Made by a program: the position numbers and the translations under genes
In this document: positions 1-31,007 of the stretch, piece after piece
Position numbering within the stretch: position 1 is the first letter of the stretch
How the letters are laid out: each line of letters begins with the position of its first letter
Virus record (IMG/VR): IMGVR_UViG_2917881069_000004
DNA: 31,007 bases
Source of the DNA: a virus
Taxonomy: Duplodnaviria; Heunggongvirae; Uroviricota; Caudoviricetes
Reading direction: 5' to 3' (one strand)
Notes under the pieces: generated by a model
Databases searched by the model: none
The model's input: only the letters and a program-made list of their open reading frames with translations
Told to the model about the DNA's origin: nothing

Positions 1-140
1 ATGGAGGCTAATTTTTCTATTTCTGGCAACGGGTTAATGACAGTTACTATTTTTCGAGAAGCTGATACTGACCTGAGGGATGCTGTATATGTCTGGACTG
101 TAATTGAATGGGGTTTACACACGATGGAATCTGGACCAAT

Positions 141-162
141 AAAAAAGCCCGCATCAGCGGGC
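141..162 (-). terminator. Terminator-like hairpin in the chromosomal flank
   Basis: Seen in sequence: A6 (141-146), then GCCCGC (147-152), loop atca, GCGGGC (157-162). On the minus strand the stem is followed by TTTTTTATT. About 135 nt beyond the ssrA-derived core in the direction of ssrA transcription. Confidence 0.45.
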
Positions 163-294
163 TTTAATGTCACAGGGAGTCGCGACTCCGTTGCGTATTC
201 CTTTTTTGTCCTCCCCACCGTCTGGTCGGTGTCCTGATGAGACTTCTAACTTCCTGTTTTTGTTGGTGTTGTGATAACACCATCCAATCATGAT

Positions 295-339
295 TGGTGG
301 AGCTGGCGGGAGTTGAACCCGCGTCCGAAATTCCTACAT
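295..339 (-). other. Prophage attachment-site core: 45-nt copy of the 3' end of ssrA (tmRNA), ending in CCA
   Basis: Reverse complement of 295-339 reads ATGTAGGAATTTCGGACGCGGGTTCAACTCCCGCCAGCTCCACCA, matching the 3' terminus of enterobacterial tmRNA as I recall it. Sequence to the right of 339 no longer matches ssrA, so this is a partial copy and not the gene. Confidence 0.75.
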
Positions 340-489
340 ACCATTTTTACCATAACAAAAACATTAAGTTTCATTTAAAATCAGTCTGTTATTGTTGTTT
401 TGTGTTTGTCCGTTTTACGCTTTTTTAATGCTCTGCCGCCAAAATGCCGCCACATTGTAGGTATTAAGTCTACTATTTATCACCTGTTG

Positions 490-1387
490 TTAAGACACGC
501 GGGCATCGTACCCATACAAGTCTTGAAAGCATGAGTAAAACAATTCTTGATTGTTGAGTTCGCCCTTTGTTTCCGGTATTTCACTCTGTAGAAAATTTTT
601 ATTAATTGTCCACTCAATAGCTAAAGTATTAGTGTAGTTTGTTGAACTACTAATTTTAGCATTATTAGGATGAAAAAGTTGCTGTATAAATTCAATATCT
701 GAATCAAGTGAAATAAAATGTATGTTTGCATTATCTTTTAATCTATCATCAAATCTAAGTTGGATAGTGGTTTTGTAATGATTAAAATCAGCAATTGGGT
801 TATAAGATGAAAAATTTTTACTTTTAAATTTTAATATCTTCTCAGCTCGTTGGCTTCCAAAGATATACATCAGAGCTACAATTGTAAACGGTTGGTTTTT
901 AAATTCATTAAACTCGTTTACTATCTCTTTAAACTCATAATATGTATTCTCTCGTTGTTCTACTTTCTTTGTTTCCCCTATTTTTTCTTGTAGCTTATCA
1001 AGGAATTTTGTTTTTTTATCTATTAATCTGTCAGTTTCTTTTTCATATATTATTTTTGATAGTTTATTTACATTGGATGTTAGGAAATCATAATCAGTGT
1101 TAGCTTCTTTAATAAATGATTTTACAATTTCACTATCCTCTATAATTAATTTTCTTATTTTTTTATTAGGTGTTTTTATGATTTCTAATTTGCCGTTACT
1201 GTCAAGTTTTTTTATGGGTTTTTCCTTCTATTATTGATAGTAAAGGTGAGAAAGTATTTCCTTTGATATCTAATGCTTTTAATTTATTAAGCATATCAAT
1301 TCTATTAGGTTCTGGGATATTAGAAGAATTGTTGTGCTTATTCATTAGATCAATTATGTTTCGATCTAAAAGGTAGAGCTCTGTCAT
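490..1387 (-). CDS. AT-rich cargo ORF of unknown function, about 298 aa if joined; split by a 1-nt frame shift at a T7/A7 tract
   Basis: Track ORFs 1202..1387 (61 aa) and 490..870 are parts of one reading frame. By hand translation the frame of 490..870 stays open up to 1227, and removing one A from the A7 run (plus-strand T7 at 1207-1213) fuses the 61-aa ORF to it (..THKK-LDSNGKLEII..). Composition is strongly AT-rich compared with the phage backbone. The N-terminus LYLLDRNIIDL resembles the first strand of PIN-like nuclease folds (weak, by eye). Confidence 0.5.
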
Positions 1388-1399
1388 AATAATTACCTT

Positions 1400-2425
1400 T
1401 TAATTAGTAGAAAAAAGAGTGGCTAAAGGATTTTTTGTCACCGCATCTTCAAGATGCTCTGGTGCGAAATGAGCATAAATCATGGTCATTTTTATATCGG
1501 TATGGCCTAAAATTTCTTTAAGCACAAGTATATTACCGCCATTCATCATAAAGTGGCTGGCGAATGTATGGCGTAGCACGTGGGTGCATTGTCCTTCTGG
1601 CAGTTCGATACCGGCCCGCTTTACTGCCCGCTCAAAGGCTTTTCTGCATGGTGTGAATAATTTCCCTCTATTTTTGGGAAGTTCGTCATACAGATCCTGA
1701 GATATTGGCACGGTACGGTTTTTCTTGCCCTTCGTCTTGGTGTATGTGATGCGGTATTTTGACAACTGGTGTCCCTGCAGATTTTCTGCTTCACTCCAGC
1801 GTGCTCCGGTGGCCAGGCATATTTTTGCAATCATCAGCAGGCTGGGGCTTTGAGAATCTGCGCAGGCATCCAACAGGCGCTTGATTTCGTCCATGGAAAG
1901 AAAGGCCAGCTCACCTTCAGCAATTTTAAATGTAGGAAGTCCTGCCAGTGGGTTTGGTGCTGACCAGTGTCCCAGCTTTTTCAGTGTGCCAAAAACCGAT
2001 GACAGGTTGCGTTGTTCAAGATTTACCGTGCGGGGCTTAACAGGCGACATAAGCGCGCCATCTTCATTTCGCACTTCACCCTTTAGCCGTGCTTCCCGGT
2101 ATTTCGTAAAATCACCGGCGGTCAGTTCTGAAGCGATGGGATCGCCCAGACCATTACAGATAATTTTAAGTTTCGCCATCAGGCGTTTGGGGTCAGCAAG
2201 CGTCTGTCCGTAAAGTGAGTACCATTGTTCAATCACTTCTGACAAATGTCGCCGATCTTCCTTTTCCCCCAGCCACGGTTTTTTGTTCACTTCTTCCATT
2301 GTGAAACGTTCAAACGCAATGGCTTCGCCTTTTGTCGCAAATTGTTTACGTACGCGTTTGCCATCTCGCCCGTTTGGGTAGCATTCACATAACCACTTTC
2401 CGTTCGGCTGTTTTCTGATCGTCAT
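1400..2425 (-). CDS. int: Tyrosine integrase (P2 Int-like)
   Basis: 341 aa. C-terminal catalytic signature visible (ARWSE, VLRHTFASH, HTDIKMTMIYAH). Adjacent to the att core. Start lies 2 nt beyond the cI stop, suggesting a cI-int operon. Confidence 0.9.
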   Translation of the reverse strand: MTIRKQPNGKWLCECYPNGRDGKRVRKQFATKGEAIAFERFTMEEVNKKPWLGEKEDRRHLSEVIEQWYSLYGQTLADPKRLMAKLKIICNGLGDPIASELTAGDFTKYREARLKGEVRNEDGALMSPVKPRTVNLEQRNLSSVFGTLKKLGHWSAPNPLAGLPTFKIAEGELAFLSMDEIKRLLDACADSQSPSLLMIAKICLATGARWSEAENLQGHQLSKYRITYTKTKGKKNRTVPISQDLYDELPKNRGKLFTPCRKAFERAVKRAGIELPEGQCTHVLRHTFASHFMMNGGNILVLKEILGHTDIKMTMIYAHFAPEHLEDAVTKNPLATLFSTN

Positions 2426-2427
2426 TA

Positions 2428-3066
2428 TTAGATGCTCTTAATCACTTTTACCACACGCCCTACAACGGCTACGTCATCAACTGCACATTCAAAGGTTGTT
2501 TCTTCCTGATGAACAACAAGCTTATTTCCGGGAATTCGAGCTACTTTTACGATGCTTTTCACTCCATCAATATCAACAAGCCAAGAGCCATTACTGATCT
2601 GTTTTACAGATACATCAACAATAAAACTTTCTGTTGTCGTTTGTATGAATAGATAGTTTGACGAATCGCCCTCAACCAACCTGCTATCTAATAAAATTTC
2701 GTCATATGATTGAAGTTCACCATTTCTTAATTCTGTGTATTTGATACTGGGAGCTACGATTTTAGAAAGTGGTCTAATTGTGACGTCATTATCATTTTTG
2801 AGAATGTTTGAGTCACAGTTATCTGCATACATATCACCCTGTCCGGTTGCCAACCAAAGAAGCGAGATCCCGGTTTCTAGAGCACATTGAATTACCCACT
2901 CTGCTGGAAAGCTATCTCTTAAGTATCTGTTTGCCATGGTGCTTTTAGATACTTTTAAGTGTTCGCAGAGTTGTTGGCGTGAGCTGAAATTGTAGGCTTT
3001 TATCAGCCTGTTGATGGCATCACGACCCCCACTATCGTTTCCACCCTTGATTAGACTCATAATCAA
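2428..3066 (-). CDS. cI: Immunity repressor, 186-type CI family
   Basis: 212 aa. Position between int and the divergent early operon. N-terminal HTH-like region (CALETGISLLWLATGQG) and C-terminal motifs (WLVDIDG, FECAVDD, GRVVKVI) resemble phage 186 CI as recalled. AAGGGG sits 7 nt upstream of the ATG. Confidence 0.7.
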   Translation of the reverse strand: MIMSLIKGGNDSGGRDAINRLIKAYNFSSRQQLCEHLKVSKSTMANRYLRDSFPAEWVIQCALETGISLLWLATGQGDMYADNCDSNILKNDNDVTIRPLSKIVAPSIKYTELRNGELQSYDEILLDSRLVEGDSSNYLFIQTTTESFIVDVSVKQISNGSWLVDIDGVKSIVKVARIPGNKLVVHQEETTFECAVDDVAVVGRVVKVIKSI

Positions 3067-3071
3067 ACCCC

Positions 3072-3100
3072 TTGACGCATATAAAATGAGATCTTAATAT
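3072..3100 (+). promoter_or_regulatory. Candidate early rightward promoter (pR-like)
   Basis: TTGACG (3072-3077), 17-nt spacer, TAATAT (3095-3100), in the cI/apl divergent intergenic region. Confidence 0.45.
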
Positions 3101-3143
3101 CCATTCATGGTTTGAAAAGCAAAACCAAACCACATAAAACGAG

Positions 3144-3425
3144 ATGATACGATTACAAACTAAGAGATACTGCACTATGAGCAACGACATTTCAATTCGT
3201 GTACCAAAAGTGATGGCGACACCAGCTGAGTTCGCGGAATGGGAAGGCCGCTCTCGCGGTTCGGTATATCAAATGATTCATAATGGAAAACTCGCTAAAT
3301 TCTTGGAAAGAAAAGAAAAACCGAAAGACAGAGTATGTATACGTTACCTTGAGTACAAAAAGGAACAAGTCAGGAAAAACATGGGCCAATCCAATTTCAA
3401 CTTTAATGTCATCGTTGGTGACTAA
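3144..3425 (+). CDS. apl: Apl/Cox-like small excisionase and switch regulator
   Basis: First gene of the rightward operon facing cI; 82-93 aa depending on start (alternative ATG at 3177, MSNDIS..). Size and position match 186 Apl / P2 Cox. Family assignment is by synteny only. Confidence 0.55.
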   Translation: MIRLQTKRYCTMSNDISIRVPKVMATPAEFAEWEGRSRGSVYQMIHNGKLAKFLERKEKPKDRVCIRYLEYKKEQVRKNMGQSNFNFNVIVGD

Positions 3426-3457
3426 GTTCAATTATGAGAACTTTCTAAGGGGGCAGC

Positions 3458-3967
3458 ATGTTTGATTACAAGATTTCCAAACATCCGCATTTTGATGAAG
3501 CCTGTAGAGCTTTTGCACTACGTCACAATATGGCGAAGCTGGCAGAACGTGCAGGAATGAATGTTCAGACACTGCGAAACAAACTCAACCCAGATCAATC
3601 GCATCAGCTCACCGCACCAGAAATCTGGCTGCTTACCGATCTGACTGAAGATTCAACGCTGGTAGATGGCTTTCTGGCACAGATTCACTGCCTGCCATGC
3701 GTACCGATTAATGAAGTGGCAAAAGAGAAACTGCCGCATTACGTCATGAGTGCAACTGCAGAGATCGGGCGTGTTGCTGCAGGTGCGGTATCTGGCGATG
3801 TAAAAACCAGTGCAGGTCGTCGTGATGCTATCAGCAGCATTAACTCTGTAACACGATTGATGGCGCTGGCGGCTGTTTCATTGCAGGCCCGTTTACAGGC
3901 TAATCCTGCGATGGCGAGTGCAGTTGATACCGTGACTGGCCTCGGTGCTTCATTCGGTTTGCTGTGA
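3458..3967 (+). CDS. cII: CII-like lysogeny establishment regulator
   Basis: 169 aa, the same length as 186 CII; follows apl; strong RBS AAGGGGG before the ATG. Confidence 0.6.
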   Translation: MFDYKISKHPHFDEACRAFALRHNMAKLAERAGMNVQTLRNKLNPDQSHQLTAPEIWLLTDLTEDSTLVDGFLAQIHCLPCVPINEVAKEKLPHYVMSATAEIGRVAAGAVSGDVKTSAGRRDAISSINSVTRLMALAAVSLQARLQANPAMASAVDTVTGLGASFGLL

Positions 3968-3974
3968 GGTGCTT

Positions 3975-4366
3975 ATGCTGACGAAAGAACCATCATTTGC
4001 ATCGCTGCTGGTAAAACAAAGCCCGGCAATGCACTACGGTCACGGCTGGATCATGGGTGAGGATGGTAAACGCTGGCATCCGTGCCGTTCACAAGATGAA
4101 TTGCTGTCTGAATTGACCACGGGGAAACGGAGAAAGTCAAAATGTATGCAGCGGAAAGTGAAGTGGTTTATCAGTTTCGTTACAGAGGGGAGAGTTATTC
4201 AGTACCTGAAGATGATTTGCTCTGTTGTTATCCGTCGTTGTCGGGCGATGGCAGTTACTTTTTCACGCTAAAGGATGGGACGTTTTTACGGGGAGAGCAG
4301 GTTAAAGAGATGATACGAAAAAATATATCTCCTCTTGAGCGTTACCGTAAGAACAAAGAGCGATAG
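3975..4366 (+). CDS. Early-region hypothetical protein, about 130 aa; apparent 1-nt frame shift near 4125-4140
   Basis: Track ORFs 3945..4271 and 4142..4366 overlap in different frames. Adding one A in the agaaag run joins them (..GKRRKVKMYAAESEVVY..). Confidence 0.45.
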
Positions 4367-4388
4367 TTGCGTTTTGGGGATATGAATT

Positions 4389-4730
4389 ATGGCAATTAAT
4401 GGCGCTGCGGCGACTGTTCCATTAAGCCCAGGTGAACGCCTGAATGGACTTAATCATATTGCGGAATTAAGGGCGAAAGTATTTGGCCTGAATATTGAGT
4501 CAGAGCTTGAGCGGTTTATTAAAGATATACGTGATCCACGGGATGTTAATTATGAACGAAATAAACGGGCACTGGCTGCTATATTCTTTATAGCAAAAAT
4601 TCCAGCTGAACGTCATAGCATCAGCATTAATGAGCTGACCACTGACGAAAAGCGGGAGTTGATTAAAGTAATGAATCATCTTCGTGCAGTGGTGAGCTTA
4701 TTTCCCAGACGGCTAGCCATGCCGAATTAA
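4389..4730 (+). CDS. Early-region hypothetical protein
   Basis: 113-aa ORF co-directional with the early operon; no recognisable motif. Confidence 0.5.
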   Translation: MAINGAAATVPLSPGERLNGLNHIAELRAKVFGLNIESELERFIKDIRDPRDVNYERNKRALAAIFFIAKIPAERHSISINELTTDEKRELIKVMNHLRAVVSLFPRRLAMPN

Positions 4731-4791
4731 CCAATTAATGAAATTCATGGCGTAAACCCGCCGGGCATTCCTTTATCTAAATTCAGGAGAA

Positions 4792-5031
4792 TTGATTATG
4801 CGTAATATTGAAACCCTCTCGACTAAAACCGGACCGGATGACGCAGGACTTAATATTTTACTGACAGAGGCTCGTCTGGAAGAACGTCGGGCAAGAGCTG
4901 AAGCAATGGCAGCTCGCCTTGATAGCCTTGCGTGCCATATCACATCCCGCCAGCTAAACCACGTTGAAGCGGCTGAACTGCTGCGTGTGGCAGCTGAAGC
5001 AATCCAGAACGAAGCGCAGGAGATCCACTAA
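4792..5031 (+). CDS. Early-region hypothetical protein
   Basis: 79-aa ORF (alternative ATG at 4798 preceded by CAGGAGA); stop overlaps the next start. Confidence 0.5.
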   Translation: MIMRNIETLSTKTGPDDAGLNILLTEARLEERRARAEAMAARLDSLACHITSRQLNHVEAAELLRVAAEAIQNEAQEIH

Positions 5032-5258
5032 TGGCTGATGCAATGGATCTCGTACAGCAGCGCGTTGAAGAAGAACGCCAGCGTCATATCCGTGCCGCCC
5101 GTGCCAAAACGCCGGGCGTGTCCCGCGTGCTTTGCATTGAGTGTGAAGCGCCAATTCCGCCAGCACGCCGCCGTGCCATTCCGGATGTGCAGCTTTGCAT
5201 TACCTGTCAGGAAATCGCAGAGCTGAAAGGCAAACATTACAACGGAGGTGCTGTATGA
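5031..5258 (+). CDS. TraR/DksA-family C4 zinc-finger protein
   Basis: 75 aa with CIEC...x17...CITC, the CxxC-x17-CxxC spacing typical of TraR/DksA-type phage proteins. Its stop overlaps the Dam start (ATGA). Confidence 0.7.
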   Translation: MADAMDLVQQRVEEERQRHIRAARAKTPGVSRVLCIECEAPIPPARRRAIPDVQLCITCQEIAELKGKHYNGGAV

Positions 5259-6112
5259 GCACCATCCTGAAATGGGCGGGAAATAAAACCGCCATTATGT
5301 CCGAACTGAAAAAGCATCTTCCTGCTGGCCCGCGACTGGTTGAACCTTTCGCGGGTTCCTGTGCAGTGATGATGGAGACGGAGTACCCCAGCTATCTTGT
5401 TGCGGATATTAATCCTGATTTAATCAACCTCTATAAAAAGGTTGCTGCTGATTGTGAATCGTTTATATCTCGCGCCAGAGTTTTATTTGAGATCGCAAAC
5501 AGGGAGGTGGCTTATTACAACATAAGGCAGGAGTTTAATTACTCAACTGAAATTACTGATTTCATGAAAGCGGTATATTTCCTGTATCTCAATCGTCACG
5601 GTTACCGTGGTTTATGTCGCTATAACAAGAGCGGGCATTTCAACATTCCCTACGGTAATTATAAAAATCCGTATTTCCCTGAAAAAGAAATTCGCGCATT
5701 TGCAGAAAAAGCCCAGCGAGCAACGTTTATCTGCGCCAGCTTTGATGAAACGCTGGCGATGTTGAAGGCGGGGGATGTGGTGTATTGCGATCCGCCGTAT
5801 GACGGTACGTTTTCCGGCTATCACACTGATGGCTTCACTGAGGATGACCAGTATCACCTGGCATCCGTTCTTGAACATCGATCATCTGAAGGTCATCCGG
5901 TCATTGTTTCTAACAGTGACACATCCCTGATTCGTTCGCTGTATCGCAATTTCACTCACCACTACATCAAGGCAAAACGCAGCATCGGCGTGTCGGCTGG
6001 CGAGAGTAAATCTGCAACAGAAATCATTGCTGTTTCCGGGGCGCGCTGCTGGGTGGGATTTGATCCTTCGCGTGGCGTGGATAGTTCTGCTGTGTACGAG
6101 GTGCGTGTATGA
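5255..6112 (+). CDS. dam: DNA N6-adenine methyltransferase (Dam-like), orphan
   Basis: About 285 aa starting [11 protein letters not shown] with GGAGG 7 nt upstream. Motif I-like PFAGSCAV and catalytic DPPY ([10 protein letters not shown]) are present. No adjacent restriction endonuclease candidate. Confidence 0.85.
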
Positions 6113-8522
6113 GTCATGACGATATGAGCAACTCTAGCGGCTTTAACGAGGCCGCAGCAGCATTTTCATGGAACGGCCCGAAAAAGGCCATTAACCCTTA
6201 TCTGGACCCGGCGGAAGTTGCGCCGGTTTCTGCGCTTTCAAACCTGATCACTCTGTACGCTGCCGATAACGAGCAGGAACAACTGCGCCGCGAGGCACTG
6301 AGTGATCAGGTCTGGGAGCGTTATTTCTTTAATGAATCCCGTGATCCTGTCCAACGCGAAATGGAGCAGGATAAGCTCATTAGCCGGGCAAAGCTGGCGC
6401 ATGAGCAGCAGCGTTTTAATCCAGATATGGTCATTCTGGCGGACGTCAATGCCCAGCCTTCCCATATCAGCAAGCCGCTGATGCAACGTATTGAATACTT
6501 CAGCAGCCTGGGCAGGCCAAAGGCTTATTCCCGCTATTTGCGTGAGACGATTAAGCCATGTCTGGAACGACTGGAGCATGTACGCGACAGTCAGCTATCC
6601 ACTTCTTTTCGCTTTATGGCAAGCCATGAAGGGCTGGACGGCCTGCTGATCCTGCCTGAAATGAGTCAGGATCAGGTGAAACGCTTGTCTACCCTTGTCG
6701 CTGCGCATATGAGCATGTGCCTTGATGCAGCTTGTGGCGATTTGTATGTCACCGATGACGTTAAGCCAGAAGAAATCCGCAATACATGGGAAAAGGTGGC
6801 AGCGGAAACCCTGCGTCTGGATGTCATCCCGCCTGCGTTTGAGCAACTCCGCCGGAAAAGAAACCGCCGTAAACCCGTGCCCTATGAACTCATTCCGGGT
6901 TCGCTGGCGCGTATGTTGTGCGCTGACTGGTGGTACCGGAAATTATGGAAGATGCGTTGCGAATGGCGGGAAGAGCAGTTGCGTGCTGTCTGCCTGGTCA
7001 GCAAAAAAGCATCTCCCTATGTCAGCTATGAAGCCGTGATGCATAAACGTGAGCAGCGCCGTAAGTCGCTGGAGTTTTTTCGTTCTCATGAACTGGTGAA
7101 CGAAGACGGCGACACGCTGGACATGGAGGATGTGGTAAACGCCAGCAGCAGCAACTCTGCGCATCGCCGCAATGAGATGATGGCCTGTGTTAAAGGCCTG
7201 GAGCTTATCGCGGAAATGCGCGGTGACTGCGCCGTTTTCTACACCATCACCTGTCCGTCACGTTTCCATTCCACGCTAAATAACGGCAGGCCCAACCCGA
7301 CCTGGACAAATGCGACGGTAAGACAAAGCAGTGATTATCTGGTCGGCATGTTTGCTGCATTTCGTAAGGCGATGCACAAAGCCGGATTGCGCTGGTATGG
7401 CGTGCGGGTGGCTGAGCCGCATCATGACGGTACAGTTCACTGGCACCTGTTGTGTTTTATGCGCAAAAAAGATCGCCGCGCCATTACTGCTTTGTTGCGT
7501 AAGTTTGCCATTCGTGAAGACCGCGAGGAGCTGGGGAATAACACGGGACCACGCTTTAAGTCTGAGTTGATTAACCCGCGCAAAGGAACGCCGACAAGCT
7601 ACATCGCGAAATATATCAGCAAGAACATTGACGGGCGTGGTCTGGCTGGCGAGATCAGCAAGGAAACGGGTAAATCTCTGCGTGATAACGCTGAATACGT
7701 TAATGCCTGGGCGTCTCTGCATCGTGTTCAGCAATTCCGCTTCTTTGGTATTCCGGGGCGTCAGGCTTACCGTGAACTGCGATTGCTGGCTGGTCAGGCG
7801 GCAAGGCAACAGGGCGACAAAAAGCAGGTGCGCCGGTACTGGATAACCCGCGCCTTGATGCCATCCTGGCTGCTGCTGATGCTGGTTGTTTTGCCACTTA
7901 CATCATGAAGCAGGGTGGTGTACTGGTTCCCCGCAAATATCACCTCATCAGAACTGCTTATGAAATTAACGAAGAGCCGACCGCCTATGGCGATCACGGC
8001 ATTCGTATTTATGGCATCTGGTCACCCATTGCAGAGGGCAAGATCTGCACTCATGCAGTGAAGTGGAAAATGGTTCGTAAAGCCGTTGACGTTCAGGAGG
8101 CGGTAGCCGACCAGGGCGCTTGCGCCCCTTGGACTCGTGGCAATAACTGTCCCCTTGCTGAAAATTTGAACCAACATGAGAAAGATAAATCAGCAGACGG
8201 GGATACCAGAACGGACATTTCCTGCATGGATGACAAGGAATTGCACGATTACCTGCACAGTATGGGCAAAAAAGAGCACCGGGAACTGGCAGCAAGATTA
8301 CGCCTGGTTAAACCGAAACGGCGTAAAGACCACAAACAGCGAATTACAGACCATCAGCGTCAGCAGCTCGTCTATGAACTGAAGTCCAGAGGATTTGATG
8401 GCAGCGAGAAAGAAGTCGATTTACTGCTTCGTGGCGGCAGTATTCCGTCAGGAGCAGGCCTGCGTATCTTCTATCGGAACCAGCGTTTGCAGGAAGATGA
8501 TAAGTGGCGGGATCTGTATTAA
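6109..8522 (+). CDS. A: Rolling-circle replication initiator (P2 gpA-like); apparent 1-nt frame shift near 7810-7820
   Basis: HUH-type motif [10 protein letters not shown]. Track ORFs 6109..7908 and 7905..8522 are continuous in sense (..QGDKK / [32 protein letters not shown]..) if the A5 run is A6. Confidence 0.8.
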
Positions 8523-8615
8523 TTACGCGGGTTAACAATTCGTGCTCTTAATAATACCAGGCATATCAGGCTGATGAACGTAAAAAAAACGTTTTACATC
8601 AGTAAGATTATTATA

Positions 8616-8635
8616 TACTGTAAATATAAACAGTG
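8616..8635 (+). promoter_or_regulatory. LexA (SOS) box overlapping a candidate promoter
   Basis: TACTGTAAATATAAACAGTG fits CTGT-N8-ACAG and matches 17 of 20 positions of the consensus TACTGTATATATATACAGTA. A -35-like TTTACA lies at 8593-8598. The box is 42 nt upstream of the 8677 ATG. Confidence 0.7.
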
Positions 8636-8676
8636 GTTATATATACAGTGTTGCGTATGGTGTTATAGGAGGAAAG

Positions 8677-8865
8677 ATGCAGGACTATTTTTGGGAGTCT
8701 TTGAAGCTCCAGCGCATTGATTTTTTTCTTAAGCTTGTAGCGGCTAGTGAGTGTAGCGATGAAGAGAAGGGGCTGGCTCTGCAGTGGGTTTCTGAATTGA
8801 CTGATGAGTTGATGGCGAAAATTCGAAGCCATGAATACAGTAGGTCGATGGATGTAATCAGTTGA
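8677..8865 (+). CDS. Small protein (62 aa) under a LexA box; candidate SOS-induced antirepressor or moron
   Basis: Strong RBS (TAGGAGGAAAG then ATG). Occupies the position of 186 tum (between A and cos) in a phage with a 186-type CI. No sequence resemblance to DinI recognised. Confidence 0.55.
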   Translation: MQDYFWESLKLQRIDFFLKLVAASECSDEEKGLALQWVSELTDELMAKIRSHEYSRSMDVIS

Positions 8866-8898
8866 GCTTGTTTCGTTAGGACTTGATAAGGGAACCGA

Positions 8899-8919
8899 AA
8901 AGGGGCATTAAGCCCCTTT
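8899..8919. terminator. Bidirectional hairpin between convergent genes
   Basis: AAAGGGGC-attaa-GCCCCTTT, an 8-bp stem, between the stop of 8677..8865 (+) and the stop of 8933..9232 (-). Flanking U-tracts are short. Confidence 0.45.
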
Positions 8920-8932
8920 CTCATAAGTTGAT

Positions 8933-9232
8933 TTAGTTGTTCCCCAAAGAGCCGGCCATGGCTGCATATTTAATTTCTTCGCTGGGTATTTCAGGATGTA
9001 GTTGAATTTGCCTGATGACATAGCCAGGAACTTCGTCACTCCACAGTTTCGCCGCGTCCTTACAGACCTTATACGCGAAGTCTCTATTCTCAAAGGCATA
9101 GGATTTTCCGTATGCATATTGCTGACAGGCATGAACATAAGCTCCGAAGTCGCCGTCTTTATCTGGCAAAGCACATCCAGCCAAGGCTATGATGATTGCT
9201 ACTAACGTAAAGGAGAAAGTTATACGTTTCAT
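8933..9232 (-). CDS. Small lipoprotein (99 aa), unknown function
   Basis: Signal peptide with lipobox LAGC (MKRITFSFTLVAIIIALAGC..). Located in the A-Q variable island. Confidence 0.65.
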   Translation of the reverse strand: MKRITFSFTLVAIIIALAGCALPDKDGDFGAYVHACQQYAYGKSYAFENRDFAYKVCKDAAKLWSDEVPGYVIRQIQLHPEIPSEEIKYAAMAGSLGNN

Positions 9233-9340
9233 GGTCTCTTTCTAAGCGTTTAGCATTATTTAACTAAGGGGTATCTGCCGTGATTTGGTAGTCCCTGATA
9301 TATATTCTCAGGGACTATGCTGAAGTAGCTTTAATTTCGA

Positions 9341-10147
9341 TTATTTAGAAAGGTACTTATCTCTAAGTTGATTCAGTCTGTCAGCATCGCGTTCTGAAAA
9401 CTCGGCGTCACCATAGATCGATTTCCCATCTGCGTCTTCAAGGCCAATGACTGTGACGGTAAATATAGCATCAGCCGGAACTTTAAGTTTTCCCCAATCA
9501 GAGTATCTATTAGGGGCTAATTTCCAGTTGGCTTTCTCACCTGGTTCCAGACCTCCAGAAATTTTATAGTTGAAGACGTCAGAGAACCAAGGGACGCTTC
9601 TTCCTGGACTGGCAATAACTCCTTTGAAGAATACTCTGGCAACCGCTTTGTCTGTTCCGTTTTCAACGCTAATATCCAGAATTGGCTGATCATTGCCGTA
9701 ATCCTCTTTCTGGAAATAAAAACGGGAACGTTCGACCTTGAAGGCTTTCATTTTTTCCGCAGCCTGTGTTGCAGAGGTTTGTTTGGCTTCCAGTTCTTTT
9801 ATTTCTTGCAGAGCCTGTTCTTTCTCTCTCTTCTCACGCTCAAGGCGAATAGTTTGTGCGTAATTTATAACCTCATCACCAGTTTTACCTTCCAACGCTG
9901 ACTTAATTTTTGTTTCGTAGACGTCCCCAGAAGACGTTCCAGCCTGCATTAGCTCTCTCATGTTGATTTGGCTAAAGGCAACGACTTTAACTGCATCATC
10001 AAACTGAGCTTTTTTATCTGCAGGTAAGGACTCTCTTACTTTTTGAATGGACTCTTTCATCGACTGATCGCTTGATGCATCGATCTTCGGTTTGTCACAA
10101 GCAGTAAGCAGCAGAGCAAAAGCAATTACGCCAGTTAATTTCTTCAT
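9341..10147 (-). CDS. Lipoprotein (about 267 aa), unknown function
   Basis: Track ORF 9341..10219. The likely true start is the internal ATG at 10147 (MKKLTGVIAFALLLTAC, lipobox LLTAC), because the upstream extension is the translation of a hairpin plus T-run. Central Lys/Glu-rich predicted coiled region. Confidence 0.65.
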   Translation of the reverse strand: MKKLTGVIAFALLLTACDKPKIDASSDQSMKESIQKVRESLPADKKAQFDDAVKVVAFSQINMRELMQAGTSSGDVYETKIKSALEGKTGDEVINYAQTIRLEREKREKEQALQEIKELEAKQTSATQAAEKMKAFKVERSRFYFQKEDYGNDQPILDISVENGTDKAVARVFFKGVIASPGRSVPWFSDVFNYKISGGLEPGEKANWKLAPNRYSDWGKLKVPADAIFTVTVIGLEDADGKSIYGDAEFSERDADRLNQLRDKYLSK

Positions 10148-10161
10148 ATCCCTATCCCAAT

Positions 10162-10197
10162 CGTAAAAAAACAAGGCTAATCCTAACAGGATTAGCT
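10162..10197 (-). terminator. Terminator-like hairpin plus U-tract in the leader of the lipoprotein gene
   Basis: On the minus strand CTAATCCT-gtt-AGGATTAG (perfect 8-bp stem) is followed by CCTTGTTTTTTT, 15 nt upstream of the ATG at 10147. A candidate -35/-10 pair (TTTATA-17-TATGAG) lies just upstream. Confidence 0.5.
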
Positions 10198-10662
10198 GGC
10201 ATGACAAACTCATAGCCATATAGGTGTGCTGTATAAATTAGCGGGATGAGAAAGCCTGCGCAGCCCCTCATGTTGAAACTTGATTTTAGCTCAAAAGAGC
10301 TGACACTAAATAACTGCGCGGAATAATGCTCCACTTTCGGTTAGCCCTTGCTGGGTAAGGCGTGGGGCCGTTTTCTTCGCCTGATCCTGCTGTATCTGGC
10401 CTACAGTATGTTGCCCTTACGCGACATGCCACATGTCAGTAAACGGCAGGTGTAGCAGTATTAGACGCAGCTATTTAGTGTGTATTAAGCTGGCTCATAT
10501 TTATGACTGGTTTCAAGGTTTGACCGATTTTCATGTCATGCATGTCTATGCTGCATGAGTTCGCATGATCGTTTGAGGATCGGTTTGGCTAAGACATGCC
10601 AGAACTGGCGGGCTTTTGCTCATGTCATGCAGGTGCATGAAAACCACTACATAAAGCGGGCA

Positions 10663-10681
10663 GGCGTGGCGGGGATACGAG
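10663..10681. other. cos site (cohesive-end region)
   Basis: GGCGTGGCGGGGATACGAG resembles the 19-nt cohesive ends of P2 (GGCGAGGCGGGGAAAGCAC) and 186 as recalled. Correct position between the variable island and portal gene Q. Confidence 0.6.
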
Positions 10682-10770
10682 CGCGCGCAACGGGGTAAAA
10701 TGGCCAAAATCCGGCACAGCCTCTGGCCCGCTGGCGGCCTCATTTAGTGGAGGGGGGGCGATGTCAGGGC

Positions 10771-10806
10771 AAAAAGAAACGCCCCGCAGAATGCTGCTGA
10801 GGCGTT
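10771..10806 (-). terminator. Possible terminator of the leftward P-Q late operon
   Basis: AACGCC / GGCGTT arms with an internal GCAG/CTGC mini-stem, followed on the minus strand by a T-run; about 40 nt downstream of the Q stop. Loop is long, so weak. Confidence 0.3.
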
Positions 10807-10841
10807 GTGAGAGTTGGTCGGTTATTGATGTTATGAGTATG

Positions 10842-11885
10842 TCAGCTTCGTTTGCCCTTAAGTCCTAAGTCATAGGCTTCAAAACGGATAACCTCTTCAT
10901 CCAGCCAGTCATTCAGCTCCTGCAGTCGCTTTTGCAGGGGCATCAGTTCATTGCGGACGAAGACACGGCTCGCTTTTTCCACATCCCCAAAGCCGCCAGT
11001 GTTGTTGGGAATGATGCCCATCATTTGCGGCGGTACGCGGTGAGCCGCCATCATGTCATCGCGGCTGACGTTCTTGATGTTCAGAAATTCATCCTTCGCC
11101 GCGACTTCCGACAACGGGATAATCTGAATGCCATCTTTTTTGCCGTTAGGCGAGTACATAAACAGGTTGCGGAAGTTGCCCGGTCCTTTAGCACTTTTCA
11201 TTGCCTTGCGGATGTTGTTCACATCCTCCTGGTTCTGTGCGGCGTCGGTCATGTACATGATGAAGCCTGCGTGGCTGCCGTTAATGTAATACTTGCGGCG
11301 GAACAGCGTGGCGGATTCGTTGAGCAGAGCTGACGGAATGGCAGAAAGGTAACCCGGCAGACCATAAATCTCCTGGTTGATATCCGGCTCCATCAGGTGG
11401 AAGACGTTACCTTTTGTGAACTGATACGGCTGTGTCGTCAGGCTGTATTGCACAAACCAGTATGTTTCAAGGTCAAGCCCGCGTCGGGTGTATTTTGCCA
11501 GTGCAGGCTCCAGCGAAATAACTTCACCAAAGCGGTTCGTGCGTTTCTCCAGGTAGGCGTTACCAAAAACCAGATAGTCCTGCACAAAACGGGTAAATGC
11601 CTGCTGGCTGAGAAGGCGATGTGGAATATAGGTACTGCTGATAATGTCACGCTTAACACTGATCGGGGAGCTGTGGTGCACGGCGGCGCGGAAGGTGCGC
11701 GCCAGTCCGTCAAAGCTGACGGGTGGCTCATACCAGCGATCCATCTGTACGCATTCCACATAGTCCAGCAGTTCGCGGCGGTCCAGTACAGGAATGGGAT
11801 CACCAAAGCTGAAAGCCTCCGCAACGGGTTTTTTAGTTTCTTCTGCAGTTACGGTTTCGCCTGGCGCGATATGTTCTTTCATCAA
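10842..11885 (-). CDS. Q: Portal protein (P2 gpQ-like)
   Basis: 347 aa (P2 Q is about 344 aa). Start overlaps the terminase stop. Position next to cos. Confidence 0.85.
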   Translation of the reverse strand: MMKEHIAPGETVTAEETKKPVAEAFSFGDPIPVLDRRELLDYVECVQMDRWYEPPVSFDGLARTFRAAVHHSSPISVKRDIISSTYIPHRLLSQQAFTRFVQDYLVFGNAYLEKRTNRFGEVISLEPALAKYTRRGLDLETYWFVQYSLTTQPYQFTKGNVFHLMEPDINQEIYGLPGYLSAIPSALLNESATLFRRKYYINGSHAGFIMYMTDAAQNQEDVNNIRKAMKSAKGPGNFRNLFMYSPNGKKDGIQIIPLSEVAAKDEFLNIKNVSRDDMMAAHRVPPQMMGIIPNNTGGFGDVEKASRVFVRNELMPLQKRLQELNDWLDEEVIRFEAYDLGLKGKRS

Positions 11886-13646
11886 AAAATCTCCACAATA
11901 TTGCTGGTATTGGCGGACTCGCCCTGCAGCGGTTCGTTAAACAGTGCGTGCATGGTTGCCCATGCCAGATCGGCGTGGCTGGCTTCTTCGCTGCGGCTGG
12001 CTTCGTAGGTCGGGCGGTTGCCACTGGCGGTGGTGGCGCGACGGATTGCCATGAATGACTGCGCAATGTCGGTATGTCCGGCGTCAAACTCCAGACGGCG
12101 GTGGCTGATAATGTCGTAGGCCTTGAGTACCAGGGCGTTTTTAACGTTGGGGTTGTAGACAAACTCCCGGACGGCAGGAAAGAACGCTTTCACGTTCTCG
12201 TAAACCCCGTGACCGACGCCGGTTGAGTCGATACCGATATAGGTCACGTTGTACTGTTCGGTCAGTTTTTTGATGGCGTCAGCTGGGCGCGGAAGTCCAT
12301 CCCGCGCCACTGGTGACGCTCAAGAATGCGGAACTTACCGCCTGGCACGGCTGGCGGTGCCACCACCACGCATCCGGCGCTGTCGCCGTTCTGCGTACCT
12401 TTTGCCGGGTCATAACCGATCCACACTTCGCGCCAGCCAAACGGGCGCAGGGCCAGTGCATGAAAGTCGGTCCAGACTTCCCAGCTGTCCACCATGCACG
12501 CCTGCAATTCGCTGAGCGGGAACACAGATGCGAGATCGTCAACGAACTCGCACATCAGCAGGTTCTGGTATTCGTCCGGGCTGTACTCCATGCGCAACTG
12601 GTCGAGGTCGAACAGGTTACAGCCGCCGCGTACCGCATCTTCCACGGTGATTATCTGGCGGTATTGCCCGTCTGCGCACAGCAGGCCGGGGGCCAGATTG
12701 CTGTGGGACAGGTCGATGTCCACCTTATCGGCTTTGTTGCGCCCACGGTTGAACAGCGCACCGGACCAGAACGGATAAGCACTGTGTGTCAGGCTGGATG
12801 GCGTGGAAAAATAGGTCTGTCGCCATTTCTTGTGAATAGCCATACCGGAAGCCACTTTGCGCAGCTCCTGGAATTTCGGTATCCAGAAATATTCATCCAG
12901 ATACAGGTTGCCGTGGTAACTCTGGGCCGTGCGGGCATTGGTGCCGAGGAAATACAGTGTGGCCCCGTTGGGAAGCACCATCGGATCGCCTTTCAGCTCC
13001 ACCTCCACTTCTTTGGCGAAGTCGATGATGTACTGCTTAAAGACGTGGGCCTGTGCCTTACTGGCAGAAAGGAAAATCTGGTTACGTCCGGTAAGCAGGG
13101 CGTCAATCAGGGCTTCACGGGCAAAGTAAAAGGTCGCACCGATCTGGCGTGACTTCAGCAGGTTGCGGATGCGGTTGGTTTTTCCGGCTTCCCACCAGTG
13201 GCGCTGGTAGTTGAACATGGAGGAATGGAAGATTTCTTCCAGCTTCTCAATCTGTTCATCGGTGAAAACGTTCTTTTCCGGCTGACGACGCGGGCCTTTG
13301 TTGCGGTTGGCGACGTTAGGGTTTAAGTCGCTTCGTTGCCGCCATTGTTAAACTTGCCGATCCGCGCGTGGCGCTCCGACTGGCGCGCCAGCAGGTCAAT
13401 CTCTTTGAAATCTTTCCCTTCTTTGTGCTCCTTCATAATGAGCTGGCAGTAGCGTGCGGCGGTGGTGAGCTGCATCTGATCCAGCGGCCCATAATCACCC
13501 CACTTGTCGCGTTTTTTCCAGCTGTGAACGGTTGCAACTTTCTCGCCCAGCATTTCAGCAATGCGGGCTACGCGGTATCCCTGAAAGTACAGCAGCATGG
13601 CCTGCCGACGGGGATCGAGATCTGCGGGTGTCAGTGTGGTGTTCAT
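11882..13646 (-). CDS. P: Terminase large (ATPase) subunit (P2 gpP-like); two apparent 1-nt frame shifts
   Basis: Three track ORFs (13323..13646, 12262..13218, 11882..12310) tile one gene of about 588 codons. Junctions lie near 13327-13347 and near 12285-12300 (ccc run). The sense continues across both junctions. Confidence 0.8.
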
Positions 13647-13692
13647 GGCACAAACCTACAGCCTTGAATGAAGGCTTTCCCCGCCTGCGGTT

Positions 13693-13710
13693 TGTGTGGT
13701 TGTCGGTACA
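13693..13710 (+). promoter_or_regulatory. Late-promoter activator dyad TGT-N12-ACA (PO-like)
   Basis: TGTgtggttgtcggtACA in the P/O divergent intergenic region, centred about 87 nt upstream of the O start. P2 late promoters carry this dyad near -55 (established). Confidence 0.55.
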
Positions 13711-13788
13711 AATACCGCGCATTGTTTCACTGCCCCCATCACCGCAACCATAAGGCTCCAGTAAGTTTTTTCTAACGGAGCACGGCTC

Positions 13789-14621
13789 ATGACAGTGAAA
13801 GCAAAGCGTTTTCGCATCGGGGTGGAAGGTGCCACCACCGACGGACGCGAAATCCAGCGTGAATGGCTGGAACAGATGGCAGCCAGCTACAACCCGGCGG
13901 TGTATACCGCGCTGATTAACCTTGAGCACATTAAGTCTTATCTGCCGGACAGCACCTTTAATCGCTACGGCAAGGTGACGGCATTGTTTGCTAAAGAAAT
14001 CACGGAAGGTCCGCTGGCGGGCAAGATGGCGCTGTATGCCGACGTTGAGCCAACGGAGTCCCTGGTGGAGCTGGTGAAAAAAGGCCAGAAATTATTCACC
14101 TCTATGGAAGTCAGCCCGAAGTTTGCTGATACGGGCAAAGCCTACCTGGTCGGCCTGGCTGCCACTGATGATCCCGCCAGTCTGGGTACGGAAATGCTGA
14201 CATTCAGCGCCAGTGCAGCCCATAACCCGCTGGCAAATCGCAAGCAGAATCCCGCCAATCTCTTTACCGCCGCAGAGGAAACGGTGATCGAACTGGAAGA
14301 AGTCCAGGACGACAAACCGTCCCTGTTTGCCCGCGTCACGGCGCTGTTCACCAAAAAGAGCAGTCAGACGATGCCCGGTTCTCTGATGTGCATAAGGCCG
14401 TGGAGCTGGTCGCCACTGAGCAGCAAAACCTGAGCGGACGCACCGAAAAATCCCTGTCTGAGCAGGAAGAACGCCTGTCTGAGCTGGAGACTGCTCTGCA
14501 GGAGCAGCAAACCGCCTTTAACGAACTGGTGAATAAGCTGAGTCATGAAGACAGCCGCCAGGACTACCGCCAGCGTGCAACAGGCGGTAACGCCCCCGCT
14601 GACACTCTGACCAATTGCTGA
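13789..14621 (+). CDS. O: Capsid scaffold protein (P2 gpO-like); apparent 1-nt frame shift near 14370
   Basis: Track ORFs 13789..14433 and 14388..14621 overlap in different frames and sum to about 277 aa (P2 O is about 284 aa). Confidence 0.75.
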
Positions 14622-14637
14622 TGGAGCACAAAACCCG

Positions 14638-15696
14638 ATGAAGAAGAATACCCGCTTTGCTTTTAACGCTTACCTGCAGCAGCTGGCGCGTCTGAACGGT
14701 GTGGCAGTTGAAGAACTGTCCAGCAAGTTCACCGTAGAGCCGTCCGTGCAGCAGACGCTGGAAGACCAGATCCAGCAGTCCGCCGCTTTCCTGACGCTGA
14801 TTAACGTCACGCCAGTGACTGAGCAGTCTGGTCAGTTGCTGGGGCTGGGTGTTGGCAGCACCATTGCCGGAACCACTGATACCACAGCTAAAGAGCGTGA
14901 GCCTGTCGATCCGACGCTGATGGTCGATGTGGAATATAAATGCGAGCAGACCAACTTTGACACGGTGCTGACCTACGCGAAGCTGGATCTGTGGGCGAAG
15001 TTTCAGGATTTCCAGGTGCGCATCCGTGACGCCATCGTGAAACGTCAGGCACTGGACCGCATCATGATCGGCTTTAACGGCGTGAAGCGTGCGAAAACCT
15101 CCAACCGTAGCGAAAACCCGCTGCTGCAGGATGTGAATAAAGGCTGGCTGCAGAAAATCCGTGAGGATGCACCGGATCACGTCATGGGCAGCACCACCAC
15201 GGGCGGTGAAACCACACCGGGCGCGGTGAAAGTCGGCAAAGGTGGCGAATATGCCAACCTGGACGCCGTAGTGATGGATGCCGTTAATGAGCTTATCGAC
15301 GTGGTCTACCAGGACGATGACGATCTGGTGGTGATTTGCGGTCGTGAACTGCTGTCTGACAAGTATTTCCCGCTGGTCAACAAAGAGCAGGAAAACAGTG
15401 AAAAACTGGCTGCCGATATGATCATCAGTCAGAAACGCATGGGTGGCCTGCAGGCCGTGCGTGCGCCGTTCTTCCCGCCGAATGCGCTGCTTATCACCCG
15501 TCTGGATAACCTGTCCATCTACTGGCAGGAAGACACCCGCCGCCGTTCAGTTATCGACAACCCGAAACGTGACCGGATTGAAAATTTTGAATCCGTTAAC
15601 GAAGCCTATGTGGTTGAGGACTACCGCTGCGCTGCACTGGTGGAAAACATCCAGATTGGCGACTTCAGCGCCGCCGCAGCAGAAGCCGGAGCGTAA
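14638..15696 (+). CDS. N: Major capsid protein (P2 gpN-like)
   Basis: 352 aa; position and size match P2 N. Confidence 0.85.
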   Translation: MKKNTRFAFNAYLQQLARLNGVAVEELSSKFTVEPSVQQTLEDQIQQSAAFLTLINVTPVTEQSGQLLGLGVGSTIAGTTDTTAKEREPVDPTLMVDVEYKCEQTNFDTVLTYAKLDLWAKFQDFQVRIRDAIVKRQALDRIMIGFNGVKRAKTSNRSENPLLQDVNKGWLQKIREDAPDHVMGSTTTGGETTPGAVKVGKGGEYANLDAVVMDAVNELIDVVYQDDDDLVVICGRELLSDKYFPLVNKEQENSEKLAADMIISQKRMGGLQAVRAPFFPPNALLITRLDNLSIYWQEDTRRRSVIDNPKRDRIENFESVNEAYVVEDYRCAALVENIQIGDFSAAAAEAGA

Positions 15697-15699
15697 CCC

Positions 15700-16350
15700 A
15701 TGAGCCTGAGTCCCGCACGGCAGCATCGCCTGCGCGTTCAGGCTGAACAGGCCGCCCGCGAGGGCGGCAGCGTTCGCCACGCGTCGGGCTATGACCTGAT
15801 GCTGCTGCAACTGGCGGAAGACCGCCGCCGTCTCAAGGGCGTTCAGTCCACGGTGAAAAAAGCGGAAATCAAGGTGGAGCTGCTGCCGAAATATGCCGCC
15901 TGGGCGGAGGGCGTCCTGGCTGCCGGAGGCGCTCAACAGGATGACGTGCTGATGTACGTGATGCTGTGGCGCATTGATGCCGGAGATTATGCCGGGGCGC
16001 TGGAGATCGGGCGTCATGCCCTGCGTCATGGCTGGGTGATGCCGCTGGGTAATCGCAATGTGCAGACCGTGCTGGCAGAGGAAATGGCAGACGCCGCGCA
16101 GAGCGCAATGCTTGCCGCCACCGGCTTTGATGCCGATCTGTTGCTGCAGACACTGGAGCTGACAGACGGTCTGGATATGCCGGACCAGTCACGGGCGCGT
16201 CTGCATAAAGCGATTGGCGCTGTCCTGAGTGAAAGCAATCCGGCTTCCGCCCTTAATCATCTCAACCATGCGTTACAGCTCGATCCCCGCTGTGGCGTGA
16301 AAAAAGACAAACAGCAGCTGGAGCGCAGACTGCGCAATGACAGCCGCTGA
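15700..16350 (+). CDS. M: Terminase small (endonuclease) subunit (P2 gpM-like)
   Basis: 216 aa, immediately after N. Confidence 0.75.
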   Translation: MSLSPARQHRLRVQAEQAAREGGSVRHASGYDLMLLQLAEDRRRLKGVQSTVKKAEIKVELLPKYAAWAEGVLAAGGAQQDDVLMYVMLWRIDAGDYAGALEIGRHALRHGWVMPLGNRNVQTVLAEEMADAAQSAMLAATGFDADLLLQTLELTDGLDMPDQSRARLHKAIGAVLSESNPASALNHLNHALQLDPRCGVKKDKQQLERRLRNDSR

Positions 16351-16445
16351 CAGAACGTGCCCCCGCGCACGGGCGGCACGGGGTGGCGAAAGGCACTGCC
16401 ACATCAAAACCCCGTCCACCGCCCTTTATTTCAGGAGAAAGCAGC

Positions 16446-16910
16446 ATGAAGTTTGTTGCGCCAGAACAGGCACCGGAACAGGCGGAAATCATCAGAAATA
16501 CGCCGTTCTGGCCTGATGTGGACCTGTCGGAGTTTCGCAGTGTCATGCGCACTGACGGCACGGTGACGCAGCCGCGTTTAAAACAGGTTGCCCTGTCGGC
16601 AATTTCGGAGGTCAACGCAGAGCTGTATGAGTTTCGCAGACGCCAGCAGATGCTGGGATATGCCTCGCTGGCAGAGGTTCCGGCAGAACAGCTGGATGGG
16701 AAAAGTGAGCGCATTCAGCACTATTTCAACGCGGTTTACTGCTGGGCACGCGCCATGCTCAACGAACGTTACCAGGACTATGACGCCACGGCGTCCGGTG
16801 TGAAGCGGGGCGAAGAACTGGCGGAAGCCAGCGGTGATTTGTGGCGTGACGCCCGCTGGGCCATCAGCCGGGTACAGGATGCACCGCACTGTACAGTGGA
16901 GCTTATCTGA
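16446..16910 (+). CDS. L: Head completion protein (P2 gpL-like)
   Basis: Start taken at MKFVAPEQ with CAGGAGAAAGCAGC upstream; about 154 aa. Confidence 0.75.
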   Translation: MKFVAPEQAPEQAEIIRNTPFWPDVDLSEFRSVMRTDGTVTQPRLKQVALSAISEVNAELYEFRRRQQMLGYASLAEVPAEQLDGKSERIQHYFNAVYCWARAMLNERYQDYDATASGVKRGEELAEASGDLWRDARWAISRVQDAPHCTVELI

Positions 16911-17119
16911 TGAAAGTACGTGCGCATCAGTATGACACGGTGGACGCGCTTTGCTGGCGTCATTACGGACGCACGCAGGGTTTCACGGAGCAGGTACTGA
17001 AGGCAAATCCGGGGCTTGCCGAATATGGCCCCTTTTTACCTCACGGGCTGCAGGTGGAGCTGCCGGACATTCCGACCACCACCACCGTGCAGACGTCCAG
17101 CTATGGGACTGAATTATGA
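16910..17119 (+). CDS. X: Tail protein X (P2 gpX-like)
   Basis: 69 aa, overlapping start and stop with its neighbours. Confidence 0.7.
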   Translation: MKVRAHQYDTVDALCWRHYGRTQGFTEQVLKANPGLAEYGPFLPHGLQVELPDIPTTTTVQTSSYGTEL

Positions 17120-17331
17120 CGCTTGAGCGAATCAGCGCCTTTATCACGTATTGCATCGCCGTTGTGCTGGCCTGGCTGGGTGATTTGTCCATCAAGGATG
17201 CCTCAACGCTGGGCGGCCTGATGATTGGTGTGCTGATGCTGGCTATCAACTGGTACTACAAACACAAAGCCTACCAGCTTCTGCGCGACGGGCAGATCTC
17301 GCGGGAGGACTATGAATCCATCAATCGTTAA
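17116..17331 (+). CDS. Y: Holin
   Basis: 71 aa with hydrophobic segments (ISAFITYCIAVVLAWLG, LGGLMIGVLMLAINWYY) and a charged C-terminus; first gene of the lysis cassette. Confidence 0.7.
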   Translation: MTLERISAFITYCIAVVLAWLGDLSIKDASTLGGLMIGVLMLAINWYYKHKAYQLLRDGQISREDYESINR

Positions 17332-17824
17332 ACGCTGCCTTGTCGGGACCGTGCTGGCTATTGCTGCCACGCTGCCGGGTTTTCAGCAGCTTCACACCTC
17401 CGTGGAGGGGCTGAAACTGATTGCCGATTACGAAGGCTGTCGTCTGCAGCCGTATCAGTGTAGCGCGGGTGTCTGGACCGATGGCATTGGTAATACGTCG
17501 GGCGTCATTCCCGGCAAAACTATTACGGAGCGACAGGCAGCGGAAGGGCTGATCTCTAACGTGCTGCGTGTGGAGCGGGCGCTGGAAAGGTGTGTGAAGC
17601 AACAGCCGCCGCAGAAGGTGTATGACGCTACGGTGTCGTTTGCCTTCAACGTGGGAACGGGCAATGCCTGCAGTTCCACGCTGGTGAAATTACTCAACCA
17701 GCGGCGCTGGGCGGATGCGTGCCGACAGTTGCCGCGCTGGGTTTATGTGAAAGGTGTGTTTAATCAGGGGCTGGATAACCGCCGTGCGCGGGAGATGGCC
17801 TGGTGCTTACAGGGAGCAAACTGA
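17312..17824 (+). CDS. K: Endolysin, phage lysozyme (P2 gpK-like)
   Basis: 170 aa with YEGCRLQPYQCSAGVWTDGIGNT, fitting the Glu/Asp/Thr catalytic pattern of GH24 phage lysozymes. Confidence 0.8.
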   Translation: MNPSIVKRCLVGTVLAIAATLPGFQQLHTSVEGLKLIADYEGCRLQPYQCSAGVWTDGIGNTSGVIPGKTITERQAAEGLISNVLRVERALERCVKQQPPQKVYDATVSFAFNVGTGNACSSTLVKLLNQRRWADACRQLPRWVYVKGVFNQGLDNRRAREMAWCLQGAN

Positions 17825-17825
17825 A

Positions 17826-18203
17826 ATGAAAAAGAAATTAATCAGCGGGCTGTTTCTGATGTTATGGATGGCGCTGTTAATCGCAGCAATGGTGTATCCG
17901 CAGGGGATTTTTCCGGTACTGGCAGCGTCCGGCGTTTGGGTAGCCTGTTTGCTGACATGGGCGGTAATTCCGGTAGCACTGGCTGCGTTAATTAAGAATG
18001 GCCCGCTCTGGCAGGAGTTGAGGGCATCTTTGCTGAAGAAAATTACCCGAAAAGAAAACGTATTTATCAGCTGGGTGATGCGATTGCTGATTGTCGTCAG
18101 TCTCGCCTGGACGGGGTGGGCCATTACCCTGGTCTTTTATCTGCTGACCGTTATTGCCTTCTGGATCACCCGTAATCAGATGGCGCAACAGGTAGCAGCA
18201 TGA
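17826..18203 (+). CDS. lysA: Lysis-timing membrane protein (P2 LysA-like)
   Basis: Start at MKKKLISGLFLMLWMALLIAAMV with AGGGAG upstream; several hydrophobic helices. The track ORF start at 17754 overlaps K and is rejected. Confidence 0.65.
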   Translation: MKKKLISGLFLMLWMALLIAAMVYPQGIFPVLAASGVWVACLLTWAVIPVALAALIKNGPLWQELRASLLKKITRKENVFISWVMRLLIVVSLAWTGWAITLVFYLLTVIAFWITRNQMAQQVAA

Positions 18204-18628
18204 ACCGGTTGCTGCTGGTTGTGCTGGTGTTATTACTGGCGGCGCTGGGCTGGCAGACGTGGCGGCTGGCTGATGCCAGCCAGACCATCACCACGCAGGC
18301 AGACGAGCTGCAGAGCAAAAGCCAGGCACTGGCAAAGAGCAACAGCCAGCTTATCAGCCTGTCCATTCTGACTGAAACCAACAACCGGGAGCAGGCGCGA
18401 CTCTATGCCGAAGCAGAACAGACCAGCGCGCTGCTGAGACAACGACAACACCGGATCGAGGAACTGAAACGTGAGAACGAGGATTTACGCCGCTGGGCTG
18501 ATACTCCTTTGCCTGCTGACATTATCCGGCTGCGGGAACGGCCGACACTCACCGGAGGTGCAGCTTACCGTCAGTGGTTGTCCGCGAGTGACGCCGTGTC
18601 GGCTGGGGCAGGAAGCGCCGCGCACTAA
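18200..18628 (+). CDS. lysB: Rz-like inner-membrane spanin (P2 LysB-like)
   Basis: N-terminal transmembrane segment (LLLVVLVLLLAALGW) followed by a coiled periplasmic region. Confidence 0.7.
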   Translation: MNRLLLVVLVLLLAALGWQTWRLADASQTITTQADELQSKSQALAKSNSQLISLSILTETNNREQARLYAEAEQTSALLRQRQHRIEELKRENEDLRRWADTPLPADIIRLRERPTLTGGAAYRQWLSASDAVSAGAGSAAH

Positions 18629-18761
18629 CGGTGACCTGAACGCGTTGCTGGATGAAACGGAGGCCGCCTGGGCGGTCTGTGCAGACAAAGTGGACATGAT
18701 TATTGCGTGTCAGGAGCGAAACAGTGAACAAACCACAATCCCTGCGCCATGCCCTCAATAA
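18471..18761 (+). CDS. lysC: Rz1-like outer-membrane lipoprotein spanin, overlapping lysB in another frame (P2 LysC-like)
   Basis: MRTRIYAAGLILLCLLTLSGC has a lipobox; overlaps the 3' part of lysB in a different frame. Confidence 0.65.
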   Translation: MRTRIYAAGLILLCLLTLSGCGNGRHSPEVQLTVSGCPRVTPCRLGQEAPRTNGDLNALLDETEAAWAVCADKVDMIIACQERNSEQTTIPAPCPQ

Positions 18762-19155
18762 AGCGGTGCCTTATGTCCGTCATAACCCGGACAAACTGCA
18801 TCTGTTTGTGGATAACGGTTCGCTGGTTGCCACGGGGGCCAGCTCCATGTCATGGGAGTACCGTTACACCCTGAACGTGGTGATTGAGGATTTCAGCGGC
18901 GACCAGAATCTGCTGATGGCACCGGTTTTGCTGTGGCTGCGGGATAACCAGCCCGATGCCATCAATAACCCGGCGTTACGGGAAAAGCTATTCACCTTTG
19001 AGGTGGATATTTTGCGCAACGATGTCTGTGATATCAGCCTTAACCTGCAACTGACGGAGCGTGTGCTGGTCAGCACTGACGGCAGTGTGTCGAGTGTTGA
19101 AGCTGTAGCGGAACCCGATGAACCTGAAGAAATGTGGACGGTGAAACGTGGCTGA
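18703..19155 (+). CDS. R: Tail completion protein (P2 gpR-like)
   Basis: 150 aa; position after the lysis cassette. Exact start uncertain (a GTG near 18724 with GGAGCG upstream is an alternative). Confidence 0.65.
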   Translation: MRVRSETVNKPQSLRHALNKAVPYVRHNPDKLHLFVDNGSLVATGASSMSWEYRYTLNVVIEDFSGDQNLLMAPVLLWLRDNQPDAINNPALREKLFTFEVDILRNDVCDISLNLQLTERVLVSTDGSVSSVEAVAEPDEPEEMWTVKRG

Positions 19156-19595
19156 ACTGCAGAAGGTGGACGACTGGCTGAATGCCTTGCTGGCGAATCT
19201 GGAACCAGCCGCCAGAAGCCGCATGATGCGCCAGCTGGCGCAGGAACTGCGCCGGACACAGCAGCAGAACATCAGGATGCAGCGCAATCCTGATGGCAGC
19301 AGCTATGAACCGAGGCGAGTAACAGCACGCAGTAAAAAAGGCCGTATCAAAACGTCAGATGTTTGCAAAGCTGCGCACCACAAAATACCTGAAAACCGCC
19401 GCCAGCGCCGACTCTGCCAGCGTCCAGTTTGAAGGCAAGGTACAGCGCATTGCCCGTGTTCATCACTACGGCCTGCGCGATCGCGTCAGTCGTAAGGGAC
19501 CGGAGGTCCGTTACGCAGAGCGTCGCCTTCTGGGTGTAAATGATGATGTTGAGGCAATGACCCGTGACATGATTCTGCAATGGCTGGCGGGGTGA
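19148..19595 (+). CDS. S: Tail completion protein (P2 gpS-like); apparent 1-nt frame shift near 19340
   Basis: Track ORFs 19148..19432 and 19359..19595 join to about 149 aa (P2 S is 150 aa) if an aaaa run is aaa (..GRIKRQMFAKLRTTKY..). Confidence 0.7.
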
Positions 19596-19599
19596 TCTT

Positions 19600-19617
19600 T
19601 GTATCAGCACTGATACA
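19600..19617 (+). promoter_or_regulatory. Late-promoter activator dyad TGT-N12-ACA (PV-like)
   Basis: Perfect palindrome TGTATCAGCACTGATACA, centred about 55 nt upstream of the V ATG. Confidence 0.55.
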
Positions 19618-19663
19618 AGTTGCAGCACTGCCGCCTTTCTTCCCCTGATGGCAACCTTTCCCT

Positions 19664-20242
19664 ATGAACGCACAATTAACCGAAATCATGCGCCTTATCA
19701 CCAATCTGATCCGCACAGGTGTAGTCACCGAAGTGGACCGGGAAAACTGGCTGTGTCGGGTGAAAACGGGCGACCTTGAAACTAACTGGATCAGTTGGCT
19801 GACGCTGCGTGCCGGGAATGCCCGCACATGGTGGCGACCATCGGAAGGTGAGCAGGTGGTGCTGCTGAGTCTGGGAGGCAATCTGGAAACCGCCTTTGCG
19901 CTGCCCGCTGTCTATTCGAATCACTTCGCGCCACCGTCGACGTCGGCGGAAGCCTGCGTGACAGAACATCCTGACGGTGGCTGGTTTGAATACGAACCCA
20001 CCACCGGGCGCTGGTATGTCAGGGGCATCAAATCCATGGTCATTGAGGCTGCCGACAACATAACCCTGAAAACCAGTGAGTTTGTACTGGAGGCTGACCG
20101 CACACGTATTAACAGTGAAGTGGTGATCAATGGTGGCGTTACCCAGGGCGGCGGAGCGATGAGTTCTAACGGGATCGTGGTTGATGCACATCAGCATACT
20201 GGCGTCCTGAAAGGCGGCGACACAACCGGAGGCCCGGTATGA
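19664..20242 (+). CDS. V: Baseplate spike protein (P2 gpV-like)
   Basis: 192 aa; N-terminus IRTGVVTEVD, WLCRVKTG, WLTLRAG resembles P2 V as recalled. Confidence 0.8.
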   Translation: MNAQLTEIMRLITNLIRTGVVTEVDRENWLCRVKTGDLETNWISWLTLRAGNARTWWRPSEGEQVVLLSLGGNLETAFALPAVYSNHFAPPSTSAEACVTEHPDGGWFEYEPTTGRWYVRGIKSMVIEAADNITLKTSEFVLEADRTRINSEVVINGGVTQGGGAMSSNGIVVDAHQHTGVLKGGDTTGGPV

Positions 20243-20598
20243 CGCTTTATAGCGGGATGAACAATACCAGCGGTAAAGCCATTACTGATATTGACCATCT
20301 GCGCCAGTCGGTGCGGGACATTCTGCTGACACCGCAGGGTAGCCGTATTGCCCGTCGTGAATATGGTTCCCTGCTGTCGGCACTGATAGATCAGCCACAA
20401 AATCCGGCGTTACGCCTGCAGGTCATGTCGGCAGTGTATGTGGCGCTGAGTCGCTGGGAGCCACGGCTGACGCTGGATTCCATCACCATCAACAGCAATT
20501 TTGACGGTTCAATGGTGGTGGAGCTGACCGGGCGGCGTAATAACGGTGTGCCTGTTTCCCTTTCCGTATCAACAGGAGCAGAGAATGGCAGTGATTGA
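20239..20598 (+). CDS. W: Baseplate wedge protein, gp25/GPW family (P2 gpW-like)
   Basis: 119 aa with DIDHLRQSVRDILLTPQGSRIARREYGSLL, typical of GPW/gp25. Confidence 0.8.
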   Translation: MTLYSGMNNTSGKAITDIDHLRQSVRDILLTPQGSRIARREYGSLLSALIDQPQNPALRLQVMSAVYVALSRWEPRLTLDSITINSNFDGSMVVELTGRRNNGVPVSLSVSTGAENGSD

Positions 20599-21493
20599 CC
20601 TTTCGCAGTTACCTGCACCGCAGATTGTCGATGTGCCGGACTTTGAGACGCTACTTGCCGAACGCAAGGCTGAATTTGTGGCGCTTCATCCGAAAGATGA
20701 ACAGGAAGCTGTGATGCGTACGCTGGATCTGGAATCTGAACCCGTCACTAAATTGTTGCAGGAAAACGCTTACCGTGAGTTGCTTCTGCGCCAGCGCATT
20801 AACGAAGCCGCGCAGGCGGTGATGGTGGCTTATGCGATGGGCGGTGATCTGGACCAGCTCGCTGCCAACTACAACGTGACACGCCTGACGGTGACGCCTG
20901 CTGATAATGACGCTGTGCCGCCCGTTGCGGCTGTGATGGAAAGCGATGAAGCGTTACGCCTGCGTGTGCCTGCAGCCTTTGAAGGACTTTCAGTTGCGGG
21001 GCCAACTGCAGCTTATGAATTTCATGCCCGAAGCGCCGACGGTCGGGTGGCGGATGCCAGTGCAACCAGTCCGGCGCCTGCAGAGGTGGTGCTGACTGTC
21101 CTTAGCCGCGAAGGCGACGGAACAGCAGAAAAAGACCTGCTGGATGTGGTGGAGAACGCCCTGAACAGTGAGAGCGTCCGCCCGGTGGCTGACCGTCTGA
21201 CGGTTCGCAGCGCAGAAATCATCCCGTACCGCGTGGAAGCCACCATTTTTCTCTATCCGGGGCCGGAAGCAGAGCCGGTAATGGCAGCGGCAAAAGCCAG
21301 CCTGCAGAAGTACATCGCCAGTCAGACGCGGCTTGGTCGGGATATTCGCCGTAGTGCCATCTTTGCCGCCCTGCATGTTGAGGGTGTTCAACGTGTGGAA
21401 CTGGCTTCCCCGCAGGCGGATGTGGTCCTGAACAAAACGCAGGCGGCATCATGTACGCAGTGGAGCGTGACCAACGGGGGAACGGATGAATAG
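20585..21493 (+). CDS. J: Baseplate protein (P2 gpJ-like)
   Basis: Start at MAVIDLSQLP with AGGAGCAGAGA upstream; 302 aa, the same as P2 J. Confidence 0.8.
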   Translation: MAVIDLSQLPAPQIVDVPDFETLLAERKAEFVALHPKDEQEAVMRTLDLESEPVTKLLQENAYRELLLRQRINEAAQAVMVAYAMGGDLDQLAANYNVTRLTVTPADNDAVPPVAAVMESDEALRLRVPAAFEGLSVAGPTAAYEFHARSADGRVADASATSPAPAEVVLTVLSREGDGTAEKDLLDVVENALNSESVRPVADRLTVRSAEIIPYRVEATIFLYPGPEAEPVMAAAKASLQKYIASQTRLGRDIRRSAIFAALHVEGVQRVELASPQADVVLNKTQAASCTQWSVTNGGTDE

Positions 21494-22091
21494 TCTGCTG
21501 CCACCGGGTTCAACGCCACTGGAGCGCCGACTGGCGCAAGCGTGCAGCGGGATTTCTGATTTGCAGGTACCGCTGCGTGACCTGTGGGATCCGGCTACCT
21601 GTCCGGTCAGTTTCCTGCCTTATCTCGCCTGGGCGTTCTCTGTGGATCGCTGGGACGAGGACTGGACGGAAAGCGTCAAGCGCCAGGTGGTAAAGGATGC
21701 TTTTTATATCCATCAGCATAAAGGAACCACCAGTGCCGTGCGGCGGGTGGTGGAGCCGTTCGGCTTTCTGATCCGCATTATTGAGTGGTGGCAGACCGGA
21801 GAGACACCGGGCACGTTTCGCCTGGACATCGGCGTGCAGGACCAGGGCATCACTGAAGATACCTATCTGGAACTTGAGCGGCTGATAAGCGATGCCAAAC
21901 CATGTAGCCGTCACATGATCGGCATGTCCATCAATCTGCAGACCAGCGGCCCGCATTGGGTGGGGGCAGCCAGTTATCTTGGCGAAGAAATCACGATCTA
22001 TCCGTATATCAACGAAACAATTATTTCTGGCGGCACCGCGCATGAAGGCGGGGCGGTCCACGTTATTGACACAGTGAGAGTGAATCCATGA
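21486..22091 (+). CDS. I: Baseplate/tail protein (P2 gpI-like)
   Basis: 201 aa, overlapping J's stop; position before the tail fibre gene. Confidence 0.75.
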   Translation: MNSLLPPGSTPLERRLAQACSGISDLQVPLRDLWDPATCPVSFLPYLAWAFSVDRWDEDWTESVKRQVVKDAFYIHQHKGTTSAVRRVVEPFGFLIRIIEWWQTGETPGTFRLDIGVQDQGITEDTYLELERLISDAKPCSRHMIGMSINLQTSGPHWVGAASYLGEEITIYPYINETIISGGTAHEGGAVHVIDTVRVNP

Positions 22092-23491
22092 GCACAAAAT
22101 TTTATACCCTGCTGACGGAGATTGGTGCGGCGAAACTTGCCAGCGCCGCCGCGCTCGGTGTGCCGCTTAAAATTACCCATATGGCGGTGGGGGATGGTAG
22201 TGGAGCATTGCCGACGCCGGACGCAAAGCAGACTGCACTGGTAAATGAGAAACGCCGGGCTGCGCTGAATATGCTCTATATCGACCCGCAAAACAGCAGT
22301 CAGATTATTGCTGAACAGGTGATCCCTGAAAACGAGGGCGGTTGGTGGATACGTGAAGTGGGACTTTTTGATGAGTCAGGGGCATTGATTGCCGTGGGCA
22401 ACTGCCCGGAAAGCTACAAGCCGCAACTGGCTGAAGGCAGCGGGCGCACCCAGACTGTGCGCATGGTGCTGATTACCAGCAGCACGGAGAATATCATCCT
22501 GAAAATCGACCCTGCCGTCGTGCTGGCAACCCGCAAGTATGTGGATGATAAGGTACTGGAGCTGAAGGTGTACGTGGATGACCTGATGGCAAAACATCTT
22601 GCCGCACCGGACCCGCATTCACAGTACGCGCCAAAAGCCAGCCCGACGTTTACCGGAACCCCCAAAGCGCCAACTCCAGAGGCAGGGAATAACACCACGC
22701 AGGTTGCGACCACCGCGTTTGTTCAGGCGGCACTGCTCACCCTGATTGACGGTGCGCCAGCCACGCTGGACACGCTGAAAGAAATTGCAGCTGCTATTAA
22801 TAATGACCCGAAATTCAGTACCACCATTAACAATGCGCTGGCACTCAAAGCACCGCTGTCGAGTCCTGCACTCACCGGAACGCCAACAGCACCTACTGCG
22901 GCACAGTCGGTCAACAATACACAGATTGCCACCACGGCTTTTGTGAAATCGGCAATTGCGGCAATGGTGGGTTCTGCACCTGCGGCACTGGATACGCTGA
23001 ACGAACTGGCGGCGGCGCTGGGGAATGACCCGAACTTTGCCACGACAATGCTCAATTCGCTGGCGGGAAAACAACCGCTGGATAATACGCTGACTAATTT
23101 GAGTGGAAAGGATGTTGCTGGTCTTCTCGCATACCTTGGTTTGGGAGAAGCGGCAAAACGGGATGTGGGAACGGGGGTAAATCAGATACCGGATATGAGC
23201 TTTCAGGGTTATGGGCCTAATTGGGTCAAAACTGTAGGTGGAATGATTATTCAAAAGGGATCGCTGGGATTTAGTATTGGTTCAAATCTATCAAGCACTA
23301 CATTTCCGATCGCGTTTGCTTCAGGGGCAGTAGTCAATCTAACGTGGTCTGACGTCACGTCAGGTGGCGCAGCTCCGGGGACTACAATGTCTTATGGAAT
23401 AGTCGTGGGGTCACAAACCAGGACAGGTTTTCAGGCCTGGATGAGTGGTGCCGGTGGATTCAACCTCTCATATATAGCTGTGGGGTATTGA
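22088..23491 (+). CDS. H: Tail fibre protein (P2 gpH-like)
   Basis: 467 aa. N-terminus MSTKFYTLLTEIGAAKLASAAALG is typical of P2-family fibres; internal tandem motifs (PTFTGTPKAPT..TTAFVQAAL / PALTGTPTAPT..TTAFVKSAI). Confidence 0.85.
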   Translation: MSTKFYTLLTEIGAAKLASAAALGVPLKITHMAVGDGSGALPTPDAKQTALVNEKRRAALNMLYIDPQNSSQIIAEQVIPENEGGWWIREVGLFDESGALIAVGNCPESYKPQLAEGSGRTQTVRMVLITSSTENIILKIDPAVVLATRKYVDDKVLELKVYVDDLMAKHLAAPDPHSQYAPKASPTFTGTPKAPTPEAGNNTTQVATTAFVQAALLTLIDGAPATLDTLKEIAAAINNDPKFSTTINNALALKAPLSSPALTGTPTAPTAAQSVNNTQIATTAFVKSAIAAMVGSAPAALDTLNELAAALGNDPNFATTMLNSLAGKQPLDNTLTNLSGKDVAGLLAYLGLGEAAKRDVGTGVNQIPDMSFQGYGPNWVKTVGGMIIQKGSLGFSIGSNLSSTTFPIAFASGAVVNLTWSDVTSGGAAPGTTMSYGIVVGSQTRTGFQAWMSGAGGFNLSYIAVGY

Positions 23492-23919
23492 TAATGAAAT
23501 ACAGATATTCTGGCGAGACAAATTCTTTTTATCCCTGGGCATTATTTGATGATTACACGCGAGTTAATGCATGGCCTGAAAATGGGGTGGATGTTGACGA
23601 AGATATTTTTACGGAATATAGCGGCACACCGCCAGAAGGCAAAACTCGCGGCCCGGATGTTAATGGGAAACCATCATGGATAGATGCACAGCCACCATCT
23701 AAAAAAGAACAAATTATCGCTGCGGACTTTCAGAAATCAGCATTACTGGCGGAGGCAACGGCGATTATCGCCCCACTGGCAGATGCTCAGGCAGGAGGCT
23801 ACATCGACGATGTTGACGTGCCACGTCTGGCTGAATGGCAGCGGTACCGCTACAAACTGACTAAAGTCGATACCAGTACCGCGCCTGACATTACCTTTCC
23901 ACCGAAGCCGGAGGTGTAG
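23488..23919 (+). CDS. G: Tail fibre assembly chaperone (P2 gpG-like)
   Basis: 143 aa with C-terminus ..YRYKLTKVDTSTAPDITFPPKPEV, typical of Tfa chaperones. Confidence 0.8.
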   Translation: MIMKYRYSGETNSFYPWALFDDYTRVNAWPENGVDVDEDIFTEYSGTPPEGKTRGPDVNGKPSWIDAQPPSKKEQIIAADFQKSALLAEATAIIAPLADAQAGGYIDDVDVPRLAEWQRYRYKLTKVDTSTAPDITFPPKPEV

Positions 23920-24028
23920 GCCATTTGATATCTGGTGCGATGGTCGTATCTACCACCTCAAGCGCATCCAGATAATCTGGCCATGTATAGAAAATTTCCG
24001 GCAAATAAGAGCAATGAATCGCCCTGAA
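23894..24028 (-). pseudogene. Remnant of an inverted second tail-fibre-assembly gene (C-terminal 45 codons, no start codon)
   Basis: Minus-strand open frame reads ..LPEIFYTWPDYLDALEVVDTTIAPDIKWPTPPASVER, parallel to the C-terminus of G (VDTSTAPDITFP). It converges tail-to-tail on G and overlaps its last codons. Confidence 0.5.
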
Positions 24029-24075
24029 TCAGCATTATTTTGATTTTTTCTGTGAGCGGACAAATACCGTCATTT

Positions 24076-24093
24076 TGTGTGAATAACGGTACA
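24076..24093 (+). promoter_or_regulatory. Late-promoter activator dyad TGT-N12-ACA (PF-like)
   Basis: TGTgtgaataacggtACA, centred about 85 nt upstream of the FI ATG; CAGGAGG RBS at 24155-24161. Confidence 0.55.
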
Positions 24094-24169
24094 ACTGCGC
24101 TTAGCTGTTTGTCAGGCACAATCACTTCAATATAGGGCGAAGCCTAATCCAATCAGGAGGTTCGCCACT

Positions 24170-25341
24170 ATGGCTCAGGATTACCACCACGGGGTGCGCG
24201 TTGTTGAAGTCAACGAAGGCACCCGATCCATTACCACGGTGAGCACCGCCATCGTGGGTATGGTCTGCACGGGCGATGATGCCGATGCAAAAATGTTTCC
24301 TCTTAATAAACCCGTGCTGATCACTGATGTACTGACCGCCAGCGGTAAAGCGGGTGAGTCCGGCACGCTGGCCCGTTCGCTGGATGCCATCGCTGACCAG
24401 GCAAAACCCGTGACCGTTGTTGTGCGTGTGCCGCAGGGTGAAACGGAAGAAGAAACCACGACCAATATCATCGGCGCAGTGACTGCTGAAGGTAAAAAAA
24501 CAGGCATGAAAGCCCTGTTATCTGCCCAGACACAGCTCGGCGTTAAACCGCGCATTCTCGGCGTGCCAGGTCACGATAACAAAGCCGTTGCTACTGAGTT
24601 GCTGAGTGTGGCGCAAAGCTGCGTGGGTTTGCCTACCTGTCAGCGTATGGCTGCAAGACGGTACAGGAGGCGATCACTTACCGTGAAAACTTCAGCCAGC
24701 GCGAAGGAATGCTGATCTGGCCTGACTTTACTGGCTGGGACACGGTGCTGAATGCCGAAGCAATGGCATATGCCACCGCTCGTGCGCTTGGTCTGCGTGC
24801 CAAAATTGATGAGCAGACCGGGTGGCACAAAAGCCTGTCCAACGTGGGCGTGAACGGTGTCACCGGAATTTCTGCAGATGTGTTCTGGGATCTGCAGGAC
24901 CCGGCAACCGATGCAGGTCTGCTGAACCAGAACGACGTCACCACGCTTGTGCGTAAAGACGGGTTCCGCTTCTGGGGTTCCCGCTGTCTGAGCGATGATC
25001 CGCTCTTTGCCTTCGAAAACTACACCCGCACGGCGCAGGTGCTGACGGACACAATGGCAGAAGCGCATATGTGGGCGGTGGACAAACCGCTGAACCCGTC
25101 GCTGGCCCGCGACATTATCGAAGGTATCCGCGCCAAAATGCGCAGCCTGGTCAGTCAGGGCTATCTCATTGGTGGTGATTGCTGGCTGGACGAGTCGGTG
25201 AATGACAAAGACACGCTGAAAGCCGGAAAACTCACCATCGATTACGACTACACGCCAGTACCGCCACTTGAAAACCTGATGCTGCGTCAGCGCATCACCG
25301 ATCAGTACCTGGTGAATTTCTCCAGCCAGGTAAGCGCGTAA
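24170..25341 (+). CDS. FI: Tail sheath protein (P2 gpFI-like); apparent 1-nt frame shift near 24616-24620
   Basis: Track ORFs 24170..24715 and 24709..25341 sum to about 390 aa (P2 FI is about 396 aa). The frame is restored if caaag is caaaag (..[41 protein letters not shown]..). Confidence 0.8.
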
Positions 25342-25350
25342 GGGGGCAAC

Positions 25351-25866
25351 ATGGCTTTACCACGTAAATTAAAACACCTGAACCTGTTTAATGACGGGAA
25401 CAACTGGCAGGGGATCGTTGAGTCGCTGACGCTGCCGAAATTCACCCGCAAATATGAGAAGTATCGCGGCGGCGGAATGCCGGGTGCGGTGGATGTGGAT
25501 CTGGGGCTGGATGACGGCGCACTGGATACTGAATTTTCCATTGGCGGTACTGAGCTACTGCTGTTTAAGCAGATGGGCAAAGCTACGGTGGATGGCATCC
25601 AGCTGCGCTTTACCGGCTCTATCCAGCGTGACGATACCGGGGAAGTGCAGGCCGTGGAGCTTGTAGTGCGTGGACGTCACAAAGAAGTGGATTCCGGCGA
25701 GTGGAAGACGGGCGAAAGCAACACCACCAAAGTGACCAGTACCAACAGCTACGCGAAGCTGACCATCAATGGTGAGGTGCTTTATGAAGTGGACCTTATC
25801 AACATGGTGGAAATTGTGGACGGTGTGGACCTGATGGAAGCGCACCGCAACGCCCTCGGCCTCTGA
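25351..25866 (+). CDS. FII: Tail tube protein (P2 gpFII-like)
   Basis: 171 aa directly after the sheath gene. Confidence 0.85.
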   Translation: MALPRKLKHLNLFNDGNNWQGIVESLTLPKFTRKYEKYRGGGMPGAVDVDLGLDDGALDTEFSIGGTELLLFKQMGKATVDGIQLRFTGSIQRDDTGEVQAVELVVRGRHKEVDSGEWKTGESNTTKVTSTNSYAKLTINGEVLYEVDLINMVEIVDGVDLMEAHRNALGL

Positions 25867-25920
25867 TGTATCTGAACGGCGCGGATTGCCGCGCCAGAAC
25901 CCAATTTACAGGACAACAAA

Positions 25921-26223
25921 ATGAGCGATAAGCAGACTGAAAAGACCATTCAACTGGATACTCCCATCATGCGCGGTAAAACAGAAATTACCGAAATTGT
26001 GTTGCGTAAACCGCAGTCCGGTGCGCTGCGCGGCACACGCCTGCAGGCCATTATGGATATGGATGTGAACGCGATGATGACCGTGATCCCCCGCATCTCC
26101 AGTCCGGCACTGACTGCACAGGAAATTGCAGAGCTGGATCCGGCAGATCTCACTGCCATGTCGGTTGAGGTTGTCACTTTTTTGTTGAAGAAGTCGGTGC
26201 TTGCCGGTTTACCGACAGCCTGA
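25921..26223 (+). CDS. E: Tail assembly chaperone E; an E+E' fusion to 26357 is expected by -1 frame shift
   Basis: 100-aa ORF just upstream of the tape measure gene. The -1 frame is open from the slippery site to a stop at 26355-26357, overlapping the T start. Confidence 0.75.
   Translation: MSDKQTEKTIQLDTPIMRGKTEITEIVLRKPQSGALRGTRLQAIMDMDVNAMMTVIPRISSPALTAQEIAELDPADLTAMSVEVVTFLLKKSVLAGLPTA
26178..26184 (+). other. Programmed -1 ribosomal frameshift site (slippery heptamer T_TTT_TTG) for E/E+E'
   Basis: TTTTTTG in X_XXY_YYZ register relative to the E frame, at the conserved position near the 3' end of E. The equivalent chaperone frameshift is established for P2 E/E' and lambda G/GT. Confidence 0.7.
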
Positions 26224-26349
26224 CGGTTGACGATCTGGTGGCTGATATCGCCACCATCTTTCACTGGCCGCCATCCGTTACTGACGTTATGCCGCTGACC
26301 GAAGTGCTGGAATGGCGGTATAAAGCGATTCAGAGAAGCGGGGCCAGCC

Positions 26350-29300
26350 ATGAGTGACAATAACCTGCGTCTGCAGGTGATTCTGAATGCGGTTGACAAG
26401 CTCACCCGCCCATTTCGATCCGCGCAGGCCAGTTCAAGAGAACTGGCTGCTGCTGTCAAAAAATCCCGCGATGCAATAAAGCAGCTTGATCAGGCCGGGA
26501 GCAGTCTGGACAGCTTCCGAAAGCTGCAGGCAGAAAATCAGAAATTAGGCGACAGGCTGAACTATGCCCGCCAGCGTGCAAATTTACTCAGTCATGAACT
26601 GGGATCAATGGGGCCGCCTTCGCAACGTCAGGTTGTTGCTCTGGGCCGTCAACGGCTGGCTGTTCAGCGCCTGGAAGAACGCCAGAAAAAGCTGCAGCAG
26701 CAGACGGCGCTTGTGCGTGCAGAACTTTATCGTGCTGGTATTTCAGCTAATGATGGCGCCAGTGCGACGGCCCGCATTACCCGTGAAACGATGCGTTATA
26801 ACAGGCAGCTTTCTGAGCAGGAAGCGAGGTTACGACGTGTCGGGGAGCAACAGCGAAAAATGCACGCCGCCCGGGGGGCTTACGCCAGGCGTCTTGAAGT
26901 AAGGGATCGGATTGCCGGGGCCGGAGCCACCACCACGGCTGCAGGGCTGGCAATGGGCGCACCAGTGATGGCGGCAGTAAAAAGCTATACCAGCATGGAA
27001 GATGCCATGAAAGGTGTGGCAAAGCAGGTCAATGGTCTGCGTGACGATAATGGCAACCGCACTGCGCGTTTTTACGAAATGCAGGATGCCATCAAGGCTG
27101 CCAGCGAACAGTTGCCGATGGAAAACGGTGCTGTGGACTTCGCCGCACTGGTTGAAGGTGGTGCGCGCATGAACGTCGCAAACCCTGACGACAGTTGGGA
27201 AGACCAGAAACGTGACCTGCTGGCCTTCGCCAGCACGGCGGCAAAGGCGGCAACAGCCTTTGAGCTGCCAGCGGATGAACTGTCAGAAAGTCTGGGGAAA
27301 ATCGCCCAGCTCTACAAAATCCCTACACGCAATATTGAACAGCTCGGTGACGCGCTGAACTATCTGGATGATAACGCCATGTCGAAAGGGGCAGACATCA
27401 TTGATGTCATGCAACGCCTGGGCGGTGTGGCTGACCGTCTGGATTATCGTAAAGCGGCGGCGCTGGGTTCAACCTTCCTGACACTGGGCGCTGCGCCGGA
27501 GGTTGCAGCCAGTGCAGCAAACGCGATGGTGCGTGAATTGTCCATTGCCACCATGCAGAGCAAGAGTTTCTTTGAAGGAATGAATCTGCTGAAACTCAAT
27601 CCTGAAGTGATTGAAAAGCAGATGACGAAGGATGCGATGGGAACCATCCAGCGCGTACTGGAGAAGGTGAATGCGCTTCCGCAGGATAAGCGCCTGTCTG
27701 CCATGACCATGTTGTTTGGTAAAGAGTTTGGCGATGACGCGGCGAAACTGGCAAACAACCTGCCGGAACTGCAGCGCCAGCTAAAACTGACAGCGGGCAA
27801 TGATGCGCTCGGCTCCATGCAGAAAGAATCCGACATTAACAAGGATTCACTTTCTGCGCAGTGGTTGCTGGTCAAAACCGGAGCGCAGAACACCTTCAGC
27901 AGCCTGGGCGAAACGCTGCGCCAGCCGCTGATGGATATTCTGTACACGGTGAAAAGCGTCACGGGGGCGTCGCGTCGCTGGGTGGAAGCTAACCCGGAAC
28001 TGACGGGCACACTGATGAAAGTAGCCGCTGTTGTGGCTGCGGTTACCGTGGGCCTCGGCACCCTGGCTGTGGTGTTGGCTGCAGTGCTGGGGCCGCTGGC
28101 AGTCATCCGTCTGGGATTCTCTGTGCTGGGTATCAAGACGTTACCTTCGGTGACGGATGCAGTAACACGAACCAGCAGCGCGTTATCCAGGCTGGCAGGC
28201 GCGCCACTGGCAGTACTGCGACGCGGGTTTGCTTCATCGGGGAGCAGTGCGGGTTTGCTTACTGCGCCGCTGTTGTCTTTGCGCCGCACGGCATCACTGA
28301 CGGGAAATGCCCTGAAAACTGTGGCAGCTGCGCCTGTTGCACTGTTGCGGTCCGGTTTATCCGGTTTACGTGCTGTTGCCTTGATGTTTATGAATCCACT
28401 GGCGGCACTGCGCGGTGGACTGACTGCCGCAGGTGCAGTGTTGCGAGTGCTGGCATCCGGTCCGCTGGTGATGCTGCGCGTTGCCCTGTATGCCATATCT
28501 GGTCTGTTAGGTGCTCTGCTCAGTCCGATAGGTCTTGTGGTTACTGCACTGGCGGGCGTGGCGCTGGTTGTCTGGAAATACTGGCAACCCATCACCGCAT
28601 TTCTCGGTGGCGTGGTGGAAGGATTCAAAGCGGCGGCAGGTCCCATCAGTGCCGCATTCGAACCACTTAAGCCCGTGTTTCAGTGGATTGGTGACAAAGT
28701 GCAGGCTCTGTGGGGCTGGTTTACTGATCTGCTGACGCCCGTTAAGTCGACCTCTGCCGAACTGCAGAGCGCAGCGGCAATGGGGCGACGATTCGGGGAG
28801 GCGACTGGCAGAAGGGCTGAATATGGTCATGCATCCGCTGGACTCCCTGAAATCCGGCGTTTCCTGGTTGCTGGAGAAACTCGGCATTATCAGTAAAGAG
28901 GCTGCAAAGGCGAAACTGCCGGAAAGCGTGACGCGTCAGCAACCCGCAACAGTGAATGCAGACGGCAAAGTGATGATGCCATCAGGTGGTTTTCCGTCAT
29001 GGGGATATGGCTTTGCGGGGATGTATGACAGCGGCGGGTATATCCCGCGCGGGCAGTTTGGCATCGTCGGTGAAAACGGGCCGGAAATTGTTAACGGCCC
29101 GGCAAATGTGACCAGCCGGAGAAATACAGCTGCACTGGCTGCCGTTGTTGCCGGAATGATGGGCGTTGCTGCCGCGCCAGCAGAGCTTCCACCGTTGCAT
29201 CCTTTGGCGCTTCCCGCGAAAGGCGGCAAAGCGATGGTGAGTCGCGCAGCTACTGTGCCGCCCGTTCACCGGATTGAGGCACCGACGCAGATCATCATCC

Positions 29301-29428
29301 AGACGCAGCCAGGACAAAGTGCGCAGGATATTGCGCGGGAGGTGGCCCGCCAGCTTGATGAACGTGAACGCAGGCTGAAGGCAAAAGCCAGGAGTAACTA
29401 CAGCGATCAGGGGGGATACGACGCATGA
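26350..29428 (+). CDS. T: Tail tape measure protein (P2 gpT-like); apparent 1-nt frame shift near 28790-28825
   Basis: Track ORFs 26350..28896 and 28823..29428 overlap in different frames. The second carries a typical tape-measure C-terminal region (GGYIPRGQFGIVGENGPEIVNGPANVTS). Coiled Ala/Leu/Gln-rich body. Confidence 0.8.
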
Positions 29429-29909
29429 TGATGGTGCTGGGATTGTATGTGTTTATGCTGCGCACCGTACCGTATCAGGAACTGCAGTATCAACGCAGCT
29501 GGCGACATGCGGCTAACAGTCGGGTAAACCGTCGTCCGTCCACGCAGTTTCTGGGACCGGACAACGACATGCTGACGCTTTCTGGTGTTCTTATGCCGGA
29601 GATAACAGGCGGCAGGCTGTCGTTGCTGGCACTGGAGCAGATGGCAGAACAGGGGAAAGCATGGCCCCTGATTGAAGGCAGCGGCACGATTTATGGCATG
29701 TATGTGATTGAGGGACTGAATCAGACTAAAACGGAGTTTTCCGCGACGGTATGCCGCGCCGGATTGAGTTCACCCTGTCGCTCAAACGGGTGGATGAATC
29801 TCTGTCCGATATGTTCGGTGATCTCAGTGCGCAACTGAATAATCTGCAGGAAACGGCAACATCTGCTTTAAGCGATATCAGTAAAACGGTGGGAGGGCTG
29901 CTGTCGTGA
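29425..29909 (+). CDS. U: Tail protein (P2 gpU-like); apparent 1-nt frame shift near 29745-29755
   Basis: Track ORF 29425..29838 (137 aa). Adding one T to a T4 run gives ..TEFFRDGMPRRIEFTLSLKRVDESLSDMFGDLSAQLNNLQETATSALSDISKTVGGLLS, ending at the stop at 29907-29909; total about 161 aa (P2 U is 159 aa). Confidence 0.75.
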
Positions 29910-31007
29910 ATTTCAGCTCTGAACTGCTTAACAAAGGCAACAAAACTCCCGCATTCAGCATCAGTATTGAGGGCAGGGAGTATCACTACTGTCCTGGATA
30001 AGCGCCTGATGAGTCTGACGCTGACGGACAACCGGGGCTTTGAAGCAGACCAGCTTGATCTGGAGCTGGACGACGCCGACGGAAAAATCGTGCTGCCGCG
30101 CCGTGGTGCGGTCATTACGCTGGCGCTGGGCTGGAAGGGGCAGCCGCTTTTCCCGAAAGGGGCATTCACGGTGGACGAGATTGAACACACTGGCGCACCG
30201 GACCGCCTGACTATCCGGGCGCGAAGTGCTGATTTTAGGGAAACGCTGAATACCCGCCGCGAAAAATCGTGGCACAAGACCACTGTCGGGGAAGTGGTGA
30301 AGGAAATAGCCGCACGTCACAAGCTGAAGATGGCACTGGGTAAAGACCTGTCGGATAAGCCCGTGGAGCATATAGACCAGACTAATGAGAGTGACGGTAG
30401 TTTTCTGATGCGGCTGGCGCGCCAGTACGGTGCTATTGCGTCGGTGAAAAATGGCAATCTGTTATTCATCCGGCAGGGACAGGGTAAAAGTGCCAGCGGT
30501 AAACCACTGTCGGTGATCACTATCACACGTAAGGACGGCGACAGTCACCGCTTTACCCTGGCAGATCGCGGAGCTTACACGGGCGTAATTGCCAGCTGGT
30601 TGCATACCCGCGAACCCACGAAGAAAGAAAGCACTACAGTGAAGCGTAAGCGCAGGACTAAGGCCCAGAAGAAAGAGCCGGAAGCGAAGCAGGGCGATTA
30701 CCTGGTGGGGACGGATGAAAACGTGCTGGTACTTAATCGCACTTATGCCAACCGGAGCAACGCCGAACGAGCGGCGAAAATGCAGTGGGAACGCCTGCAA
30801 CGCGGTGTTGCGTCATTCTCACTACAACTGGCAGAAGGGCGGGCGGATCTCTACACGGAAATGCCAGTGAAAGTCAGTGGCTTTAAACAGCCGATAGATG
30901 ATGCGGAATGGACCATTACGACTCTGACGCATACCGTCAGCCCGGATAACGGTTTTACGACCGGTATTGAACTTGAAGTGAAAATTGATGATCTTGAAAT
31001 GGAATAA
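29906..31007 (+). CDS. D: Tail/late protein D (P2 gpD-like); apparent 1-nt frame shift near 29975-29985
   Basis: Short N-terminal frame from the GTG at 29906 (..NKTPAFSISIEGR..) joins the 346-aa track ORF 29967..31007 (..ITTVLDKRLMSLTLTDNRGFEADQLDLELDD..) if a ggg run is gg. The stop is the last codon of the window. Confidence 0.75.

Follow-up and report, generated by a model that had tools for sequence, protein, structure and literature searches.

The left end of this 31,007-nt stretch of phage DNA, which we refer to in full as the window, carries a short piece of a tmRNA gene between a hairpin and an integrase gene, and it raises the question of which end of which element is seen here, where the intact ssrA gene lies and to which transcription unit the hairpin belongs. 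Tyrosine integrases that act at tRNA or tmRNA genes use an attP that carries the 3' part of the RNA gene; integration rebuilds the gene, and direct repeats come to flank the element. Our survey leaves little doubt that positions 1-490 are the int-proximal att junction of a Fels-2/SopEPhi-type P2-like (Peduoviridae) prophage at the 3' end of ssrA, a junction type that is ordinary and already described for Fels-2/SopEPhi-type prophages at this gene. The features on which this reading is built are as follows.

1-137, no strand assigned: host intergenic DNA from the ssrA terminator towards glaH (csiD), recognized by colinearity with Nissle and LF82 and holding most of the open reading frame (ORF) at 1-237
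138-165, minus strand: predicted intrinsic terminator of the native ssrA unit, with a 9-bp stem (144-152/157-165), a loop at 153-156 and a U-tract from 143 to ~138
166-293, minus strand: native 3' trailer of the pre-tmRNA, with conserved hairpins at 176-189, 216-231 and 265-281
294-339, minus strand: att core, in which the 45 nt at 295-339 are the displaced ssrA 3' end, comprising the T-arm, the 3' acceptor strand and CCA
340-490, no strand assigned: int-side phage arm of attP, homologous to Cartapus attP, SopEPhi, Fels-2 and RE2010
434-452, plus strand: tandem TGCCGCCA-AAA-TGCCGCCA, candidate arm-type Int sites, unique in the window
491-1387, minus strand: AT-rich cargo gene (298 aa in relatives), here split into ORFs 1202-1387 and 490-870
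1400-2425, minus strand: tyrosine integrase of the Fels-2/SopEPhi/186 type (Pfam Int_N 3e-28, Phage_integrase 1e-24)
2428-3060, minus strand, upstream of int: 186-type CI repressor (Pfam Phage_CI_repr and Phage_CI_C; a 210-aa gene call in contig L007)

Read on the minus strand, positions 295-339 are ATGTAGGAATTTCGGACGCGGGTTCAACTCCCGCCAGCTCCACCA and reproduce the final 45 nt of enterobacterial tmRNA exactly. The T-arm, 3' acceptor strand and CCA of the Rfam tmRNA model (RF00023) align there with a posterior of ~1.0 and an E value of 7.7e-11 in a 700-nt search, and the score of 31.4 bits falls under the gathering cut-off of 47 bits because the match is partial, with only the 3' end present and the rest of the tmRNA molecule absent. 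The core occurs once in the window, and neither ARAGORN nor an Rfam scan at the gathering threshold found a complete tmRNA or tRNA in its 31 kb. Positions 1-339 align with the annotated ssrA 3' end and downstream flank of E. coli Nissle 1917 at 89.7% identity, and within this alignment the 45 nt are identical at 45/45 positions. A preliminary description, made from the letters alone, had placed a 45-nt minus-strand copy of the ssrA 3' end here and had named an error in its tmRNA 3' sequence as a possible weak point; both the copy and that sequence proved correct.

The limits of the junction were set by a four-way alignment of the window, the empty Nissle site, the occupied LF82 site and the Cartapus attP, followed by an ungapped comparison that included the far ends of LF82 and TUM9754. 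Positions 294-339, that is 46 bp comprising the 45 nt of ssrA and one further base, are identical in the window, the Nissle attB, the Cartapus attP and both prophage junctions. Homology of the window to host DNA runs up to base 339, homology to the phage attP holds from base 294 on, and homology to the phage arm (Cartapus attP, SopEPhi, Fels-2 and RE2010) begins exactly at the core edge. The left prophage boundary is thereby set at base 339/340, and the right one is predicted ~0.95 kb past the window; the chief value of the result lies in correct annotation, the 45-nt tmRNA-like piece being a displaced fragment and not a gene. A search within the core for an inverted repeat that would place the crossover gave none worth claiming, the T-arm being the sole clear symmetric element, and exact-pattern scans of species-representative (GTDB) genomes for flank plus core and for ogr arm plus core returned no representative with this junction.

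To the right of the core the sequence is phage, as had been proposed, running through Int and a 186-type CI into P2-like genes that end at gene D. Specifically, Int is 94% identical to that of Fels-2 and 93% to that of SopEPhi (over 337 aa), and 94% to that of Cartapus; right of CI, the ORF map and Pfam matches give P2-like genes for replication, the head, lysis and the tail, as far as gene D. The gene order, taken from the window together with identical or near-identical loci, is likewise P2-like, cI-int and D-ogr occupying opposite ends, and 80-84% of positions 1-25000 aligns at ~94% identity to P2-like phage records. The core together with the int-side arm recurs in the records of Fels-2, SopEPhi, RE2010, SEN8, Cartapus and several Klebsiella prophages, and the GenBank record of Fels-2 annotates an attP of 24+23 = 47 bp at the same place. 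Between the replication genes and the portal gene, at 9341-10219 on the minus strand, lies a gene for a 292-aa DUF6694 protein (gene table of contig L007), an interval that holds different genes in three related prophages (L006, L008 and L009).

Int and the core are 1,060 nt apart, and the 0.9-kb cargo gene lies between them. This gene is broken by a 1-nt homopolymer insertion at codon 58; compared with the intact gene of the related prophage L006 it is 100% identical save for the one extra base (tblastn and alignment). Searches of PADLOC and PHROGs with the cargo protein gave no hit, and in Pfam none passed the curated cut-off. The slot itself is variable across relatives, being occupied by a 401-aa putative RES-domain protein in LF82/Cartapus, by orfY in SopEPhi and by genes of 669-1239 bp in other E. 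coli, and it is empty in Fels-2 and TUM9754. The "hypothetical protein" that underlies some matches to the flank region is the phage cargo gene and not ORF 1-237.

Compared with the intact TUM9754 homologues, one frame change each is also present in the sheath (24170-25341), tape measure (26350-29428), gpU (29425-29906) and gpD (29906-31007) genes. The sheath, tape measure and gpU shifts are shared with an independent contig (L005), and the gpD shift, an extra base at ~29980, is found in the window only. These frameshifts reflect either prophage decay or indel-type sequencing errors. Because several phage genes are frameshifted, the element may no longer excise or form particles, and the identity of the junction is unaffected by this.

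The left flank is native ssrA-downstream DNA. Its colinearity with the prophage-free site of Nissle, where the order is smpB, ssrA, flank, glaH, lhgO, reaches as far as glaH, and it is likewise colinear with LF82; the comparison with a prophage-free relative that the preliminary description had suggested thus comes out as it expected. An NCBI contig (L007, GCA_004745185.1) is 100% identical to positions 1-12425 of the window and continues leftward into glaH, lhgO, gabD and gabT. The best match to its host genes among 5,426 complete E. coli genomes is ~95% identical, and the host is accordingly placed in an Escherichia lineage outside typical E. coli. The window starts at the ATG of ORF 1-237 and ends, with its last base, on the gene D stop codon; it seems to have been cut at gene-call boundaries, its ends not being natural contig ends.

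Two host contexts exist beyond the ssrA terminator, namely glaH directly (the window, Nissle and LF82) versus a ypjA-pinH-ypjB block (K-12 and TUM9754), and the homology between the two flank types breaks exactly at the terminator hairpin, at window position 142 (L008, L009, L012 and L028). The trailer on the ssrA side of this break is conserved in all ssrA-downstream flanks examined, folds with a z-score of -2.55 and shows, in the consensus fold, a compensatory U-A to C-G change in its hairpin at 176-189.

A consensus scan places the terminator on the minus strand, from 165 to 144, as AAAGCCCGC-TGAT-GCGGGCTTT and then TTTATTGG; six of the nine stem pairs are G-C, the U-run that follows reads TTTTTTATT on the minus strand, and the same hairpin is present in both the MFE and the centroid folds of the trailer. 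Terminator-like sites number 2 in 1.5 kb against 0.9 +/- 1.0 expected, a count that is not significant by itself. The hairpin is identical in E. coli glaH-type flanks, and the allele of the ypjA context (K-12, TUM9754, L008 and L009) carries a compensatory G-C to A-U change in the stem, a modest covariation support that consists, here as in the trailer, of two alleles with one event per hairpin. The hairpin starts 129 nt past the CCA end and its U-tract ends ~155 nt past it, close to the distance of ~135 nt beyond the core that had been given for a minus-strand terminator, and it is the first terminator-like site 3' of ssrA in the native flank, kept across both flank types, in line with the proposal that it occupies the native ssrA position. 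We assign the hairpin at 144-165 to ssrA as its native intrinsic terminator, termination itself being predicted from sequence.

The preliminary description had placed a second core copy and the intact ssrA gene beyond the far end of the prophage, on the side of D and ogr. Contig L005 (run SRR6148326), which is 99.985% identical to positions 24514-31007 with one 1-nt indel, continues beyond D through ogr (6563-6781), a 91-aa minus-strand ORF and the phage arm to TTGGTGGAGCTGGCGGGAGTTGAACCCGCG. These are the first 30 bases of the core, in the same direct orientation as in the window, and the contig stops within them; this near-identical contig thus shows a second core copy 0.9 kb past the window end, and a short-read contig break inside the repeat is what a second copy predicts. 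In two complete genomes, LF82 (prophage Cartapus) and TUM9754, the order is smpB-ssrA-hyp-ogr-D...CI-int-(cargo)-core copy-flank, with a core copy at either prophage end. The far-end arm is 97.5-99.5% identical in these two genomes and is found at a coverage of at least 80% in 171 E. coli genomes, with ssrA annotated under 25/25 among the matches listed. By strong inference from what is read in these E. coli relatives, the intact ssrA gene of the source genome would lie beyond the ogr end, where it had been expected. Exact look-ups of the products of gpU, tape measure, the D ORF and the sheath fragment returned the 7.4-kb contig L005 alone or nothing, and that of the tube protein led to unrelated P2-like prophages located elsewhere in the chromosome.

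The ORF between ogr and the core varies in size, lying at 7015-7290 on the minus strand of L005 (91 aa) and at 8110-8592 in L003, and encoding 160 aa in LF82. It is labelled BRCT domain-containing in some RefSeq annotations and matches PHROG 2561 ("DNA ligase"). The 160-aa ORF of LF82 has been described as a "putative exonuclease" with expression 15-fold above background in the lysogen (PMC9928086).

Two other readings of this region bear on the junction and on the hairpin. The 45-nt piece might be left over from an earlier element or from a tandem array, or mark a secondary site without an intact ssrA at the far end. Several types of element use ssrA, a 14-nt relic (psaA) sits at the CP4-57 end in K-12, and displaced copies are damaged in some relatives, all of which could be cited for such a reading. 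We nevertheless regard it as highly improbable, given that the phage attP homology starts exactly at 340 where the empty-site homology ends (339/340), that the core is complete and undamaged, that a matching second copy adjoins ogr in the near-identical contig and that intact ssrA is there in every homologous E. coli prophage examined. Somewhat less remote, though still unlikely, is the proposal that the hairpin at 144-165 belongs to a neighbouring unit, as the convergent end of a gene such as ypjA or as part of a glaH/csiD control region. In the window glaH follows it on the same strand after ~530 nt, and in K-12-type genomes the convergent ypjA gene reaches its stop codon ~15 nt from the same hairpin; because of this proximity, the hairpin probably serves both directions in ypjA-type genomes. 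Against ownership by a neighbour, it is the ssrA strand that carries the U-run TTTTTTATT, the plus strand reading just TTTAAT, the distance from hairpin to ssrA end is constant in both flank types, the hairpin marks precisely where the conserved block linked to ssrA ends and is also the first terminator-like site past ssrA in the native flank, and no plus-strand gene in the window ends at it. The assignment of the hairpin to ssrA is the reading we keep.

The same stretch of flank is crossed by the plus-strand ORF at 1-237, which had been noted as running through the hairpin and as probably not being a gene. Its 78 codons from an ATG are uninterrupted, and the window is apparently cut at that ATG, as if a gene caller had accepted the ORF; these two points are what could be said for a real small-protein gene. 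In the homologous E. coli DNA (~89% identical), however, the frame is closed by TAA at codon 12 and further disrupted by three other stops and by two indels that shift it. ORF 1-237 falls in no Pfam or PHROG family, its product matches no gene on record, nothing is annotated over it by RefSeq in the 6 E. coli genomes inspected, and it runs antisense through the pre-tmRNA trailer and terminator. A genuine gene here is scarcely credible, and ORF 1-237 very probably should not be called.

With the junction read as the int-proximal end of a prophage at ssrA, the course of integration can be outlined. The phage attP carries a 46-47-bp copy of the ssrA 3' end, and site-specific recombination by Int between attP and ssrA (attB), with a crossover presumably somewhere within the 46 bp, would place the prophage between two direct core copies. 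At the ogr end the ssrA body would be joined to the core and a phage-borne terminator, and as a result the tmRNA would stay intact; the near end, which is the one seen here, keeps the 45 nt displaced from ssrA on the original 3' trailer and native terminator. Since the displaced copy is intact, excision should restore a functional ssrA, that is, it would rebuild the wild-type gene.

This outline also accounts for the position of the integrase. On one strand of the Cartapus attP, cI is followed by int, the cargo gene, the ssrA-like core, the terminator and finally the ogr end; because the ssrA-like segment is downstream of int on the same strand, int adjoins the displaced copy and is ~32 kb from the intact gene. 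The same int-distal layout is found in Cartapus/LF82 and TUM9754, it is matched at the int-side junction in several further E. coli genomes, and the int gene of Fels-2 (STM2739), 142 nt from the att end of its record, fits it as well. The int-distal layout is the norm for the P2-like group that integrates at ssrA and no peculiarity of this element. The earlier placement of the integrase next to the distal att copy was right in that the gene is distal to intact ssrA, but not in its immediacy, int and core being separated by the 1,060 nt that hold the cargo gene.

Candidate binding sites for Int can be named in both arms. The tandem TGCCGCCA-AAA-TGCCGCCA pattern occurs once in the window against 0.01 expected. 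The same octamer, TG(C/T)CGCCA, recurs at fixed spacing in both arms of attP, with three copies on the ogr side and two on the int side, and has persisted where the arms have otherwise diverged; by analogy with sites in P2-family attP, we infer that these repeats are candidate arm-type sites.

The ogr-side arm carries its own strong predicted terminator, which reads AAGGGGTTACG-TGAA-GGCGTAGCCCCTT and then TTTCTTT on the ssrA strand and starts 9 nt past the CCA in L005; between the small ORF and the core of the source genome, this phage terminator is expected as AAGGGGTTACGTGAAGGCGTAGCCCCTTTTTC. The terminator scan located it as follows.

L005 7405 to 7378 and L012 38062-38089, minus strand: phage-borne predicted terminator with a 12-bp stem

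In TUM9754 the phage terminator stands directly 3' of intact ssrA. As the phage carries its own terminator, integration would swap terminators, ssrA gaining the phage one and a short trailer. The scan found no terminator-like site between the cargo gene and the core, and for this reason the native terminator is the first downstream of the leftward cI-int-cargo unit, whose transcript it would now end. Whether this exchange has functional consequences, for tmRNA maturation or abundance, for the prophage transcript or as an excision switch, is a matter on which we are doubtful, although such effects are conceivable. If they exist, the lysogen would make a pre-tmRNA with a trailer of ~45 nt as against the native ~155 nt with three hairpins, and tmRNA maturation or abundance could change; the native trailer, terminator and tRNA-like 3' fragment would form the 3' end of the cI-int-cargo transcript, whose stability could shift; and a decayed displaced copy would make excision inactivate tmRNA, leaving the prophage locked in or creating an excision-dependent switch.

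Displaced core copies are damaged at the acceptor/CCA end in some relatives, with deletions of 1-6 nt. Locus L009 (~12100-12135) has a 1-nt deletion identical to the psaA (delta-T357) allele of K-12, the deletions in E. coli H22 and SCU-115 span 5 and 6 nt (L013 and L014, ~1780-1800), and L028 23473-23486 is listed among the damaged copies. By analogy with CP4-57, whose excision is reported to delete T357 of ssrA and inactivate tmRNA (PMC10107115), excision in relatives with a damaged copy could rebuild a defective ssrA. The mildly useful points of the present locus are thus the terminator swap and an undamaged displaced copy, from which excision would restore the tmRNA gene, unlike that of CP4-57 in K-12.

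Compared with known systems, the locus is one further case of a well-known phage group using ssrA. Its junction is in principle the same as in the general scheme of integration at tRNA and tmRNA genes (Campbell model). Tyrosine integrases that use such genes in accordance with this model are reportedly the subject of work by Williams from 2002 and 2003. The closest described relatives are Fels-2 and SopEPhi (Salmonella, Felsduovirus), which, according to a passage in PMC3448106 that cites Pelludat et al. 2003, integrate into ssrA. They share with the window the ssrA core (a 47-bp attP versus the 46 bp shared here), an Int at 93-94% identity, a homologous int-side arm (83-85%) and the placement of cI-int beside att. 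SopEPhi, as here, has a cargo gene (orfY) between core and int, though a different one, whereas Fels-2 is without cargo at this position and the window has a frameshifted one; the host in the present case is the Escherichia lineage ~95% identical to E. coli rather than Salmonella.

Cartapus (Elveevirus), the LF82 prophage, for which spontaneous production of virion DNA has been reported (PMC9928086), occupies the same site in the same layout, smpB-ssrA-hyp-ogr-D...CI-int-cargo-core copy-flank-glaH, with an identical core, an Int at 94% identity and the same phage terminator past the core. It differs in its int-side cargo, a 401-aa putative RES-domain protein versus the 298-aa protein of the window type, and in the small ORF at its ogr end, 160 aa versus 91 aa in L005. 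By contrast, CP4-57 of E. coli K-12, with its P4-type IntA, likewise uses the 3' end of ssrA, and a displaced fragment is left on the same native trailer and terminator, but its intA lies directly beside intact ssrA and its distal fragment psaA measures 14 nt, whereas in the window int is on the side of the displaced copy and the core is 46 bp. An ssrA island of the P4/CP4-57 type would have int at the intact gene and a core of ~14 nt, and the window, where int adjoins the displaced copy and the core is 46 bp, is not of that type.

Follow-up and report, generated by a model that had tools for sequence, protein, structure and literature searches.

The locus lies at the left end of a stretch of 31,007 nucleotides from the IMG/VR virus record IMGVR_UViG_2917881069_000004, which is referred to in its full length as the window. 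From left to right, the host flank is followed by a fragment of the tmRNA gene, a conserved non-coding arm, a single AT-rich gene (the cargo gene) and the integrase and repressor genes of a prophage:

295-340, minus strand: 3' end fragment of the tmRNA gene (ssrA), forming the att core and the junction of prophage and host (Rfam, 46.4 bits, E=1.6e-17)
341-489, between att core and cargo gene: conserved phage-side non-coding arm of ~150 nt, the presumed attP arm
490-1387, minus strand: cargo gene, encoding 298 aa after removal of one A from an A7 run
1388-1399, minus strand: spacer of 12 nt between the integrase stop codon and the ATG of the cargo gene, read directly and containing AAGG, a likely ribosome-binding site
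1400-2425, minus strand: tyrosine integrase of 341 aa (Pfam Int_N and Phage_integrase on the identical gene of the E. coli assembly L001; annotation of relatives)
2428-3066, minus strand: CI repressor of the 186/Fels-2 type, upstream of int (Pfam Phage_CI_repr and Phage_CI_C on a homologous gene)

The tmRNA match, obtained with Rfam in E-value mode, had high posterior probability only for model positions ~333-374, and a complete tmRNA was found in the window neither by ARAGORN nor by Rfam at the gathering threshold. As only the 3' end of the tmRNA is present, the prophage is taken to be integrated at ssrA, with 295-340 as the att core. The left flank of the window matches an E. coli region beside glaH. 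The element is a Fels-2/186-like prophage of the P2 family located at ssrA, and the cargo gene has been acquired horizontally. The host flank also contains an ORF of 78 aa (1-237, plus strand), which had no Pfam match and is unannotated in the matching E. coli region, and then a terminator-like hairpin at 144-165.

The segment that separates the integrase from the att core had been described in an earlier note on this DNA as an AT-rich insert encoding, after joining of its two frames, a lysine- and asparagine-rich protein of about 298 aa, and all three features were borne out by measurement. GC content is 27.6% (0.276) at 490-1387 compared to 53.0% (0.530) at 1400-31007, and the minimum of the whole record in sliding windows of equal length (mean 0.523, sd 0.065) falls on this segment. 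Deletion of one A results in an ORF of 298 codons, while open stretches reached no more than 155 codons when the region was shuffled 2000 times. The predicted protein, which starts with MTELYLLDRNIIDL, consists of lysine to 11.7% and of asparagine to 10.1%, and the repaired product is identical to the intact protein P0213, which occurs in E. coli and other Enterobacteriaceae on 115 public contigs. A comparison with the 68% identical gene of P0003 yielded dN=0.207 and dS=0.893, corresponding to a dN/dS of 0.23. Based on the length of the ORF relative to the shuffled sequences, the identity with P0213 and the dN/dS ratio, the cargo gene is real and under purifying selection, and it is compositionally foreign. 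Positions 1-10870 of the window are 100% identical (10,870 nt) to PDIG01000035.1 from Escherichia sp. E2661 (GCA_004745185.1), in which the NCBI annotation covers solely a C-terminal fragment of 126 aa at 870-490 (WP_135520204.1; P0217).

As deposited, the gene is interrupted. Frame 1 of the minus strand runs from the ATG at 1387 to a stop codon at 1204-1202 and forms an ORF of 61 aa, frame 2 is open from ~1206 to the stop codon at 492-490, and the two frames meet at a homopolymer run. Several essential phage genes of the record are likewise broken by single-base indels:

1207-1213, minus strand: A7 run (T7 on the plus strand), in which one additional A causes the frame shift; A6 in L001, L002 and L049, A7 in L050
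6109-8522: gpA
11882-13646: large terminase
13789-14433: scaffold
24170-25341: sheath
29425-31007: gene D

An A6 run was present in an NCBI E. coli assembly (L001) and in a Logan assembly (L002), both of which otherwise differ from the window by one substitution within the gene, and also in a metagenome copy (L049). Compared to an intact prophage of ~95% identity (L015), the window contains ~11 uncompensated indels of 1 nt, which split the five essential genes listed above and about half of which are located in homopolymer runs. Over 9.7 kb, an independent reassembly (L050) of the read set SRR6148326, which probably belongs to E2661, showed four indel sites and not a single substitution relative to the window, and here gpA was broken into still more pieces than in the window. 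The splitting of essential genes by 1-nt indels, together with two assemblies that differ by indels alone, points to indel-prone reads. Thus, the record looks indel-noisy and not like a decayed prophage, and the frame shift in the cargo gene is probably a sequencing or assembly error, as the earlier note had supposed. The A7 allele was retained in L050, and since it occurs in the NCBI assembly and in the reassembly alike, a real mutation is still conceivable. In that case the locus would be a true pseudogene in this strain, producing only the N-terminal fragment of 61 aa and having no function. Given that the two assemblies differ by indels only, that essential genes are split in the same manner, and that all other copies have A6 and are else identical (apart from the one substitution in L001 and L002), we regard this as unlikely. 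The copies in L049 and L051 at first looked independently disrupted as well, but one break was a run of N at a scaffold gap and the other the junction of a contig; neither is a mutation.

The position of the gene is conserved among its close homologues (42-91% identity), which were found directly downstream of int at the edge of a 186/Fels-2-like prophage in every locus that could be read, with E. coli, Klebsiella, Citrobacter, Enterobacter, Cronobacter and Morganella as hosts. In one clade, represented by P0010 (L003-L008; 6572-7807), int is separated from the family gene by an additional low-GC gene, which encodes 411 aa and lies 193 nt upstream of the latter. This additional gene had no Pfam match, for which reason an initial RES-like identification was dropped, and it may represent either a partner or cargo in its own right.

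The content of the slot is variable. Regardless of the cargo that comes next, positions 340-453/462 of the window had matches of 83-89% identity in 164 E. coli genomes. In further prophages of E. coli whose int and cI genes are homologous, the slot was occupied by GapS1, by low-GC proteins of 309, 339 or 352 aa, or was empty; neither GapS1 nor any of these three proteins is related to the cargo family. In phage Cartapus, a RES protein is annotated between int and att. This comparison of att-int regions among relatives, which had been proposed earlier, supports the notion of a single-gene foreign cargo, as do the low GC content and the non-universal occurrence of the gene. A universal presence in relatives, which the earlier note had set against its reading as cargo, was not seen: the gene was absent from 5,426 of 5,426 complete E. 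coli genomes, in which only the att arm matched, and from all 50,697 phage records searched. The slot had also been assumed to be normally tight in P2-family prophages, which is overstated because many related prophages hold different cargo there. Indeed, the interval between integrase and att has been described as a minor defence hotspot of P2-like phages, containing 3% of the P2 defence systems (2026 survey, PMC13586616). The cargo gene is located inside the element between int and att, varies among related prophages and is compositionally foreign, as is characteristic of this hotspot. The GapS1 gene of E. coli BEN5202, an example of hotspot cargo (PMC13586616), is similarly situated between int and an ssrA-derived att core, in the same orientation, with low GC content and with a presence that varies among similar prophages. 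However, the two protein families are unrelated, and the cargo family is contained in neither PADLOC v2 nor NCBIfam.

When the 298-aa protein was compared with the profiles of Pfam, PADLOC, NCBIfam and PHROGs, only noise was obtained, and none of the defence profiles of PADLOC-DB v2 and NCBIfam matched it. The family profiles A1 and A2 had no match among PDB sequences, and Foldseek returned nothing from the PDB at E<0.9. A search of 5.8 billion proteins yielded only 12 close clusters, and a profile search of 1.84 billion representatives identified 194 relatives at E<=1e-3. These relatives are mostly ~270 aa in length, unnamed and without a Pfam domain; examples with a named source include proteins of Burkholderia, Paraburkholderia, Cupriavidus and Ralstonia. 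Conservation was determined in an alignment of 76 diverse members of this superfamily with ~20% identity. Among these, the only matches to PADLOC-DB v2 or NCBIfam profiles came from the Lit-like domain fused to one protein (see below). Residues E54, G55, D200 and D228 are invariant in the alignment, and at least 90% of the 76 members share L7, D8, R9, N10, D40, S51, F91, A95, D98, K186 and N196. Confident AlphaFold2 (AF2) models were obtained for the window-type protein (pLDDT 87.8, pTM 0.80) and the distant homologue P0019 (pLDDT 92.5, pTM 0.87), and in both, the predicted order of elements is strand-helix-helix-strand-helix, a block of ~7 helices, helix-strand-helix and a beta-hairpin. A further hairpin at residues 57-71 and a longer C-terminus distinguish the enterobacterial clade. 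Placed on these models, four acidic residues stand out as candidates for a nuclease active site:

1364-1366, minus strand: codon of D8 (motif LLDRN), right after beta1 (strand E2-7 in both AF2 models); candidate first PIN acidic residue
1226-1228, minus strand: codon of E54 (SIIEG), in the helix after beta2, with E54 and G55 invariant; candidate second PIN acidic residue
787-789, minus strand: codon of D200 (NPIAD), near the N-terminal end of helix H195-211 before beta4; candidate third PIN acidic residue
703-705, minus strand: codon of D228 (SLDSD; superfamily consensus FxTLDxGL), just after beta4 (strand E220-225); candidate fourth PIN acidic residue

In VapC-type PIN domains, the four catalytic acidic residues occur in the same order and context as D8, E54, D200 and D228 do here. 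Relative to the secondary structure predicted in the two models, the four residues would be in the canonical PIN order, with D228 in a (T/S)xD motif. The core of the protein may hence be a PIN-like metal-dependent nuclease domain that is split by a helical insertion of ~100 residues, so that the N-terminal half would supply D8 and E54 and the C-terminal half D200 and D228. We lean somewhat towards this PIN-like assignment.

Profile comparisons favoured such an assignment weakly but consistently. An hhalign comparison with a VapC alignment, which was built from plasmid records, gave P=0.011 and a probability of 3.7% over the N-terminal half, and cutting the helical insertion out of the alignment brought no gain. 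When a VapC HMM was applied to the superfamily, composition-matched shuffled decoys were outscored at their 95th percentile by 49% of the 76 members and at their 99th percentile by 18%, a test in which the formal p-value is inflated as the members are related to one another. The HMM was in register with the N-terminus in 51 of the 76 members, and it was positive only for the N-terminal 20-30 residues. Pfam PIN_4 matched one of the 76 members (E=2e-4), and no PIN-family profile of Pfam significantly matched the cargo protein. The sensitivity of the VapC-alignment test is low, since DS-3, a validated split PIN protein, scored worse than the cargo family (P=0.054). The earlier note had likened the N-terminus to the first beta-strand and catalytic Asp of PIN-type nucleases and had suggested profile HMMs and structure prediction to find a PIN fold and acidic active-site residues. 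Of this, the conserved acidic residues in PIN-like positions of the AF2 models and a VapC profile in register above decoys speak for the resemblance; against it, no PIN family was significant by HMM, hhalign reached only P=0.011, and Foldseek found no PDB match. A nuclease of the Toprim/OLD type was also considered for the EG and DxD-like motifs and was dropped as no Toprim fold or profile was obtained.

Among known systems, the closest analogue is DS-3 (working name PIN8; WP_022645725.1, 340 aa), a one-protein split-PIN defence system of E. coli (DefensePredictor, Science 2026, PMC13092281). It has no antitoxin, requires its catalytic residues and protects against the phages T4, RB69 and Candy (PMC13092281). 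Like the cargo protein, DS-3 is a single, prophage-borne protein from E. coli without an antitoxin, and in both, PIN-type motifs are distributed in the same order to the N- and C-terminal parts by a large helical insertion. The corresponding pairs in DS-3 and the cargo protein are IDTNI/LLDRN, SLIE/SIIEG, NDIFDF/NPIADF and TLDKGF/SLDSD, the superfamily consensus of the last being TLDxGL. However, the insertion comprises ~200 aa in DS-3 and ~100 aa in the cargo protein, the C-terminal beta-hairpin region is a feature of the cargo family that differs from DS-3, and a homologue of DS-3 resides in a different prophage context outside the int-att slot. Homology between the two families was not detected: when A2 was compared by hhalign with A5, an alignment for DS-3, 26 columns were paired at P=0.056, and HMM scores did not exceed those of shuffled decoys. 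The VapC-type PIN toxins, such as VapC/MvpA of Shigella and VapC21 of M. tuberculosis (PDB 5SV2), are also among the closest known systems; an adjacent small antitoxin gene in the manner of VapBC was found neither at the window locus nor in the homologous loci.

Genomic surroundings were informative for the distant relatives, which are surrounded by defence genes. P0176 is located between a PLD-helicase pair and Gabija, the latter consisting of a GajA-like gene (AAA_15/21 and OLD Toprim) and a GajB-like gene (UvrD), with a TIR fragment close by. The neighbours of P0019 include PARIS (AAA_15/21 and DUF4435), Eco57I/BsuBI restriction-modification, RelB and BrnTA, and P2-type tail genes occur nearby. 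AbiEi, CcdA and Xre genes were found in the vicinity of P0182 and RES-Xre in that of P0166, and the element around P0174 is of the VapE/Rha kind and includes a Schlafen-like helicase. In addition, the domain occurs in fusions. In P0039 it is joined to a C-terminal Lit-like HExxH protease domain of peptidase family U49 (PADLOC Lit 6.6e-11, NCBIfam Lit 1.3e-14), in P0150 to DUF6988, and P0185 has a Fic-like N-terminus on the domain. The first of these fusions links the domain to abortive-infection biology, as Lit is the phage-exclusion protease of the e14 prophage; the Lit domain is missing from the cargo protein, and the link consists of the fusion in one distant member only. DUF6988 also occurs in the validated defence system DS-15 (PMC13092281). 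In a clade from Burkholderiales and metagenomes (clusters P0182 and P0176; L026/L029 and L041-L045), the family gene is preceded, 10-30 nt upstream, by a gene for an HNH_2/DUF7662 protein of 255-332 aa. This gene is missing from the prophage clade and may encode an operon partner. From genomic context and domain fusions we infer a role in defence. The cargo protein would accordingly be a candidate single-protein anti-phage nuclease of the PIN-like, abortive-infection type, a reading whose chances we judge to be evenly balanced.

Other explanations of the same data have to be considered, and some of them concern what the conserved domain does. Its association with three unrelated toxic or defence-linked domains, the presence of the HNH_2/DUF7662 gene immediately upstream in the Burkholderiales clade and the failure of fold searches to return a convincing enzyme fold would all be consistent with a phage-sensing or regulatory module that is not itself the killing enzyme. 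Such a module would control the attached effector, be it the Lit-like protease, Fic or DUF6988; where it stands alone, it would act on a partner from the host or a phage. Yet most members do stand alone, including all of those in the prophage slot, and the invariance or near-invariance of the four acidic residues, N196 and K186 at ~20% identity is a pattern typical of a catalytic site. A purely sensory or regulatory function therefore appears rather improbable. A related possibility is that the family does not belong to the PIN domains but represents an unrecognised enzyme or sensor fold whose invariant acidic site forms part of a portable anti-phage module. This module would occur alone in prophage hotspots and elsewhere be attached to a Lit-like protease, Fic or DUF6988; it would then constitute a new defence family acting by a mechanism of its own, which we consider unlikely. 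It is very improbable, in our estimate, that the core consists of a nucleotide-binding domain of the Rossmann-like (HUP) type interrupted by an insertion. Such a domain would resemble class I aminoacyl-tRNA synthetases or cyclodipeptide synthases in its fold and would have a nucleotide or tRNA as substrate.

The protein might also be a PIN-like toxin in the service of the prophage itself, for post-segregational killing, stabilisation or control of host physiology, and not a means of anti-phage defence. PIN domains are best known as VapC toxins, and the gene is found in a lysogeny operon context beside cI and int. On the other hand, no antitoxin-sized ORF is present, as only 12 nt separate the gene from int upstream and the att arm follows downstream, and the neighbours of the distant relatives are mainly defence systems (Gabija, PARIS and restriction-modification). 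A toxin that serves the prophage thus seems quite improbable, and the anti-phage reading of the PIN-like candidate was retained.

A promoter scan revealed no convincing promoter-like site for the cargo gene upstream on the minus strand. In coliphage 186, a leftward lysogenic transcript spans cI and int. The 12-nt gap to the int stop codon, the AAGG motif, the lack of a promoter of its own and the cI-int transcript of 186 suggest that the cargo gene is co-transcribed with cI and int and hence produced in the lysogen. There, the protein would exist as an auto-inhibited, metal-dependent nuclease that is kept silent plausibly through the helical insertion. On perceiving a phage cue, the insertion may free the active site, and the released nuclease would then cut RNA and arrest the infected cell. 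Activation by release of a held nuclease is modelled here on how DS-3 is thought to act.

The cargo family is a credible, so far unannotated candidate defence family. Should the intact allele protect against phage, an unannotated protein family would be added to the anti-phage repertoire, with ~194 clusters at 50% identity in prophages of Enterobacteriaceae and in islands and plasmids of Burkholderiales. If the proposed activity is correct, it would be the second, independent split PIN-like nuclease without an antitoxin after DS-3, and with two unrelated split PINs it could be asked how an insertion domain silences the nuclease before infection. It would further support searching for new systems in the int-att slot of P2-like prophages that integrate at ssrA. 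As the int-att hotspot and the idea of a split PIN defence in one protein have both been published before, the family is a good candidate and not a surprise.

Further cargo was observed elsewhere in the element and beside it. A second cargo region of the window (8933-10219, minus strand) is situated in the classical hotspot of P2, flanked by gpA/DinI and the portal gene, and contains a 292-aa protein with Pfam DUF6694 (9341-10219) and an ORF of 99 aa (8933-9232). Across the ssrA att site, in the host DNA of other strains, further islands are present in L001 (4006-6682) and L015 (4412-18607); one has an EcoRII-like endonuclease and a Dcm-type methylase, and another a second integrase and a gene cluster with a NACHT domain. 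The ssrA att site is a busy integration point.

Follow-up and report, generated by a model that had tools for sequence, protein, structure and literature searches.

The window, as the whole stretch of 31,007 nt analysed here is called, contains a P2-like prophage that strain E2661, of Escherichia cryptic clade II, carries in its ssrA gene. Forty-five proteins of an intact prophage are collinear across it (tblastn), and the gene order of a P2-like prophage (Peduoviridae) is kept: int-CI-cox/CII and, further on, A; then Q P; then O N M L X, lysis, R S V W J I H G FI FII E E' T U D ogr. Integration is marked by a 46-bp perfect direct repeat, one copy of which lies at 294-339 and the other at the ssrA 3' end just past the window. 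The DNA identity of the window to Escherichia phage Cartapus and to P2-like prophages of E. coli is 94-95%. The tail-fibre inversion module is absent from the prophage, an arrangement that also occurs in E. coli genomes. The motif TTTTTTG of the programmed -1 frame shift of P2 (E/E') is intact at 26178-26184.

The window is 100% identical to the record PDIG01000035.1 (GCA_004745185.1) across two overlapping stretches, 1-12425 and 12088-31007, that cover the whole of it. According to the announcement of PDIG00000000 (strain E2661), the genome was sequenced as Ion Torrent single-end reads of 35-400 nt at 40x and was assembled with MIRA and SPAdes; no read type besides Ion Torrent is given (PMC6639607). 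The record thus comes from a flow-based platform, and no other technology was used to polish it. The tail fibre protein H and the assembly protein G are present only in the E2661 assembly and its own reads, and no sister strain with the same prophage turned up in the searches.

Ten genes of the window are each interrupted by one or two one-base indels, eleven in all. Each site was checked in three ways: by tblastn of intact homologues, by nucleotide alignment, and by comparison with 172 related loci (the panel). At ten sites the window differs from essentially all of the related loci compared (75-105 per site), and at the cargo ORF from five of five. An earlier note, made from the sequence alone, had also counted eleven shifts. 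Ten of its sites are confirmed, each within ~20 nt of the position it gave, while the one at ~4130 is dropped for lack of any indel and a gene that it had not listed, X, is added.

On the minus strand, the cargo ORF that adjoins the integrase (490-1387, 298 aa) has T7 (A7 on the coding strand) at 1207-1213 where the relatives have T6, and the extra T splits it into ORFs of 61 aa and 126 aa. With one T removed, a 298-aa protein is obtained that is 100% identical to the L004 protein. Gene A, for the replication endonuclease (plus strand, 6109-8522), has A5 instead of A6 at 7819-7823, a run that is longer by one base in 80 of 81 relatives; the tblastn match passes from frame 1 to frame 3, and the corrected product is 804 aa with zero gaps. 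The terminase ATPase gene P (minus strand, 11885-13646) is shifted twice, by C instead of CC at 12283 (86/86 relatives longer) and by G instead of GG at 13330 (78/78 longer). Once both are corrected, it encodes a protein of 588 aa with 99.8% identity to WP_001098431.1.

The remaining sites are all on the plus strand. The capsid scaffold gene O (13789-14621) has A5 instead of A6 at 14353-14357 (75/75 relatives longer), and its corrected product is 277 aa with zero gaps. The tail gene X (16910-17119) has C instead of CC at ~17094 (97/97 longer). This shift is near the 3' end and yields 69 aa with a changed C-terminus, against 67 aa once corrected, and the tblastn match covers residues 1-62 of the 67 only. 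In the tail completion gene S (19148-19595; 148 aa corrected), A4 is found at 19349-19352 instead of A3 (105/105 relatives shorter), and in the tail sheath gene FI (24170-25341; 390 aa corrected), C is found at 24619 instead of CC (86/86 longer). The tape measure gene T (26350-29428) has an extra G at 28803 that lies in no run (GGC[G]ACT) and that 78 of 78 relatives lack; corrected, it encodes 1025 aa with zero gaps. The tail gene U (29425-29909; 161 aa corrected) has T4 at 29737-29740, where 77 of 78 relatives have T5. Finally, gene D (29906-31007) has an extra G at 29980, again in no run (GGGA[G]TAT) and absent from 75/75 relatives. Each inserted G is preceded by a run of G and then one different base, perhaps a signature of phasing; this is not used as support in what follows.

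Undoing one base per site, a check against intact homologues that had been proposed beforehand, restores full length in every confirmed gene, and the ten resulting proteins are gap-free and 87-100% identical to the homologues. Past the shifts, identity to the intact homologue is 90-100%, close to that before them, with the exception of gene A (98% before, 93% after). The earlier observation that there are no substitution-derived stops or internal deletions is borne out, as the ten corrected genes can be aligned over their whole length without a gap. No stop codon, internal deletion or IS element was found in the ten affected genes, only one-base indels. The mixed lesions and the raised divergence past the shifts that relaxed selection would leave in a cryptic prophage are not seen.

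With respect to their sequence context, runs of ≥3 bases contain five of the eleven sites. At four others a 2-mer is reduced to a single base (CC>C or GG>G), and the last two are Gs inserted where there is no run, so that a change of run length (runs of ≥2) accounts for nine. Runs of ≥5 hold four of the eleven sites while making up 2.1% of the bases (P = 6e-5), and seven of seven deletions are in runs of ≥2 bases (P = 0.004). The shifts had been described as lying mostly at homopolymers. As an enrichment this stands; as a majority it does not, with only 5/11 in runs of ≥3. Solely single-base indels, mostly run-length changes, without substitutions, stops or larger deletions, are what a sequencing artefact would leave.

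Near 4130, the sequence length in the window is the same as in 34 of 34 relatives. Two ORFs overlap here on the plus strand, a Fil ORF of 98 aa (3975-4271) and one of 74 aa (4142-4366). The Fil domain (PF10893) is complete in the former, matched at positions 1-54 of 56. The latter is an annotated gene of its own in finished genomes, and its product is 100% identical to WP_021576389.1. Judged by these matches, the overlapping pair is a natural arrangement and is outside the artefact. A shared ancestral frame shift within Fil was also considered and is ruled out by the completeness of the Pfam domain in a single frame.

The flanking chromosomal genes are frame-shifted as well, gabT twice and glaH once, and their proteins are otherwise 92-99% identical to those of E. 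coli. The density of coding frame shifts does not differ significantly between chromosome (0.355 per kb of coding sequence) and prophage (0.406 per kb), the chromosomal value coming from three events in ~8.5 kb of non-essential genes. Only coding frame shifts were counted. Indels in the non-coding flank were left out of the count, the available DNA identity there being ~94% for complete E. coli genomes and 90-94% for Escherichia sp. MOD1-EC7003. On this 8.5-kb sample, therefore, the lesions are as dense outside the prophage as within it, as is expected of an artefact, and are not concentrated in the element, as they would be in a cryptic prophage. When extrapolated, such a density would correspond to ~1500-1750 broken genes in E2661.

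A second assembly is available as the Logan contigs of SRR6148326, which are almost certainly derived from the E2661 reads, judging from sequence identity and from proteins unique to both records. Over ~30.7 kb, the contigs and the record show zero substitutions and five run-length differences. The contigs lack the G at 29980, have deletions of their own at 6679 (A3>A2), 7003 (A6>A5) and 8829 (CC>C), and have A12 instead of A8 at 8582. Separate processing of the same reads thus gives other run lengths, another mark of an artefact. Ten of the eleven indels are common to both assemblies, among them those of the cargo ORF and gene A (7819-7823) in contig L262, the first of gene P (12283) and those of O, X and S in L260, and those of FI, T and U in L263. 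In L263, gene D is called intact (366 aa). The truncated product of gene A is 599 aa in the record, and the Logan contig breaks A differently.

The eleven frame shifts in ten genes are very probably an Ion Torrent sequencing artefact and not phage decay, and in reality all ten of these prophage genes are most likely intact. The earlier note had favoured sequencing or assembly error over decay, and the platform, the one-base restoration, the lesions in the flank, the second assembly and the published error profile all agree with it. Two refinements apply to the source of error: it lies chiefly with the reads, not with their assembly, and it is not chiefly a matter of long homopolymers. The first follows from the second assembly, because it reproduces ten of the eleven indels, which also suggests that most reads support them. 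Errors in flow-based (Ion Torrent) base calling would have been fixed in the deposited consensus, with the wrong run length presumably present in most reads at the affected positions. The types of error would be under-called 5-6-mers, C or G lost from 2-mers, over-calls of A or T, and spurious single-base insertions, that is, the class of 'high-frequency indels'. Any assembler of these reads would then be expected to reproduce most of the indels, and remapping or reassembling these reads would not repair them, because most sit in the reads themselves.

High-frequency indels of Ion Torrent data occur at ~1 per 1-2 kb of reference, are mostly single-base, and are in homopolymers in 29% of cases (PMC3623719). 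Typically, an A or T is gained or a C or G is lost in a 2-3-mer, which leads to frame shifts in assemblies (Bragg et al. 2013, PMC3623719). The window resembles this profile in having ~1 indel per 2.5 kb, no substitutions, under-called long runs, and some insertions outside homopolymers. C or G is also deleted from a 2-mer four times, and an A or T is inserted at 1213 and 19352. In contrast, two of the four insertions in the window are of G and not of A/T. The diagnostics of high-frequency indels are strand asymmetry and non-reproducibility between runs; the likeness of the window was judged from assemblies.

A real mutation at any single site could be formally excluded only with reads from another platform, and the sharing of ten of the eleven indels by both assemblies does count against an artefact. 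Among the alternatives, the one that survives best is a mixture, in which most indels are errors and one or a few are genuine mutations, although it is unlikely. The best candidate is T5>T4 in gene U, since T4 is also found there in a separate prophage assembly (L191), which is ~96% identical to the window and is free of other coding indels. The change in U could, on this comparison of sequences, be genuine and recurrent. However, T5 is present in 77 of 78 relatives, runs such as T5 are typically under-called by Ion Torrent (PMC3623719), and the T4 in L191 could equally be a recurrent error. Inheritance of T4 through a recombinant tract shared with L191 is ruled out by mismatches on both sides; the two prophages are without a shared near-identical tract. 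It is more doubtful still that at least one indel, with T5>T4 in U as the candidate, is genuine and marks a recurrent slippage hot spot that disables tail completion in P2-like prophages, the rest being errors.

It is very unlikely that the indels are all real and that the prophage is a defective one, recently inactivated by slippage mutations. Apart from the T4 of L191, this reading may draw on the recurrence of ten of the eleven indels in a separate assembly of the reads, and on the fact that replication slippage likewise favours homopolymers. The window also resembles decayed P2-like prophages of Escherichia in being of P2 type and integrated in ssrA, with many late genes untranslatable as deposited. 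In those prophages, however, deletions, IS elements, stops and lost modules are found and are confined to the element, whereas the window has one-base indels only, and these at the rate of the flank. Eleven shifts without a nonsense mutation, a deletion or an IS, with protein identity of 87-100% maintained past each, an equal density of shifts in the chromosomal gabT and glaH, and a platform known for exactly such a pattern (PMC6639607, PMC3623719) are against real decay. So is the second assembly, which is without the insertion in D and in which gene A has further such shifts.

The presence of indels both inside and outside the prophage would also be explained if E2661 were a mismatch-repair-deficient hypermutator with homopolymer indels throughout its genome, but this is highly improbable. 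At least ~1500 frame-shifted genes would be implied, which is incompatible with the isolation of the strain on selective agar and its overnight growth in LB culture (PMC6639607). Moreover, real mutations would not give run lengths that disagree between two assemblies of the same reads, and the zero substitution differences between these assemblies likewise speak against it.

Recoding, by programmed ribosomal frame shifts or transcriptional slippage, or a natural division into separate shorter genes can be practically dismissed: P2-like phages do have one programmed -1 shift (E/E+E'), which resembles the present sites in being a change of frame at a T run in a tail gene, but it is conserved in all relatives without an indel, as recoding sites would be, and the E/E' site is alone in the window in being so conserved at a slippery motif, whereas the eleven are length changes private to one record, with the relatives in frame as single genes at 11/11 sites.

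The artefact read here as Ion Torrent error is of value for annotation only and brings no new biology. As deposited, ten genes in the window, one just beyond it, and gabT and glaH look like pseudogenes, and the prophage would consequently be scored as defective. Analyses of gene content, pseudogenes and prophage integrity on the E2661 assembly would be biased, and the same bias probably affects fifteen other clade II drafts from the same study and platform. Repair needs frame-aware annotation or re-sequencing. The gene just beyond the window is shifted by an extra T in a run at coordinate 31559; in seven of seven relatives that cover the site the run is shorter by one base.

Some differences outside the genes were set aside. 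The non-coding A run at 8582-8589 is A8 in the record and A7 in the closest relatives. Across the panel it is A7 in 36 loci, A8 in seven and A6 in three, and its length is unreliable. Three one-base insertions in the region of the left flank and attL, at 128, 199 and 211, are seen in the window alone; the references for this part are only 86-88% identical.

A related prophage record, CP019275.1, also has many one-base indels, and its integrase, CI, Dam and A are flagged as 'frameshifted' by PGAP. It differs from the window in coming from another project and in having its indels at other positions, concentrated in the early region; it may, for example, be an instance of uncorrected long-read consensus errors.

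The DNA of the window, a P2-like prophage of the Peduoviridae, is 94-95% identical to that of Escherichia phage Cartapus and of many P2-type prophages in E. coli. The 45 proteins of the intact E. coli prophage in NZ_CP168035.1 (L003) with a counterpart here all map onto it collinearly. One copy of a perfect 46-bp direct repeat is at 294-339, and the other, slightly beyond the window on the right, is at the ssrA 3' end, which places the element in the tmRNA gene with a length of ~31.7 kb. Contig PDIG01000035.1 (GCA_004745185.1) is 100% identical to window positions 1-12425, and a second stretch of that contig is identical to 12088-31007. According to the genome announcement (PMC6639607), PDIG00000000 is Escherichia cryptic clade II strain E2661. 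Only single-end Ion Torrent reads (35-400 nt) were used, at 40x, a depth tied for the lowest in that study, and the assemblers were MIRA and SPAdes. The chromosomal flank is ~94% identical to E. coli, consistent with a cryptic clade.

The frame shifts in this prophage very probably reflect sequencing error in an unpolished Ion Torrent draft rather than biology. In tblastn searches with intact homologues, frame changes are seen in A, P (twice), O, S, FI, T, U and D, together with a truncated match in X, and in nucleotide alignments each frame change corresponds to one single-base indel. For each site, the length in the window was compared with that in a panel of 172 related loci, comprising finished E. 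coli genomes, phage Cartapus, integrase-sharing drafts and 160 IMG/VR contigs. Eleven length changes, in ten genes, are private to the window. With the form in the relatives given first and the fraction of relatives differing from the window in brackets, the changes within runs of three or more bases are T6>T7 at 1207-1213 in the cargo ORF beside the integrase (5/5), A6>A5 at 7819-7823 in A (80/81), A6>A5 at 14353-14357 in O (75/75), A3>A4 at 19349-19352 in S (105/105), and T5>T4 at 29737-29740 in U (77/78). Four are at 2-mers, namely CC>C at 12283 (86/86) and GG>G at 13330 (78/78), both in P, CC>C at 17094 in X (97/97), and CC>C at 24619 in FI (86/86). The remaining two, outside any run, are an additional G at 28803 in T (78/78) and another at 29980 in D (75/75).

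The earlier note had placed eleven such sites, ten of them correctly within about 20 nt; it overlooked gene X and included a site near 4130 where there is no indel, and the total is still eleven one-base shifts in ten genes. Its description of the shifts as mostly at homopolymers overstates the case, since only five of the eleven lie in runs of at least three bases, but the enrichment in runs is statistically significant. The site near 4130 is rejected, because 34/34 relatives have the same length there and the 98-aa Fil ORF carries a complete PF10893 domain. Within 3975-4366, this ORF overlaps a 74-aa ORF in a different frame, in a layout identical in 34 relatives, and the 74-aa ORF is a separately annotated gene in finished genomes. 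PGAP treats this stretch inconsistently, with an intact Fil in one genome but, in others, a hypothetical protein together with an 'incomplete Fil'.

Further one-base differences were found. That at 14633 is a natural polymorphism for which the window has the majority allele (70/74). Private differences occur at 128, 199 and 211, which are non-coding positions in the left flank and attL where the references are just 86-88% identical, and at the A8 run at 8582-8589, the length of which is ambiguous. A twelfth prophage frame shift, an extra T in a long T run, lies beyond the window at coordinate 31559, in a BRCT-like gene after ogr. The private differences are probably errors of the same kind as the eleven shifts, although for the non-coding ones the references are too divergent for a classification.

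When one base is undone at each of the eleven sites, a test that the earlier note had proposed, ten single open frames result, which align end-to-end with intact homologues with zero gaps and at 87-100% identity. The corrected P is 99.8% identical to WP_001098431.1. The cargo ORF (490-1387; 298 aa, at the attL end) has no Pfam match; once corrected, it encodes a protein 100% identical to one at the equivalent position in other Escherichia genomes.

Genuine decay of the prophage, with the indels real, is very unlikely. As the earlier note observed, the shifts come without any substitution-derived stop or internal deletion, whereas decay would be expected to bring other types of lesion. Protein identity is also undiminished downstream of the shifts. 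Moreover, the shifts are not specific to the prophage. The sequence retrieved runs 8.6 kb past the left end of the window and 2.5 kb past the right end. Its chromosomal part has two one-base insertions in gabT and one in glaH; apart from these, their proteins are 92-99% identical to those of E. coli, and PGAP gives no product for either. The density is 3 per 8.46 kb of coding sequence (0.355 per kb) in the chromosome versus 11 per 27.1 kb (0.406 per kb) in the prophage, values that are statistically indistinguishable, albeit with only 3 chromosomal events. Extrapolated to the genome, this rate implies roughly 1500-1750 broken genes. The strain was isolated on selective agar and cultured overnight in LB, and cannot credibly carry such a load.

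A second assembly, almost certainly of the same reads, also argues against decay. Logan contigs of run SRR6148326 encode proteins otherwise confined to this record; those covering the prophage (L262, L260, L258 and L263) are short (1.4-12 kb) and span window coordinates 310-10014, 10931-23165, 23140-24499 and 24514-31956. Over these ~30.7 kb, they differ from the window by zero substitutions and five run-length differences. The Logan assembly lacks the extra G at 29980, leaving D intact (366 aa), has additional one-base deletions at 6679 (A3>A2), 7003 (A6>A5) and 8829 (CC>C), of which the first two split A further, and has A12 at 8582 where the record has A8. Therefore, both assemblies contain run-length errors and neither may be used as truth. 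The other ten frame shifts are common to both and are thus carried by most reads, which indicates read errors and not the mistake of one assembler. That the strain is a true mismatch-repair mutator is very unlikely, because a mutator would not set two assemblies of one read set apart, and the load of mutations that it implies is not viable.

Sequencing error, by comparison, closely fits the published Ion Torrent PGM profile in both rate and spectrum. In that profile (Bragg et al. 2013, PMC3623719), long homopolymers are under-called and short ones over-called. A further class, 'high-frequency indels', affects most of the reads at a position; these are mostly of a single base, arise at ~1 per 1-2 kb of reference, and lie in homopolymers in only 29% of cases. 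Typically A/T is inserted or C/G deleted, and the strand-asymmetric ones are found chiefly in 2-3-mers. Most fail to recur in other runs, and frame shifts in assemblies result (PMC3623719). The window has about one per 2.5 kb, with under-calls at three 5-6-mers, C/G deletions at four 2-mers, two A/T over-calls and two insertions outside runs. The preference of the earlier note for error over decay is thus borne out by the chromosomal density, the correction test, the disagreement between assemblies and this profile.

Programmed recoding of the split genes may be dismissed, as relatives stay in frame across each of the sites. The genuine P2 recoding site is present and unaltered: E (25921-26223, frame 1), a member of the tail chaperone pair, is joined to E' (26238-26357, -1 frame) by a programmed -1 frame shift at TTTTTTG (26178-26184), with the T6 run of the same length as in relatives. 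The T5>T4 change in U alone could reflect either genuine slippage that recurs or a repeated error at the T5 run. The T4 allele also occurs in IMGVR_UViG_2917849834_000001 (L191, about 14386), an unrelated P2-like prophage about 96% identical to the window, which has no other coding indels and shares no near-identical tract with the window around this site.

The prophage should be treated as probably intact, and its gene boundaries should follow the corrected frames. Mapping the raw reads, the first check proposed in the earlier note, would probably be misleading: the only reads are from Ion Torrent and contain most of the errors.

Other features of the prophage vary among relatives. The segment 8866-10842, between the A/DinI region and the portal gene Q, is a variable cargo slot that looks like a P2 defence or moron hot spot; it holds a 99-aa ORF (8933-9232) and a DUF6694 lipoprotein gene (9341-10219), and in relatives Cap4-type nuclease, DUF4145, DUF262 or AIPR genes. 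At 23894-24024, the invertible tail-fibre segment, a full inversion module in relatives, survives only as part of a second tail-fibre assembly gene, on the minus strand, and the final 14 codons of the invertase. The deletion is natural, and some E. coli genomes share this arrangement. The CI repressor (2428-3060) shares just 55% identity with its counterpart in the NZ_CP168035.1 prophage, which is 95-99% identical elsewhere, and is identical in five integrase-sharing draft genomes; the region is a mosaic immunity region. Among the relatives, CP019275.1 (L001), a 37-kb circular 'plasmid p13P477T-2', consists of a P2-like prophage together with the chromosomal genes ssrA, smpB, bamE, recN and nadK. 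It has many PGAP 'frameshifted' calls, its region is also found in the chromosome of that strain (NZ_CP019273.1), and it looks like a misassembled, unpolished duplicate.

Follow-up and report, generated by a model that had tools for sequence, protein, structure and literature searches.

The question posed by this locus is what a DNA adenine methyltransferase gene, lodged between a TraR-like gene and the replication initiator gene of a prophage, does for the phage that carries it. The window, by which we mean the whole stretch of 31,007 nucleotides analysed here (IMG/VR record IMGVR_UViG_2917881069_000004), is a Fels-2/RE2010-like P2-family prophage. It is identical to a GenBank contig carrying an Escherichia sp. 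E2661 protein, and no tRNA gene marking an attachment site was found in it. Features of the early region are listed in Table 1.

Table 1. Features of the early region of the prophage, with positions in the window (EcoDam, E. coli Dam; SD, Shine-Dalgarno sequence)
Feature	Position	Strand	Evidence and remarks
CI immunity repressor	2428..3066	-	186-type; PF07022 + PF16452
Putative early lytic promoter pR	3072..3100	+	TTGACG-N17-TAATAT; GATC at 3090-3093, one base upstream of the -10
DUF2732 gene	4792..5031	+	Just before the TraR-like gene; equivalent of P2 orf80 / 186 orf79; PF10809 E=5e-29; synteny with P2, 186 and Fels-2
TraR/DksA-family C4 zinc-finger gene	5031..5258	+	75 aa; equivalent of P2 orf82 / 186 orf80; PF01258 E=1e-10
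TraR-to-Dam junction cassette	5244..5258	+	GGAGGTGCTGTATGA; SD, 6 nt, ATG overlapping TGA
dam	5255..6112	+	285-aa orphan Dam-family (D12 class, alpha group) N6-adenine DNA methyltransferase, predicted GATC target
Motif I of Dam (AdoMet-binding; FxGxG in EcoDam)	5348..5362	+	Here F32-A-G34-S-C36; from EcoDam alignment
Target-recognition hairpin of Dam, aa 117-136	5603..5662	+	Y117, R118, L120, R122, P132, Y136; from EcoDam alignment
Catalytic motif IV DPPY of Dam, aa 179-182	5789..5800	+	Aligns with EcoDam D181-Y184
Dam-to-A junction cassette	6098..6112	+	GAGGTGCGTGTATGA; SD, 7 nt, ATG overlapping TGA
Replication initiator gene A (rolling-circle nickase)	6109..8522	+	PF05840 E=3e-126

The dam reading frame opens with an ATG at 5255 and closes with a TGA at 6110-6112; a longer frame from a TTG at 5195 is available, but every homologue begins with MSTILKW instead. 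The product (exact protein WP_135520211.1) matches the Pfam model PF02086 MethyltransfD12 over profile positions 1-253 of 253 (E=1e-76, 258.5 bits against a cutoff of 22) and the NCBIfam model TIGR00571 'dam' with 324 bits against a cutoff of 114.85. Among known structures it matches E. coli Dam (PDB 2G1P/4GOL, E=5e-73), to which it is 47% identical over 263 aligned positions. An earlier note, made from the DNA letters, had described the product as a DPPY-motif Dam-type N6-adenine methyltransferase, and the full-length matches to Dam models together with DPPY at aa 179-182 bear this out. The top PADLOC model is the 'orphan methyltransferase' oMTase PDLC03729 (370 bits), with the best Type II model at 289 bits. 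The protein is not the housekeeping enzyme: it reaches 287.8 bits against the cutoff of 441 for the housekeeping Dam equivalog NF008152, and its gene lies inside a P2-family prophage, not at the chromosomal dam locus.

The fold family and the alpha-group motif order are shared with EcoDam (PDB 2G1P), with motif I at aa 32-36, the target-recognition hairpin at aa 117-136 and DPPY at aa 179-182 in colinear arrangement. Residue conservation was read from a clade alignment of 20 members at 70-97% identity, and dN/dS values of 0.06-0.15 against relatives indicate strong purifying selection on dam. D179, P180 and Y182 are invariant in 21 aligned sequences, one of which has Gln at P181. (A GATC site falls within GAT CCG, the first two codons of the DPPY motif.) In motif I the third Gly is replaced by Cys, giving FAGSC, and this Cys is probably tolerated, because it is fixed in 20 of 20 clade members under purifying selection. 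Seven EcoDam residues, K9, Y119, N120, L122, R124, P134 and Y138, have roles in reading the GATC bases (PMC4417163), and six of them are identical in the phage protein (K6, Y117, L120, R122, P132 and Y136) and invariant in the clade; the seventh, N120, aligns with an Arg that is likewise invariant in the clade. Further differences from EcoDam are R137>N, a 5-residue deletion after DPPY, and a conserved, clade-specific 25-aa C-terminal tail (W266, G268, D270, G274, D276) in place of the EcoDam C-terminus. An AlphaFold2 model built from the 20-sequence clade alignment was too poor for this tail to be interpreted (mean pLDDT 43.6). The motif-level comparison that the earlier note had proposed thus predicts a catalytically plausible orphan Dam-type methyltransferase with GATC as its target, with FAGSC and N120>R leaving altered kinetics or an altered flanking preference possible.

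The gene is an ordinary intact copy of the long-known methylase of Fels-2/retron-Ec67-type P2-family prophages. The retron-Ec67 element and its DNA adenine methylase were reportedly described in 1990, and 'retron EC67 DNA adenine methylase' is the name given to one protein of the 97%-identity cluster. The 'DNA adenine methylases' of the 186-related prophage elements retron-Ec67, Fels-2, SopEPhi and RE2010 belong to the same family, occupy the same locus between a TraR-like gene and A, and differ in nothing of substance from the one studied here, the identities being 98% for RE2010 gp10, 74% for Fels-2 (STM2730) and 73% for SopEPhi orf8. The 186-type CI of this prophage is of a different immunity type from that of RE2010. 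A passage of PMC7826664 cites the Ec67 element and its Dam ORF. P1 Dmt, T2/T4 Dam, VT-2 Dam and the Dam of the P2-like Haemophilus phage HP1 are likewise solitary phage GATC methyltransferases without a nuclease, whose role is described as 'still not well understood' (PMC7556043). These are distant in sequence (P1 dmt is 36% identical to this Dam, and the T4 Dam match has E=5e-18) and come from other contexts, P1 and T4 being non-P2-like and having no adjoining TraR or gene A.

The placement of dam in the early operon, translationally coupled to a TraR-like gene, had also been proposed, and both the gene order and the junctions agree with it. As in P2 and 186, int and CI are read leftward, while apl/cox, cII and fil, and further on DUF2732, the TraR-like gene, the cargo and A, are read rightward; the order int-CI-apl-cII-fil-...-DUF2732-TraR-Dam-A agrees with the annotated 186, P2, Fels-2 and RE2010 records. 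The TraR-like protein scores 63.1 bits against the TIGR02419 cutoff of 59.7, carries the cysteine pairs CIEC...CITC, and matches the structures of YbiI (2KGO) and of TraR in RNA polymerase complexes (5W1S/6N57). Its TGA (5256-5258) overlaps the Dam ATG (5255-5257) as ATGA, with GGAGG at 5244-5248 sitting 6 nt upstream, and the Dam TGA in turn overlaps the ATG of gene A (6109-6111). According to the annotation of the 186 record, A appears to be translated only when the ORF before it is read to its end. The putative pR is the only plus-strand sigma-70 match between CI and gene A in a consensus scan, its position is that of the annotated 186 pR, and the 186 annotation has CI repressing pR. By analogy, CI is expected to hold pR, and hence dam, off in the lysogen.

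A more specific suggestion, that TraR and Dam form a recurring but poorly explained pair, did not hold up as stated. The 168 phage records with TraR homologues all belong to the P2 family, and about 56 of them have this Dam as well; P2, 186, PSP3 and Wphi have TraR without Dam. Dam homologues occur in 479 phage records, mostly non-P2-like (P1, N4-like phages, jumbo phages, cyanophages). Nor is the ATGA coupling special to the pair, since SD+ATGA is found at every junction between TraR and A. In relatives the same type of cassette recurs at the 3' ends of TraR, DUF3850 and other cargo genes, and in 186 it joins TraR to exo. In several relatives TraR and Dam, or Dam and A, are separated by extra genes, the additions to the slot being a DUF3850/ASCH, C5-cytosine methyltransferase or PAPS-reductase-like gene. 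The slots of 186 (orf81-84) and P2 (orf83) lie at the same position, within the same chain of 4-nt ATGA overlaps ending in A; the former holds a DnaQ-like exonuclease, DUF5405 and a PAPS-reductase-like gene, the latter DUF5405 only, and this prophage Dam only. Because TraR is kept in P2-like phages with or without Dam while the contents of the slot vary, the pairing is a reflection of gene order, the slot before A taking varied DNA-metabolism cargo.

The reading we favour, with a probability of about 0.72, is that dam encodes a solitary GATC-specific Dam of the Fels-2/RE2010/retron-Ec67 P2 lineage, expressed early in the lytic cycle under CI repression, which fully methylates replicating phage DNA. 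From its variable cargo slot, dam would be transcribed from the putative CI-repressed pR and should therefore be silent in the lysogen. It would be translated as one link of the coupled chain and, as that chain ends in A, Dam would appear as rolling-circle replication starts. The endogenous enzyme has been reported to be rate-limiting for high-copy DNA (bioRxiv 10.1101/2020.06.22.160242), and where host Dam is limiting in this way the phage enzyme would top up GATC methylation of replicating and packaged DNA. Progeny DNA would then resist methylation-sensitive nucleases cutting at GATC or across it and would evade MutH and SeqA, which act on hemimethylated or unmethylated GATC, and the conserved GATC in pR would stay in a defined methylation state. 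The window shows no avoidance of GATC, with 108 sites observed against 120-143 expected. The methylome of LT2, a Fels-2 lysogen, contains nothing past known motifs (PMC8496262), which fits a Fels-2 enzyme that is either GATC-specific or silent. Since the host methylates GATC itself, a selective benefit of a phage Dam is unproven. The present copy may also never be made during productive growth, as essential genes of its prophage (A, terminase and several tail genes) carry at least 8 frameshifts, which may be true decay or homopolymer sequencing errors in the source assembly GCA_004745185.1; gene A, for example, has lost 1 nt in an A run near 7818 and so falls into the two frames 6109-7908 and 7905-8522, compared with the intact 804-aa gene of RE2010.

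Three other accounts of the gene appear considerably weaker. The earlier note had suggested that the enzyme could reprogramme host GATC methylation, and as lysogenic conversion this would mean that prophage Dam raises or reprograms methylation of the host, shifting gene expression or mutation rate. Dam overproduction does give host phenotypes, extra Dam triggering retron-Sen2 toxicity for instance (bioRxiv 10.1101/2020.06.22.160242), and the TraR-Dam module is very common, being present in 1241 of 5426 complete E. coli genomes (about a quarter). However, dam sits about 2.2 kb into the pR operon on the repressed side of a 186-type CI switch, with no separate plus-strand promoter match upstream and a terminator-like hairpin at 4232-4251, its specificity repeats that of the host enzyme, and the LT2 methylome holds known motifs only, all of which makes such conversion quite unlikely. 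The idea that Fels-2 Dam itself is a retron-Sen2 trigger was dropped, the dam genes tested in the preprint being those of E. coli, the Salmonella chromosome and P1 (bioRxiv 10.1101/2020.06.22.160242). M.EcoMIV, a 'Dam homolog' of EC958, is poorly transcribed in the lysogen (PMC4659465), but no P2-like prophage was found in two 50-kb stretches of the EC958 chromosome, the nearby prophage appearing Mu-like, and its transcription is therefore not evidence for this family; papers on the Salmonella ST64B and Serratia PP4 prophages proved unrelated. An enzyme of relaxed or non-GATC specificity, or one impaired in catalysis, is improbable to much the same degree or slightly more so. The substitutions in motif I, N120 and R137 and the tail without EcoDam counterpart could be read that way, and non-specific phage adenine methyltransferases exist (PMC7556043); yet the equivalents of R124, L122, P134, K9, Y138 and Y119 are kept throughout the clade, as is DPPY apart from the single Gln, the substitutions are fixed across the clade under strong purifying selection, and the non-specific enzymes known so far come from other families. 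Least plausible is a restriction-modification or other defence system made up of this methyltransferase and a nuclease encoded at some other place in the element. PADLOC Type II methyltransferase models do match the product, and P2-like phages bear defence cargo near the portal gene, where RE2010 has an AIPR protein, but the best PADLOC match is of the orphan class, and no restriction nuclease turned up in Pfam and PADLOC scans covering the early-operon ORFs, the cargo regions on both flanks and a portion of the late region. Besides the gpA and terminase nucleases, defence and nuclease models had zero matches in the scanned ORFs, which yielded only integrase, CI, CII, Fil, DUF5347, DUF2732, TraR, the gpA nickase, DUF6694, portal, terminase and P2-type structural proteins; the remaining late region was assessed by colinearity with an annotated P2-like record alone, and the gene calls of the source contig likewise show no nuclease partner. 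In about 20 relatives from other genera no restriction enzyme lies beside Dam, whose neighbours are TraR or DUF3850 upstream and A, a PAPS-reductase-like gene, a C5-MTase or an exonuclease downstream. The claim that no endonuclease partner is nearby thus stands for the scanned ORFs, and neither finding named in advance as refuting the earlier note's reading of the gene, a non-GATC target with a cognate nuclease or dead catalytic motifs, was encountered, the predicted target being GATC and the catalytic motifs being present.

A further possibility, compatible with the favoured reading of a Dam acting on replicating phage DNA, is that the main target of the enzyme is the GATC in its own promoter, Dam made from pR keeping new copies fully methylated and altering the action of RNA polymerase or repressor so as to steer or time lytic commitment. 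This would then be the primary function. In this prophage the site lies in the promoter spacer, at about -17 to -14, and we surveyed relatives with promoters picked blind to GATC, from consensus matches rather than mapped start sites. In Dam-carrying relatives, GATC stands precisely 12 nt downstream of the -35 and 1 nt upstream of the -10 in 33 of the roughly 41 distinct pR types, the 33 making up 12 families with otherwise unrelated spacers and flanks and across unrelated immunity types, whereas none of the Dam-less 186-like loci (80 loci, 46 promoter types) has it at that offset (Fisher p=1.8e-4 on types, for the first sample alone). Methylation-responsive GATC promoters are known, for example that of the IS10 transposase (PMC4659465). 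Against this, the association may reflect just two lineages, Felsduovirus-like versus Eganvirus-like; seven Dam-carrying pR types lack a GATC site altogether; SopEPhi has Dam but GATT at the position; and four loci that lost Dam retain the site, three of them with just a 35-nt TraR-A gap. Six Dam-less types of one immunity family have GATC abutting the -10. Host Dam would in any case methylate the pR site, and the feedback model predicts no direction of effect. SopEPhi excision is reportedly favoured by Dam (PMC7380047), a report that we dropped as support because of the GATT in its pR. On balance this feedback is unlikely to be the primary role of the gene, although it deserves more weight than the three accounts above.

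The nearest known parallel for such a site is the IS10/Tn10 transposase promoter, which likewise has GATC within the core promoter, so that methylation state could gate RNA polymerase (PMC4659465). It differs in that the pR site lies in the spacer and not in a hexamer, that sensitivity of pR to methylation is only putative, and that the methylase is encoded by the operon of pR itself. As a tentative proposal, one we consider rather doubtful, the pR of Dam-branch P2/186-like phages may have evolved to read GATC methylation, with the phage's own Dam, tied to the replication initiator, closing a loop in the lysis-lysogeny decision. The pR GATC offers a concrete site for asking why phages should have a Dam redundant with that of the host, and if the proposal is true, this seemingly 'redundant' phage-borne enzyme would gain a defined regulatory target.

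The protein under study, Dam, is a DNA adenine methyltransferase, and the earlier note places and describes its gene correctly. The Pfam profile for D12-class N6-adenine methyltransferases (PF02086) matches it over the whole profile (E = 1e-76), it scores 324 bits against the NCBIfam model TIGR00571 "dam" (cutoff 114.85), and among PADLOC models it fits the orphan methyltransferase PDLC03729 best (370 bits). Its top PDB match is the E. coli housekeeping enzyme, EcoDam (2G1P, 4GOL; E = 5e-73), with which it is 47% identical over 263 aligned positions of a global alignment. EcoDam recognises the first base pair of GATC through K9 and Y138, touches the third with L122 and P134, contacts the guanine of the fourth with R124, and uses Y119 as its intercalating residue (PMC4417163). 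In the alignment, K9, Y119, L122, R124, P134, and Y138 correspond to K6, Y117, L120, R122, P132, and Y136 here.

These contact residues, together with D179, P180, and Y182, are invariant across 20 clade members (70-97% identity) and EcoDam; P181 is replaced by Gln in one member. The window's protein differs from EcoDam in having Arg for N120, Asn for R137, and FAGSC as motif I, where EcoDam has FxGxG. FAGSC is fixed among the 20 members. A C-terminal tail of 25 residues, missing from EcoDam, is common to the clade, and W266, G268, D270, G274, and D276 in it hardly vary. Pairwise dN/dS against relatives is 0.06-0.15, and the AlphaFold model (pLDDT 43.6) is too poor for use. Dam is predicted from its sequence to be an active GATC-specific enzyme. 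The Asp-Pro codons of DPPY, GAT CCG, themselves form a GATC site (5789-5792), placing the predicted target inside the coding sequence of the active site.

Features of the prophage around dam, in window positions unless marked aa
Feature	Position	Strand	Remark
Integrase	1400-2425	-	
186-type CI	2428-3066	-	
cII	3458-3967		
TraR/DksA C4 zinc-finger protein	5031-5258	+	75 aa; upstream neighbour of Dam
Dam ORF	5255-6112	+	ATG 5255, TGA ends 6112; 285 residues
DPPY motif of Dam	aa 179-182		from alignment with EcoDam
Gene A frameshift	~7818		1-nt deletion in A run
Terminase, frameshifted	11882-13646	-	versus RE2010
Scaffold, frameshifted	13789-14618		versus RE2010
S, frameshifted	19166-19586		versus RE2010
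Sheath, frameshifted	24170-25341		versus RE2010
Tape measure, frameshifted	26350-29428		versus RE2010
U, frameshifted	29425-29903		versus RE2010

The window is a Fels-2/RE2010-type prophage of the P2 family. CI is followed by an Apl/Cox-like gene, cII, fil, DUF5347, DUF2732, TraR, Dam, and gene A, and downstream of A lie a short cargo region and then portal, terminase, and structural genes of P2 type. The TraR-Dam segment is 96.6% identical to that of Salmonella phage RE2010 and about 96% identical to that of many Klebsiella prophages; of 5426 complete E. coli genomes searched, 1241 contain it. The exact Dam protein is WP_135520211.1 (Escherichia sp. E2661), and GenBank contig PDIG01000035.1 (assembly GCA_004745185.1) is identical to the window over their overlap. 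Fels-2 and SopEPhi records label their own copies as similar to "retron EC67 DNA adenine methylase", a name also carried by one member of the 97%-identity Dam cluster, and PMC7826664 cites a 1990 publication of the Ec67 element and its Dam ORF. The gene is therefore not new, and it is widespread: it is the abundant, known orphan Dam of Fels-2/Ec67-type prophages.

Some database entries (P0008, P0009, P0080, P0057, P0062) fuse the Dam domain to gpD-like PF05954 or gpA PF05840, and the 90% cluster holding the query (cluster 1) mixes 285-aa Dam with 804-aa gpA sequences; both probably go back to prophages with frameshifts or deletions, or to clusters joined through fusion proteins. The stretch 3945-4366 differs from RE2010, since the Fil ORF has 108 aa instead of 66 and fil and DUF5347 are separated by an extra 74-aa ORF without a family match (4142-4366). 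Immediately beyond the integrase gene is a 126-aa ORF (490-870, minus strand) whose only match, to DUF4709, is sub-threshold; the closest E. coli relative, CP019275, has this ORF too.

Compared with RE2010, at least eight frameshifts split essential replication, packaging, and tail genes: two are in the large terminase, and the others are in A, scaffold, S, sheath, tape measure, and U. A defective, decaying prophage is one possible cause, and systematic homopolymer sequencing errors in the assembly are the other. In an independent Logan contig with the same Dam, the 205-aa C-terminal A fragment is likewise called as a separate gene.

No nuclease partner of Dam was found by Pfam and PADLOC scans of the early-operon ORFs, the ORFs left of the integrase, the A-to-portal cargo ORFs, and ten late-region ORFs, where the only nuclease-type proteins are the gpA replication nickase and terminase; the remaining late region was assessed by colinearity with an annotated P2-like record alone. 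The source-contig gene calls are consistent with this. In about 20 prophages of other genera (including Citrobacter, Kluyvera, Erwinia, Enterobacter, Tatumella, Franconibacter, Pantoea, Yersinia, and Serratia), the neighbours of Dam are always phage replication-operon genes, with no restriction enzyme among the extra genes beside it. Two leftward cargo genes, encoding a 99-aa protein with a lipoprotein-like N-terminus (8933-9232, minus strand) and a 292-aa DUF6694 protein (9341-10219, minus strand), matched no PADLOC model; RE2010 has an AIPR protein in their place between gene A and the portal gene. P2 carries old/tin at this position.

The earlier note had also paired Dam with TraR. The TGA of TraR (5256-5258) does overlap the ATG of Dam (5255-5257), with GGAGG 6 nt upstream, and the Dam TGA (6110-6112) overlaps the ATG of gene A (6109-6111) in the same way. 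All 168 phage records with TraR homologues are P2-family, and about 56 of them also carry this Dam; the 479 phage records with Dam homologues are mostly not P2-like (P1, N4-like, jumbo phages, cyanophages). TraR abuts Dam in about half of the Dam-carrying relatives, is separated from it by 1-2 ORFs in about seven, and is undetected in four. In P2, TraR is followed by DUF5405 (orf83), in 186 by a DnaQ-like exonuclease, DUF5405, and a PAPS-reductase-like gene, and in BIS20 and ENT90 directly by gene A. Among relatives, Dam shares its slot with a C5-cytosine DNA methyltransferase (Kluyvera locus L012, 6876-7874), a DUF3850/ASCH protein present in several genera (locus L008, 5702-6004), a PAPS-reductase-like protein (Enterobacter locus L014, 6855-7865), or a 3'-5' exonuclease (Serratia locus L028, 4796-5371).

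All TraR-to-A junctions follow a single design: a Shine-Dalgarno sequence (GGAGGTG or GAGGTG) lies within the last codons of the upstream gene, whose stop shares an ATGA with the following start codon. Almost unchanged copies of the cassette GGAGGTGCTGTATGA close TraR, DUF3850, and other cargo genes, and 186 has one where TraR meets the exonuclease gene. In the form GGAGGTGCTGTATGA or GAGGTGCG.G.ATGA, it is seen at 5244-5258 and 6098-6112 of the window and at junctions in loci L002, L008, L010, L012, and L014. According to the 186 record, A appears to be translated only if the preceding ORF is translated to its end. The coupling described in the earlier note is real, but it belongs to the cargo slot upstream of A and is no sign of joint action by TraR and Dam. 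The slot collects DNA- or RNA-modifying cargo, and the cassette may be a recombination linker for swapping it.

From CI to gene A, the sole plus-strand promoter match is TTGACG-N17-TAATAT (3072-3100), the putative early lytic promoter pR. It holds a GATC at 3090-3093, 12 nt downstream of the -35 and 1 nt upstream of the -10, and the same placement is found in Fels-2, RE2010, and most Dam-carrying relatives. Besides the window, the comparison of promoters drew on loci L001, L004, L005, L008-L020, and L087-L166. With promoters taken as putative, unmapped hexamer matches, chosen on hexamer score only and blind to GATC (a choice that reproduced the annotated pR of 186), GATC stands at the exact offset in 33 of about 41 distinct promoter types of Dam-carrying loci and in 0 of 46 types (80 loci) of a Dam-less 186-like sample, where six PSP3-like immunity family types have a GATC abutting the -10. 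The GATC-bearing types form 12 families with otherwise unrelated spacers and flanks, so the site does not belong to an immunity-specific operator. As the two samples represent two lineages, common descent may account for the association. The site is retained in four loci that have lost Dam, three of which have no more than 35 nt between TraR and A; SopEPhi has Dam but GATT at this position, seven Dam-carrying types lack the GATC altogether, and the host's own Dam would methylate it anyway. No paper on the arrangement was found in the literature. That pR senses methylation and that phage Dam feeds back on it may be entertained as a lead, not a finding.

By homology with 186, pR would drive the dam operon and CI would keep it repressed in the lysogen; this, with the sole promoter match, leads us to expect Dam at an early stage of the lytic cycle, together with the replication initiator. 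Reprogramming of host GATC methylation in the lysogen, suggested previously, is unlikely because of the position of the gene and its redundant specificity. The observation in the earlier note is confirmed, and its interpretation largely holds, save for this reprogramming and the TraR-Dam functional pairing. The window shows no avoidance of GATC (108 sites against 120-143 expected), and a preprint reports endogenous Dam as limiting when DNA is at high copy (bioRxiv 10.1101/2020.06.22.160242). The role of phage Dam enzymes is still called poorly understood (PMC7556043); the best-supported role here is that Dam would complete GATC methylation of replicating and packaged phage DNA, which would either shield that DNA from methylation-sensitive GATC nucleases or let it evade MutH and SeqA.

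What the first reader, a model, noticed from the sequence alone, without database searches (positions are those of the whole stretch)
8523..10840. Variable island between A and cos (the tin/old position of P2) carries an unfamiliar gene set
In P2-family phages the interval between the replication gene and cos/portal is a known hotspot for anti-phage cargo (tin and old in P2 itself). Here it holds a 62-aa ORF behind a LexA box and two co-directional lipoprotein genes (99 aa and about 267 aa). It also has its own regulatory structures: a bidirectional hairpin, a 10-bp inverted repeat and a leader hairpin. I do not recognise either lipoprotein as a known family. Phage-encoded lipoproteins in accessory slots are often receptor-masking superinfection-exclusion factors (T5 Llp and phi80 Cor are the precedents), so this is a candidate exclusion or defence module.
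Basis: partly seen in the sequence, partly recalled or inferred. Interest (0 to 1): 0.7.

Follow-up and report, generated by a model that had tools for sequence, protein, structure and literature searches.

The report
Mobile lipoprotein pair beside prophage tum gene
The stretch between the replication gene and the packaging site of this P2-family prophage holds the phage's known SOS-triggered induction gene (tum) and a self-contained, mobile pair of envelope lipoprotein genes of untested function, which makes a reasonable but unproven candidate for blocking infection by other phages.

Summary
The interpretation needs splitting.

- **The 62-aa ORF is not cargo.** It sits behind the LexA box and is the tum antirepressor of the Fels-2/DuoHS lineage. 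It is 97% identical to the E. coli HS gene whose deletion abolishes mitomycin-induced lysis.
- **The two lipoprotein genes are true cargo.** In E. coli, 1282 of 5426 complete genomes match parts of this interval, mostly the tum and cos flanks. Only 20 carry the lipoprotein pair. The sampled remainder mostly carry a dinI-like gene plus other variable genes.
- **The pair is a discrete cassette.** It runs promoter, DUF6694 lipoprotein (267 aa), hairpin, 99-aa lipoprotein, terminator. The same cassette, collinear at 74% nucleotide identity, sits in unrelated SSU5-like phage-plasmids. Both genes are under strong purifying selection (dN/dS 0.06-0.08).
- **DUF6694 is a recurrent phage add-on gene.** It also appears alone inside the tail modules of many lambda-like phages, on small plasmids and as single chromosomal genes.
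- **The 99-aa protein is a very narrow enterobacterial family.** It almost always follows another lipoprotein gene.
- **No similarity to known exclusion or defence proteins.** Neither protein matches T5 Llp, phi80 Cor, P2 Tin or Old, or any PADLOC model.

Superinfection exclusion at the envelope is the best guess (about 40%) but is untested. The hotspot is already published, and this arrangement is listed there as "hypothetical". Interest is moderate.

The parts
8593..8635 (+). SOS-controlled promoter region of tum. It has a -35-like TTTACA (8593-8598), a -10-like TATACT/TACTGT (8614-8621) and the LexA box TACTGTAAATATAAACAGTG (8616-8635).
   Evidence: The LexA box is the only match in the window, with 0 expected by chance. 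The region is invariant across the window, E. coli HS, Fels-2 and PE144. The geometry matches the annotated p95/LexA site of phage 186. The hexamers are my reading; the simple promoter scan did not flag them.
8677..8865 (+). tum, the 62-aa SOS-inducible antirepressor of the Fels-2/DuoHS lineage. It is a core regulatory gene, not cargo.
   Evidence: 97% identical to ECHS_RS04495, the gene deleted as 'tum' in PMC12055606, which abolished mitomycin-induced lysis. 94% identical to Fels-2 STM2728. Matches phrog_698. dN/dS against Fels-2 is 0.07.
8897..8921 (.). Bidirectional terminator hairpin between the convergent tum and 99-aa lipoprotein genes. It is the 3' end of the lipoprotein cassette.
   Evidence: Folds at -14.2 kcal/mol on the plus strand and -15.1 on the minus strand. 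Conserved at the same place after the 99-aa gene in the SSU5-like cassette.
8933..9232 (-). 99-aa lipoprotein ('lip99'). Lipobox LAGC with Ala at +2, so predicted to be sorted to the outer membrane. The mature protein is about 79 aa, predicted helical, with two further invariant Cys.
   Evidence: ORF. Full-length match to phrog_7666. Alignment with invariant C20, C36 and C57. Only 15 clusters in 5.8 billion proteins and 3 real clusters among 1.84 billion representatives. dN/dS 0.08. The structure model is poor, pLDDT 58.
9289..9317 (.). 10-bp perfect inverted repeat in the 108-nt spacer between the two lipoprotein genes. It could be an intra-operon hairpin, a partial terminator or an operator.
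   Evidence: -16.1 kcal/mol, z = -5.2. A stem at the same position (GTCCC...GGGAC) is kept in the 74%-identical cassette although the loop differs. No T run follows it on either strand.
9341..10144 (-). 267-aa DUF6694 family lipoprotein. Lipobox LTAC with Asp at +2. The predicted structure is a helical bundle, a 44-residue helix, a beta-sandwich and a C-terminal helix.
   Evidence: PF20404, E = 3.5e-22. phrog_7468, E = 3e-160. 327 homologous clusters. AlphaFold2 model pLDDT 85.5. +2 residues. dN/dS 0.06.
10176..10207 (-). Promoter-like site of the cassette (TTGTCA, 16 nt, TG-n-TAGGAT). It overlaps a 9-bp hairpin (10176-10196) that is followed by a T run.
   Evidence: 9 of 12 hexamer positions match, with TG before the second hexamer. 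Hairpin. The hexamers are kept in the SSU5-like cassette (TTGTCC ... TGTTAGGAT), but the 5' arm of the hairpin is not.
10208..10534 (.). Spacer specific to this island variant. It has no convincing ORF or known RNA, and its origin is unknown.
   Evidence: Only short ORFs. No Rfam match. Shared with the E. coli and Salmonella carriers of the island but not with DuoHS, whose homology resumes at 10540.
10535..10690 (.). Conserved cos-proximal segment. The 19-nt cohesive-end sequence is at 10664-10682.
   Evidence: Conserved in most of the E. coli genomes that match the interval and in Fels-2 and Klebsiella phages. Direct comparison with the annotated cos of phage 186.
10778..10806 (-). Terminator of the portal/terminase (Q-P) late operon. 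That operon reads in the same direction as the lipoprotein cassette.
   Evidence: -17.0 kcal/mol, z = -4.4, followed by UUUCUUUUU. Same position as terminator tW of phage 186.

Best explanation
The interval has three layers.

**1. tum (8593-8865).** This is the LexA-repressed antirepressor that switches this 186/Fels-2-type prophage to lytic growth after DNA damage. It belongs to the phage's core circuitry.

**2. The lipoprotein cassette (8898-10188, minus strand).** Just past the tum stop codon, the usual dinI-like gene and variable genes have been replaced by about 1.7 kb of foreign, lower-G+C DNA. Its core is an autonomous two-gene cassette: own promoter, DUF6694 lipoprotein, hairpin, 99-aa lipoprotein, terminator. 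The cassette is a moron, meaning an add-on gene unit expressed independently of the phage programme, probably in the lysogen. Both products are exported and lipid-anchored facing the periplasm.
- The DUF6694 protein carries Asp at +2, the enterobacterial inner-membrane retention signal. Its long helix carries a beta-sandwich domain.
- The 99-aa protein carries Ala at +2, so it should go to the outer membrane.

**3. cos (10664-10682).**

**Most likely function (inference, not shown).** The cassette changes the lysogen's envelope so that incoming phages are excluded, either at a receptor or at genome transfer across the periplasm and inner membrane.

**Shown:** gene identities, the tum assignment, the accessory status of the pair, the cassette structure and its mobility, purifying selection, and lipoprotein signals.

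**Inferred:** membrane sorting, expression in the lysogen, and any anti-phage effect.

My confidence is about 0.9 for the tum assignment, about 0.85 for the mobile cassette and about 0.4 for exclusion. The overall figure reflects the last of these.
For: **tum**
- 97% identical to E. coli HS ECHS_RS04495 and 94% to Fels-2 STM2728, in the same position after A, with an invariant LexA box.
- Deleting that HS gene blocks mitomycin-induced lysis (PMC12055606).
- In Fels-2 and PSP3 tum is split into an antirepressor half and a dinI-like half (PMC3121763).

**Accessory status**
- Only 20 of the 1282 E. coli genomes that match this interval hold the pair.
- The sampled others mostly hold dinI plus variable genes.

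**Cassette**
- Window 10188-8898 is collinear at 74% nucleotide identity with an Enterobacter SSU5-like phage-plasmid. Gene order, the 108-111-nt spacer, the spacer hairpin, the terminator and the promoter hexamers are the same.
- The two genes have diverged in parallel: dN 0.13 and 0.16, dS about 2, dN/dS 0.06 and 0.08.
- The same island occurs in Salmonella and Citrobacter.

**Moron behaviour of DUF6694**
- It occurs in 55 viral contigs. About 30 of the 41 that lack the 99-aa gene place it beside lambda-like tail genes, for example between the tape measure and the gpM-like gene.
- A 99%-identical copy sits on small plasmids next to IS elements.
- Single-gene chromosomal copies sit in unrelated neighbourhoods.

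**The 99-aa gene**
- All 32 viral contigs that hold it are temperate-phage backbones, and in 31 of them it follows another lipoprotein gene.

**Precedents for exclusion genes in this slot**
- old and tin in P2 (PMC9122126).
- orf97 of phage 186, annotated 'expression from plasmid blocks 186 infection'.
Against: - DUF6694 is about 50% identical across very distant bacteria (Enterobacterales, Methylophaga, Desulfobacula) and sits in non-phage chromosomal contexts. This fits a conserved envelope function better than an arms-race receptor mask.
- Morons in tail modules also include non-defence genes. Lambda lom and bor are examples (my background knowledge).
- Lys at +3 may weaken the Asp +2 retention signal (from memory, not checked).
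- The 99-aa structure model is unreliable.
Confidence: 0.42

Rival explanations
1. The cassette is a lysogenic-conversion module that benefits the host envelope for reasons unrelated to phages. Possibilities are serum or complement resistance (as with lambda Bor and plasmid TraT), stress tolerance, adhesion or envelope homeostasis.
Against: The 99-aa partner was found only on temperate-phage backbones: all 32 viral contigs, a lambdoid prophage end in Salmonella and the same Fels-2-like island in Citrobacter, the only match among 185,579 species genomes. The slot is enriched for anti-phage genes (PMC9122126). No similarity to Bor or TraT was detected in the Pfam, NCBIfam or PHROG scans.
Confidence: 0.3
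2. The two lipoproteins are periplasmic immunity or inhibitor proteins against envelope-targeting toxins, such as type VI secretion peptidoglycan hydrolases, colicins, lysozymes or phage tail lysozymes.
For: They are small, disulfide-containing, periplasm-facing lipoproteins carried on mobile elements. The 99-aa gene is always paired with a second, swappable lipoprotein gene. There is no enzymatic motif and no Pfam hit for the C-terminal domain.
Against: No toxin or effector gene lies next to any copy inspected. There is no similarity to the known lysozyme-inhibitor or immunity families in Pfam or NCBIfam.
Confidence: 0.1
3. All three ORFs form one unfamiliar anti-phage module, with the 62-aa ORF as its SOS-controlled component and the lipoproteins as Llp/Cor-type masks of an outer-membrane receptor.
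For: The LexA box and all three ORFs are real and adjacent. The 99-aa protein has the size and predicted outer-membrane sorting of Llp and Cor.
Against: The 62-aa ORF is tum. It is present with the same promoter in relatives that lack the lipoproteins. It is convergent with them and separated from them by a terminator. The cassette moves without it. There is no sequence relationship to Llp or Cor.
Confidence: 0.07
4. The genes are decaying or functionless hitchhikers in a recombination hotspot.
For: The window carries several frameshifts in essential phage genes, so the prophage may be defective.
Against: Both ORFs are intact. They are under strong purifying selection (dN/dS 0.06-0.08 at dS about 2). 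They are conserved as a pair in two unrelated phage backbones and in three host genera.
Confidence: 0.03

Closest known systems
tum of the P2-like prophage DuoHS (E. coli HS, ECHS_RS04495) and Fels-2 STM2728; functional analogue of 186 Tum and PSP3 TumA
   Same: It sits directly after gene A, has an identical LexA box and promoter region, and is 62 aa long with 94-97% identity.
   Different: It has no detectable similarity to 186 Tum or PSP3 TumA. The dinI-like partner gene that normally follows it is missing here. The CI repressor of this window is only 38% identical to that of DuoHS.
The gpA-gpQ (cos-proximal) variable hotspot of P2-like phages (Rousset et al. 2022, PMC9122126), including P2 tin/old and 186 orf97
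   Same: Same genomic slot. [quoted passage not shown]
   Different: The main text of that paper has no occurrence of 'lipoprotein', and none of the systems it describes as validated is this one. There is no similarity to Tin, Old or the other validated systems. The second sub-slot, between cos and Q, holds AIPR, HIRAN or DUF262 genes in relatives but is empty here.
Phage lipoproteins that exclude superinfecting phages: T5 Llp, phi80/N15/HK022 Cor, Streptococcus phage TP-J34 Ltp
   Same: Signal-peptidase-II lipoproteins encoded as add-on genes by (mostly temperate) phages. DUF6694 often lies in tail modules, as cor does. The 99-aa protein is small, has a predicted disulfide and is predicted to reach the outer membrane, like Llp. 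The comparator properties are from my background knowledge.
   Different: There is no sequence or fold relationship. DUF6694 is much larger (267 aa), probably inner-membrane anchored, and also occurs in non-phage chromosomal sites.
Pfam DUF6694 (PF20404) / PHROG 7468, and PHROG 7666
   Same: Full-length, high-scoring matches.
   Different: These families carry no functional annotation. The full-text library holds no paper that mentions DUF6694 or these accessions.
Salmonella SadB and C. difficile exported protein 5TTA (structural neighbours)
   Different: The scores are low (TM about 0.3, 9-14% identity). 5TTA is uncharacterised. No autotransporter partner gene lies nearby.

Membership tests
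tum antirepressor of the Fels-2/DuoHS lineage | Close sequence identity to the gene shown genetically to be required for SOS induction | tested here: met
   97% identical over 62 of 62 aa to ECHS_RS04495. That locus tag is the deleted 'tum' of PMC12055606.
tum antirepressor of the Fels-2/DuoHS lineage | First gene after replication gene A, behind a promoter that overlaps a LexA box | tested here: met
   Same layout as p95/LexA/tum of phage 186.
tum antirepressor of the Fels-2/DuoHS lineage | Followed by a dinI-like gene (the split-tum arrangement) | tested here: not met
   Homology to HS and Fels-2 ends at the tum stop codon, and no dinI-like ORF lies in 8866-10663. This is a feature of the operon, not of the protein.
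tum antirepressor of the Fels-2/DuoHS lineage | Binds and inactivates the cognate CI repressor | not testable with these tools
   The CI here is only 38% identical to DuoHS CI overall, although the N-terminal helix-turn-helix domain is similar.
186 Tum / PSP3 TumA (sequence family) | Sequence similarity to the N-terminal half of 186 Tum or to PSP3 TumA | tested here: not met
   BLASTP found no alignment at E <= 100.
Pfam DUF6694 (PF20404) lipoprotein | HMM score above the gathering threshold | tested here: met
   79.2 bits against a cut-off of 24.3, E = 3.5e-22, profile positions 5-101 of 102.
Pfam DUF6694 (PF20404) lipoprotein | N-terminal signal peptide with a lipobox cysteine | tested here: met
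   LLLTAC in the window. 43 of 46 aligned homologues have a recognisable lipobox.
PHROG 7666 (99-aa lipoprotein) | Full-length HMM match and a lipobox | tested here: met
   E = 1.7e-65 over positions 1-99 of 99. The lipobox Cys (C20) is invariant in all 15 aligned homologues, and the preceding residue is Gly in at least 90% of them.
T5 Llp / phi80 Cor receptor-masking lipoproteins | Sequence or profile similarity to Llp or Cor | tested here: not met
   The PHROG scan at E <= 0.1 returned only unknown-function families. tblastn against all phage records returned no T5-, phi80-, N15- or HK022-like record.
T5 Llp / phi80 Cor receptor-masking lipoproteins | Small outer-membrane lipoprotein | tested here: inconclusive
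   The 99-aa protein is about 79 aa when mature with Ala at +2, which is consistent by the sorting rule only. DUF6694 is 251 aa when mature with Asp at +2, which is not consistent.
T5 Llp / phi80 Cor receptor-masking lipoproteins | Blocks adsorption or DNA entry through FhuA or another receptor | not testable with these tools
   Needs adsorption and plating assays.
Known anti-phage defence systems (PADLOC 2.0, including Old, Tin, AbiE and others) | HMM match to any defence-system protein | tested here: not met
   No hit for any of the three proteins at E <= 0.1.
Two-component spanin (Rz/Rz1, LysB/LysC) | Gene pair in the lysis cassette, with an inner-membrane component that has an N-terminal transmembrane helix and an embedded or overlapping small outer-membrane lipoprotein | tested here: not met
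   The pair lies outside the lysis module, the genes are 108 nt apart and both carry lipoboxes. Relatives carry separate lysB/lysC genes. Each gene also occurs without the other.

The most novel reading that the evidence does not exclude
DUF6694 is a previously unrecognised, widespread family of phage-borne superinfection-exclusion lipoproteins. It is anchored to the inner membrane and blocks genome delivery across the periplasm. In this cassette it works with the small outer-membrane lipoprotein lip99 as a two-membrane exclusion device that temperate phages of unrelated types (P2-like, SSU5-like phage-plasmids, lambda-like) exchange as a unit.
Probability: 0.22. Interest if true: 0.62.

Novelty: new member of a known kind. 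Interest (0 to 1): 0.4.

Why it matters
**If the cassette excludes phages**
- It would add a new envelope-level mechanism to the P2 hotspot repertoire, which is otherwise dominated by cytoplasmic, nucleic-acid-directed systems.
- It would give a function to a Pfam DUF that recurs in the tail modules of many temperate phages.
- DUF6694 is conserved from enterics to marine bacteria, so its target would have to be a conserved step of infection or a conserved envelope component.

**If it does not exclude phages**
- It is still a clean example of a two-gene add-on unit moving between unrelated phage backbones and plasmids.

**Practical point**
- The finding warns against counting tum as cargo when surveying this hotspot.

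Tried and rejected
**Family and defence-model scans**
- NCBIfam gave only sub-threshold noise.
- PADLOC gave nothing.
- Pfam on the isolated C-terminal domain of DUF6694 and on mature lip99 gave nothing even at E <= 10.

**Structure-based searches**
- Profile searches against PDB sequences gave only a coiled-coil artefact (YaxA, E = 2.4) for DUF6694 and nothing for lip99.
- The afdb50 library was unavailable.
- The lip99 model was too poor (pLDDT 58) to search.

**Remote homologues of lip99**
- The exhaustive profile search added only two hits. Both are long proteins made of tandem repeats, and I treated them as spurious.

**RNA elements**
- Rfam and tRNA scans of the island and the whole window found nothing.

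**Literature**
- There are no papers on DUF6694 or the protein accessions.
- Bunny et al. 2002 on Fels-2 tum is not held.
- A search to confirm how the +3 residue affects lipoprotein sorting found nothing relevant, so that point rests on memory.

**Ideas considered and dropped**
- A spanin-like pair. This was dropped because of location, spacing and independent occurrence.
- A virion structural role for DUF6694 in lambda-like tail modules. This was dropped because of the lipoprotein signal and the plasmid and chromosomal copies.
- Treating the 139-aa and 168-aa genes upstream of lip99 in other elements as DUF6694 relatives. For the 139-aa Klebsiella gene there is no similarity. The 168-aa Salmonella protein was not compared directly and has no lipobox.


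Full report
**Context**

The window is a P2-family prophage of the 186/Fels-2 type.
- It encodes an integrase and a CI repressor of the 186 kind (PF07022/PF16452), plus CII, DUF5347, Dam methylase and the replication protein A (PF05840).
- On the other side of the finding lie the portal gene Q (10842-11885, minus strand) and the terminase gene.
- The interval 8501-10500 has G+C of 0.41-0.44, against 0.50-0.60 in the flanking phage genes.

- The LexA box TACTGTAAATATAAACAGTG (8616-8635) is the only match in the window, with none expected by chance.
- The 62-aa ORF (8677-8865, plus strand), the 99-aa ORF (8933-9232, minus strand) and the 267-aa ORF (9341-10144, minus strand, counted from MKKL) are all present. 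Both minus-strand ORFs have lipoboxes: LAGC and LTAC.
- The hairpin between the convergent genes, the perfect 10-bp inverted repeat (9289-9317) and the hairpin at 10176-10196 are real and fold better than shuffled controls.
- The cos site is at 10664-10682. The window reads cataaagCgggca|GGCGTGGCGGGGATACGAG. Phage 186 reads cataaagTgggca|GGCGTGGCGGGGAAAGCAT at its annotated cohesive end.
- The stated end (10840) therefore includes the 160 bases between cos and Q. These hold only the Q-operon terminator.

**The 62-aa ORF is tum, not cargo**

- The same 62-aa gene follows A in Fels-2 (STM2728, 94% identity), in E. coli HS (ECHS_RS04495, 97%) and in Klebsiella P2-like phages.
- The promoter and LexA region is invariant among four compared phages.
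- ECHS_RS04495 is the gene deleted as 'tum' in PMC12055606. That deletion, like a non-cleavable lexA allele, abolished mitomycin-induced lysis of the DuoHS lysogen.
- PMC3121763 records that in Fels-2 and PSP3 the 186 tum gene is split into an upstream antirepressor gene and a downstream dinI homologue.
- The protein has no detectable similarity to 186 Tum or PSP3 TumA. It is therefore a lineage-specific analogue, defined by position, regulation and the HS genetics.
- In the window, homology to HS and Fels-2 ends exactly at the tum stop codon, and the dinI-like gene is absent.

**The lipoprotein genes are accessory**

- In 5426 complete E. coli genomes, 1282 match parts of this interval, mostly the tum and/or cos flanks. 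Only 20 carry the lipoprotein pair, at 98.4-99% identity.
- A spread sample of the others shows tum, a dinI-like gene, and zero to three variable genes.
- This is the gpA-gpQ hotspot described by Rousset et al. (PMC9122126), with 1,650 arrangements in 18,150 loci.
- Their Table S5A already lists this arrangement as 'hypothetical + hypothetical + hypothetical + AIPR'. The main text never uses the word 'lipoprotein', and none of the systems it describes as validated is this one.
- Relatives that carry the pair have further cargo between cos and Q: AIPR in E. coli PE144, HIRAN plus a 304-aa protein in Salmonella, and DUF262. That sub-slot is empty in the window.

**What the proteins are**

*The 267-aa protein*
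- It is a DUF6694 lipoprotein (PF20404, E = 3.5e-22; phrog_7468, E = 3e-160).
- It has 327 homologous clusters, about 50% identical from Enterobacterales to Methylophaga and Desulfobacula.
- The AlphaFold2 model (pLDDT 85.5) shows a helical bundle (26-84), a 44-residue helix (89-132), a beta-sandwich (135-236) and a terminal helix.
- Enterobacterial members have Asp at +2 (C-D-K/Q) and others have Ser. By the classical sorting rule (my background knowledge) this predicts inner-membrane retention in enterics. Lys at +3 may weaken the signal.

*The 99-aa protein*
- It matches phrog_7666 and belongs to a very narrow family: 15 clusters in 5.8 billion proteins, 3 real clusters among 1.84 billion representatives, and 1 of 185,579 species genomes.
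- It has Ala at +2, which predicts the outer membrane, and two further invariant cysteines.
- Its model is helical but unreliable.

Neither protein matches PADLOC, NCBIfam or PDB sequences. Neither retrieves Llp- or Cor-bearing phages.

**The pair is a mobile cassette**

- In IMG/VR, one 145-kb contig, and Enterobacter hormaechei phage-plasmids of about 110 kb, carry DUF6694 (76% identity) followed 108-111 nt later by lip99 (76% identity). These have an SSU5-like backbone (DNA polymerase III alpha, gp32, RecA).
- Window 10188-8898 (minus strand) aligns with that locus at 74% nucleotide identity in one piece. The alignment includes the inter-gene hairpin position, the terminator after lip99 and the promoter-like TTGTCx-N16-TGnTAGGAT. 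The 5' arm of the 'leader hairpin' is not kept.
- Both genes show dN/dS of 0.06-0.08 at near-saturated synonymous divergence, with similar dN (0.13 and 0.16). They have therefore diverged together under purifying selection.
- The same island occurs in Salmonella enterica and in a Citrobacter species.

**Each gene also travels alone**

- Of 55 viral contigs with DUF6694, 14 also carry lip99 (13 Fels-2-like and 1 SSU5-like). The other 41 lack it.
- About 30 of those 41 place DUF6694 next to lambda-like tail genes. Most are in PHB10-like phages, between the tape measure gene and the gpM-like gene. In Pseudomonas phage PseuP_222 it lies between K and I.
- A 99%-identical copy sits on small E. coli plasmids beside IS remnants.
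- Single-gene chromosomal copies lie in unrelated core neighbourhoods: after rplS in Pectobacterium, beside ychF in Lonsdalea, and between a 2-hydroxyacid dehydrogenase gene and a YdbH-like gene in Enterobacter.
- Of 32 viral contigs with lip99, 14 have DUF6694 upstream, 17 have an unrelated 139-aa lipoprotein 10-14 nt upstream (15 SSU5-like and 2 on other backbones), and 1 has no recognised partner.
- A Salmonella lambdoid prophage has lip99 after a non-lipoprotein gene.

**How it most likely works**

*Shown*
- tum is the SOS switch.
- The cassette is a foreign, self-contained, selected, two-gene unit that encodes exported lipoproteins.
- It is convergent with tum and separated from it by a terminator.
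- It is co-directional with the Q-P late operon, from which it is separated by a terminator and cos.

*Inferred*
- It is expressed from its own promoter in the lysogen, possibly with late read-through.
- DUF6694 is tethered to the inner membrane with its sandwich domain held out on a long helix, and lip99 is on the inner face of the outer membrane.
- Together or separately they alter the envelope so that incoming phages fail at the receptor or during genome transfer.

*Support for exclusion is contextual*
- The slot is known for exclusion genes: old and tin in P2, and 186 orf97, annotated as blocking 186 infection.
- DUF6694 recurs as an insert in tail modules.
- lip99 was found only on temperate-phage backbones.

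*Against exclusion*
- DUF6694 is broadly conserved and has non-phage copies, which fits a general envelope role.
- No homology to any known exclusion or defence protein was found.

I put exclusion at about 0.4, a non-phage envelope fitness role at about 0.3, immunity to periplasmic toxins at about 0.1, and the remainder on other or unknown roles.

**Novelty and verdict**

- The hotspot, tum, and the existence of both protein families (as unknowns) are already on record, and this arrangement is already listed in a published table.
- This analysis adds three things: the assignment of the 62-aa ORF, the recognition of the lipoprotein pair as a conserved cassette shared by P2-like phages and SSU5-like phage-plasmids, and the recurrent tail-module placement of DUF6694.
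- That makes it a new member of a known kind (hotspot or moron cargo) and a reasonable candidate for a bench test. It is not a surprise to a specialist.
- Interest: 0.4.

Noticed in passing
window 7823, 12283, 13330, 14357, 17094: The window has single-base deletions in short homopolymers or doubled bases relative to the 96-97% identical Salmonella prophage. They frameshift gene A (split at about 7905), the terminase gene (split into three ORFs) and the scaffold gene, and one more falls in a further late gene. This is either an error-prone assembly or a defective prophage. The island's three ORFs are intact.
   Followed up: partly
window 2428-3457: The immunity region is swapped relative to other carriers of the island. 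Homology to the Salmonella and E. coli relatives starts only at 3457. CI is 38% identical to DuoHS CI (the N-terminal helix-turn-helix domain is similar and the C-terminal domain divergent), while tum is 97% identical. Whether this Tum can inactivate this CI is an open question.
   Followed up: partly
window 8866 (junction after the tum stop codon): The dinI-like gene that follows tum in Fels-2, in DuoHS and in most sampled E. coli relatives is missing. The SOS transcript should now end at the terminator directly after tum. Any read-through would be antisense to the lipoprotein genes.
   Followed up: partly
window 10683-10841; L006 8178-9929; L017 7736-9387: A second cargo sub-slot lies between cos and the portal gene. 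It is empty in the window. It holds an AIPR-family gene in E. coli PE144, a HIRAN-domain gene plus a 304-aa gene in Salmonella, and a DUF262 gene in another listed genome.
   Followed up: partly
window 10208-10534: About 330 bases of island-specific DNA with no convincing ORF and no Rfam match. It carries a promoter-like site on the plus strand (10300-10327). Its origin and role are unknown.
   Followed up: no
window 490-1387: A very low-G+C segment (0.27-0.29) downstream of the integrase gene holds two small minus-strand ORFs (126 aa and 61 aa) with no family assignment. It may be further cargo at the prophage end, or host DNA.
   Followed up: no
L007 5736-6542; L008 5014-5820; hits H44 and H45: The DUF6694 gene alone, 99% identical in DNA, sits on 12.6-29-kb E. 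coli plasmids beside IS1, IS5 or DDE-transposase remnants. In two E. coli chromosomes an IS1 has inserted into the island.
   Followed up: partly
L005 3571-3990 and L096-L110: Klebsiella SSU5-like phage-plasmids carry an unrelated 139-aa lipoprotein (lipobox MVGC) 10-14 nt upstream of the lip99 homologue. This is the locus where the Enterobacter phage-plasmids carry DUF6694, so the upstream partner is swappable.
   Followed up: partly
L014 3605-4336 (phage 186 orf97): In phage 186 the gene after tum, in the same slot before cos, is annotated 'expression from plasmid blocks 186 infection'. This is a closer positional precedent for exclusion genes than P2 tin/old. Fels-2 STM2726 occupies the same place.
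   Followed up: no
window 22548-24055: The C-terminal part of the tail fibre gene and the tail fibre assembly gene have no homology to DuoHS, although the flanks are 95% identical. This is the usual host-range cassette exchange. The sheath gene at 24170 also looks truncated.
   Followed up: no

Follow-up and report, generated by a model that had tools for sequence, protein, structure and literature searches.

A probable SOS-induction module in a P2/186/Fels-2-like prophage: tumA behind a predicted double LexA operator

Gene order and features of the locus

The window, as we call the whole stretch of DNA analysed here (31,007 nucleotides, IMG/VR virus record IMGVR_UViG_2917881069_000004), is a P2/186/Fels-2-like prophage. 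Its left part holds the genes for an integrase, the CI repressor, an Apl/Cox-like protein and CII, and is followed by a series of genes that leads to replication gene A (Table 1). A 62-aa open reading frame, here named tumA, lies 3' of gene A and 5' of the portal gene, at the right end of the early region, which is the position of tum in phage 186, as had been pointed out in an earlier note made from the sequence alone. Rightward of this region, two minus-strand lipoprotein genes are found, and after these the portal and terminase genes.

Table 1. Coordinates of the genes and sequence features in the window
Feature	Position	Strand	Remarks
Integrase gene	1400-2425	minus	left part of the window
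cI, 186-type immunity repressor, 212 aa, presumed TumA target	2428-3066	minus	Pfam and PDB matches
apl/cox-like gene	3144-3425		left part of the window
cII	3458-3967		left part of the window
DUF5347, DUF2732 and TraR/DksA genes			between cII and the Dam methylase gene
Dam methylase gene	5195-6112		
Replication gene A	6109-8522		
-35 hexamer of the tumA promoter, TTTACA	8593-8598	plus	read by eye; at least 97% conserved in 84 Fels-2-type loci
-10 hexamer, TACTGT	8616-8621	plus	first six bases of box 1; layout as in 186 p95
LexA (SOS) box 1, TACTGTAAATATAAACAGTG	8616-8635		17/20 positions as in the consensus
Predicted LexA (SOS) box 2, CAGTGGTTATATATACAGTG	8631-8650		overlaps box 1 by 5 nt; PWM score 17.2 bits
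Shine-Dalgarno sequence, AGGAGG	8667-8672	plus	read from the sequence; invariant in related loci
tumA, 62 aa, ATG start	8677-8865	plus	homologous to the N-terminal half of 186 Tum
GC-rich hairpin, AAAGGGGC-ATTAA-GCCCCTTT	8899-8919		sequence and fold; between convergent tumA and minus-strand cargo

The identical gene arrangement is present, at 98% identity, in about 20 E. coli chromosomes, and the segment running from the end of gene A through the operator to tumA occurs in 1113 of 5426 complete E. coli genomes and, beyond this species, in Salmonella, Klebsiella, Cronobacter, Enterobacter and others. Synteny was compared with 186, PSP3, Fels-2, E. coli S56 and E. coli HS. In every locus holding the three genes (107/107), tumA is located between gene A and the portal gene, with a 186-type CI and CII encoded upstream.

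Beyond the integrase gene there are two small minus-strand ORFs (490-870 and 1202-1387), at the prophage end or in its flank, which have no PADLOC match and no convincing family, the best being DUF4709 at E 0.001, under the cut-off. A 9.1-kb circular element, the Klebsiella pneumoniae plasmid p1878-9k (NZ_CP072999.1, 2001-3897), shares with the window, at 98% identity, the end of gene A and the promoter of tumA. The match stops at box 1, ~360 nt upstream of a gene for a group II intron reverse transcriptase/maturase.

The 62-aa product and its relationship to Tum

The ORF begins with an ATG behind the AGGAGG sequence, and its pN/pS of 0.10 (29 DNA alleles) indicates that the protein is under purifying selection. 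No match to the 62-aa sequence was found in Pfam, in PADLOC or in a PDB sequence search, and pairwise BLASTP gave no alignment with either 186 Tum or PSP3 TumA, so that the homology between TumA and Tum rests on profiles. The ORF matches phrog_698 (E 5e-37), phrog_8554 (2e-8) and phrog_1993 (2e-3), and residues 1-61 of 186 Tum match the same three families, in register, at 2e-5, 1e-11 and 1e-22, respectively, with PSP3 TumA matching phrog_1993 at 3e-32. Comparison of a 34-sequence family alignment with 186 Tum by hhalign gave a probability of 95.4% (E 2e-8), with residues 4-46 aligned to residues 4-46, and the corresponding match to PSP3 TumA was weak (E 3e-3). A profile search of 1.84 billion representative proteins retrieved 88 clusters of 55-75-aa proteins, which have in common the motif ...LQRI.L..RLV....C...DKELA..W.AEL, and the 146-aa Tum fusions were not among its matches at E <= 1e-3. 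AF2 models TumA as a hairpin of two helices (residues 2-23 and 28-61; pLDDT 88.7), for which Foldseek searches against the PDB and BFVD returned generic hairpin matches, none of them at E <= 0.001.

By these sequence comparisons, the ORF is identified as TumA, the upstream half of a split tum gene. According to a published account (PMC3121763), tum is split into two genes by a stop codon in Fels-2 and PSP3, and in PSP3 the antirepressor activity is reported to reside in the upstream gene. Both phages (STM2728/STM2726.1 in Fels-2, tumA/tumB in PSP3) have a small upstream gene with a LexA box in the same position as in the window. TumA is 94% identical to STM2728 of Fels-2, whereas PSP3 TumA belongs to a different PHROG (1993), is just marginally similar to the window protein and is preceded by a single SOS box. 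In the case of 186, Tum (146 aa) is a fusion with a C-terminal DinI-like domain, which the window TumA does not have; the two are homologous over residues 4-46, and share the promoter/operator layout and a 186-type CI as the presumed target, but 186 has a single consensus box and the window has two overlapping ones. The 62-aa protein had been suggested to be perhaps a "divergent or minimal antirepressor", a description that has to be replaced, as its gene is instead the known upstream gene of a split tum, like those of PSP3 and Fels-2. In other words, the gene is already known: it is the LexA-controlled tum (tumA) of 186/Fels-2-like prophages, here found without its DinI-like partner.

The absence of DinI-like similarity in the ORF, remarked upon earlier, agrees with the lack of any DinI-like match in it in Pfam and PHROG, and is explained by the DinI half being a separate gene. 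In Fels-2, just 10 nt separate STM2728 from the next gene, which is of the DinI family and whose annotation notes a similarity to PSP3 TumB, and a DinI-like tumB lies 10-14 nt downstream of tumA in 76 of the 84 Fels-2-type loci. This gene is missing from the window and seven relatives, and no DinI-like ORF was detected anywhere in the window by tblastn or HMM. The homology with tumB-carrying Fels-2-type phages ends at position 8866, one base past the tumA stop codon, and by this comparison tumB has been lost in the window lineage. Among the more distant loci tumA is found without tumB in 26 of 42, and TumB is evidently dispensable in evolution.

The GC-rich hairpin that lies downstream of tumA is likely a bidirectional terminator, as judged from its sequence and fold; a consensus terminator scan did not call it. 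The minus-strand cargo beyond it (8933-10219) consists of the genes for a 99-aa lipoprotein (phrog_7666) and a 292-aa DUF6694 lipoprotein, neither of which has a PADLOC match. The stretch from tumA to the portal gene is variable, and Fels-2 and E. coli HS have tumB and orf97-like genes there instead.

Promoter and operator of tumA

Box 1 is the only site in the 31 kb of the window with three or fewer mismatches to the LexA consensus TACTGTATATATATACAGTA, no site within three mismatches was obtained in 100 dinucleotide-preserving shuffles, and the pattern CTGT-N8-ACAG occurs once in the window, at box 1. With an approximate LexA position weight matrix (PWM) built from 29 known E. coli sites, box 1 scores 24.4 bits (training-site median, 20.4 bits) and ranks first in the window, ahead of box 2 (17.2 bits) and of the next site (9.1 bits). 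The near-consensus LexA box reported earlier is thereby confirmed, also by the weight-matrix scoring, and it is nearly invariant among 84 related loci. Since the PWM reveals no further LexA-like site, tumA is the only SOS input in the window.

The placement of this box on the likely -10 region of a promoter, as had been suggested, is in line with the arrangement TTTACA-N17-TACTGT. The same layout is seen in p95, the SOS-dependent promoter annotated in 186 (TTCACA-N18-TACTGT), whose LexA box also begins at the -10 and whose spacer is 18 nt long, against 17 nt in the window. A generic sigma-70 promoter and terminator scan of positions 8400-9400 called nothing, a silence explained by the -10 matching at just three of six positions, and the tumA promoter was therefore assigned from its analogy with p95 and from conservation. 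Per-column conservation across the -35, spacer and box 1 is at least 90-97% in the 84 close relatives, the promoter/box layout is repeated upstream of every diverged family member fetched, and a LexA box precedes tumA in nearly all of the diverged lineages. A search of positions 8300-9300 against Rfam gave one chance-level match and no RNA element.

The earlier note had described a single SOS box, which stands as box 1, but a second, overlapping candidate was found at 8631-8650. With the same approximate matrix, box 2 falls within the range of known sites (12.8-27.3 bits) and within that of colicin second boxes (15.8-18.9 bits). Its left half reads GTGG where the consensus has CTGT. The ACAG half-site is conserved in the 84 relatives, no stretch of the region varies more than the central spacer (8641-8643), and this combination of a conserved half-site with a free spacer is the pattern expected of a LexA site.

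A BLAST search of the 71-nt operator region against plasmids gave about 1000 records, and in the four small plasmids inspected the operator match is directly upstream of colicin-like or bacteriocin genes. These plasmid operators read (A/G/T)(A/C)CTGTATATAAAACCAGTG(G/A)TTATAT(A/G)TACAGTA, with a spacing identical to that of the window and with the junction CAGTGGTTATAT common to both. The geometry CTGT-N8-(A/C)CAGTGGTTATAT(A/G)TACAGT is thus found both in the colicin/klebicin operons and in the window, and a klebicin-type promoter is identical to the window operator at 30 of 35 positions. By colicin-type we mean a pair of boxes that share a few bases and have the junction CAGTGG. In contrast to the window, where the -10 is inside box 1, colicin promoters have both boxes just downstream of the -10, and the gene that follows the operator is unrelated to tumA. 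The double overlapping boxes of colicin operons are reported to bind two LexA dimers, which is reported to give tight, delayed induction (PMC2994835).

A single SOS box is present in 186, in PSP3 and in the more distant TumA lineages, and the Fels-2-type operator is ~15 nt longer than these single-box operators. We predict from the sequence that 8616-8650 is a colicin-type double overlapping operator, which, by analogy with the colicin operons, we infer would bind two LexA dimers and give tight, late induction. It could also be that LexA binds box 1 alone, that "box 2" is simply the AT-rich start of the promoter and that the likeness to colicin operators is coincidental. Such a reading draws on the GTGG left half of box 2 and on the fact that one box suffices in the more distant lineages; we nevertheless judge it unlikely, given that the box 2 score is inside the known range and equal to those of colicin second boxes, that its ACAG half-site is kept while the spacer is free to vary, and that its junction of 19 nt is identical to that of promoters reported to bind two LexA dimers.

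The 19-nt junction CAGTGGTTATAT[A/G]TACAGT is identical between window positions 8616-8650 and loci L087, L089 and L090 (~1500-1545). This identity between phage and colicin/klebicin operators may reflect common descent or a structural constraint.

TumA, the CI repressor and prophage induction

The function and regulation of tumA have already been demonstrated in near-identical orthologues. In the Phollow study (Nat Microbiol 2025), "tum" was deleted in DuoHS, a P2-like prophage carried by E. coli HS, and either this deletion or a lexA(Ind-) allele abolished mitomycin C-induced lysis and the formation of virion foci (PMC12055606). The deletion primers given in the preprint (...ATAGGAGGAAAGATG fused to TGAGGTGACTTTTATGCGCATTG; PMC11195241) fall precisely on the start and stop codons of ECHS_RS04495 in the E. 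coli HS chromosome, and the deletion spares the downstream DinI-like gene. ECHS_RS04495 encodes a 62-aa "hypothetical protein" that is identical to TumA at 60 of 62 residues, and its -35, box 1 and box-2 half-sites are identical to those of the window. The DuoHS gene is positioned 3' of gene A, as in the window, but it is followed after 10 nt by the DinI-like gene, which the window does not have, and the DuoHS CI (189 aa) is 38% identical to the window CI (212 aa). The mutagen MX induced the operon STM2726-2727-2728 in a Fels-2-carrying Salmonella, with STM2727 going up 5.5 to 14.8-fold (PMC2225428). As for 186, its Tum has been reported to bind and sequester CI, keeping it from its operators without cleaving it (PMC7708051, PMC3121763).

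The earlier note had left open whether the ORF encodes an antirepressor or an SOS-induced moron. The antirepressor half of this alternative is upheld, by the profile homology to Tum and by the deletion of the E. coli HS orthologue. An accessory gene playing no part in the lysis-lysogeny decision might be imagined from the empty Pfam, PADLOC and PDB searches, the position at the edge of a variable cargo region and the "hypothetical protein" of the databases. This is contradicted already by the E. coli HS deletion, where removal of a 97%-identical orthologue abolishes induction, and further by the homology to Tum and by the strict synteny with a 186-type CI and a LexA box, kept in lineages down to about 30% identical, all of which makes a moron extremely improbable. 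The gene can safely be named a Tum-family antirepressor (TumA), which is of value for annotation, as PGAP and other sources label it "hypothetical protein" or, wrongly, "levan regulatory protein".

The window CI matches Phage_CI_repr (PF07022, 1.4e-32) and Phage_CI_C (PF16452, 2.6e-35) in Pfam, as well as the crystal structure of 186 CI (PDB 2FJR, E 1.1e-28), and it has no Pfam match to Peptidase_S24 at E <= 0.1. The view that the resident repressor is of the 186 type, and not of the self-cleaving kind, is therefore sustained. Direct support is obtained here for the operator and for the layout of the promoter, as well as for Tum homology, synteny and CI type, and LexA dependence and the requirement for induction have been established experimentally in near-identical orthologues, from which they would extend to the window by analogy. 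Taken together, the region is very probably the SOS-induction module of a P2/186/Fels-2-like prophage, in which a LexA-repressed tumA inactivates the 186-type CI. In undamaged cells, LexA would occupy the double operator (8616-8650), covering the -10 and the start of the promoter and keeping tumA silent. Upon DNA damage, activated RecA would promote LexA self-cleavage, and tumA would be transcribed. The two-helix hairpin of TumA would then inactivate CI stoichiometrically, without cleavage, relieving the lytic promoter and allowing lytic development.

The proposed logic is one known from other phage types. The Gifsy proteins GfoA/GftA, FsoA of Fels-1 and AntC of N15 are LexA-repressed small antirepressors directed against non-cleavable repressors, as proposed here for TumA. 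No sequence relationship with TumA was detected and the repressor families are also different, so that the likeness is one of analogy only. Some of these antirepressors act on non-cognate repressors (PMC3121763).

The outcome of induction in this particular prophage may be another matter. Relative to the intact 2415-nt gene A of E. coli S56, a relative with 97-98% identity against which the indels were called, a one-base deletion in an A-run near 7818 divides the window gene A into two ORFs, 6109-7908 and 7905-8522, which makes it either a pseudogene or the site of a sequencing error, and the terminase ATPase gene P (11882-13700) is broken into several ORFs by one-base deletions near 12282 and 13329. 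These indels suggest either homopolymer sequencing errors or a decaying prophage, and the prophage may be defective, in which case de-repression need not yield phage. An intact module in a decaying prophage, where SOS-induced TumA would do no more than de-repress abortively, or would work in trans on further P2-like prophages, is what the broken gpA and terminase genes would point to; we consider it possible but rather doubtful, given that all three changes shorten homopolymer runs, as is typical of sequencing errors, and that tumA, the operator, cI, cII and the structural genes are otherwise intact.

The window CI is 32% identical to 186 CI and 38% to DuoHS CI, mostly in the helix-turn-helix (HTH) domain. 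Action of TumA on it is an extrapolation, as the CI tested in DuoHS is just 38% identical; we infer that TumA binds the window CI, probably on the conserved HTH domain. In 74 loci with both tumA and cI, TumA is at least 95% identical, while the 47 distinct CI sequences (about 190, 210 or 310 aa long) have pairwise identities of 33-100%, with a median of 46%, and no correlation exists between the two proteins (rho -0.03). This lack of covariation at close range counts against the model, being unusual for a specific protein-protein inhibitor. Covariation was also analysed at the scale of the family, with 90 unique combinations from lineages down to about 30% identical, the distant TumA lineages having been gathered by single-protein scans of viral contigs. 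At this scale TumA identity follows the phage backbone, with r = 0.95 for CII. Given CII, the partial correlation between TumA and the N-terminal (HTH) domain of CI is 0.38 (permutation p about 5e-4), and that with the C-terminal domain is 0.00 (90 combinations), tests of this kind being inflated by shared ancestry. The HTH domain, roughly residues 30-75 of the window CI, is also the best-conserved part of CI among the partners of TumA, with a column conservation of 0.85-0.90. These data are only suggestive of the CI N-terminal domain as the TumA contact.

That TumA follows the backbone far better than it follows CI, and is nearly invariant while CI is swapped, could mean that the 62-aa protein induces the prophage without touching CI, through Apl, CII, a host factor or a modulation of RecA/LexA; the E. 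coli HS paper itself says that Tum "inhibits pro-lysogenic regulators" and is no more specific (PMC12055606). We regard this as improbable, considering the homology of TumA to the part of 186 Tum whose product reportedly binds and sequesters CI, the covariation with the HTH domain, which persists after the backbone is controlled for, and the conservation of this domain among TumA partners, which offers a plausible common docking surface.

If direct inactivation of CI is retained, a near-invariant TumA facing diverse CI proteins fits two readings: a generalist docking on the HTH domain, or some of the pairings being non-functional. A tentative extension of the first, which we put forward as a possibility of limited likelihood, would have TumA as a generalist "master key" that docks on the HTH surface of 186-type CIs and inactivates many heteroimmune variants, with the colicin-type operator of the Fels-2 lineage confining induction to deep, sustained SOS and with TumB dispensable, as the tumB-less lineage of the window suggests. 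Identity among these CI variants falls as low as 57% in the N-terminal domain and 22% in the C-terminal domain. Were this reading true, a single SOS-induced copy of TumA could wake several P2-like prophages in a cell.

The tumA module decides the timing of induction in a very common prophage family. The finding is correct but ordinary, as the module is already known; what has been added to the earlier note is the double SOS box, the missing tumB, and a TumA that is at least 95% identical facing CIs down to 33%. These three features bear on cross-talk between prophages and on induction thresholds, and none of them alters the accepted view of 186-like phage induction.

The CI proteins of some relatives have a different architecture. 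A 186-type CI of 308-318 aa with two tandem HTH domains is encoded in locus L005 (2903-3844) and in several IMG/VR loci, among them L031, L040, L056, L061, L082 and L086, where it is paired with the same 95%-identical TumA, and the CI of PSP3 likewise has two HTH domains.

Follow-up and report, generated by a model that had tools for sequence, protein, structure and literature searches.

A palindrome between two lipoprotein genes of a P2-like prophage most likely forms a non-terminating mRNA stem-loop

The window, by which we mean the whole 31,007-nt stretch of DNA analyzed here, is a P2-like prophage. The palindrome under study lies in its variable cargo slot, which runs from the replication gene (6109-8522) to the portal gene (10842-11885). 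The slot with replication protein gpA on one side and portal protein gpQ on the other is a hotspot of genetic diversity in P2-like phages (Rousset et al., PMC9122126). In the window it is occupied by two minus-strand genes, one for a DUF6694 lipoprotein and one for a 99-aa lipoprotein. The features of the locus are as follows, from upstream to downstream on the minus strand.

10180-10207, minus strand: promoter-like site for the operon, TTGTCA, 16 nt, TAGGAT, with TG ahead of the second hexamer.
9341-10147, minus strand: DUF6694 lipoprotein gene, the upstream cistron, 268 aa from MKKLTGVIAFALLLTAC, stop codon at 9341-9343.
9289-9317, minus strand: predicted intercistronic stem-loop, in the mRNA sense UAGUCCCUGA-GAAUAUAUA-UCAGGGACUA, 10 bp with a 9-nt loop, -16.1 kcal/mol, without a U-tract.
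9233-9288, minus strand: spacer from the hairpin to the second cistron, 56 nt, C 14 versus G 9.
8933-9232, minus strand: 99-aa lipoprotein gene, the downstream cistron, lipobox LAGC, ATG at 9230-9232, phrog_7666.
8890-8919, minus strand: terminator-like hairpin past the second cistron, AAAGGGGC-UUAAU-GCCCCUUU and then UCGGUU.

The DUF6694 protein matched Pfam PF20404 (E = 3.5e-22) and phrog_7468, and RefSeq names it 'DUF6694 family lipoprotein'. The open reading frame list and the RefSeq chromosome annotation give this protein 292 aa from an ATG at 10219; plasmid copies are annotated with 268 aa. The lipoprotein signal peptide with its lipobox begins at 10147, and the promoter-like site falls within the 72-nt extension (10147-10219). 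The homologue of the 99-aa lipoprotein in Klebsiella phage ST13-OXA48phi12.3 is annotated 'lipoprotein'. PADLOC gave no match for either lipoprotein, PHROGs returned only families of unknown function, and a literature search for DUF6694 found nothing.

Both ends of the gene pair carry conserved signals. Across five diverged lineages, TGTTAGGATTA in the promoter-like site is invariant and TTGTCN is kept in four of the five. The GC hairpin and T-rich tail after the second gene are also found in L016, L111, L096 and L003, that is, in every lineage examined. Between the two genes (9233-9340), a consensus scan, which may miss weak promoters, found no promoter-like site, and by eye no -35/-10 pair had its key bases conserved in the loop or spacer across variants. 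In the Klebsiella phage the small lipoprotein gene starts 10 nt behind another gene, which leaves no room there for a promoter of its own. A promoter-like site before the first gene, none found in the gap, and a hairpin with a T-rich tail after the second gene together give the anatomy of one operon, and on this basis the two lipoprotein genes are predicted to be co-transcribed.

Two further elements lie at the edges of this operon. An inverted repeat at 10176-10196, GCTAATCCT-gtt-AGGATTAGC, is perfect over 9 bp and has a T-run behind it, and it was flagged as terminator-like. Part of it coincides with the second hexamer of the promoter predicted for the operon. The 3′ half of the repeat (TGTTAGGATTA) does not vary in the five lineages, and the 5′ arm is not retained in E. 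hormaechei or L100. A terminator is the less likely reading of this repeat; promoter sequence, possibly including an operator, is the more likely one. At the other edge, a plus-strand 62-aa ORF (8677-8865; phrog_698, RefSeq hypothetical, function unassigned) converges on the small lipoprotein gene. The hairpin at 8899-8919, common to both, is likely a bidirectional terminator.

The initial annotation had reported a perfect 10-bp inverted repeat with a 9-nt spacer at 9289-9317, and a check of the sequence returned exactly that: TAGTCCCTGA (9289-9298), tatatattc (9299-9307) and TCAGGGACTA (9308-9317). Its placement between the stop codon of the larger lipoprotein gene (9341-9343) and the ATG of the smaller one (9230-9232), both on the minus strand, was also correct. 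The gap is 108 nt long, and the palindrome lies 23 nt past the DUF6694 stop codon and 56 nt ahead of the second start codon. It is the sole perfect 10-bp inverted repeat with a 3-20 nt spacer in the window. At least one such repeat appeared in 37% of 300 dinucleotide-preserving shuffles of the window (mean 0.59), so the bare palindrome is not significant window-wide. When the 108-nt spacer alone was shuffled, 0.2% of the shuffles yielded a perfect 10-bp inverted repeat. Judging from the sequences compared below, the palindrome appears to be more than chance because diverged relatives retain it.

On the sense (minus) strand the hairpin folds with -16.1 kcal/mol (z = -5.1); the plus strand gives -16.8 kcal/mol. 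Five of the 10 stem pairs are G-C, which gives the stable GC-containing stem-loop of an intrinsic terminator. Efficient intrinsic termination by E. coli RNA polymerase also requires a U-tract directly behind the stem, with some 5 or more U within 8 nt. Here the tail, CCAAAUCAC, has one U. There is no T-run after the palindrome on either strand, and the hairpin was not among the predictions of a terminator scan of the window, which agrees with the earlier statement that the repeat lacks a flanking U-tract and is no canonical terminator. Rfam 15 gave no match at the gathering score in the window and none at E up to 5 in 8850-10300. An integron attC site was considered and rejected: the nearest core-like heptamer found by eye, GTTTAGC at 9248-9254, has one mismatch to GTTRRRY and the wrong orientation.

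We found the island in 23 of 5426 complete E. coli genomes at at least 99% identity, among them that of strain MS 115-1 (NZ_CP146665.1). A 41-nt query centred on the palindrome hit one place per genome in 22 of these genomes, always in this island, and the 22 copies that still span the stretch all carry the palindrome unchanged. The initial annotation had named absence from otherwise identical islands as something that would refute its interpretation. No such absence was seen, the lone exception being a copy truncated by IS1 at 9328, on plasmid pYLPM4b (L002). A second copy of the same palindrome, which the initial annotation had suggested looking for, was found neither elsewhere in the window nor elsewhere in the E. 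coli genomes searched. In IMG/VR, exact arms with a 3-20 nt spacer occurred in 10 copies of the island and in one high-GC sequence (L007), which we rejected as an unrelated chance match. A metagenome scan for close relatives added only near-identical copies. With a single copy in the window and one per genome, confined to the island, the palindrome is neither a dispersed repeat (REP/BIME and similar) nor a site common to a regulon.

On plasmid pEH10-18-47_2 (L001) and metagenome contig L178, an end reading GGAAGGTGCGAATAAG, which we take to be an IS5 end, adjoins position 9243. Small E. coli plasmids have acquired the DUF6694 gene as an IS-bounded fragment. We considered these plasmid copies as proof that the hairpin travels with the DUF6694 gene and rejected this, because their junctions are IS ends; being IS-truncated, they carry no information on selection. 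IS1 also lies inside the island in two chromosomal copies (ECONIH4 and CAVP776).

Besides the cassette of the window, five diverged versions were obtained through protein searches and retrieval of the loci. The six versions come from Escherichia, Citrobacter, Enterobacter and metagenomes, with protein identities of 76-100% (100, 95, 95, 79, 77 and 76%). The five diverged versions are as follows.

Citrobacter sp. L016: 95% protein identity; small lipoprotein gene downstream.
IMG/VR contigs L110 and L111: 95% protein identity; small lipoprotein gene downstream.
Metagenome contig L100: 79% protein identity; apparently decayed copy of the small lipoprotein gene downstream.
Metagenome contig L099: 77% protein identity; no small lipoprotein gene downstream.
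Enterobacter hormaechei phage-plasmid-like contigs L096-L098 and L112: 76% protein identity; small lipoprotein gene downstream.

The homologue in L100 (2440-2556) begins with ATA where a start codon would be expected, its lipobox Cys is replaced by Tyr, and it looks like a decaying copy. L099 has no small lipoprotein gene and retains a short stretch like its start region. The two-gene cassette with its hairpin lies in E. hormaechei in a phage-plasmid-like element, whose products include the alpha subunit of a DNA polymerase III and a gp32-like protein. In the related Klebsiella phage ST13-OXA48phi12.3 (L003) the corresponding place holds the small lipoprotein only. As the cassette is found both in this phage-plasmid-like element and in the P2-like prophage, it has moved between unrelated phage types.

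A hairpin is present 23-26 nt past the stop codon in all six versions. Its loops are 9, 7, 5, 6, 9 and 9 nt long, its stems 8-12 bp, and its folding energies -11.6 to -16.9 kcal/mol. None of the six has a U-tract; T makes up 2 or fewer of the 8 nt that follow the stem. In the lineages of 76-79% protein identity the spacer is about 60-70% identical. Mean column conservation was 0.90 for both arms versus 0.71-0.78 for the flanks, which makes the arms the best-conserved part of the spacer. Outside the arms, the final ~25 nt of the spacer at 9233-9288, including the ribosome-binding region, are identical in Citrobacter L016.

Four stem pairs vary, as U-A/U-G/C-G, G-C/G-U, A-U/G-U and U-A/U-G. The share of stem cells that pair was 91%, versus 36-51% when the 3′ partner was slid by 1-3 columns. 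The G·U pairs form on the gene-sense strand only; on the opposite strand they are A·C mismatches. Folding of the sense strand beats that of the antisense strand by 2.1-5.6 kcal/mol in each of the five non-identical variants. Some substitutions break pairs: L099 loses its three outer pairs, L100 has one internal A·G, and L096 loses its outer pair.

Statistical tests of covariation were not significant, either with five variants or with six. No pair shows a double-sided change relative to its commonest form among the six variants, and the RNAalifold covariation term was about 0. In column shuffles the observed values were reached in 358 of 500 (cells paired) and 317 of 500 (covariation score). 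Given the weak covariation and the pair-breaking changes, a recent shared ancestry could explain part of the conservation seen in the arms. The sequence comparison is therefore consistent with selection on the stem and is not statistically decisive, and we claim no statistical covariation.

The initial annotation had offered two readings of the palindrome: an operator for a dimeric regulator, or an RNA processing or stabilising stem that separates the two cistrons. As an operator, it would be bound by a dimeric prophage or host regulator that controls a promoter of the small lipoprotein gene. The dyad is perfect over 10 bp, its centre is AT-rich and it lies 57-85 nt ahead of the start codon, all of which fits such a site, and so do the outer half-sites TAGTCCC and GGGACTA, which are the best-conserved bases. 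However, the span of these half-sites is 29, 31, 29, 30, 31 and 31 bp in the six versions with loops of 5-9 nt, so the fixed spacing of an operator is not kept. The inner half-sites have lost their DNA symmetry in five of the six variants, and it is the RNA pairing that is held there, through G·U. Nor does the setting favour a regulator: the consensus scan gave no promoter-like site in the spacer for it to control, the palindrome is present once in the window and once per genome in the 22 E. coli genomes, and L099 retains the hairpin although it has no small lipoprotein gene. None of the three neighbouring products matched any Pfam family, so no DNA-binding domain was detected among them, though a regulator may be encoded farther away. 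The palindrome is probably not a regulator binding site; we regard the operator as the least likely reading and a very improbable one.

The other reading fared better. The stem is kept in six cassettes, several of its changes are G·U pairs that form on the sense strand only, and no version has a U-tract, which favours the proposed stem in the RNA between the cistrons. The better folding of the sense strand (2.1-5.6 kcal/mol) fits it as well, as does the presence of a T-rich-tailed GC hairpin after the second gene only. We rejected a processing site for RNase III. Such a site calls for an RNA duplex some two helical turns long (about 20 bp), and the stems of all variants are 8-12 bp.

DUF6694 genes are common phage cargo, with 73 loci in IMG/VR. 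Among DUF6694 genes less than 75% identical to that of the window, 56 of 121 distinct 3′ flanks show a stem with a T-run behind it no more than 100 nt past the stop codon. These 56 terminator-like stems start at a median of 16 nt past the stop; typical examples are AAACCCGCTTCGGCGGGTTTTTTTATG. In the clade of at least 75% identity, none of the eight distinct 3′ flanks has a stem with a T-run. The small lipoprotein gene adjoins only members of this clade, and is also found alone in Klebsiella phages. The Serratia/L101 genes, which are 69% identical, have a 3′ UTR that shares sequence with L099 downstream of the hairpin, and carry a canonical terminator where the 5′ half of the window's hairpin lies. 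We infer that the U-less hairpin takes the place of the cassette terminator in the form of the cassette with a second gene behind it. A comparison of terminator absence with the presence of a co-oriented downstream gene in the 121 distant loci was uninformative, as the ORF criterion was too permissive.

A hairpin in the place of a terminator could also be a functionless relic. It would then be left over from the terminator region that a DUF6694 cassette had while still solitary, before it was joined to the small lipoprotein gene, and it would persist only through the youth of the copies. In favour of this, the related 3′ UTR of Serratia/L101 has a canonical terminator at the same place, and the covariation statistics are not significant. 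Every E. coli copy is at least 99% identical, and on the IS-ridden plasmid pYLPM4b the DUF6694 gene persists after an IS1 end removed the hairpin. Against this, all versions keep a hairpin of -11.6 to -16.9 kcal/mol despite divergence of the spacer and indels in the loop, and the sense strand consistently folds better. We consider a mere relic quite unlikely.

The hairpin could alternatively be a weak or conditional transcription attenuator that pauses or partly terminates the polymerase, or acts with Rho on the C-rich spacer. The small lipoprotein gene would then be transcribed less than the DUF6694 gene, and control would lie at transcription rather than at RNA stability. The position fits, since more distant DUF6694 cassettes have intrinsic terminators there, and the stem is stable (-16 kcal/mol). 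The downstream spacer is C-rich relative to G, and in E. coli rut sites directly follow such structures (PMC6061677). Among the six variants, C/G downstream of the hairpin is 1.44-1.71 in five and 0.71 in L099, over only 53-58 nt. On the other side, no more than 2 of the 8 nt behind the stem are T in any of the six variants, and just 56 nt of untranslated RNA precede the next start codon, a short stretch for Rho to load on. Attenuation is the nearest rival and overlaps the explanation that we prefer; on balance we think it possible but unlikely.

The explanation that we prefer is that the palindrome most likely gives the mRNA a stem-loop in the gap that separates two lipoprotein genes predicted to be transcribed together. 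It would be an ordinary stem-loop of the sort that guards RNA ends and does not terminate transcription. More specifically, we give about an even chance to a sense-strand RNA stem-loop without a U-tract, past which transcription would continue to the second gene and which would protect or define the 3′ end of the upstream cistron. In this scheme RNA polymerase would initiate at the promoter-like site at 10207-10180, transcribe the DUF6694 gene and read past the hairpin, since a U-tract that would release the polymerase is lacking there. It would go on through the 99-aa lipoprotein gene and stop at the GC hairpin with the T-rich tail (8919-8890). Transcripts cut or Rho-terminated in the C-rich spacer past the hairpin would be trimmed by 3′-5′ exonucleases to the base of the stem, and the product would be a protected mRNA of the DUF6694 gene alone. 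Protection of this 3′ end is expected to give the two cistrons different stabilities. The hairpin would in this way set the relative amounts of the two lipoproteins: we propose that, with the upstream message stabilised by the stem, they are made in unequal amounts.

Such elements are known in E. coli, where stem-loops without a U-tract sit at precisely defined 3′ ends of steady-state RNA and shield these ends from PNPase and RNase II (Dar and Sorek 2018, PMC6061677). The transcripts of this class are Rho-dependent or processed, with a mild excess of C over G downstream and rut sites immediately downstream (PMC6061677). The stem-loop of the window resembles this class in being stable, of terminator-like size and energy, without a U-rich tail and shortly past a stop codon; the mild excess of C over G that follows it in five of the six variants may be a further resemblance. 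Unlike members of the class, it is known from sequence alone and lies within a predicted operon, 56 nt before a start codon, and not where a transcription unit ends.

Intercistronic hairpins associated with differential mRNA stability are also known, such as the REP sequence in E. coli malE-malF and the hairpin of the puf operon in Rhodobacter capsulatus. Like these, the hairpin of the window lies between cistrons, is not a terminator and is expected to slow 3′-5′ decay of the upstream message. Its stem is shorter than theirs and single, and unlike a REP element it occurs once per genome and has no sequence likeness to one. With the intrinsic terminators of solitary DUF6694 cassettes and phage morons it shares the position past the stop and a comparable stem, and the 3′ UTR of the window's clade is partly related to a terminator-bearing one. 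It differs from them in having no U-tract in any of the six versions, and in being followed by a co-oriented gene with its own terminator-like hairpin.

A bolder version of the scheme makes the hairpin and the C-rich spacer a regulated switch, either an attenuator coupled to Rho or translation or a site for a phage or host RNA-binding protein. We regard this as improbable. If it were true, expression of the small lipoprotein would be conditional, for example on the state of the prophage or on envelope stress, and a conditional control would lie inside a cargo cassette that moves between unrelated phage types. Under the non-terminating stem-loop that we prefer, the two lipoprotein genes of the P2 gpA-gpQ slot would form one operon with an internal stem-loop and would not be independently regulated. 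The locus illustrates how a cargo cassette that, as a solitary unit, normally finishes with a terminator can occur without the U-tract when a second gene follows. This aids the annotation of such cassettes, and constructs cloned to study lipoprotein function should retain the hairpin and the spacer. The gain is modest and opens no new mechanistic question.

Two other differences were observed around the cargo slot. The replication gene (gpA homologue, 6109-8522) is split into ORFs of 599 and 205 aa by a 1-nt deletion in an A-run near 7819. The window has A5 there, and strain C 236-04A, in which the gene is intact at 804 aa, has A6. This is a homopolymer sequencing error or else the prophage is replication-defective. 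Strain C 236-04A (L004, 6006-8224) has three further genes (368, 139 and 221 aa, 'hypothetical') between the DUF6694 and portal genes. When L004 was compared with the window at 10688-10842, homology ended at 10688, and a 14-nt indel at a short direct repeat lies near 10347.

Follow-up and report, generated by a model that had tools for sequence, protein, structure and literature searches.

A putative P2-type cos site in a Fels-2-like prophage, with short TGCATG words conserved at fixed distances from the cohesive end

The DNA analyzed here (the window, 31,007 nucleotides) is a P2/Fels-2-like prophage, a member of the P2 family in integrated gene order. Positions 10538-10688 of the window probably constitute a complete cos site, in which short words at fixed distances would be read by terminase for a 19-nt staggered cut. 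For this window, the result is one more P2-family cos site, which was correctly spotted in the initial annotation. The positional conservation of a TGCATG array beyond the 55-bp core, together with switches of the word between lineages, is worth a short experimental test. The features discussed are listed in Table 1.

The gene order around the site is that of P2. To the right of the predicted cohesive end are genes encoding the portal, gpP-type terminase, gpO scaffold/protease, P2-type capsid, gpM, and gpL, in that order (Pfam). The 19-mer sits between a variable cargo gene on the left and portal gene Q on the right, which is the P2-type location (a cargo hotspot from gpA to cos, then cos, then Q, P, and O-N-M-L). 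P2, 186, and P4 cos sites are alike in this respect, being located between a variable old/tin-type hotspot and portal gene Q. The 19-mer itself, GGCGTGGCGGGGATACGAG, is a GC-rich 19-nt end of the GGCG(A/T)GGCGGGGA... type. It matches the annotated P2 cosL/cosR sequence at 14 of 19 positions, thus differing from P2 in five bases, and it matches the 186 end at 15 of 19. All 19 bases are identical to bases 1-19 of the Salmonella phage SEN8 record (NC_047753), annotated there as "putative cos site," and the last base of the SEN8 record is the counterpart of window position 10662. The published ends of Smp131 match the window 19-mer at 18 of 19 positions (quoted in PMC3931495). The assignment of the 19-mer as a P2-type cos core is secure by homology and putative as to the ends; the cos records of close relatives also say "putative," none of them being marked as experimentally determined. 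The cohesive-end-like sequence that had been proposed at this place is therefore present, and it adjoins portal gene Q.

Table 1. Positions in the window of the putative cos site, its component sequences, and associated genes.
Feature	Position	Strand	Remarks
DUF6694 cargo gene	9341-10219	-	292 aa; phrog_7468; family of unknown function
12-mer copy 1, TCATGTCATGCA	10531-10542	+	junction of cargo side and cos block, lineage-specific; last 4-5 bases within the conserved block
Distal array, three direct sites	10539-10568	+	TGCATGT at 10539, TGCATGA at 10552, CGCATGA at 10562
TGATCG and GGATCG (GATCGTTT-type direct repeat)	10566-10585	+	11 bp apart; conservation limited to the Fels-2-type group
GC-rich palindrome	10594-10613	.	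centered at -59.5; consensus GCCCGCCAG-AA-CTGGCGGGC, then TTTT
12-mer copy 2	10620-10631	+	TCATGCA (right 7 bases) forms the left arm of the proximal inverted pair
Proximal inverted pair, TCATGCA-GG-TGCATGA	10625-10640	.	-38 to -23
Spacer, AAACC...AAAGCGGGCA	10641-10662	+	directly before the cut, within the 55-bp core; columns conserved at 90% or more
Predicted 19-nt 5' cohesive-end sequence, GGCGTGGCGGGGATACGAG	10663-10681	+	ungapped alignment to P2 cosL/cosR
CGCGCGC	10682-10688	+	only strongly conserved bases on the Q side; right edge of the block
Portal gene (P2 gpQ homologue)	10842-11885	-	reads towards cos; Pfam Phage_portal, E = 3.7e-19
Large terminase (gpP homologue)	11882-13646	-	three ORFs: Terminase_5, Terminase_6N, Terminase_6C
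Small terminase (gpM homologue)	15700-16350	+	Pfam Phage_term_smal (PF05944), E = 2.2e-40; phrog_74

Conservation around the 19-mer is asymmetric. Relatives were collected from IMG/VR and GTDB species genomes as loci with the exact 19-mer, which yielded at least 161 unique sequences and, being an exact-match collection, is biased towards related cos types. The block 10538-10688 is common to 136 of the 161 unique loci listed. Left of about 10533 and right of about 10688 (+26), the loci are no more similar to the window than random sequence, and the conserved sequence covers about 125 bp to the left of the 19-mer and about 7 bp on the Q side; column conservation is at least 0.9 up to 10688 and about 0.4 past it. 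In BLAST comparison with phage genomes, Fels-2, SopEPhi, RE2010, Cartapus, and many Klebsiella P2-like prophages matched 10539-10699 at 88-93% identity. Among these types, the putative cos sites of Felsduovirus and Elveevirus phages (SEN8 and Escherichia phage Cartapus, NC_070909) share the block with the window and differ from it in the left-hand cargo.

More distant P2-like phages (Yersinia, Erwinia, Aeromonas) matched only about 10624-10688. This stretch corresponds to the published 55-bp core (PMC3931495, PMC5694545, PMC5247547), which is attributed to Ziermann and Calendar 1990 in the passages quoted from it in PMC3931495, PMC5694545, and PMC9122126. An alignment of the window, SEN8, P2, 186, and P4 confirmed a core of about 55 bp shared by P2, P4, and 186, in which TGCAT, AAAACC, and AAG.GGGC are invariant. 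Its common form is TGCAT(G/T)AAAACC...AAGCGGGC(A/G), followed by the 19-mer and then by (C/T)GCGCGC. The accessible literature on P2-type cos sites gives this 55-bp core with the proximal pair only, and the distal array is not described in it. A literature search yielded nothing usable on cos-flanking repeats or on the direction of P2 packaging.

Some phage records annotate a "hypothetical protein" over the cos block. The small ORFs found over it in the window (10546-10743 on the minus strand and 10555-10698 on the plus strand) were rejected as spurious; one of them was searched and had no Pfam match. A search for known RNA families returned one sub-threshold chance match, located outside the block.

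On the evidence of the alignments, the conserved repeat unit in the block is the word (T/C)GCATG(A), present in five copies at fixed positions. Three of these form the distal array, where the sites start at -124, -111, and -101 relative to the first base of the 19-mer (spacings of 13 and 10 bp), and the others form the proximal inverted pair. Conservation of the words was measured in three cos types, defined by the exact Fels-2-type, P2, and 186 19-mers and reduced to less than 90% identity (81, 74, and 60 sequences). The proximal GCAT at -28 is present in 94-100% of the non-redundant sequences of these types, and ATGCA at -36 in 61-82%. At the distal positions, GCAT is present at -110 in 58-79% and at -100 in 65-80% of the non-redundant sequences; at -123 it is present in 72% of the Fels-2 type, whereas in the P2 and 186 types a shift of +3 or +4 is frequent. 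The upstream background for GCAT is 0.5% per position. With the three sets combined, 209 of 215 non-redundant sequences have the proximal GCAT at -28; of these 209, two or more distal sites are exactly in place in 154 and none in 40. In the P2 and 186 types, conservation of the intervening bases is only 30-50%, and selection therefore acts on the words and the distances between them rather than on the stretch as a whole.

The same pattern was found at the same positions when the P2, 186, and P4 sequences were read directly and aligned. All three have (T/C)GCAT at -123, -110, and -100 and a GC palindrome in the same place as the window. They differ from the window in some details. P2 has a single proximal TGCATT, whereas the window has a full inverted pair with TGCATG; compared with P2, 186, and P4, the window also adds the TGATCG/GGATCG pair, which is absent from the P2 and 186 consensus, and its palindrome has a degraded arm. 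TGATCG (10566-10571) and GGATCG (10577-10582) are Dam sites, similar to the TGATCA/G hexamers, also Dam-dependent, in the pac site of P1.

The layout also extends to satellite candidates and to beta-proteobacterial prophages. Among satellite candidates (contigs with a P2-type cos and no portal gene downstream), the distal array is kept in 10 of 11, and prophages of the beta-proteobacterium Chitinimonas keep the whole layout. Three unrelated MAGs in which the 19-mer occurs by chance served as negative controls, and the layout is absent from them. Three loci have lost the distal part to cargo replacement. These losses, and the 40 of 209 sequences that have no distal sites at the exact positions, indicate that the distal array may be dispensable or only stimulatory.

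A GC-rich palindrome is located between the distal array and the proximal pair. Pairing is specific to its axis of symmetry, about which 77%, 42%, and 54% of positions pair; the figure for shifted axes is about 25-35%. In the covariation check, which compared a hairpin with recognition as sequence, the core of the palindrome was mostly conserved in sequence, with few compensatory changes. The left arm in the window carries three substitutions (ACATGCCAG for GCCCGCCAG), which add an extra CATG and leave a 5-bp core, GCCAG/CTGGC. The resulting hairpin is weak, being no more stable than shuffled sequences (z = -0.7). A 9-mer, GACATGCCA, occurs twice in this region (10423-10431 and 10593-10601), and its second copy replaces the consensus left arm of the palindrome in this lineage; gene conversion or chance could be the source of that copy.

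In some lineages, the words change and the layout stays, which is the expected behavior of protein recognition sites. Phage phiCTX keeps the layout of the window, with repeats at about -108, -98, -37, and -28 and a palindrome near -58, but its word is GCAG(A/G)(A/G), not TGCATG, and its cohesive end is another one. The GenBank record of phiCTX (NC_003278) annotates "R3" and "R4, R5, R6 repeats" across cos as misc_features. A Pasteurella testudinis prophage with a 19-mer identical to that of the window has five GGATCT and no TGCAT. Aeromonas phage LPM4 has three distal GGATC(T) and keeps TGCATG at -28, which indicates that distal and proximal sites may have different readers. These comparisons suggest that packaging specificity has switched repeatedly within the Peduoviridae.

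The likeliest function of the block is recognition by terminase, through gpM, the N-terminal helix-turn-helix (HTH) of gpP, or both. The anatomy of the block, the conserved positions of its parts, and its independence of the neighboring genes are observed; what binds the words and what each site does are predicted. Terminase would bind the words through its small subunit gpM and/or the gpP N-terminal HTH, and the phased distal array and proximal pair would assemble and orient the enzyme. The gpP nuclease would then nick 19 nt apart at the predicted cohesive end, and packaging of the DNA would follow. The gpP N-terminal HTH (Terminase_5) has weak similarity to small-terminase HTH families; our search found no solved structures for gpM or for the gpP N-terminus. 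In a study of P4 cosmids, transduction was 0.035 with longer cos flanks and 1.7e-5 with shorter ones (about 2000-fold, in a comparison that is confounded), and the authors concluded that the flanks matter (PMC9594776).

A wider proposal is offered tentatively, and we consider it less likely than not. The 55-bp P2/P4 core might be the proximal third of a strictly phased, three-part loading site of about 150 bp (distal triple, GC palindrome, and proximal inverted pair) that is common to all Peduoviridae and P4-type satellites. Its words (TGCATG, GGATCT, GCAGRR) would have switched several times with terminase specificity, and they would be read, at least in part, by the N-terminal HTH of the large terminase, not by the small subunit. 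If true, such a site would define what a satellite must copy to hijack its helper, and it would explain the far better packaging of cosmids with longer flanks. The comparative results themselves have some practical value. They have a bearing on the design of P2/P4 cosmids and transducing particles, could make cos sites and satellites easier to recognize when genomes are scanned, and could help explain the sharp end of the defense-gene hotspot beside cos. The words also offer a simple mutation set for finding the terminase subunit that reads the site.

The cos site of phage lambda is organized as cosQ-cosN-cosB, with R sites for gpNu1 and an IHF site, I1. Lambda cosB is located between cosN and the small-terminase gene, on the side that is packaged first, and it includes the IHF site. 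The site in the window is similar to lambda cos in having a nicking site with adjacent short repeated words, which are presumed to load terminase at a fixed distance. It differs in that the head genes are on the other side of the cut from the array, with gpM 5 kb off, past Q, P, O, and N. The two sequences are not similar, and the window site is not a member of the lambda family. No match to the IHF site consensus WATCAANNNNTTR was found at up to one mismatch in 10200-10900. The label "cosB-like" in the initial annotation is thus appropriate as to function, in that positionally conserved words are present beside the nick site and a binder is predicted for them, and it is inappropriate as to location (the opposite side) and IHF consensus. 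Chattoraj and Inman (1974) reportedly placed the right end of P2 DNA at the tail, so the left (Q) end would enter the head first. With that polarity, the array would trail the cut, unlike cosB. This would agree with packaging "into Q," the direction assumed in the initial annotation.

A role in transcription is an unlikely alternative to terminase recognition. The words and the palindrome would serve as promoter/operator of the leftward cargo gene and/or as terminator of the rightward early/replication operon. In P2, the start of the old-tin mRNA is about 150 bp upstream of cos, which makes its promoter overlap the distal array, but no sigma-70-like promoter was found in 10531-10681 of the window. 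Similarly, the Fels-2-type consensus palindrome is terminator-like in being followed by TTTT, but the palindrome of the P2 and 186 types has no T-run, and the 186 terminator t95b is annotated separately, further upstream. Terminator-like matches in the repeat region of the window were limited to the weak palindrome and a weak minus-strand hairpin. The block is independent of the neighboring genes; it is kept whatever the left neighbor or its orientation (old on the minus strand in P2, orf97 on the plus strand in 186, psu on the plus strand in P4, and DUF6694 in the window), and satellite candidates keep the array as well. Dual use for packaging and transcription is possible in some phages.

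About as improbable is a block with no terminase role, which a host protein would bind or which would persist chiefly as a homology arm for exchange at the cargo/defense hotspot. The window is a mosaic exactly at the cos block. Its left DNA (9000-10688) is 99.5% identical to IMG/VR locus L025, and its right DNA (from 10539) is 96-98% identical to loci L117 and L040, whose left sides differ. A junction within 10539-10688 fits an exchange of cargo through recombination inside the conserved block. Rousset et al. (PMC9122126) describe the hotspots of P2 and P4 as adjoining cos and speculate that recombination takes place there. However, a homology arm would be conserved uniformly, not as words set at fixed positions among variable bases, and lineages would not be expected to exchange the words yet retain the layout. 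Recombination is more simply explained as a consequence of the conservation of the block. As for a host protein, the IHF consensus is absent.

The initial annotation proposed a 12-mer, TCATGTCATGCA, as the repeated element of a cosB-like recognition region. Sequence reading and repeat and pattern searches confirmed that both copies are exact; they are 89 bp apart and extend to 20 nt at 85% identity. The repeats were described as flanking the 19-mer, but all of them are on its left side. Placement of terminase recognition elements there is in keeping with the conserved left side of the site, but the 12-mer is not the conserved unit. Elsewhere in the window there is no enrichment of the 12-mer family (six matches at up to two mismatches, compared to 3.7 expected). 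Alignment with related cos regions, the check suggested for the 12-mer, found the pair in only two of the 161 same-19-mer loci listed. Absence from the cos regions of close relatives was the refuting outcome named in the initial annotation, and the 12-mer was rejected as a conserved unit. The two carriers, L025 and L095, are near-identical to the window on the left side. Another locus, L149, has 11 of the 12 bases of copy 1, and all three have the cargo lineage of the window. Copy 2 alone occurs in six more of the 161 loci listed. Among the matches listed, the exact 12-mer at -43 was found in 8 of 161 Fels-2-type and 1 of 113 P2-type relatives. The pair is absent from SEN8/Cartapus-type phages (SEN8 has GTGCATGAC and GATGCCATGCA instead), and the 12-mer is absent from P2, 186, and P4.

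At copy 1, the consensus of the relatives is ...ACGGTAGTGCATG, in which the 12-mer is represented only by its last four bases, TGCA; the copy straddles the left conservation boundary, and its left part travels with one cargo lineage. In copy 2, the left five bases are only 40-70% conserved. That the 12-mer itself is the functional recognition unit of terminase is thus very improbable, even with both copies exact and close to cos and with conserved TGCA/ATGCA bases inside each copy. Comparison of the loci indicates that the exact repeat is a lineage-specific by-product of conserved words and junction sequence.

The stretch before the 19-mer was also described as rich in CATG, and this description is accurate. 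Nine CATG are present in 10531-10662 (132 bp), starting at 10532, 10537, 10541, 10554, 10564, 10595, 10621, 10626, and 10636, compared to 0.51 expected from the window average of 3.87 per kb (Poisson P about 4e-9). The maximum in any 132-bp stretch outside 10300-10800 is three. Five copies of the conserved 6-7 bp word (T/C)GCATG(A) explain this richness. Chance clustering or a low-complexity artifact has only the shortness of the motif in its favor and is scarcely credible given the Poisson probability and the retention of the positions in more than 200 non-redundant sequences.

As sequenced, the genes for the cognate terminase are not all intact in this copy. The gpM gene is intact, and gpP is in three ORFs, encoding the Terminase_5 HTH (13323-13646), Terminase_6N (12262-13218), and Terminase_6C (11882-12310). 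In comparison with Cartapus, L117, and L040, gpP is split by 1-nt deletions at about 12283 and 13330, and the gpO scaffold/protease gene (13789-14433, plus strand) is truncated by a 1-nt deletion at about 14353. All three deletions are within 2-base runs; they may have arisen as errors in sequencing short homopolymers, or they may reflect real decay into pseudogenes. With a degraded palindrome arm on the left and a frameshifted terminase gene, the cos site may be a relic in this copy. If the deletions are real, the site could be usable only with the terminase of a helper.

The cargo beside cos (8933-10219, minus strand) encodes the DUF6694 protein and a 99-aa protein (phrog_7666), in place of P2 old/tin. 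The old/tin position in P2 has been described as a hotspot (Rousset et al., PMC9122126), and given this location, both proteins are candidates for a defense or exclusion function. Neither gene had a PADLOC match.

The gpA-like replication/nicking gene appears as two plus-strand ORFs, 6109-7908 and 7905-8522, which overlap by ATGA. The second ORF corresponds to positions 560-756 of the 852-position "nicking at origin" PHROG profile, and it also corresponds to stand-alone PHROG families. This arrangement may be a frameshift or a natural split.

An imperfect inverted repeat of 40 nt (10303-10342 and 10442-10481) is located in 10295-10490, within the presumed leader/promoter region of the DUF6694 gene. 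Its arms are 78% complementary and enclose 99 nt. Folded as RNA of the minus strand, the region has an energy of -66 kcal/mol (z = -3.75). Possible explanations are a structured leader, a small RNA, and a miniature mobile element.

Follow-up and report, generated by a model that had tools for sequence, protein, structure and literature searches.

Gene V of bacteriophage P2 is a classic example of a leaderless mRNA in E. coli. The four late promoters of P2 are reportedly the subject of a paper by Christie and Calendar from 1985. This paper is cited where a P2 gene is counted among the few leaderless genes known in E. coli (PMC4633059), and no explicit statement that "P2 gene V" is leaderless was found in the literature searched. 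The late activator Ogr binds to inverted repeats centred near -55, and it must contact the alpha subunit of RNA polymerase (PMC3152322). For P2, the dependence of late transcription on the activator and on the C-terminal domain of the alpha subunit (rpoA109-sensitive) is established (PMC3152322). In the RefSeq record of P2 (NC_001895), the activator site of pV is placed at 10239-10266 with its centre at 10252.5, and the start of the V operon and the coding start of V are both placed at 10308, so that the distance from the centre to the V ATG is 55.5 nt. In the same record, one site centred at about 3072 serves the divergent promoters pO and pP, whose starts (3127 and 3016) lie 55-56 nt on either side, and the pF site lies 57-59 nt before its start.

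The locus described here belongs to a stretch of viral DNA of 31,007 nucleotides (the window), which represents a prophage or phage of the P2/186 family (Peduoviridae). Its left part carries int, a 186-like cI and cII, followed by Q and P facing leftward, and the late genes O N M L X Y K ... R S, V W J I H G and FI FII E T U D face rightward. The closest records in the phage collection, Escherichia phage 500465-1 (genus Wadgaonvirus) and a set of Klebsiella prophages, are about 95% identical to the window, Fels-2 is about 82% identical, and similar prophages are present in about 2000 of 5426 complete E. coli genomes. V is the head of the six-gene late operon V W J I H G, and the dyad of pV lies directly upstream of it, in a gap of 68 nt between S and V; the stop codon of S ends 4 nt before the dyad core. 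Judged from sequence comparison, the element at 19600-19617 is very probably the activator site of pV with a leaderless V message, and its short distance from V would be the normal and conserved design. The coordinates of the features are collected in the table.

Table. Features of the window around the V, O/P and FI promoters, and positions of single-base indels
Feature	Coordinates	Strand	Description
Indel sites relative to 500465-1, left part	7281, 7480, 7819 (A); 8396-8786; 10668-10998		
Indel sites relative to 500465-1, P to S	12284, 13331 (P); 14358 (O); 17095 (X); 19352 (S)		
Indel sites relative to 500465-1, FI to D	24620 (FI); 28803 (T); 29737 (U); 29980 (D)		
P-facing promoter core	13646..13658	-	hexamer TAGGTT 13653-13658; predicted start 13646 = A of P ATG
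O/P shared activator dyad	13693..13710	.	TGTGTGGTTGTCGGTACA; centre 13701.5; conserved in 80 close loci; predicted
O-facing promoter core	13745..13789	+	hexamer CAACCA 13745-13750; predicted start near 13757; leader of about 32 nt
O Shine-Dalgarno and start codon	13777-13780; 13789	+	GGAG; ATG
Gene S	19148..19595	+	tail completion; closes the upstream O operon; interrupted by a 1-nt insertion near 19352
Composite RNA hairpin on read-through transcripts	19586..19641	+	outer stem GGCGGG/CUGCCGCC around the dyad hairpin, then UUUCUU; predicted
V late-promoter activator (Ogr/B-type) dyad	19598..19619	.	cTTGTATCAG-CA-CTGATACAAg; predicted binding
V extended -10	19649..19657	+	TGg (19649-19651) and CAACCT (19652-19657); A19653 = -11, T19657 = -7; predicted
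V-operon transcript start	19664	+	+56 from the dyad centre = A of ATG; predicted
Gene V	19664..20242	+	baseplate spike, 192 aa; Pfam Phage_base_V and GpV Apex motif
FI late promoter	24076..24170	+	dyad TGTGTGAATAACGGTACA 24076-24093; hexamer CAATAT 24128-24133; predicted start 24140
FI Shine-Dalgarno and start codon	24155-24160; 24170	+	AGGAGG; ATG

The core of the V dyad, TGTATCAGCACTGATACA, has the form TGT-N12-ACA and is centred at 19608.5. A repeat search returned arms of 9 nt with 100% complementarity, and a flanking C/G pair extends them to 10, giving two perfect 10-nt arms around a 2-nt CA spacer. An earlier note on this DNA had called it an 18-bp perfect palindrome; it is a perfect inverted repeat, but not a strict palindrome, because the central CA is not self-complementary. 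The three dyads listed in that note (13693-13710, 19600-19617 and 24076-24093) were all confirmed in the sequence. Its distances hold as well: the O and FI dyads, given as 85-87 nt before the ATG, have their centres 87.5 nt and 85.5 nt before the respective ATGs, and the V dyad, given as about 55 nt, is centred 55.5 nt before the A of the V ATG. The bare motif TGT-N12-ACA is no more frequent in the window than chance would give (7 matches, with 7.7 expected), so the case for the dyad must rest on position and conservation. Other matches found in the scan of the window, at 10409, 25385 and 27380, have no intergenic position. The match at 25385, which lies inside FII, has an A at -11 and a T at -7 by chance, and is the only one of the three to do so.

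For the comparison of the regions upstream of V, two sets of loci were used. Set 1, which consists of 80 viral contigs encoding a V protein with 96-98% identity to that of the window, informs on mosaic upstream cassettes, and set 2, which consists of 80 loci from an alignment-based scan (one genome per species, V 42-97% identical), supplies deep divergence. The 160 V loci were grouped into 49 clusters of upstream sequence by single linkage at 70% identity or more over 75 nt. In 35 of the 49 clusters, an exact TGT-N12-ACA is centred 54.5-57.5 nt before the V ATG. One cluster carries two, and the 36 exact dyads are centred at 55.5 (21), 56.5 (10), 57.5 (3) and 54.5 nt (2). Elsewhere in the 130-nt stretches upstream of V in the 49 clusters, only 4 matches occur. 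Most of the remaining clusters have the same element in place with one mismatch or with N11 or N13 spacing (for example P2, Wphi, phiCTX and L235). Among the 23 distinct upstream sequences of set 1, the 90 nt before V hold a single TGT-N12-ACA in every case, and its centre is always 54.5-57.5 nt from the ATG. The positional conservation and the annotation of P2 pV both support the assignment of the V dyad to the P2-family late activator made in the earlier note. The spacing, which the same note regarded as unusually close, turns out to be the norm of the family, annotated as 55.5 nt also in P2 and kept in the 35 clusters. The observation of the dyad was correct, and the anomaly of its spacing is only apparent.

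The S-V junction is a hot spot of accessory inserts ("morons"), of which orf30 in P2 is an example. Many relatives have unrelated DNA before V up to the ATG, and homology resumes exactly at the ATG equivalent to 19664. At least 13 unrelated inserts, mostly AT-rich, are seen at this junction (window 19596-19663) among the loci of set 1 (L005-L084), and all of them carry a dyad and a -10 element of their own, with an unchanged distance to the V ATG. Loci with other arrangements were also observed. In Scandinavium (L180) and Tatumella (L193), the V dyad is centred 68.5 nt before the ATG, 13 nt further away; L180 has the Shine-Dalgarno (SD) sequence AGAGGA and L193 a weaker SD-like AAGG, so that these are leadered variants of pV. 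These two exceptions support a fixed distance between the dyad and the transcript start. In the Xenorhabdus loci L230-L234, the start region of V, ATGAAYACWCAAC, is duplicated as ATGAATACTCAAC, ATGAATACACAAC or ATGAACACACAAC, depending on the locus. In L234, the first ATG is at the canonical 55.5 nt from the dyad and out of frame, and the second is 81.5 nt from the centre, a spacing of 26 nt; in L230, the spacing of the duplicated starts is 30 nt, in frame.

One representative of each of the 35 clusters was aligned on the dyad centre for the half-site and -10 consensus. The half-site consensus from these independent clusters is TTGTGYCA, and both arms of the V dyad of the window match it. From +44 to +49, counted from the dyad centre, there is a -10-like element, CAwnnT, often with TGg before it, resembling an extended -10; its A at +45 is found in 30 of 35 clusters and its T at +49 in 31 of 35. 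In the class with 55.5-nt spacing, A at -11 and T at -7, counted from the A of the ATG, are kept in 20 of 20 clusters. Because the consensus T is taken as -7, +1 in this class would fall at +56, on the A of the ATG. The same dyad and -10 offsets also reproduce the annotated starts of P2, those of pO and pP at +56 and that of pF at +57 to +59. In the case of P2 pP, whose start is at 3016, the final T of the hexamer TAGCCT lies 7 nt before that start and at +49 from the dyad centre. From this geometry and the P2 annotation, we infer the start of the V transcript to within about 2 nt. At P2 pF and 186 pJ, the annotated starts exceed the +56 distance from the dyad by 1-3 nt; were transcription of V to begin 1-2 nt downstream of A19664, its AUG would be lost. 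No sigma-70 consensus promoter was found in 19300-19900, as would be expected of an activator-dependent promoter.

The translation signals of V fit the same picture of a message that begins at its start codon. No SD sequence is found in the 17 nt before the V ATG (ggcaacctttccct). The loci were scored for SD matches of at least 4 nt within -17 to -4, with the W starts of the same loci set against V starts of this geometry; a match was found at 1 of 54 distinct V starts versus 52 of 62 W starts. All of 154 loci use ATG as the start codon of V. In E. coli, leaderless initiation depends strongly on AUG (PMC4633059), and the uniform V ATG fits this requirement.

Several other readings of the locus were weighed. 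The earlier note had proposed that the V message is leaderless or has a very short leader, or else that the true start of V lies later, at an in-frame ATG at 19688. This ATG does exist in frame, and if it were the start, 19664-19687 would become a 24-nt leader and leaderless translation would not be needed. In the protein alignment, however, Met1-Asn2 of V is invariant in the window, Fels-2, P2, 186 and phiCTX, and the ATG at 19688 corresponds to residue 9, which varies: it is Met in Fels-2 but Ala or Ser in P2, 186 and phiCTX. There is also no SD before 19688 (AACCGAAATC), the homology of the mosaic relatives begins exactly at the ATG of 19664, and the spacing to the dyad and to the -10 element is fixed for this ATG. 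We regard the start at 19688 as very unlikely; the position of the dyad does point to a leaderless V message, as the note suggested. Transcription from the same promoter might instead begin 1-3 nt upstream of the ATG, which would give V a very short leader. This reading gains some ground from the 13 of 35 clusters in which the dyad lies 56.5-57.5 nt from the ATG, several of which keep the -10 element anchored to the dyad and would produce leaders of 1-2 nt, and from the fact that the choice of start site can slip by 1-2 nt. The window itself falls into the 55.5 class with its invariant A and T, its A19664 is the sole purine in cttTccctATG (19656-19666), and the P2 start is annotated on the first base of V, all of which speak against such a leader, and we consider it improbable here.

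Instead of being a promoter element, the palindrome could act mainly in RNA and end the O operon after S, in the form of a terminator or attenuator hairpin. It begins 4 nt past the stop codon of S and is nested in a larger predicted hairpin of -24.9 kcal/mol (z = -2.0; 7 of 200 shuffles fold as well), followed by UUUCUU, and the P2 record does annotate a terminator of the O operon after S. Against this, the same dyad stands at the same distance from the V ATG in dozens of cassettes in which it is preceded by unrelated inserts and not by S, and what is conserved is TGT/ACA with the adjacent half-site bases, not the complementarity of a stem. The U-tract is poor, and a terminator scan of 19300-19900 did not call the palindrome; it gave one weak call inside S (19572-19593), where 0.8 were expected. 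A mainly RNA-level role thus has very little probability. That the motif is a functionless chance occurrence would agree with the number of TGT-N12-ACA matches in the window, which is close to expectation, yet chance would account neither for a position kept in 35 independent upstream clusters with almost no matches elsewhere, nor for the extended half-site consensus and the phased -10 element; this possibility is hardly worth entertaining. The reading of 19600-19617 as the activator site of pV is therefore retained in what follows.

A secondary role as an attenuator may be added to the promoter function of the S-V junction, although for the window we consider it rather doubtful. The compact S-V junctions of Wphi (GCCGCCGG...CCGGCGGC) and PSP3 (GGAGCCGCGCG...GCGCGACTCC) have GC-rich hairpins between the dyad and the -10 element. 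The hairpins of Wphi, PSP3 and the window could be attenuators of the O operon that overlap pV.

The dyad between O and P bears on a second message. The earlier note had found no dyad for P, and it is right that P has no separate element of its own; the element nevertheless exists, since the O dyad is centred 55.5 nt from the ATG of P (large terminase; 13646 on the minus strand), which has no SD. Read leftward from the O dyad, TAGGTT fills +44 to +49 (13658-13653), and +56 is the A of the P ATG. This 55.5-type distance of P is constant in the 80 close loci. It is also found in Klebsiella phage ST13-OXA48phi12.1 (55.5 nt), Salmonella phage SEN5 (55.5 nt, TAGCCT) and Yersinia phage vB_YenM_56.17 (56.5 nt, TAGCCT), so that several lineages have leaderless geometry without SD on the P side, whereas P2/186-type phages have a leader with SD. 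The P ATG lies at 78.5 nt with a GAGG SD in P2, 186, PSP3, Wphi, SEN1 and ST147-VIM1phi7.1, and at 75.5 nt with an SD in Klebsiella phage 3LV2017. The N-termini of P align (MNTTLTPADLDPRRQ in the window, MTITTDTTLLHDPRRQ in P2), and thus the P starts of the window and P2 differ by the absence or presence of a leader of about 23 nt. The P message is probably leaderless in the lineage of the window, unlike in P2 and 186. To our knowledge, a leaderless P message has not been described so far. Another dyad at 13635-13652 (TGTGGTGTTCATGGCACA), which overlaps the P ATG and is mostly coding, was considered and set aside; it is lost in close relatives (L098, L138, L123 and L139) and is probably due to chance.

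The promoters of O and FI have the same module as V, with ordinary leaders. An Ogr-like activator gene was not found within the window, which ends inside D, and the open reading frame at 1-237 gave no Pfam match. Most likely, the activator gene lies beyond the end of the window. In 500465-1, a 72-aa protein of the Ogr_Delta family (E = 9e-21) is encoded immediately after D; it shares 54-63% identity with P2 Ogr, 186 B and PSP3 Pag, and the four zinc-binding cysteines are kept. Because this activator resembles Ogr, B and Pag and conserves the cysteines, it is unlikely that the phage uses a different recognition motif.

As for the state of the window, single-base indels relative to 500465-1 split essential genes, and several of them adjoin short homopolymers. 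S appears as two Phage_tail_S halves in different frames, P as three pieces, and FI is broken into the open reading frames 24170-24715 and 24709-25341. Either the assembly contains many errors or the prophage is decaying. With so many frameshifts among its late genes, the copy may fail to be expressed productively.

Taken together, the following mechanism can be proposed. The Ogr/B-type zinc-finger activator of the phage would bind to 19600-19617 at pV and, from about 55 nt upstream of the start, would recruit the host RNA polymerase through its alpha subunit, as is established for P2. The polymerase would use the weak extended -10 TGgCAACCT (19649-19657) and start at A19664, and the resulting V message, which would have neither a 5' leader nor an SD, would be translated as a leaderless mRNA. 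The same module of dyad, -10 and start, read leftward from the O dyad, would probably yield a leaderless P message. The V element is of a known kind, being the orthologue of P2 pV, and what is new is how widely it is conserved, together with the leaderless P message that is predicted here. In the Fels-2/Wadgaonvirus-like lineage, two of the four late operons (V and P) may be leaderless by way of a rigid module (dyad, -10 at +44 to +49, AUG at +56), the V module may have been selected in at least 35 independent cassettes, and leaderless translation itself may be what is selected; we offer this as a tentative proposal that is about as open to doubt as to belief, and leaning slightly to doubt.

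If it holds, leaderless translation might be what keeps the spike protein and the terminase at low stoichiometry. Translation of V and P might also be tied to their own promoters, because on read-through transcripts the start codons would be internal AUGs without SD. The leaderless geometry survives the wholesale replacement of upstream sequence in dozens of prophages from many genera of Enterobacterales, and the prophages with their V loci would offer a ready-made natural set of promoters, some leaderless and some leadered, for the study of leaderless translation. For annotation, the starts of V and P should be kept at 19664 and 13646 despite the absence of ribosome-binding sites, and O and P should be assigned a single common dyad.

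In comparison with the known systems, the closest counterpart is P2 pV. It stands before the orthologous V, the centre of its activator site is at the same distance from the ATG, it also lacks an SD, and in both phages the end of a -10-like CAAnCT hexamer lies 6-7 nt ahead of the ATG (CAATCT in P2, CAACCT in the window). The P2 pV dyad is imperfect, with TGT-N11-ACA, whereas that of the window is perfect (10+2+10) with N12; and P2 has the accessory orf30 and an annotated terminator between S and V, whereas in the window the dyad follows straight after the S stop codon in the 68-nt gap. The O/P dyad of the window resembles P2 pO/pP and 186 pV/p12 in that one dyad would serve both directions, with starts (predicted for the window) about 55-56 nt on either side, and the P-side -10 hexamers are homologous (TAGCCT in P2, TAGGTT in the window). 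The difference on this side is the 23-nt leader with GAGG SD of P2, 186, PSP3 and Wphi, which is absent from the window. The S-V junctions of 186 (orf32) and PSP3 (orf15) are like that of the window in their intergenic length (68-69 nt), in a left half-site, TTGTGTG, at the same position, in a -10-like element (GGCATT/GGCATC) and in the lack of an SD. The right half of the dyad is absent there, whereas it is complete in the window and Fels-2, and no promoter is annotated at this junction in 186; a literature search for a 186 promoter before orf32 returned unrelated papers only. Because 186 and PSP3 have only the half-site, pV is not universal in the family. Outside the family, cI of lambda (from PRM) and tetR of Tn1721 share with the V message predicted here a 5'-terminal AUG, the lack of an SD and an origin in mobile elements (PMC4633059). 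These two genes encode regulators, whereas V encodes a structural spike protein, and the downstream genes of its operon have normal SDs.

Follow-up and report, generated by a model that had tools for sequence, protein, structure and literature searches.

The interval between the tail-fibre assembly gene G and the tail sheath gene FI of a P2-like (Peduoviridae) prophage is very probably the scar of one illegitimate deletion, which destroyed a Gin/Cin/Pin-type tail-fibre switch. The window, i.e. the whole stretch of 31,007 nucleotides analyzed (IMG/VR record IMGVR_UViG_2917881069_000004), aligns colinearly with Escherichia phage Cartapus for most of its length, with ~95% identity. Its tail genes follow the P2-like module order V-W-J-I-H-G / FI-FII-E-T-U-D, again colinear with Cartapus (Table 1). 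G encodes a complete chaperone, which matches the Pfam family Caudo_TAP (PF02413) with 95.7 bits over profile positions 3-131 of 131, and the identical gene is called in the source assembly. FI is apparently split by a 1-nt gap at 24620 and is otherwise 96-97% identical to FI of Cartapus and of a prophage in Escherichia coli 52F4. On the strand opposite to G and converging on it, a stop-free frame at 23894-24028 translates into FRAIHCSYLPEIFYTWPDYLDALEVVDTTIAPDIKWPTPPASVER and ends with a TAA stop at 23891-23893, overlapping G by 29 nt. A preliminary description of this DNA had reported the frame as an inverted, start-less Tfa fragment in a cargo-free interval of about 250 bp. Frame and orientation were recovered in the translation, and the G-FI interval (23920-24169, 250 bp), presumably the Z/fun position of P2, contains no plausible cargo ORF.

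Table 1. Features of the G-FI region and related positions (window coordinates unless a locus is named).
Feature	Position	Strand	Description
H, tail fibre gene	22088..23491	+	467 aa; Pfam Phage_tail_fib 214 bits, Gp53-like_C 28.8 bits
H, constant part	to ~23123		
H, variable tip	from ~23150		Gp53-like_C domain
Orphan left crossover site	23124..23149		gix/cix/pix-type, 26 bp, TTCTCGCATACCTTGGTTTGGGAGAA; in H, in frame (encodes ..LLAYLGLGE..)
G, tail-fibre assembly (chaperone) gene	23494..23919	+	complete, 141 aa from ATG; belongs to the expressed cassette
tfa' remnant	23891..23983	-	last 30 codons (WPDYLDALEVVDTTIAPDIKWPTPPASVER) and stop of the alternative inverted chaperone gene
Deletion junction	23981..23985		CCAT (23981-23984) common to both parents; from side-by-side alignment
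Invertase 3' remnant	23983..24027	+	last 14 codons (MYRKFPANKSNESP) and stop
Putative Ogr-dependent late promoter element of the FI operon	24076..24093	+	TGTGTGAATAACGGTACA, TGT-N12-ACA
FI, tail sheath gene	24170..25341	+	right-hand neighbor
29-nt overlap of convergent tfa genes, window	23891-23919		
29-nt overlap, L001	4640-4668		
29-nt overlap, L002	5023-5051		
29-nt overlap, L008	3688-3716		
29-nt overlap, L035	3187-3215		
Silent cassette of L009, closest relative of the H tip and G	4657-5408		likewise in L010 and L011
1-nt indels	4481, 7824, 8582, 8655, 12284, 13331, 14357, 17094, 17806, 19349, 24620, 28803, 29737, 29980		relative to Cartapus

The larger part of the minus-strand frame originates from a second, inverted chaperone gene (tfa'). 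The 45-residue peptide scored 29.1 bits (E 1.2e-6) against Caudo_TAP, above the curated cut-off of 22.1 bits, and its residues 15-41 aligned with the last profile positions, 105-131 of 131. The best counterpart is a complete Tfa of 145 aa from the Limnobaculum eriocheiris locus L005, whose C-terminal end agrees with the last 30 residues of the frame in 28 positions (BLASTP, E 1e-18 in a single comparison); this Tfa itself obtained 97.5 bits with Caudo_TAP. Outside of the overlap with G, the nucleotide sequences of remnant and L005 agree in 63 of 64 positions. Intact Tfa genes in the loci fetched via G homologues encode 136-204 aa ending in ...LAQYNLWLDYLDALE.VDT..APDIKWPTPPAS... On these scores, the Tfa similarity is beyond chance, and the Tfa-like C-terminus noticed in the preliminary description was borne out. 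Of the 45 codons, W16..R45 only (23894-23983) are tfa-derived; codons 1-15 have a different origin. Homology to five intact tfa' genes ends at 23983/23984. A complete chaperone gene with a start codon and ~130-200 aa is not present; the 30 C-terminal codons are a pseudogene fragment.

The 29-nt overlap of the convergent tfa genes is identical in every phage examined (Table 1), so that the two chaperones use one piece of DNA for their last 9 codons, each gene reading its own strand. Overlap and remnant belong to a 252-bp module (23733-23984), which encodes the C-terminal half of G on one strand and the end of tfa' on the other. The module is 85-92% identical to the loci L005, L016, L014, L003 and L024, its matches coming from Limnobaculum, Trabulsiella/Yokenella-type and other phages, and the flanks are unalignable. 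The mosaic boundary in the middle of G is sharp and located at the edge of the module.

Codons 1-15 of the frame read as the antisense of the end of a Gin/Pin-type serine invertase gene, 14 codons and the stop. They are open only incidentally, because they are antisense to this 3' remnant. Intact invertases of relatives have 188 aa, contain the domains Resolvase and HTH_7, and end in ..STIYRKFPANKSNESP before the stop codon. When the whole window was searched with the E. coli 52F4 invertase (tblastn), only residues 175-188 matched, at 23983-24024, with 13 of 14 residues identical. No further invertase similarity was present anywhere in the window, and these residues are all that is left of a serine invertase gene (Resolvase and HTH_7) beside the segment. 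From 23981/23983 rightwards, the window shares 95-97% of its nucleotides with Cartapus and 52F4 through the intergenic region and FI. The 45-codon frame is hence a chimera of the 3' end of tfa' and the antisense of the 3' end of an invertase gene. The invertase remnant beside tfa' was missed in the preliminary description. Because the 45-nt invertase end directly adjoins the tfa' piece, the deletion as such is considered proven.

A crossover site of the switch is preserved inside H, in frame at the boundary of the constant and the variable part. It is the sole match in the window to the pattern TTCTCN4ACCN2GGTN4GAGAA at ≤3 mismatches, has 0 mismatches, and compares to 0.06 matches expected by chance. 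The left sites of Cartapus and E. coli 52F4 agree with it in all 26 positions. Both relatives possess a second, inverted 26-bp site directly upstream of the invertase gene. No inverted-repeat partner of the left site was detected in 22000-24300, so of two inverted sites flanking an invertible segment one is left. The suggestion that gix/hix-like sites might be found at the edges of the fragment was right in so far as one 26-bp site exists, but this is located in H; the edges are free of such sites and the partner is gone. The DNA of H is 94-95% identical to Cartapus and 52F4 up to 23197 and 23150, respectively, and unrelated beyond. Position 23150 is one base past the crossover site, and 23197 corresponds to the end of a 75-nt inverted-repeat arm in Cartapus. 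Instead of two tail-to-tail cassettes for fibre tip and chaperone, the window contains one complete cassette (Hv and G) and no Hv'. The invertase genes of Gin and Hin systems contain a Fis-dependent recombinational enhancer in their 5' part. The region in which such an enhancer would be located is deleted in the window.

Relatives carry the intact switch at the same position. The order H-tfa-tfa'(inverted)-Hv'(inverted, Gp53-like_C)-invertase-FI is present in Cartapus, pro483 and the E. coli 52F4 prophage, which supplies the inverted H'-G' cassette and the Hin/Gin-type invertase that the preliminary description had advised to look for. Most of the fetched viral contigs spanning G to FI show the same full order. 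The invertase-FI junction matching the window occurs in 1809 of 5426 complete E. coli genomes. Among P2-like phages and prophages, invertible tail-fibre segments are known from Cartapus, pro483, the prophages of EPEC E2348/69, and carotovoricin Er with the invertase Ein. For P2-like prophages of EPEC, the inversion has been demonstrated experimentally (PMC4272514). The window shares with these P2-like switches the location between G and FI, a backbone identity of 94-97%, the identical left site, and the 29-nt tfa overlap. In contrast to them, it lacks the tfa' codons 1 to ~115, Hv', the right site, and the invertase codons 1-174, and its allele of H tip and G is rare. The relatives of the window also resemble the classical systems Mu G/Gin, P1 C/Cin, e14 P/Pin and p15B Min: a constant 5' part of the fibre gene with an in-frame 26-bp site at the boundary, tail-to-tail Hv-tfa cassettes, and a Resolvase and HTH_7 invertase just outside the right site. 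The window itself differs from these by retaining remains only, one site, one complete cassette and 14 invertase codons, i.e. a dead system, and from Mu or P1 also by its P2-like (Peduoviridae) backbone.

The cassette expressed in the window has its nearest counterparts in a silent position. Three IMG/VR contigs (L009-L011) contain a similar H tip (87-89% amino acid identity) and G (68%) in the silent inverted cassette beside the invertase gene, and the cassette of the window is therefore regarded as one of the two alternatives of a switch. No match of ≥85% to the H tip and G was found in the 5426 E. coli genomes or in phage records. A scan of genome contigs with G returned three partial relatives only, and an exact look-up of G retrieved the source contig and one Logan contig, nothing else. 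An intact version of this prophage, combining its H tip and G with a full-length tfa', was not found in contigs, phage records, or the 5426 E. coli genomes. Size and content of the deleted DNA are consequently estimated from relatives with other cassettes.

The junction was located by aligning the window side by side with proxies of both parents, L005, L016, L014, L003, L024 and L021 for tfa' and L008 and L001 for the invertase. The tfa' sequences read ...ATAATCT(A/G)GCCAT up to the junction and the invertase sequences ...CTACCAT followed by TTATAGAAAA..., whereas the window reads ...ATAATCTGGCCATGTATAGAAAA... Beyond the shared CCAT, the G at 23985 differs from both invertase proxies and from L005. 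The junction sequence had 0 exact matches elsewhere in viral and metagenome contig collections. As only CCAT is shared and neither end of the deletion is at a crossover site, the event was probably an illegitimate, microhomology-associated deletion, not a homologous or site-specific recombination.

The proposed ancestor had the order H constant part-left site-Hv-G-tfa'(inverted)-Hv'(inverted)-right site-invertase-PF promoter-FI, with the segment in the orientation joining the Gp53-like tip and G to H. A single deletion of ~1.3-2 kb, by slippage or end joining at the 4-nt microhomology CCAT, would have eliminated Hv' completely, together with the 5' three-quarters of tfa', the invertase codons 1-174 and the right crossover site between them. 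Measured on Cartapus, the loss would amount to ~1.27 kb, and on pro483-type cassettes it would be larger. Left over are 30 tfa' codons, of which 29 nt are shared with the 3' end of G, 14 invertase codons, and the orphan left site in H. The deletion seems to be recent, because the part belonging to the remnant alone is identical to the intact allele in 63 of 64 nt. The Tfa match, the invertase remnant, the orphan site and the intact relatives together uphold the earlier idea of a lost alternative fibre/chaperone cassette. Its variant, a recombination that swapped the fibre tip, is superfluous as an explanation of the scar, although the module of H tip and G is clearly mosaic.

In a comparison over 15.5 kb, the window did not differ from contig PDIG01000035.1 (assembly GCA_004745185.1). 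PDIG00000000 is a 40x Ion Torrent draft genome of strain E2661, a member of Escherichia cryptic clade II (PMC6639607). Compared to Cartapus, ~14 single-base indels were located within colinear coding regions (Table 1), splitting FI, T, U, D, S, the replication gene and others. Since the source is a 40x Ion Torrent draft, these indels, including the frameshift in FI, are probably sequencing errors rather than prophage decay, and the interpretation as a decaying cryptic prophage was set aside. A Logan assembly contig reproduces 23140-24499, with the junction free of mismatches. This contig breaks at 23140, inside the crossover site, and since it probably derives from the same reads, it confirms the junction in a manner that is not fully independent. 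The left flank of the window (1-462) is ~88% identical to E. coli chromosomes, fitting a cryptic clade II host rather than E. coli proper.

An assembly artefact, in which an intact segment was collapsed or skipped, might be considered for a culture with both orientations and short single-end Ion Torrent reads. The quality of the draft with its ~14 single-base indels and the break of the Logan contig in the crossover site, as expected for a branching assembly graph, are compatible with it. However, the joined sequences share 4 nt, far too few for a mis-join by a de Bruijn or overlap assembler, and with mixed orientations an assembly would be interrupted at the inverted repeats instead of connecting the middle of tfa' to the 3' end of the invertase gene. 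Two different assemblies also have the identical junction, and analogous scars exist in complete, finished E. coli genomes, leaving an artefact very improbable. Somewhat less remote, yet still decidedly unlikely, is an import, the counterpart of the fibre-tip swap suggested in the preliminary description. In this case the tfa' piece would never have been part of a complete cassette in this phage and would represent the tail end of an acquired Hv-G module with its right end within tfa' and the resident invertase gene. Fibre modules are clearly exchanged. E. coli genomes and phage records contain nothing closely similar to the DNA of H tip and G, and 23733-23984 behaves as one 252-bp module of 85-92% identity to Limnobaculum, Yokenella-type and other phages between unalignable flanks. 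The right-hand join, however, lacks homology apart from CCAT, so that an illegitimate event would be needed anyway. A replacement removing Hv', the right site and 174 invertase codons would in effect be the same deletion, and on the left the boundary coincides precisely with the crossover site, as it does in an ordinary switch resident in a phage.

The invertase itself was present in the ancestor and could have excised the cassette together with a part of its own gene by an aberrant recombination of a crossover site with a pseudo-site; serine invertases occasionally act on secondary sites. The right site, though, was inside the deleted DNA, the left site is intact 830 bp away, the junction does not resemble the ACC-NN-GGT core, and the breakpoints of independent scars are scattered. 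An invertase-mediated deletion was rejected, as neither end coincides with a crossover site, and its probability is practically negligible. Finally, the remains might be kept as a functional element: a 37-aa ORF with a TTG start (23891-24004), an RNA running antisense to G at its 3' end, or a hairpin terminating the transcription of the G operon. The tfa' remnant does contain an imperfect inverted repeat (GGCCATTTGATATCTGG / CCAGATAATCTGGCC) at 23919-23982, with a folding z of -2.0 relative to shuffled sequences, and the A-to-G exchange at 23979 (L to P), the sole nucleotide difference from the intact L005 allele, extends and strengthens the stem. A z of -2.0 is weak, as 7 of 200 shuffles folded equally well. 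A terminator-like site was not detected in the G-FI interval, where a T tract is absent, nor did any Rfam family match 23700-24300 at E ≤ 1. The ORF spans the junction and therefore is not ancestral, the junction sequence occurs nowhere else in the collections scanned, and other scars retain different lengths. A retained function is thus scarcely credible, and the remnants left by the illegitimate deletion are most likely without function.

Similar losses have occurred elsewhere; in all, at least four independent scars with different breakpoints were observed. L021 (IMGVR_UViG_3300013352_000046, position 5477) has lost 1212 bp relative to positions 4740-5951 of L022, with which it is 97.6% identical. 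Of tfa' it keeps ~83 codons and lacks the 5' part, and Hv' and the right site are gone together with the complete invertase gene. In E. coli HCM-21C-2 (L035, 3187-3608), a truncated tfa' directly adjoins the final 35 codons of the invertase gene; PGAP lists this invertase remnant as a pseudogene, 'helix-turn-helix domain-containing protein, missing N-terminus'. As in the window, HCM-21C-2 and L021 combine a truncated inverted tfa' with a truncated or absent invertase directly upstream of FI. E. coli Res13-Lact-PEB20-37-A (L036, 3185-3502) likewise has a truncated tfa immediately before FI. These scars are events independent of that in the window, because breakpoints and cassettes differ. L020 (IMGVR_UViG_2636415690_000004, 5522-7947) possesses only a short Hv' remnant and ~1.8 kb of extra DNA, and its invertase is split in two overlapping HSPs, likely by a frameshift; it is another degenerate switch, possibly with an insertion. 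Degenerate or locked switches are also known from cryptic prophage remnants of K-12. Like the window, degenerate or locked switches retain a single fibre cassette, and carotovoricin clusters are also found without an invertase. In carotovoricin, a P2-type tailocin, the invertase gene ein is present in only 47% of the clusters (PMC13195805).

The scar in the window is a case of ordinary, recurrent phage genome decay and a new instance of a well-known type of remnant; it opens no new biological question. A further reaching interpretation, in which the recurrent loss of switches by deletion is selected rather than neutral and both the 250-bp module and the orphan site serve as anchors of cassette exchange, is unlikely. 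If true, locking could be favored where one receptor type dominates, or where it stops the cross-talk between invertases of co-resident elements. The ~250-bp module of convergent Tfa C-termini is highly conserved between phages from different genera (85-92% at the DNA level), although the sequences on either side are unrelated. It might be a homologous landing pad for cassette exchange or re-acquisition, with a second anchor provided by the orphan site in H.

Since a single site is left and an invertase is lacking in cis, the tip of the fibre is no longer able to switch, and the phage would be fixed on a single receptor specificity. For host-range prediction, the prophage is to be read with a single fixed receptor-binding tip, not with a switchable pair. 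The minus-strand ORF of 42-45 codons called in the source assembly is to be annotated as a chimeric pseudogene, no gene. The repeated loss of P2-type fibre switches by small illegitimate deletions is relevant to deriving the host range of phages and tailocins from genomes. The operons V..H-G and FI..D and the promoter element of FI are untouched, so the tail genes should still be expressible. Elements of the form TGT-N12-ACA are located upstream of O (13693-13710), V (19600-19617) and FI. They fit the consensus of P2 late promoters and the operon structure (PMC3931495). The copies upstream of O and FI are closely alike, TGTGTGGTTGTCGGTACAA and TGTGTGAATAACGGTACAA.
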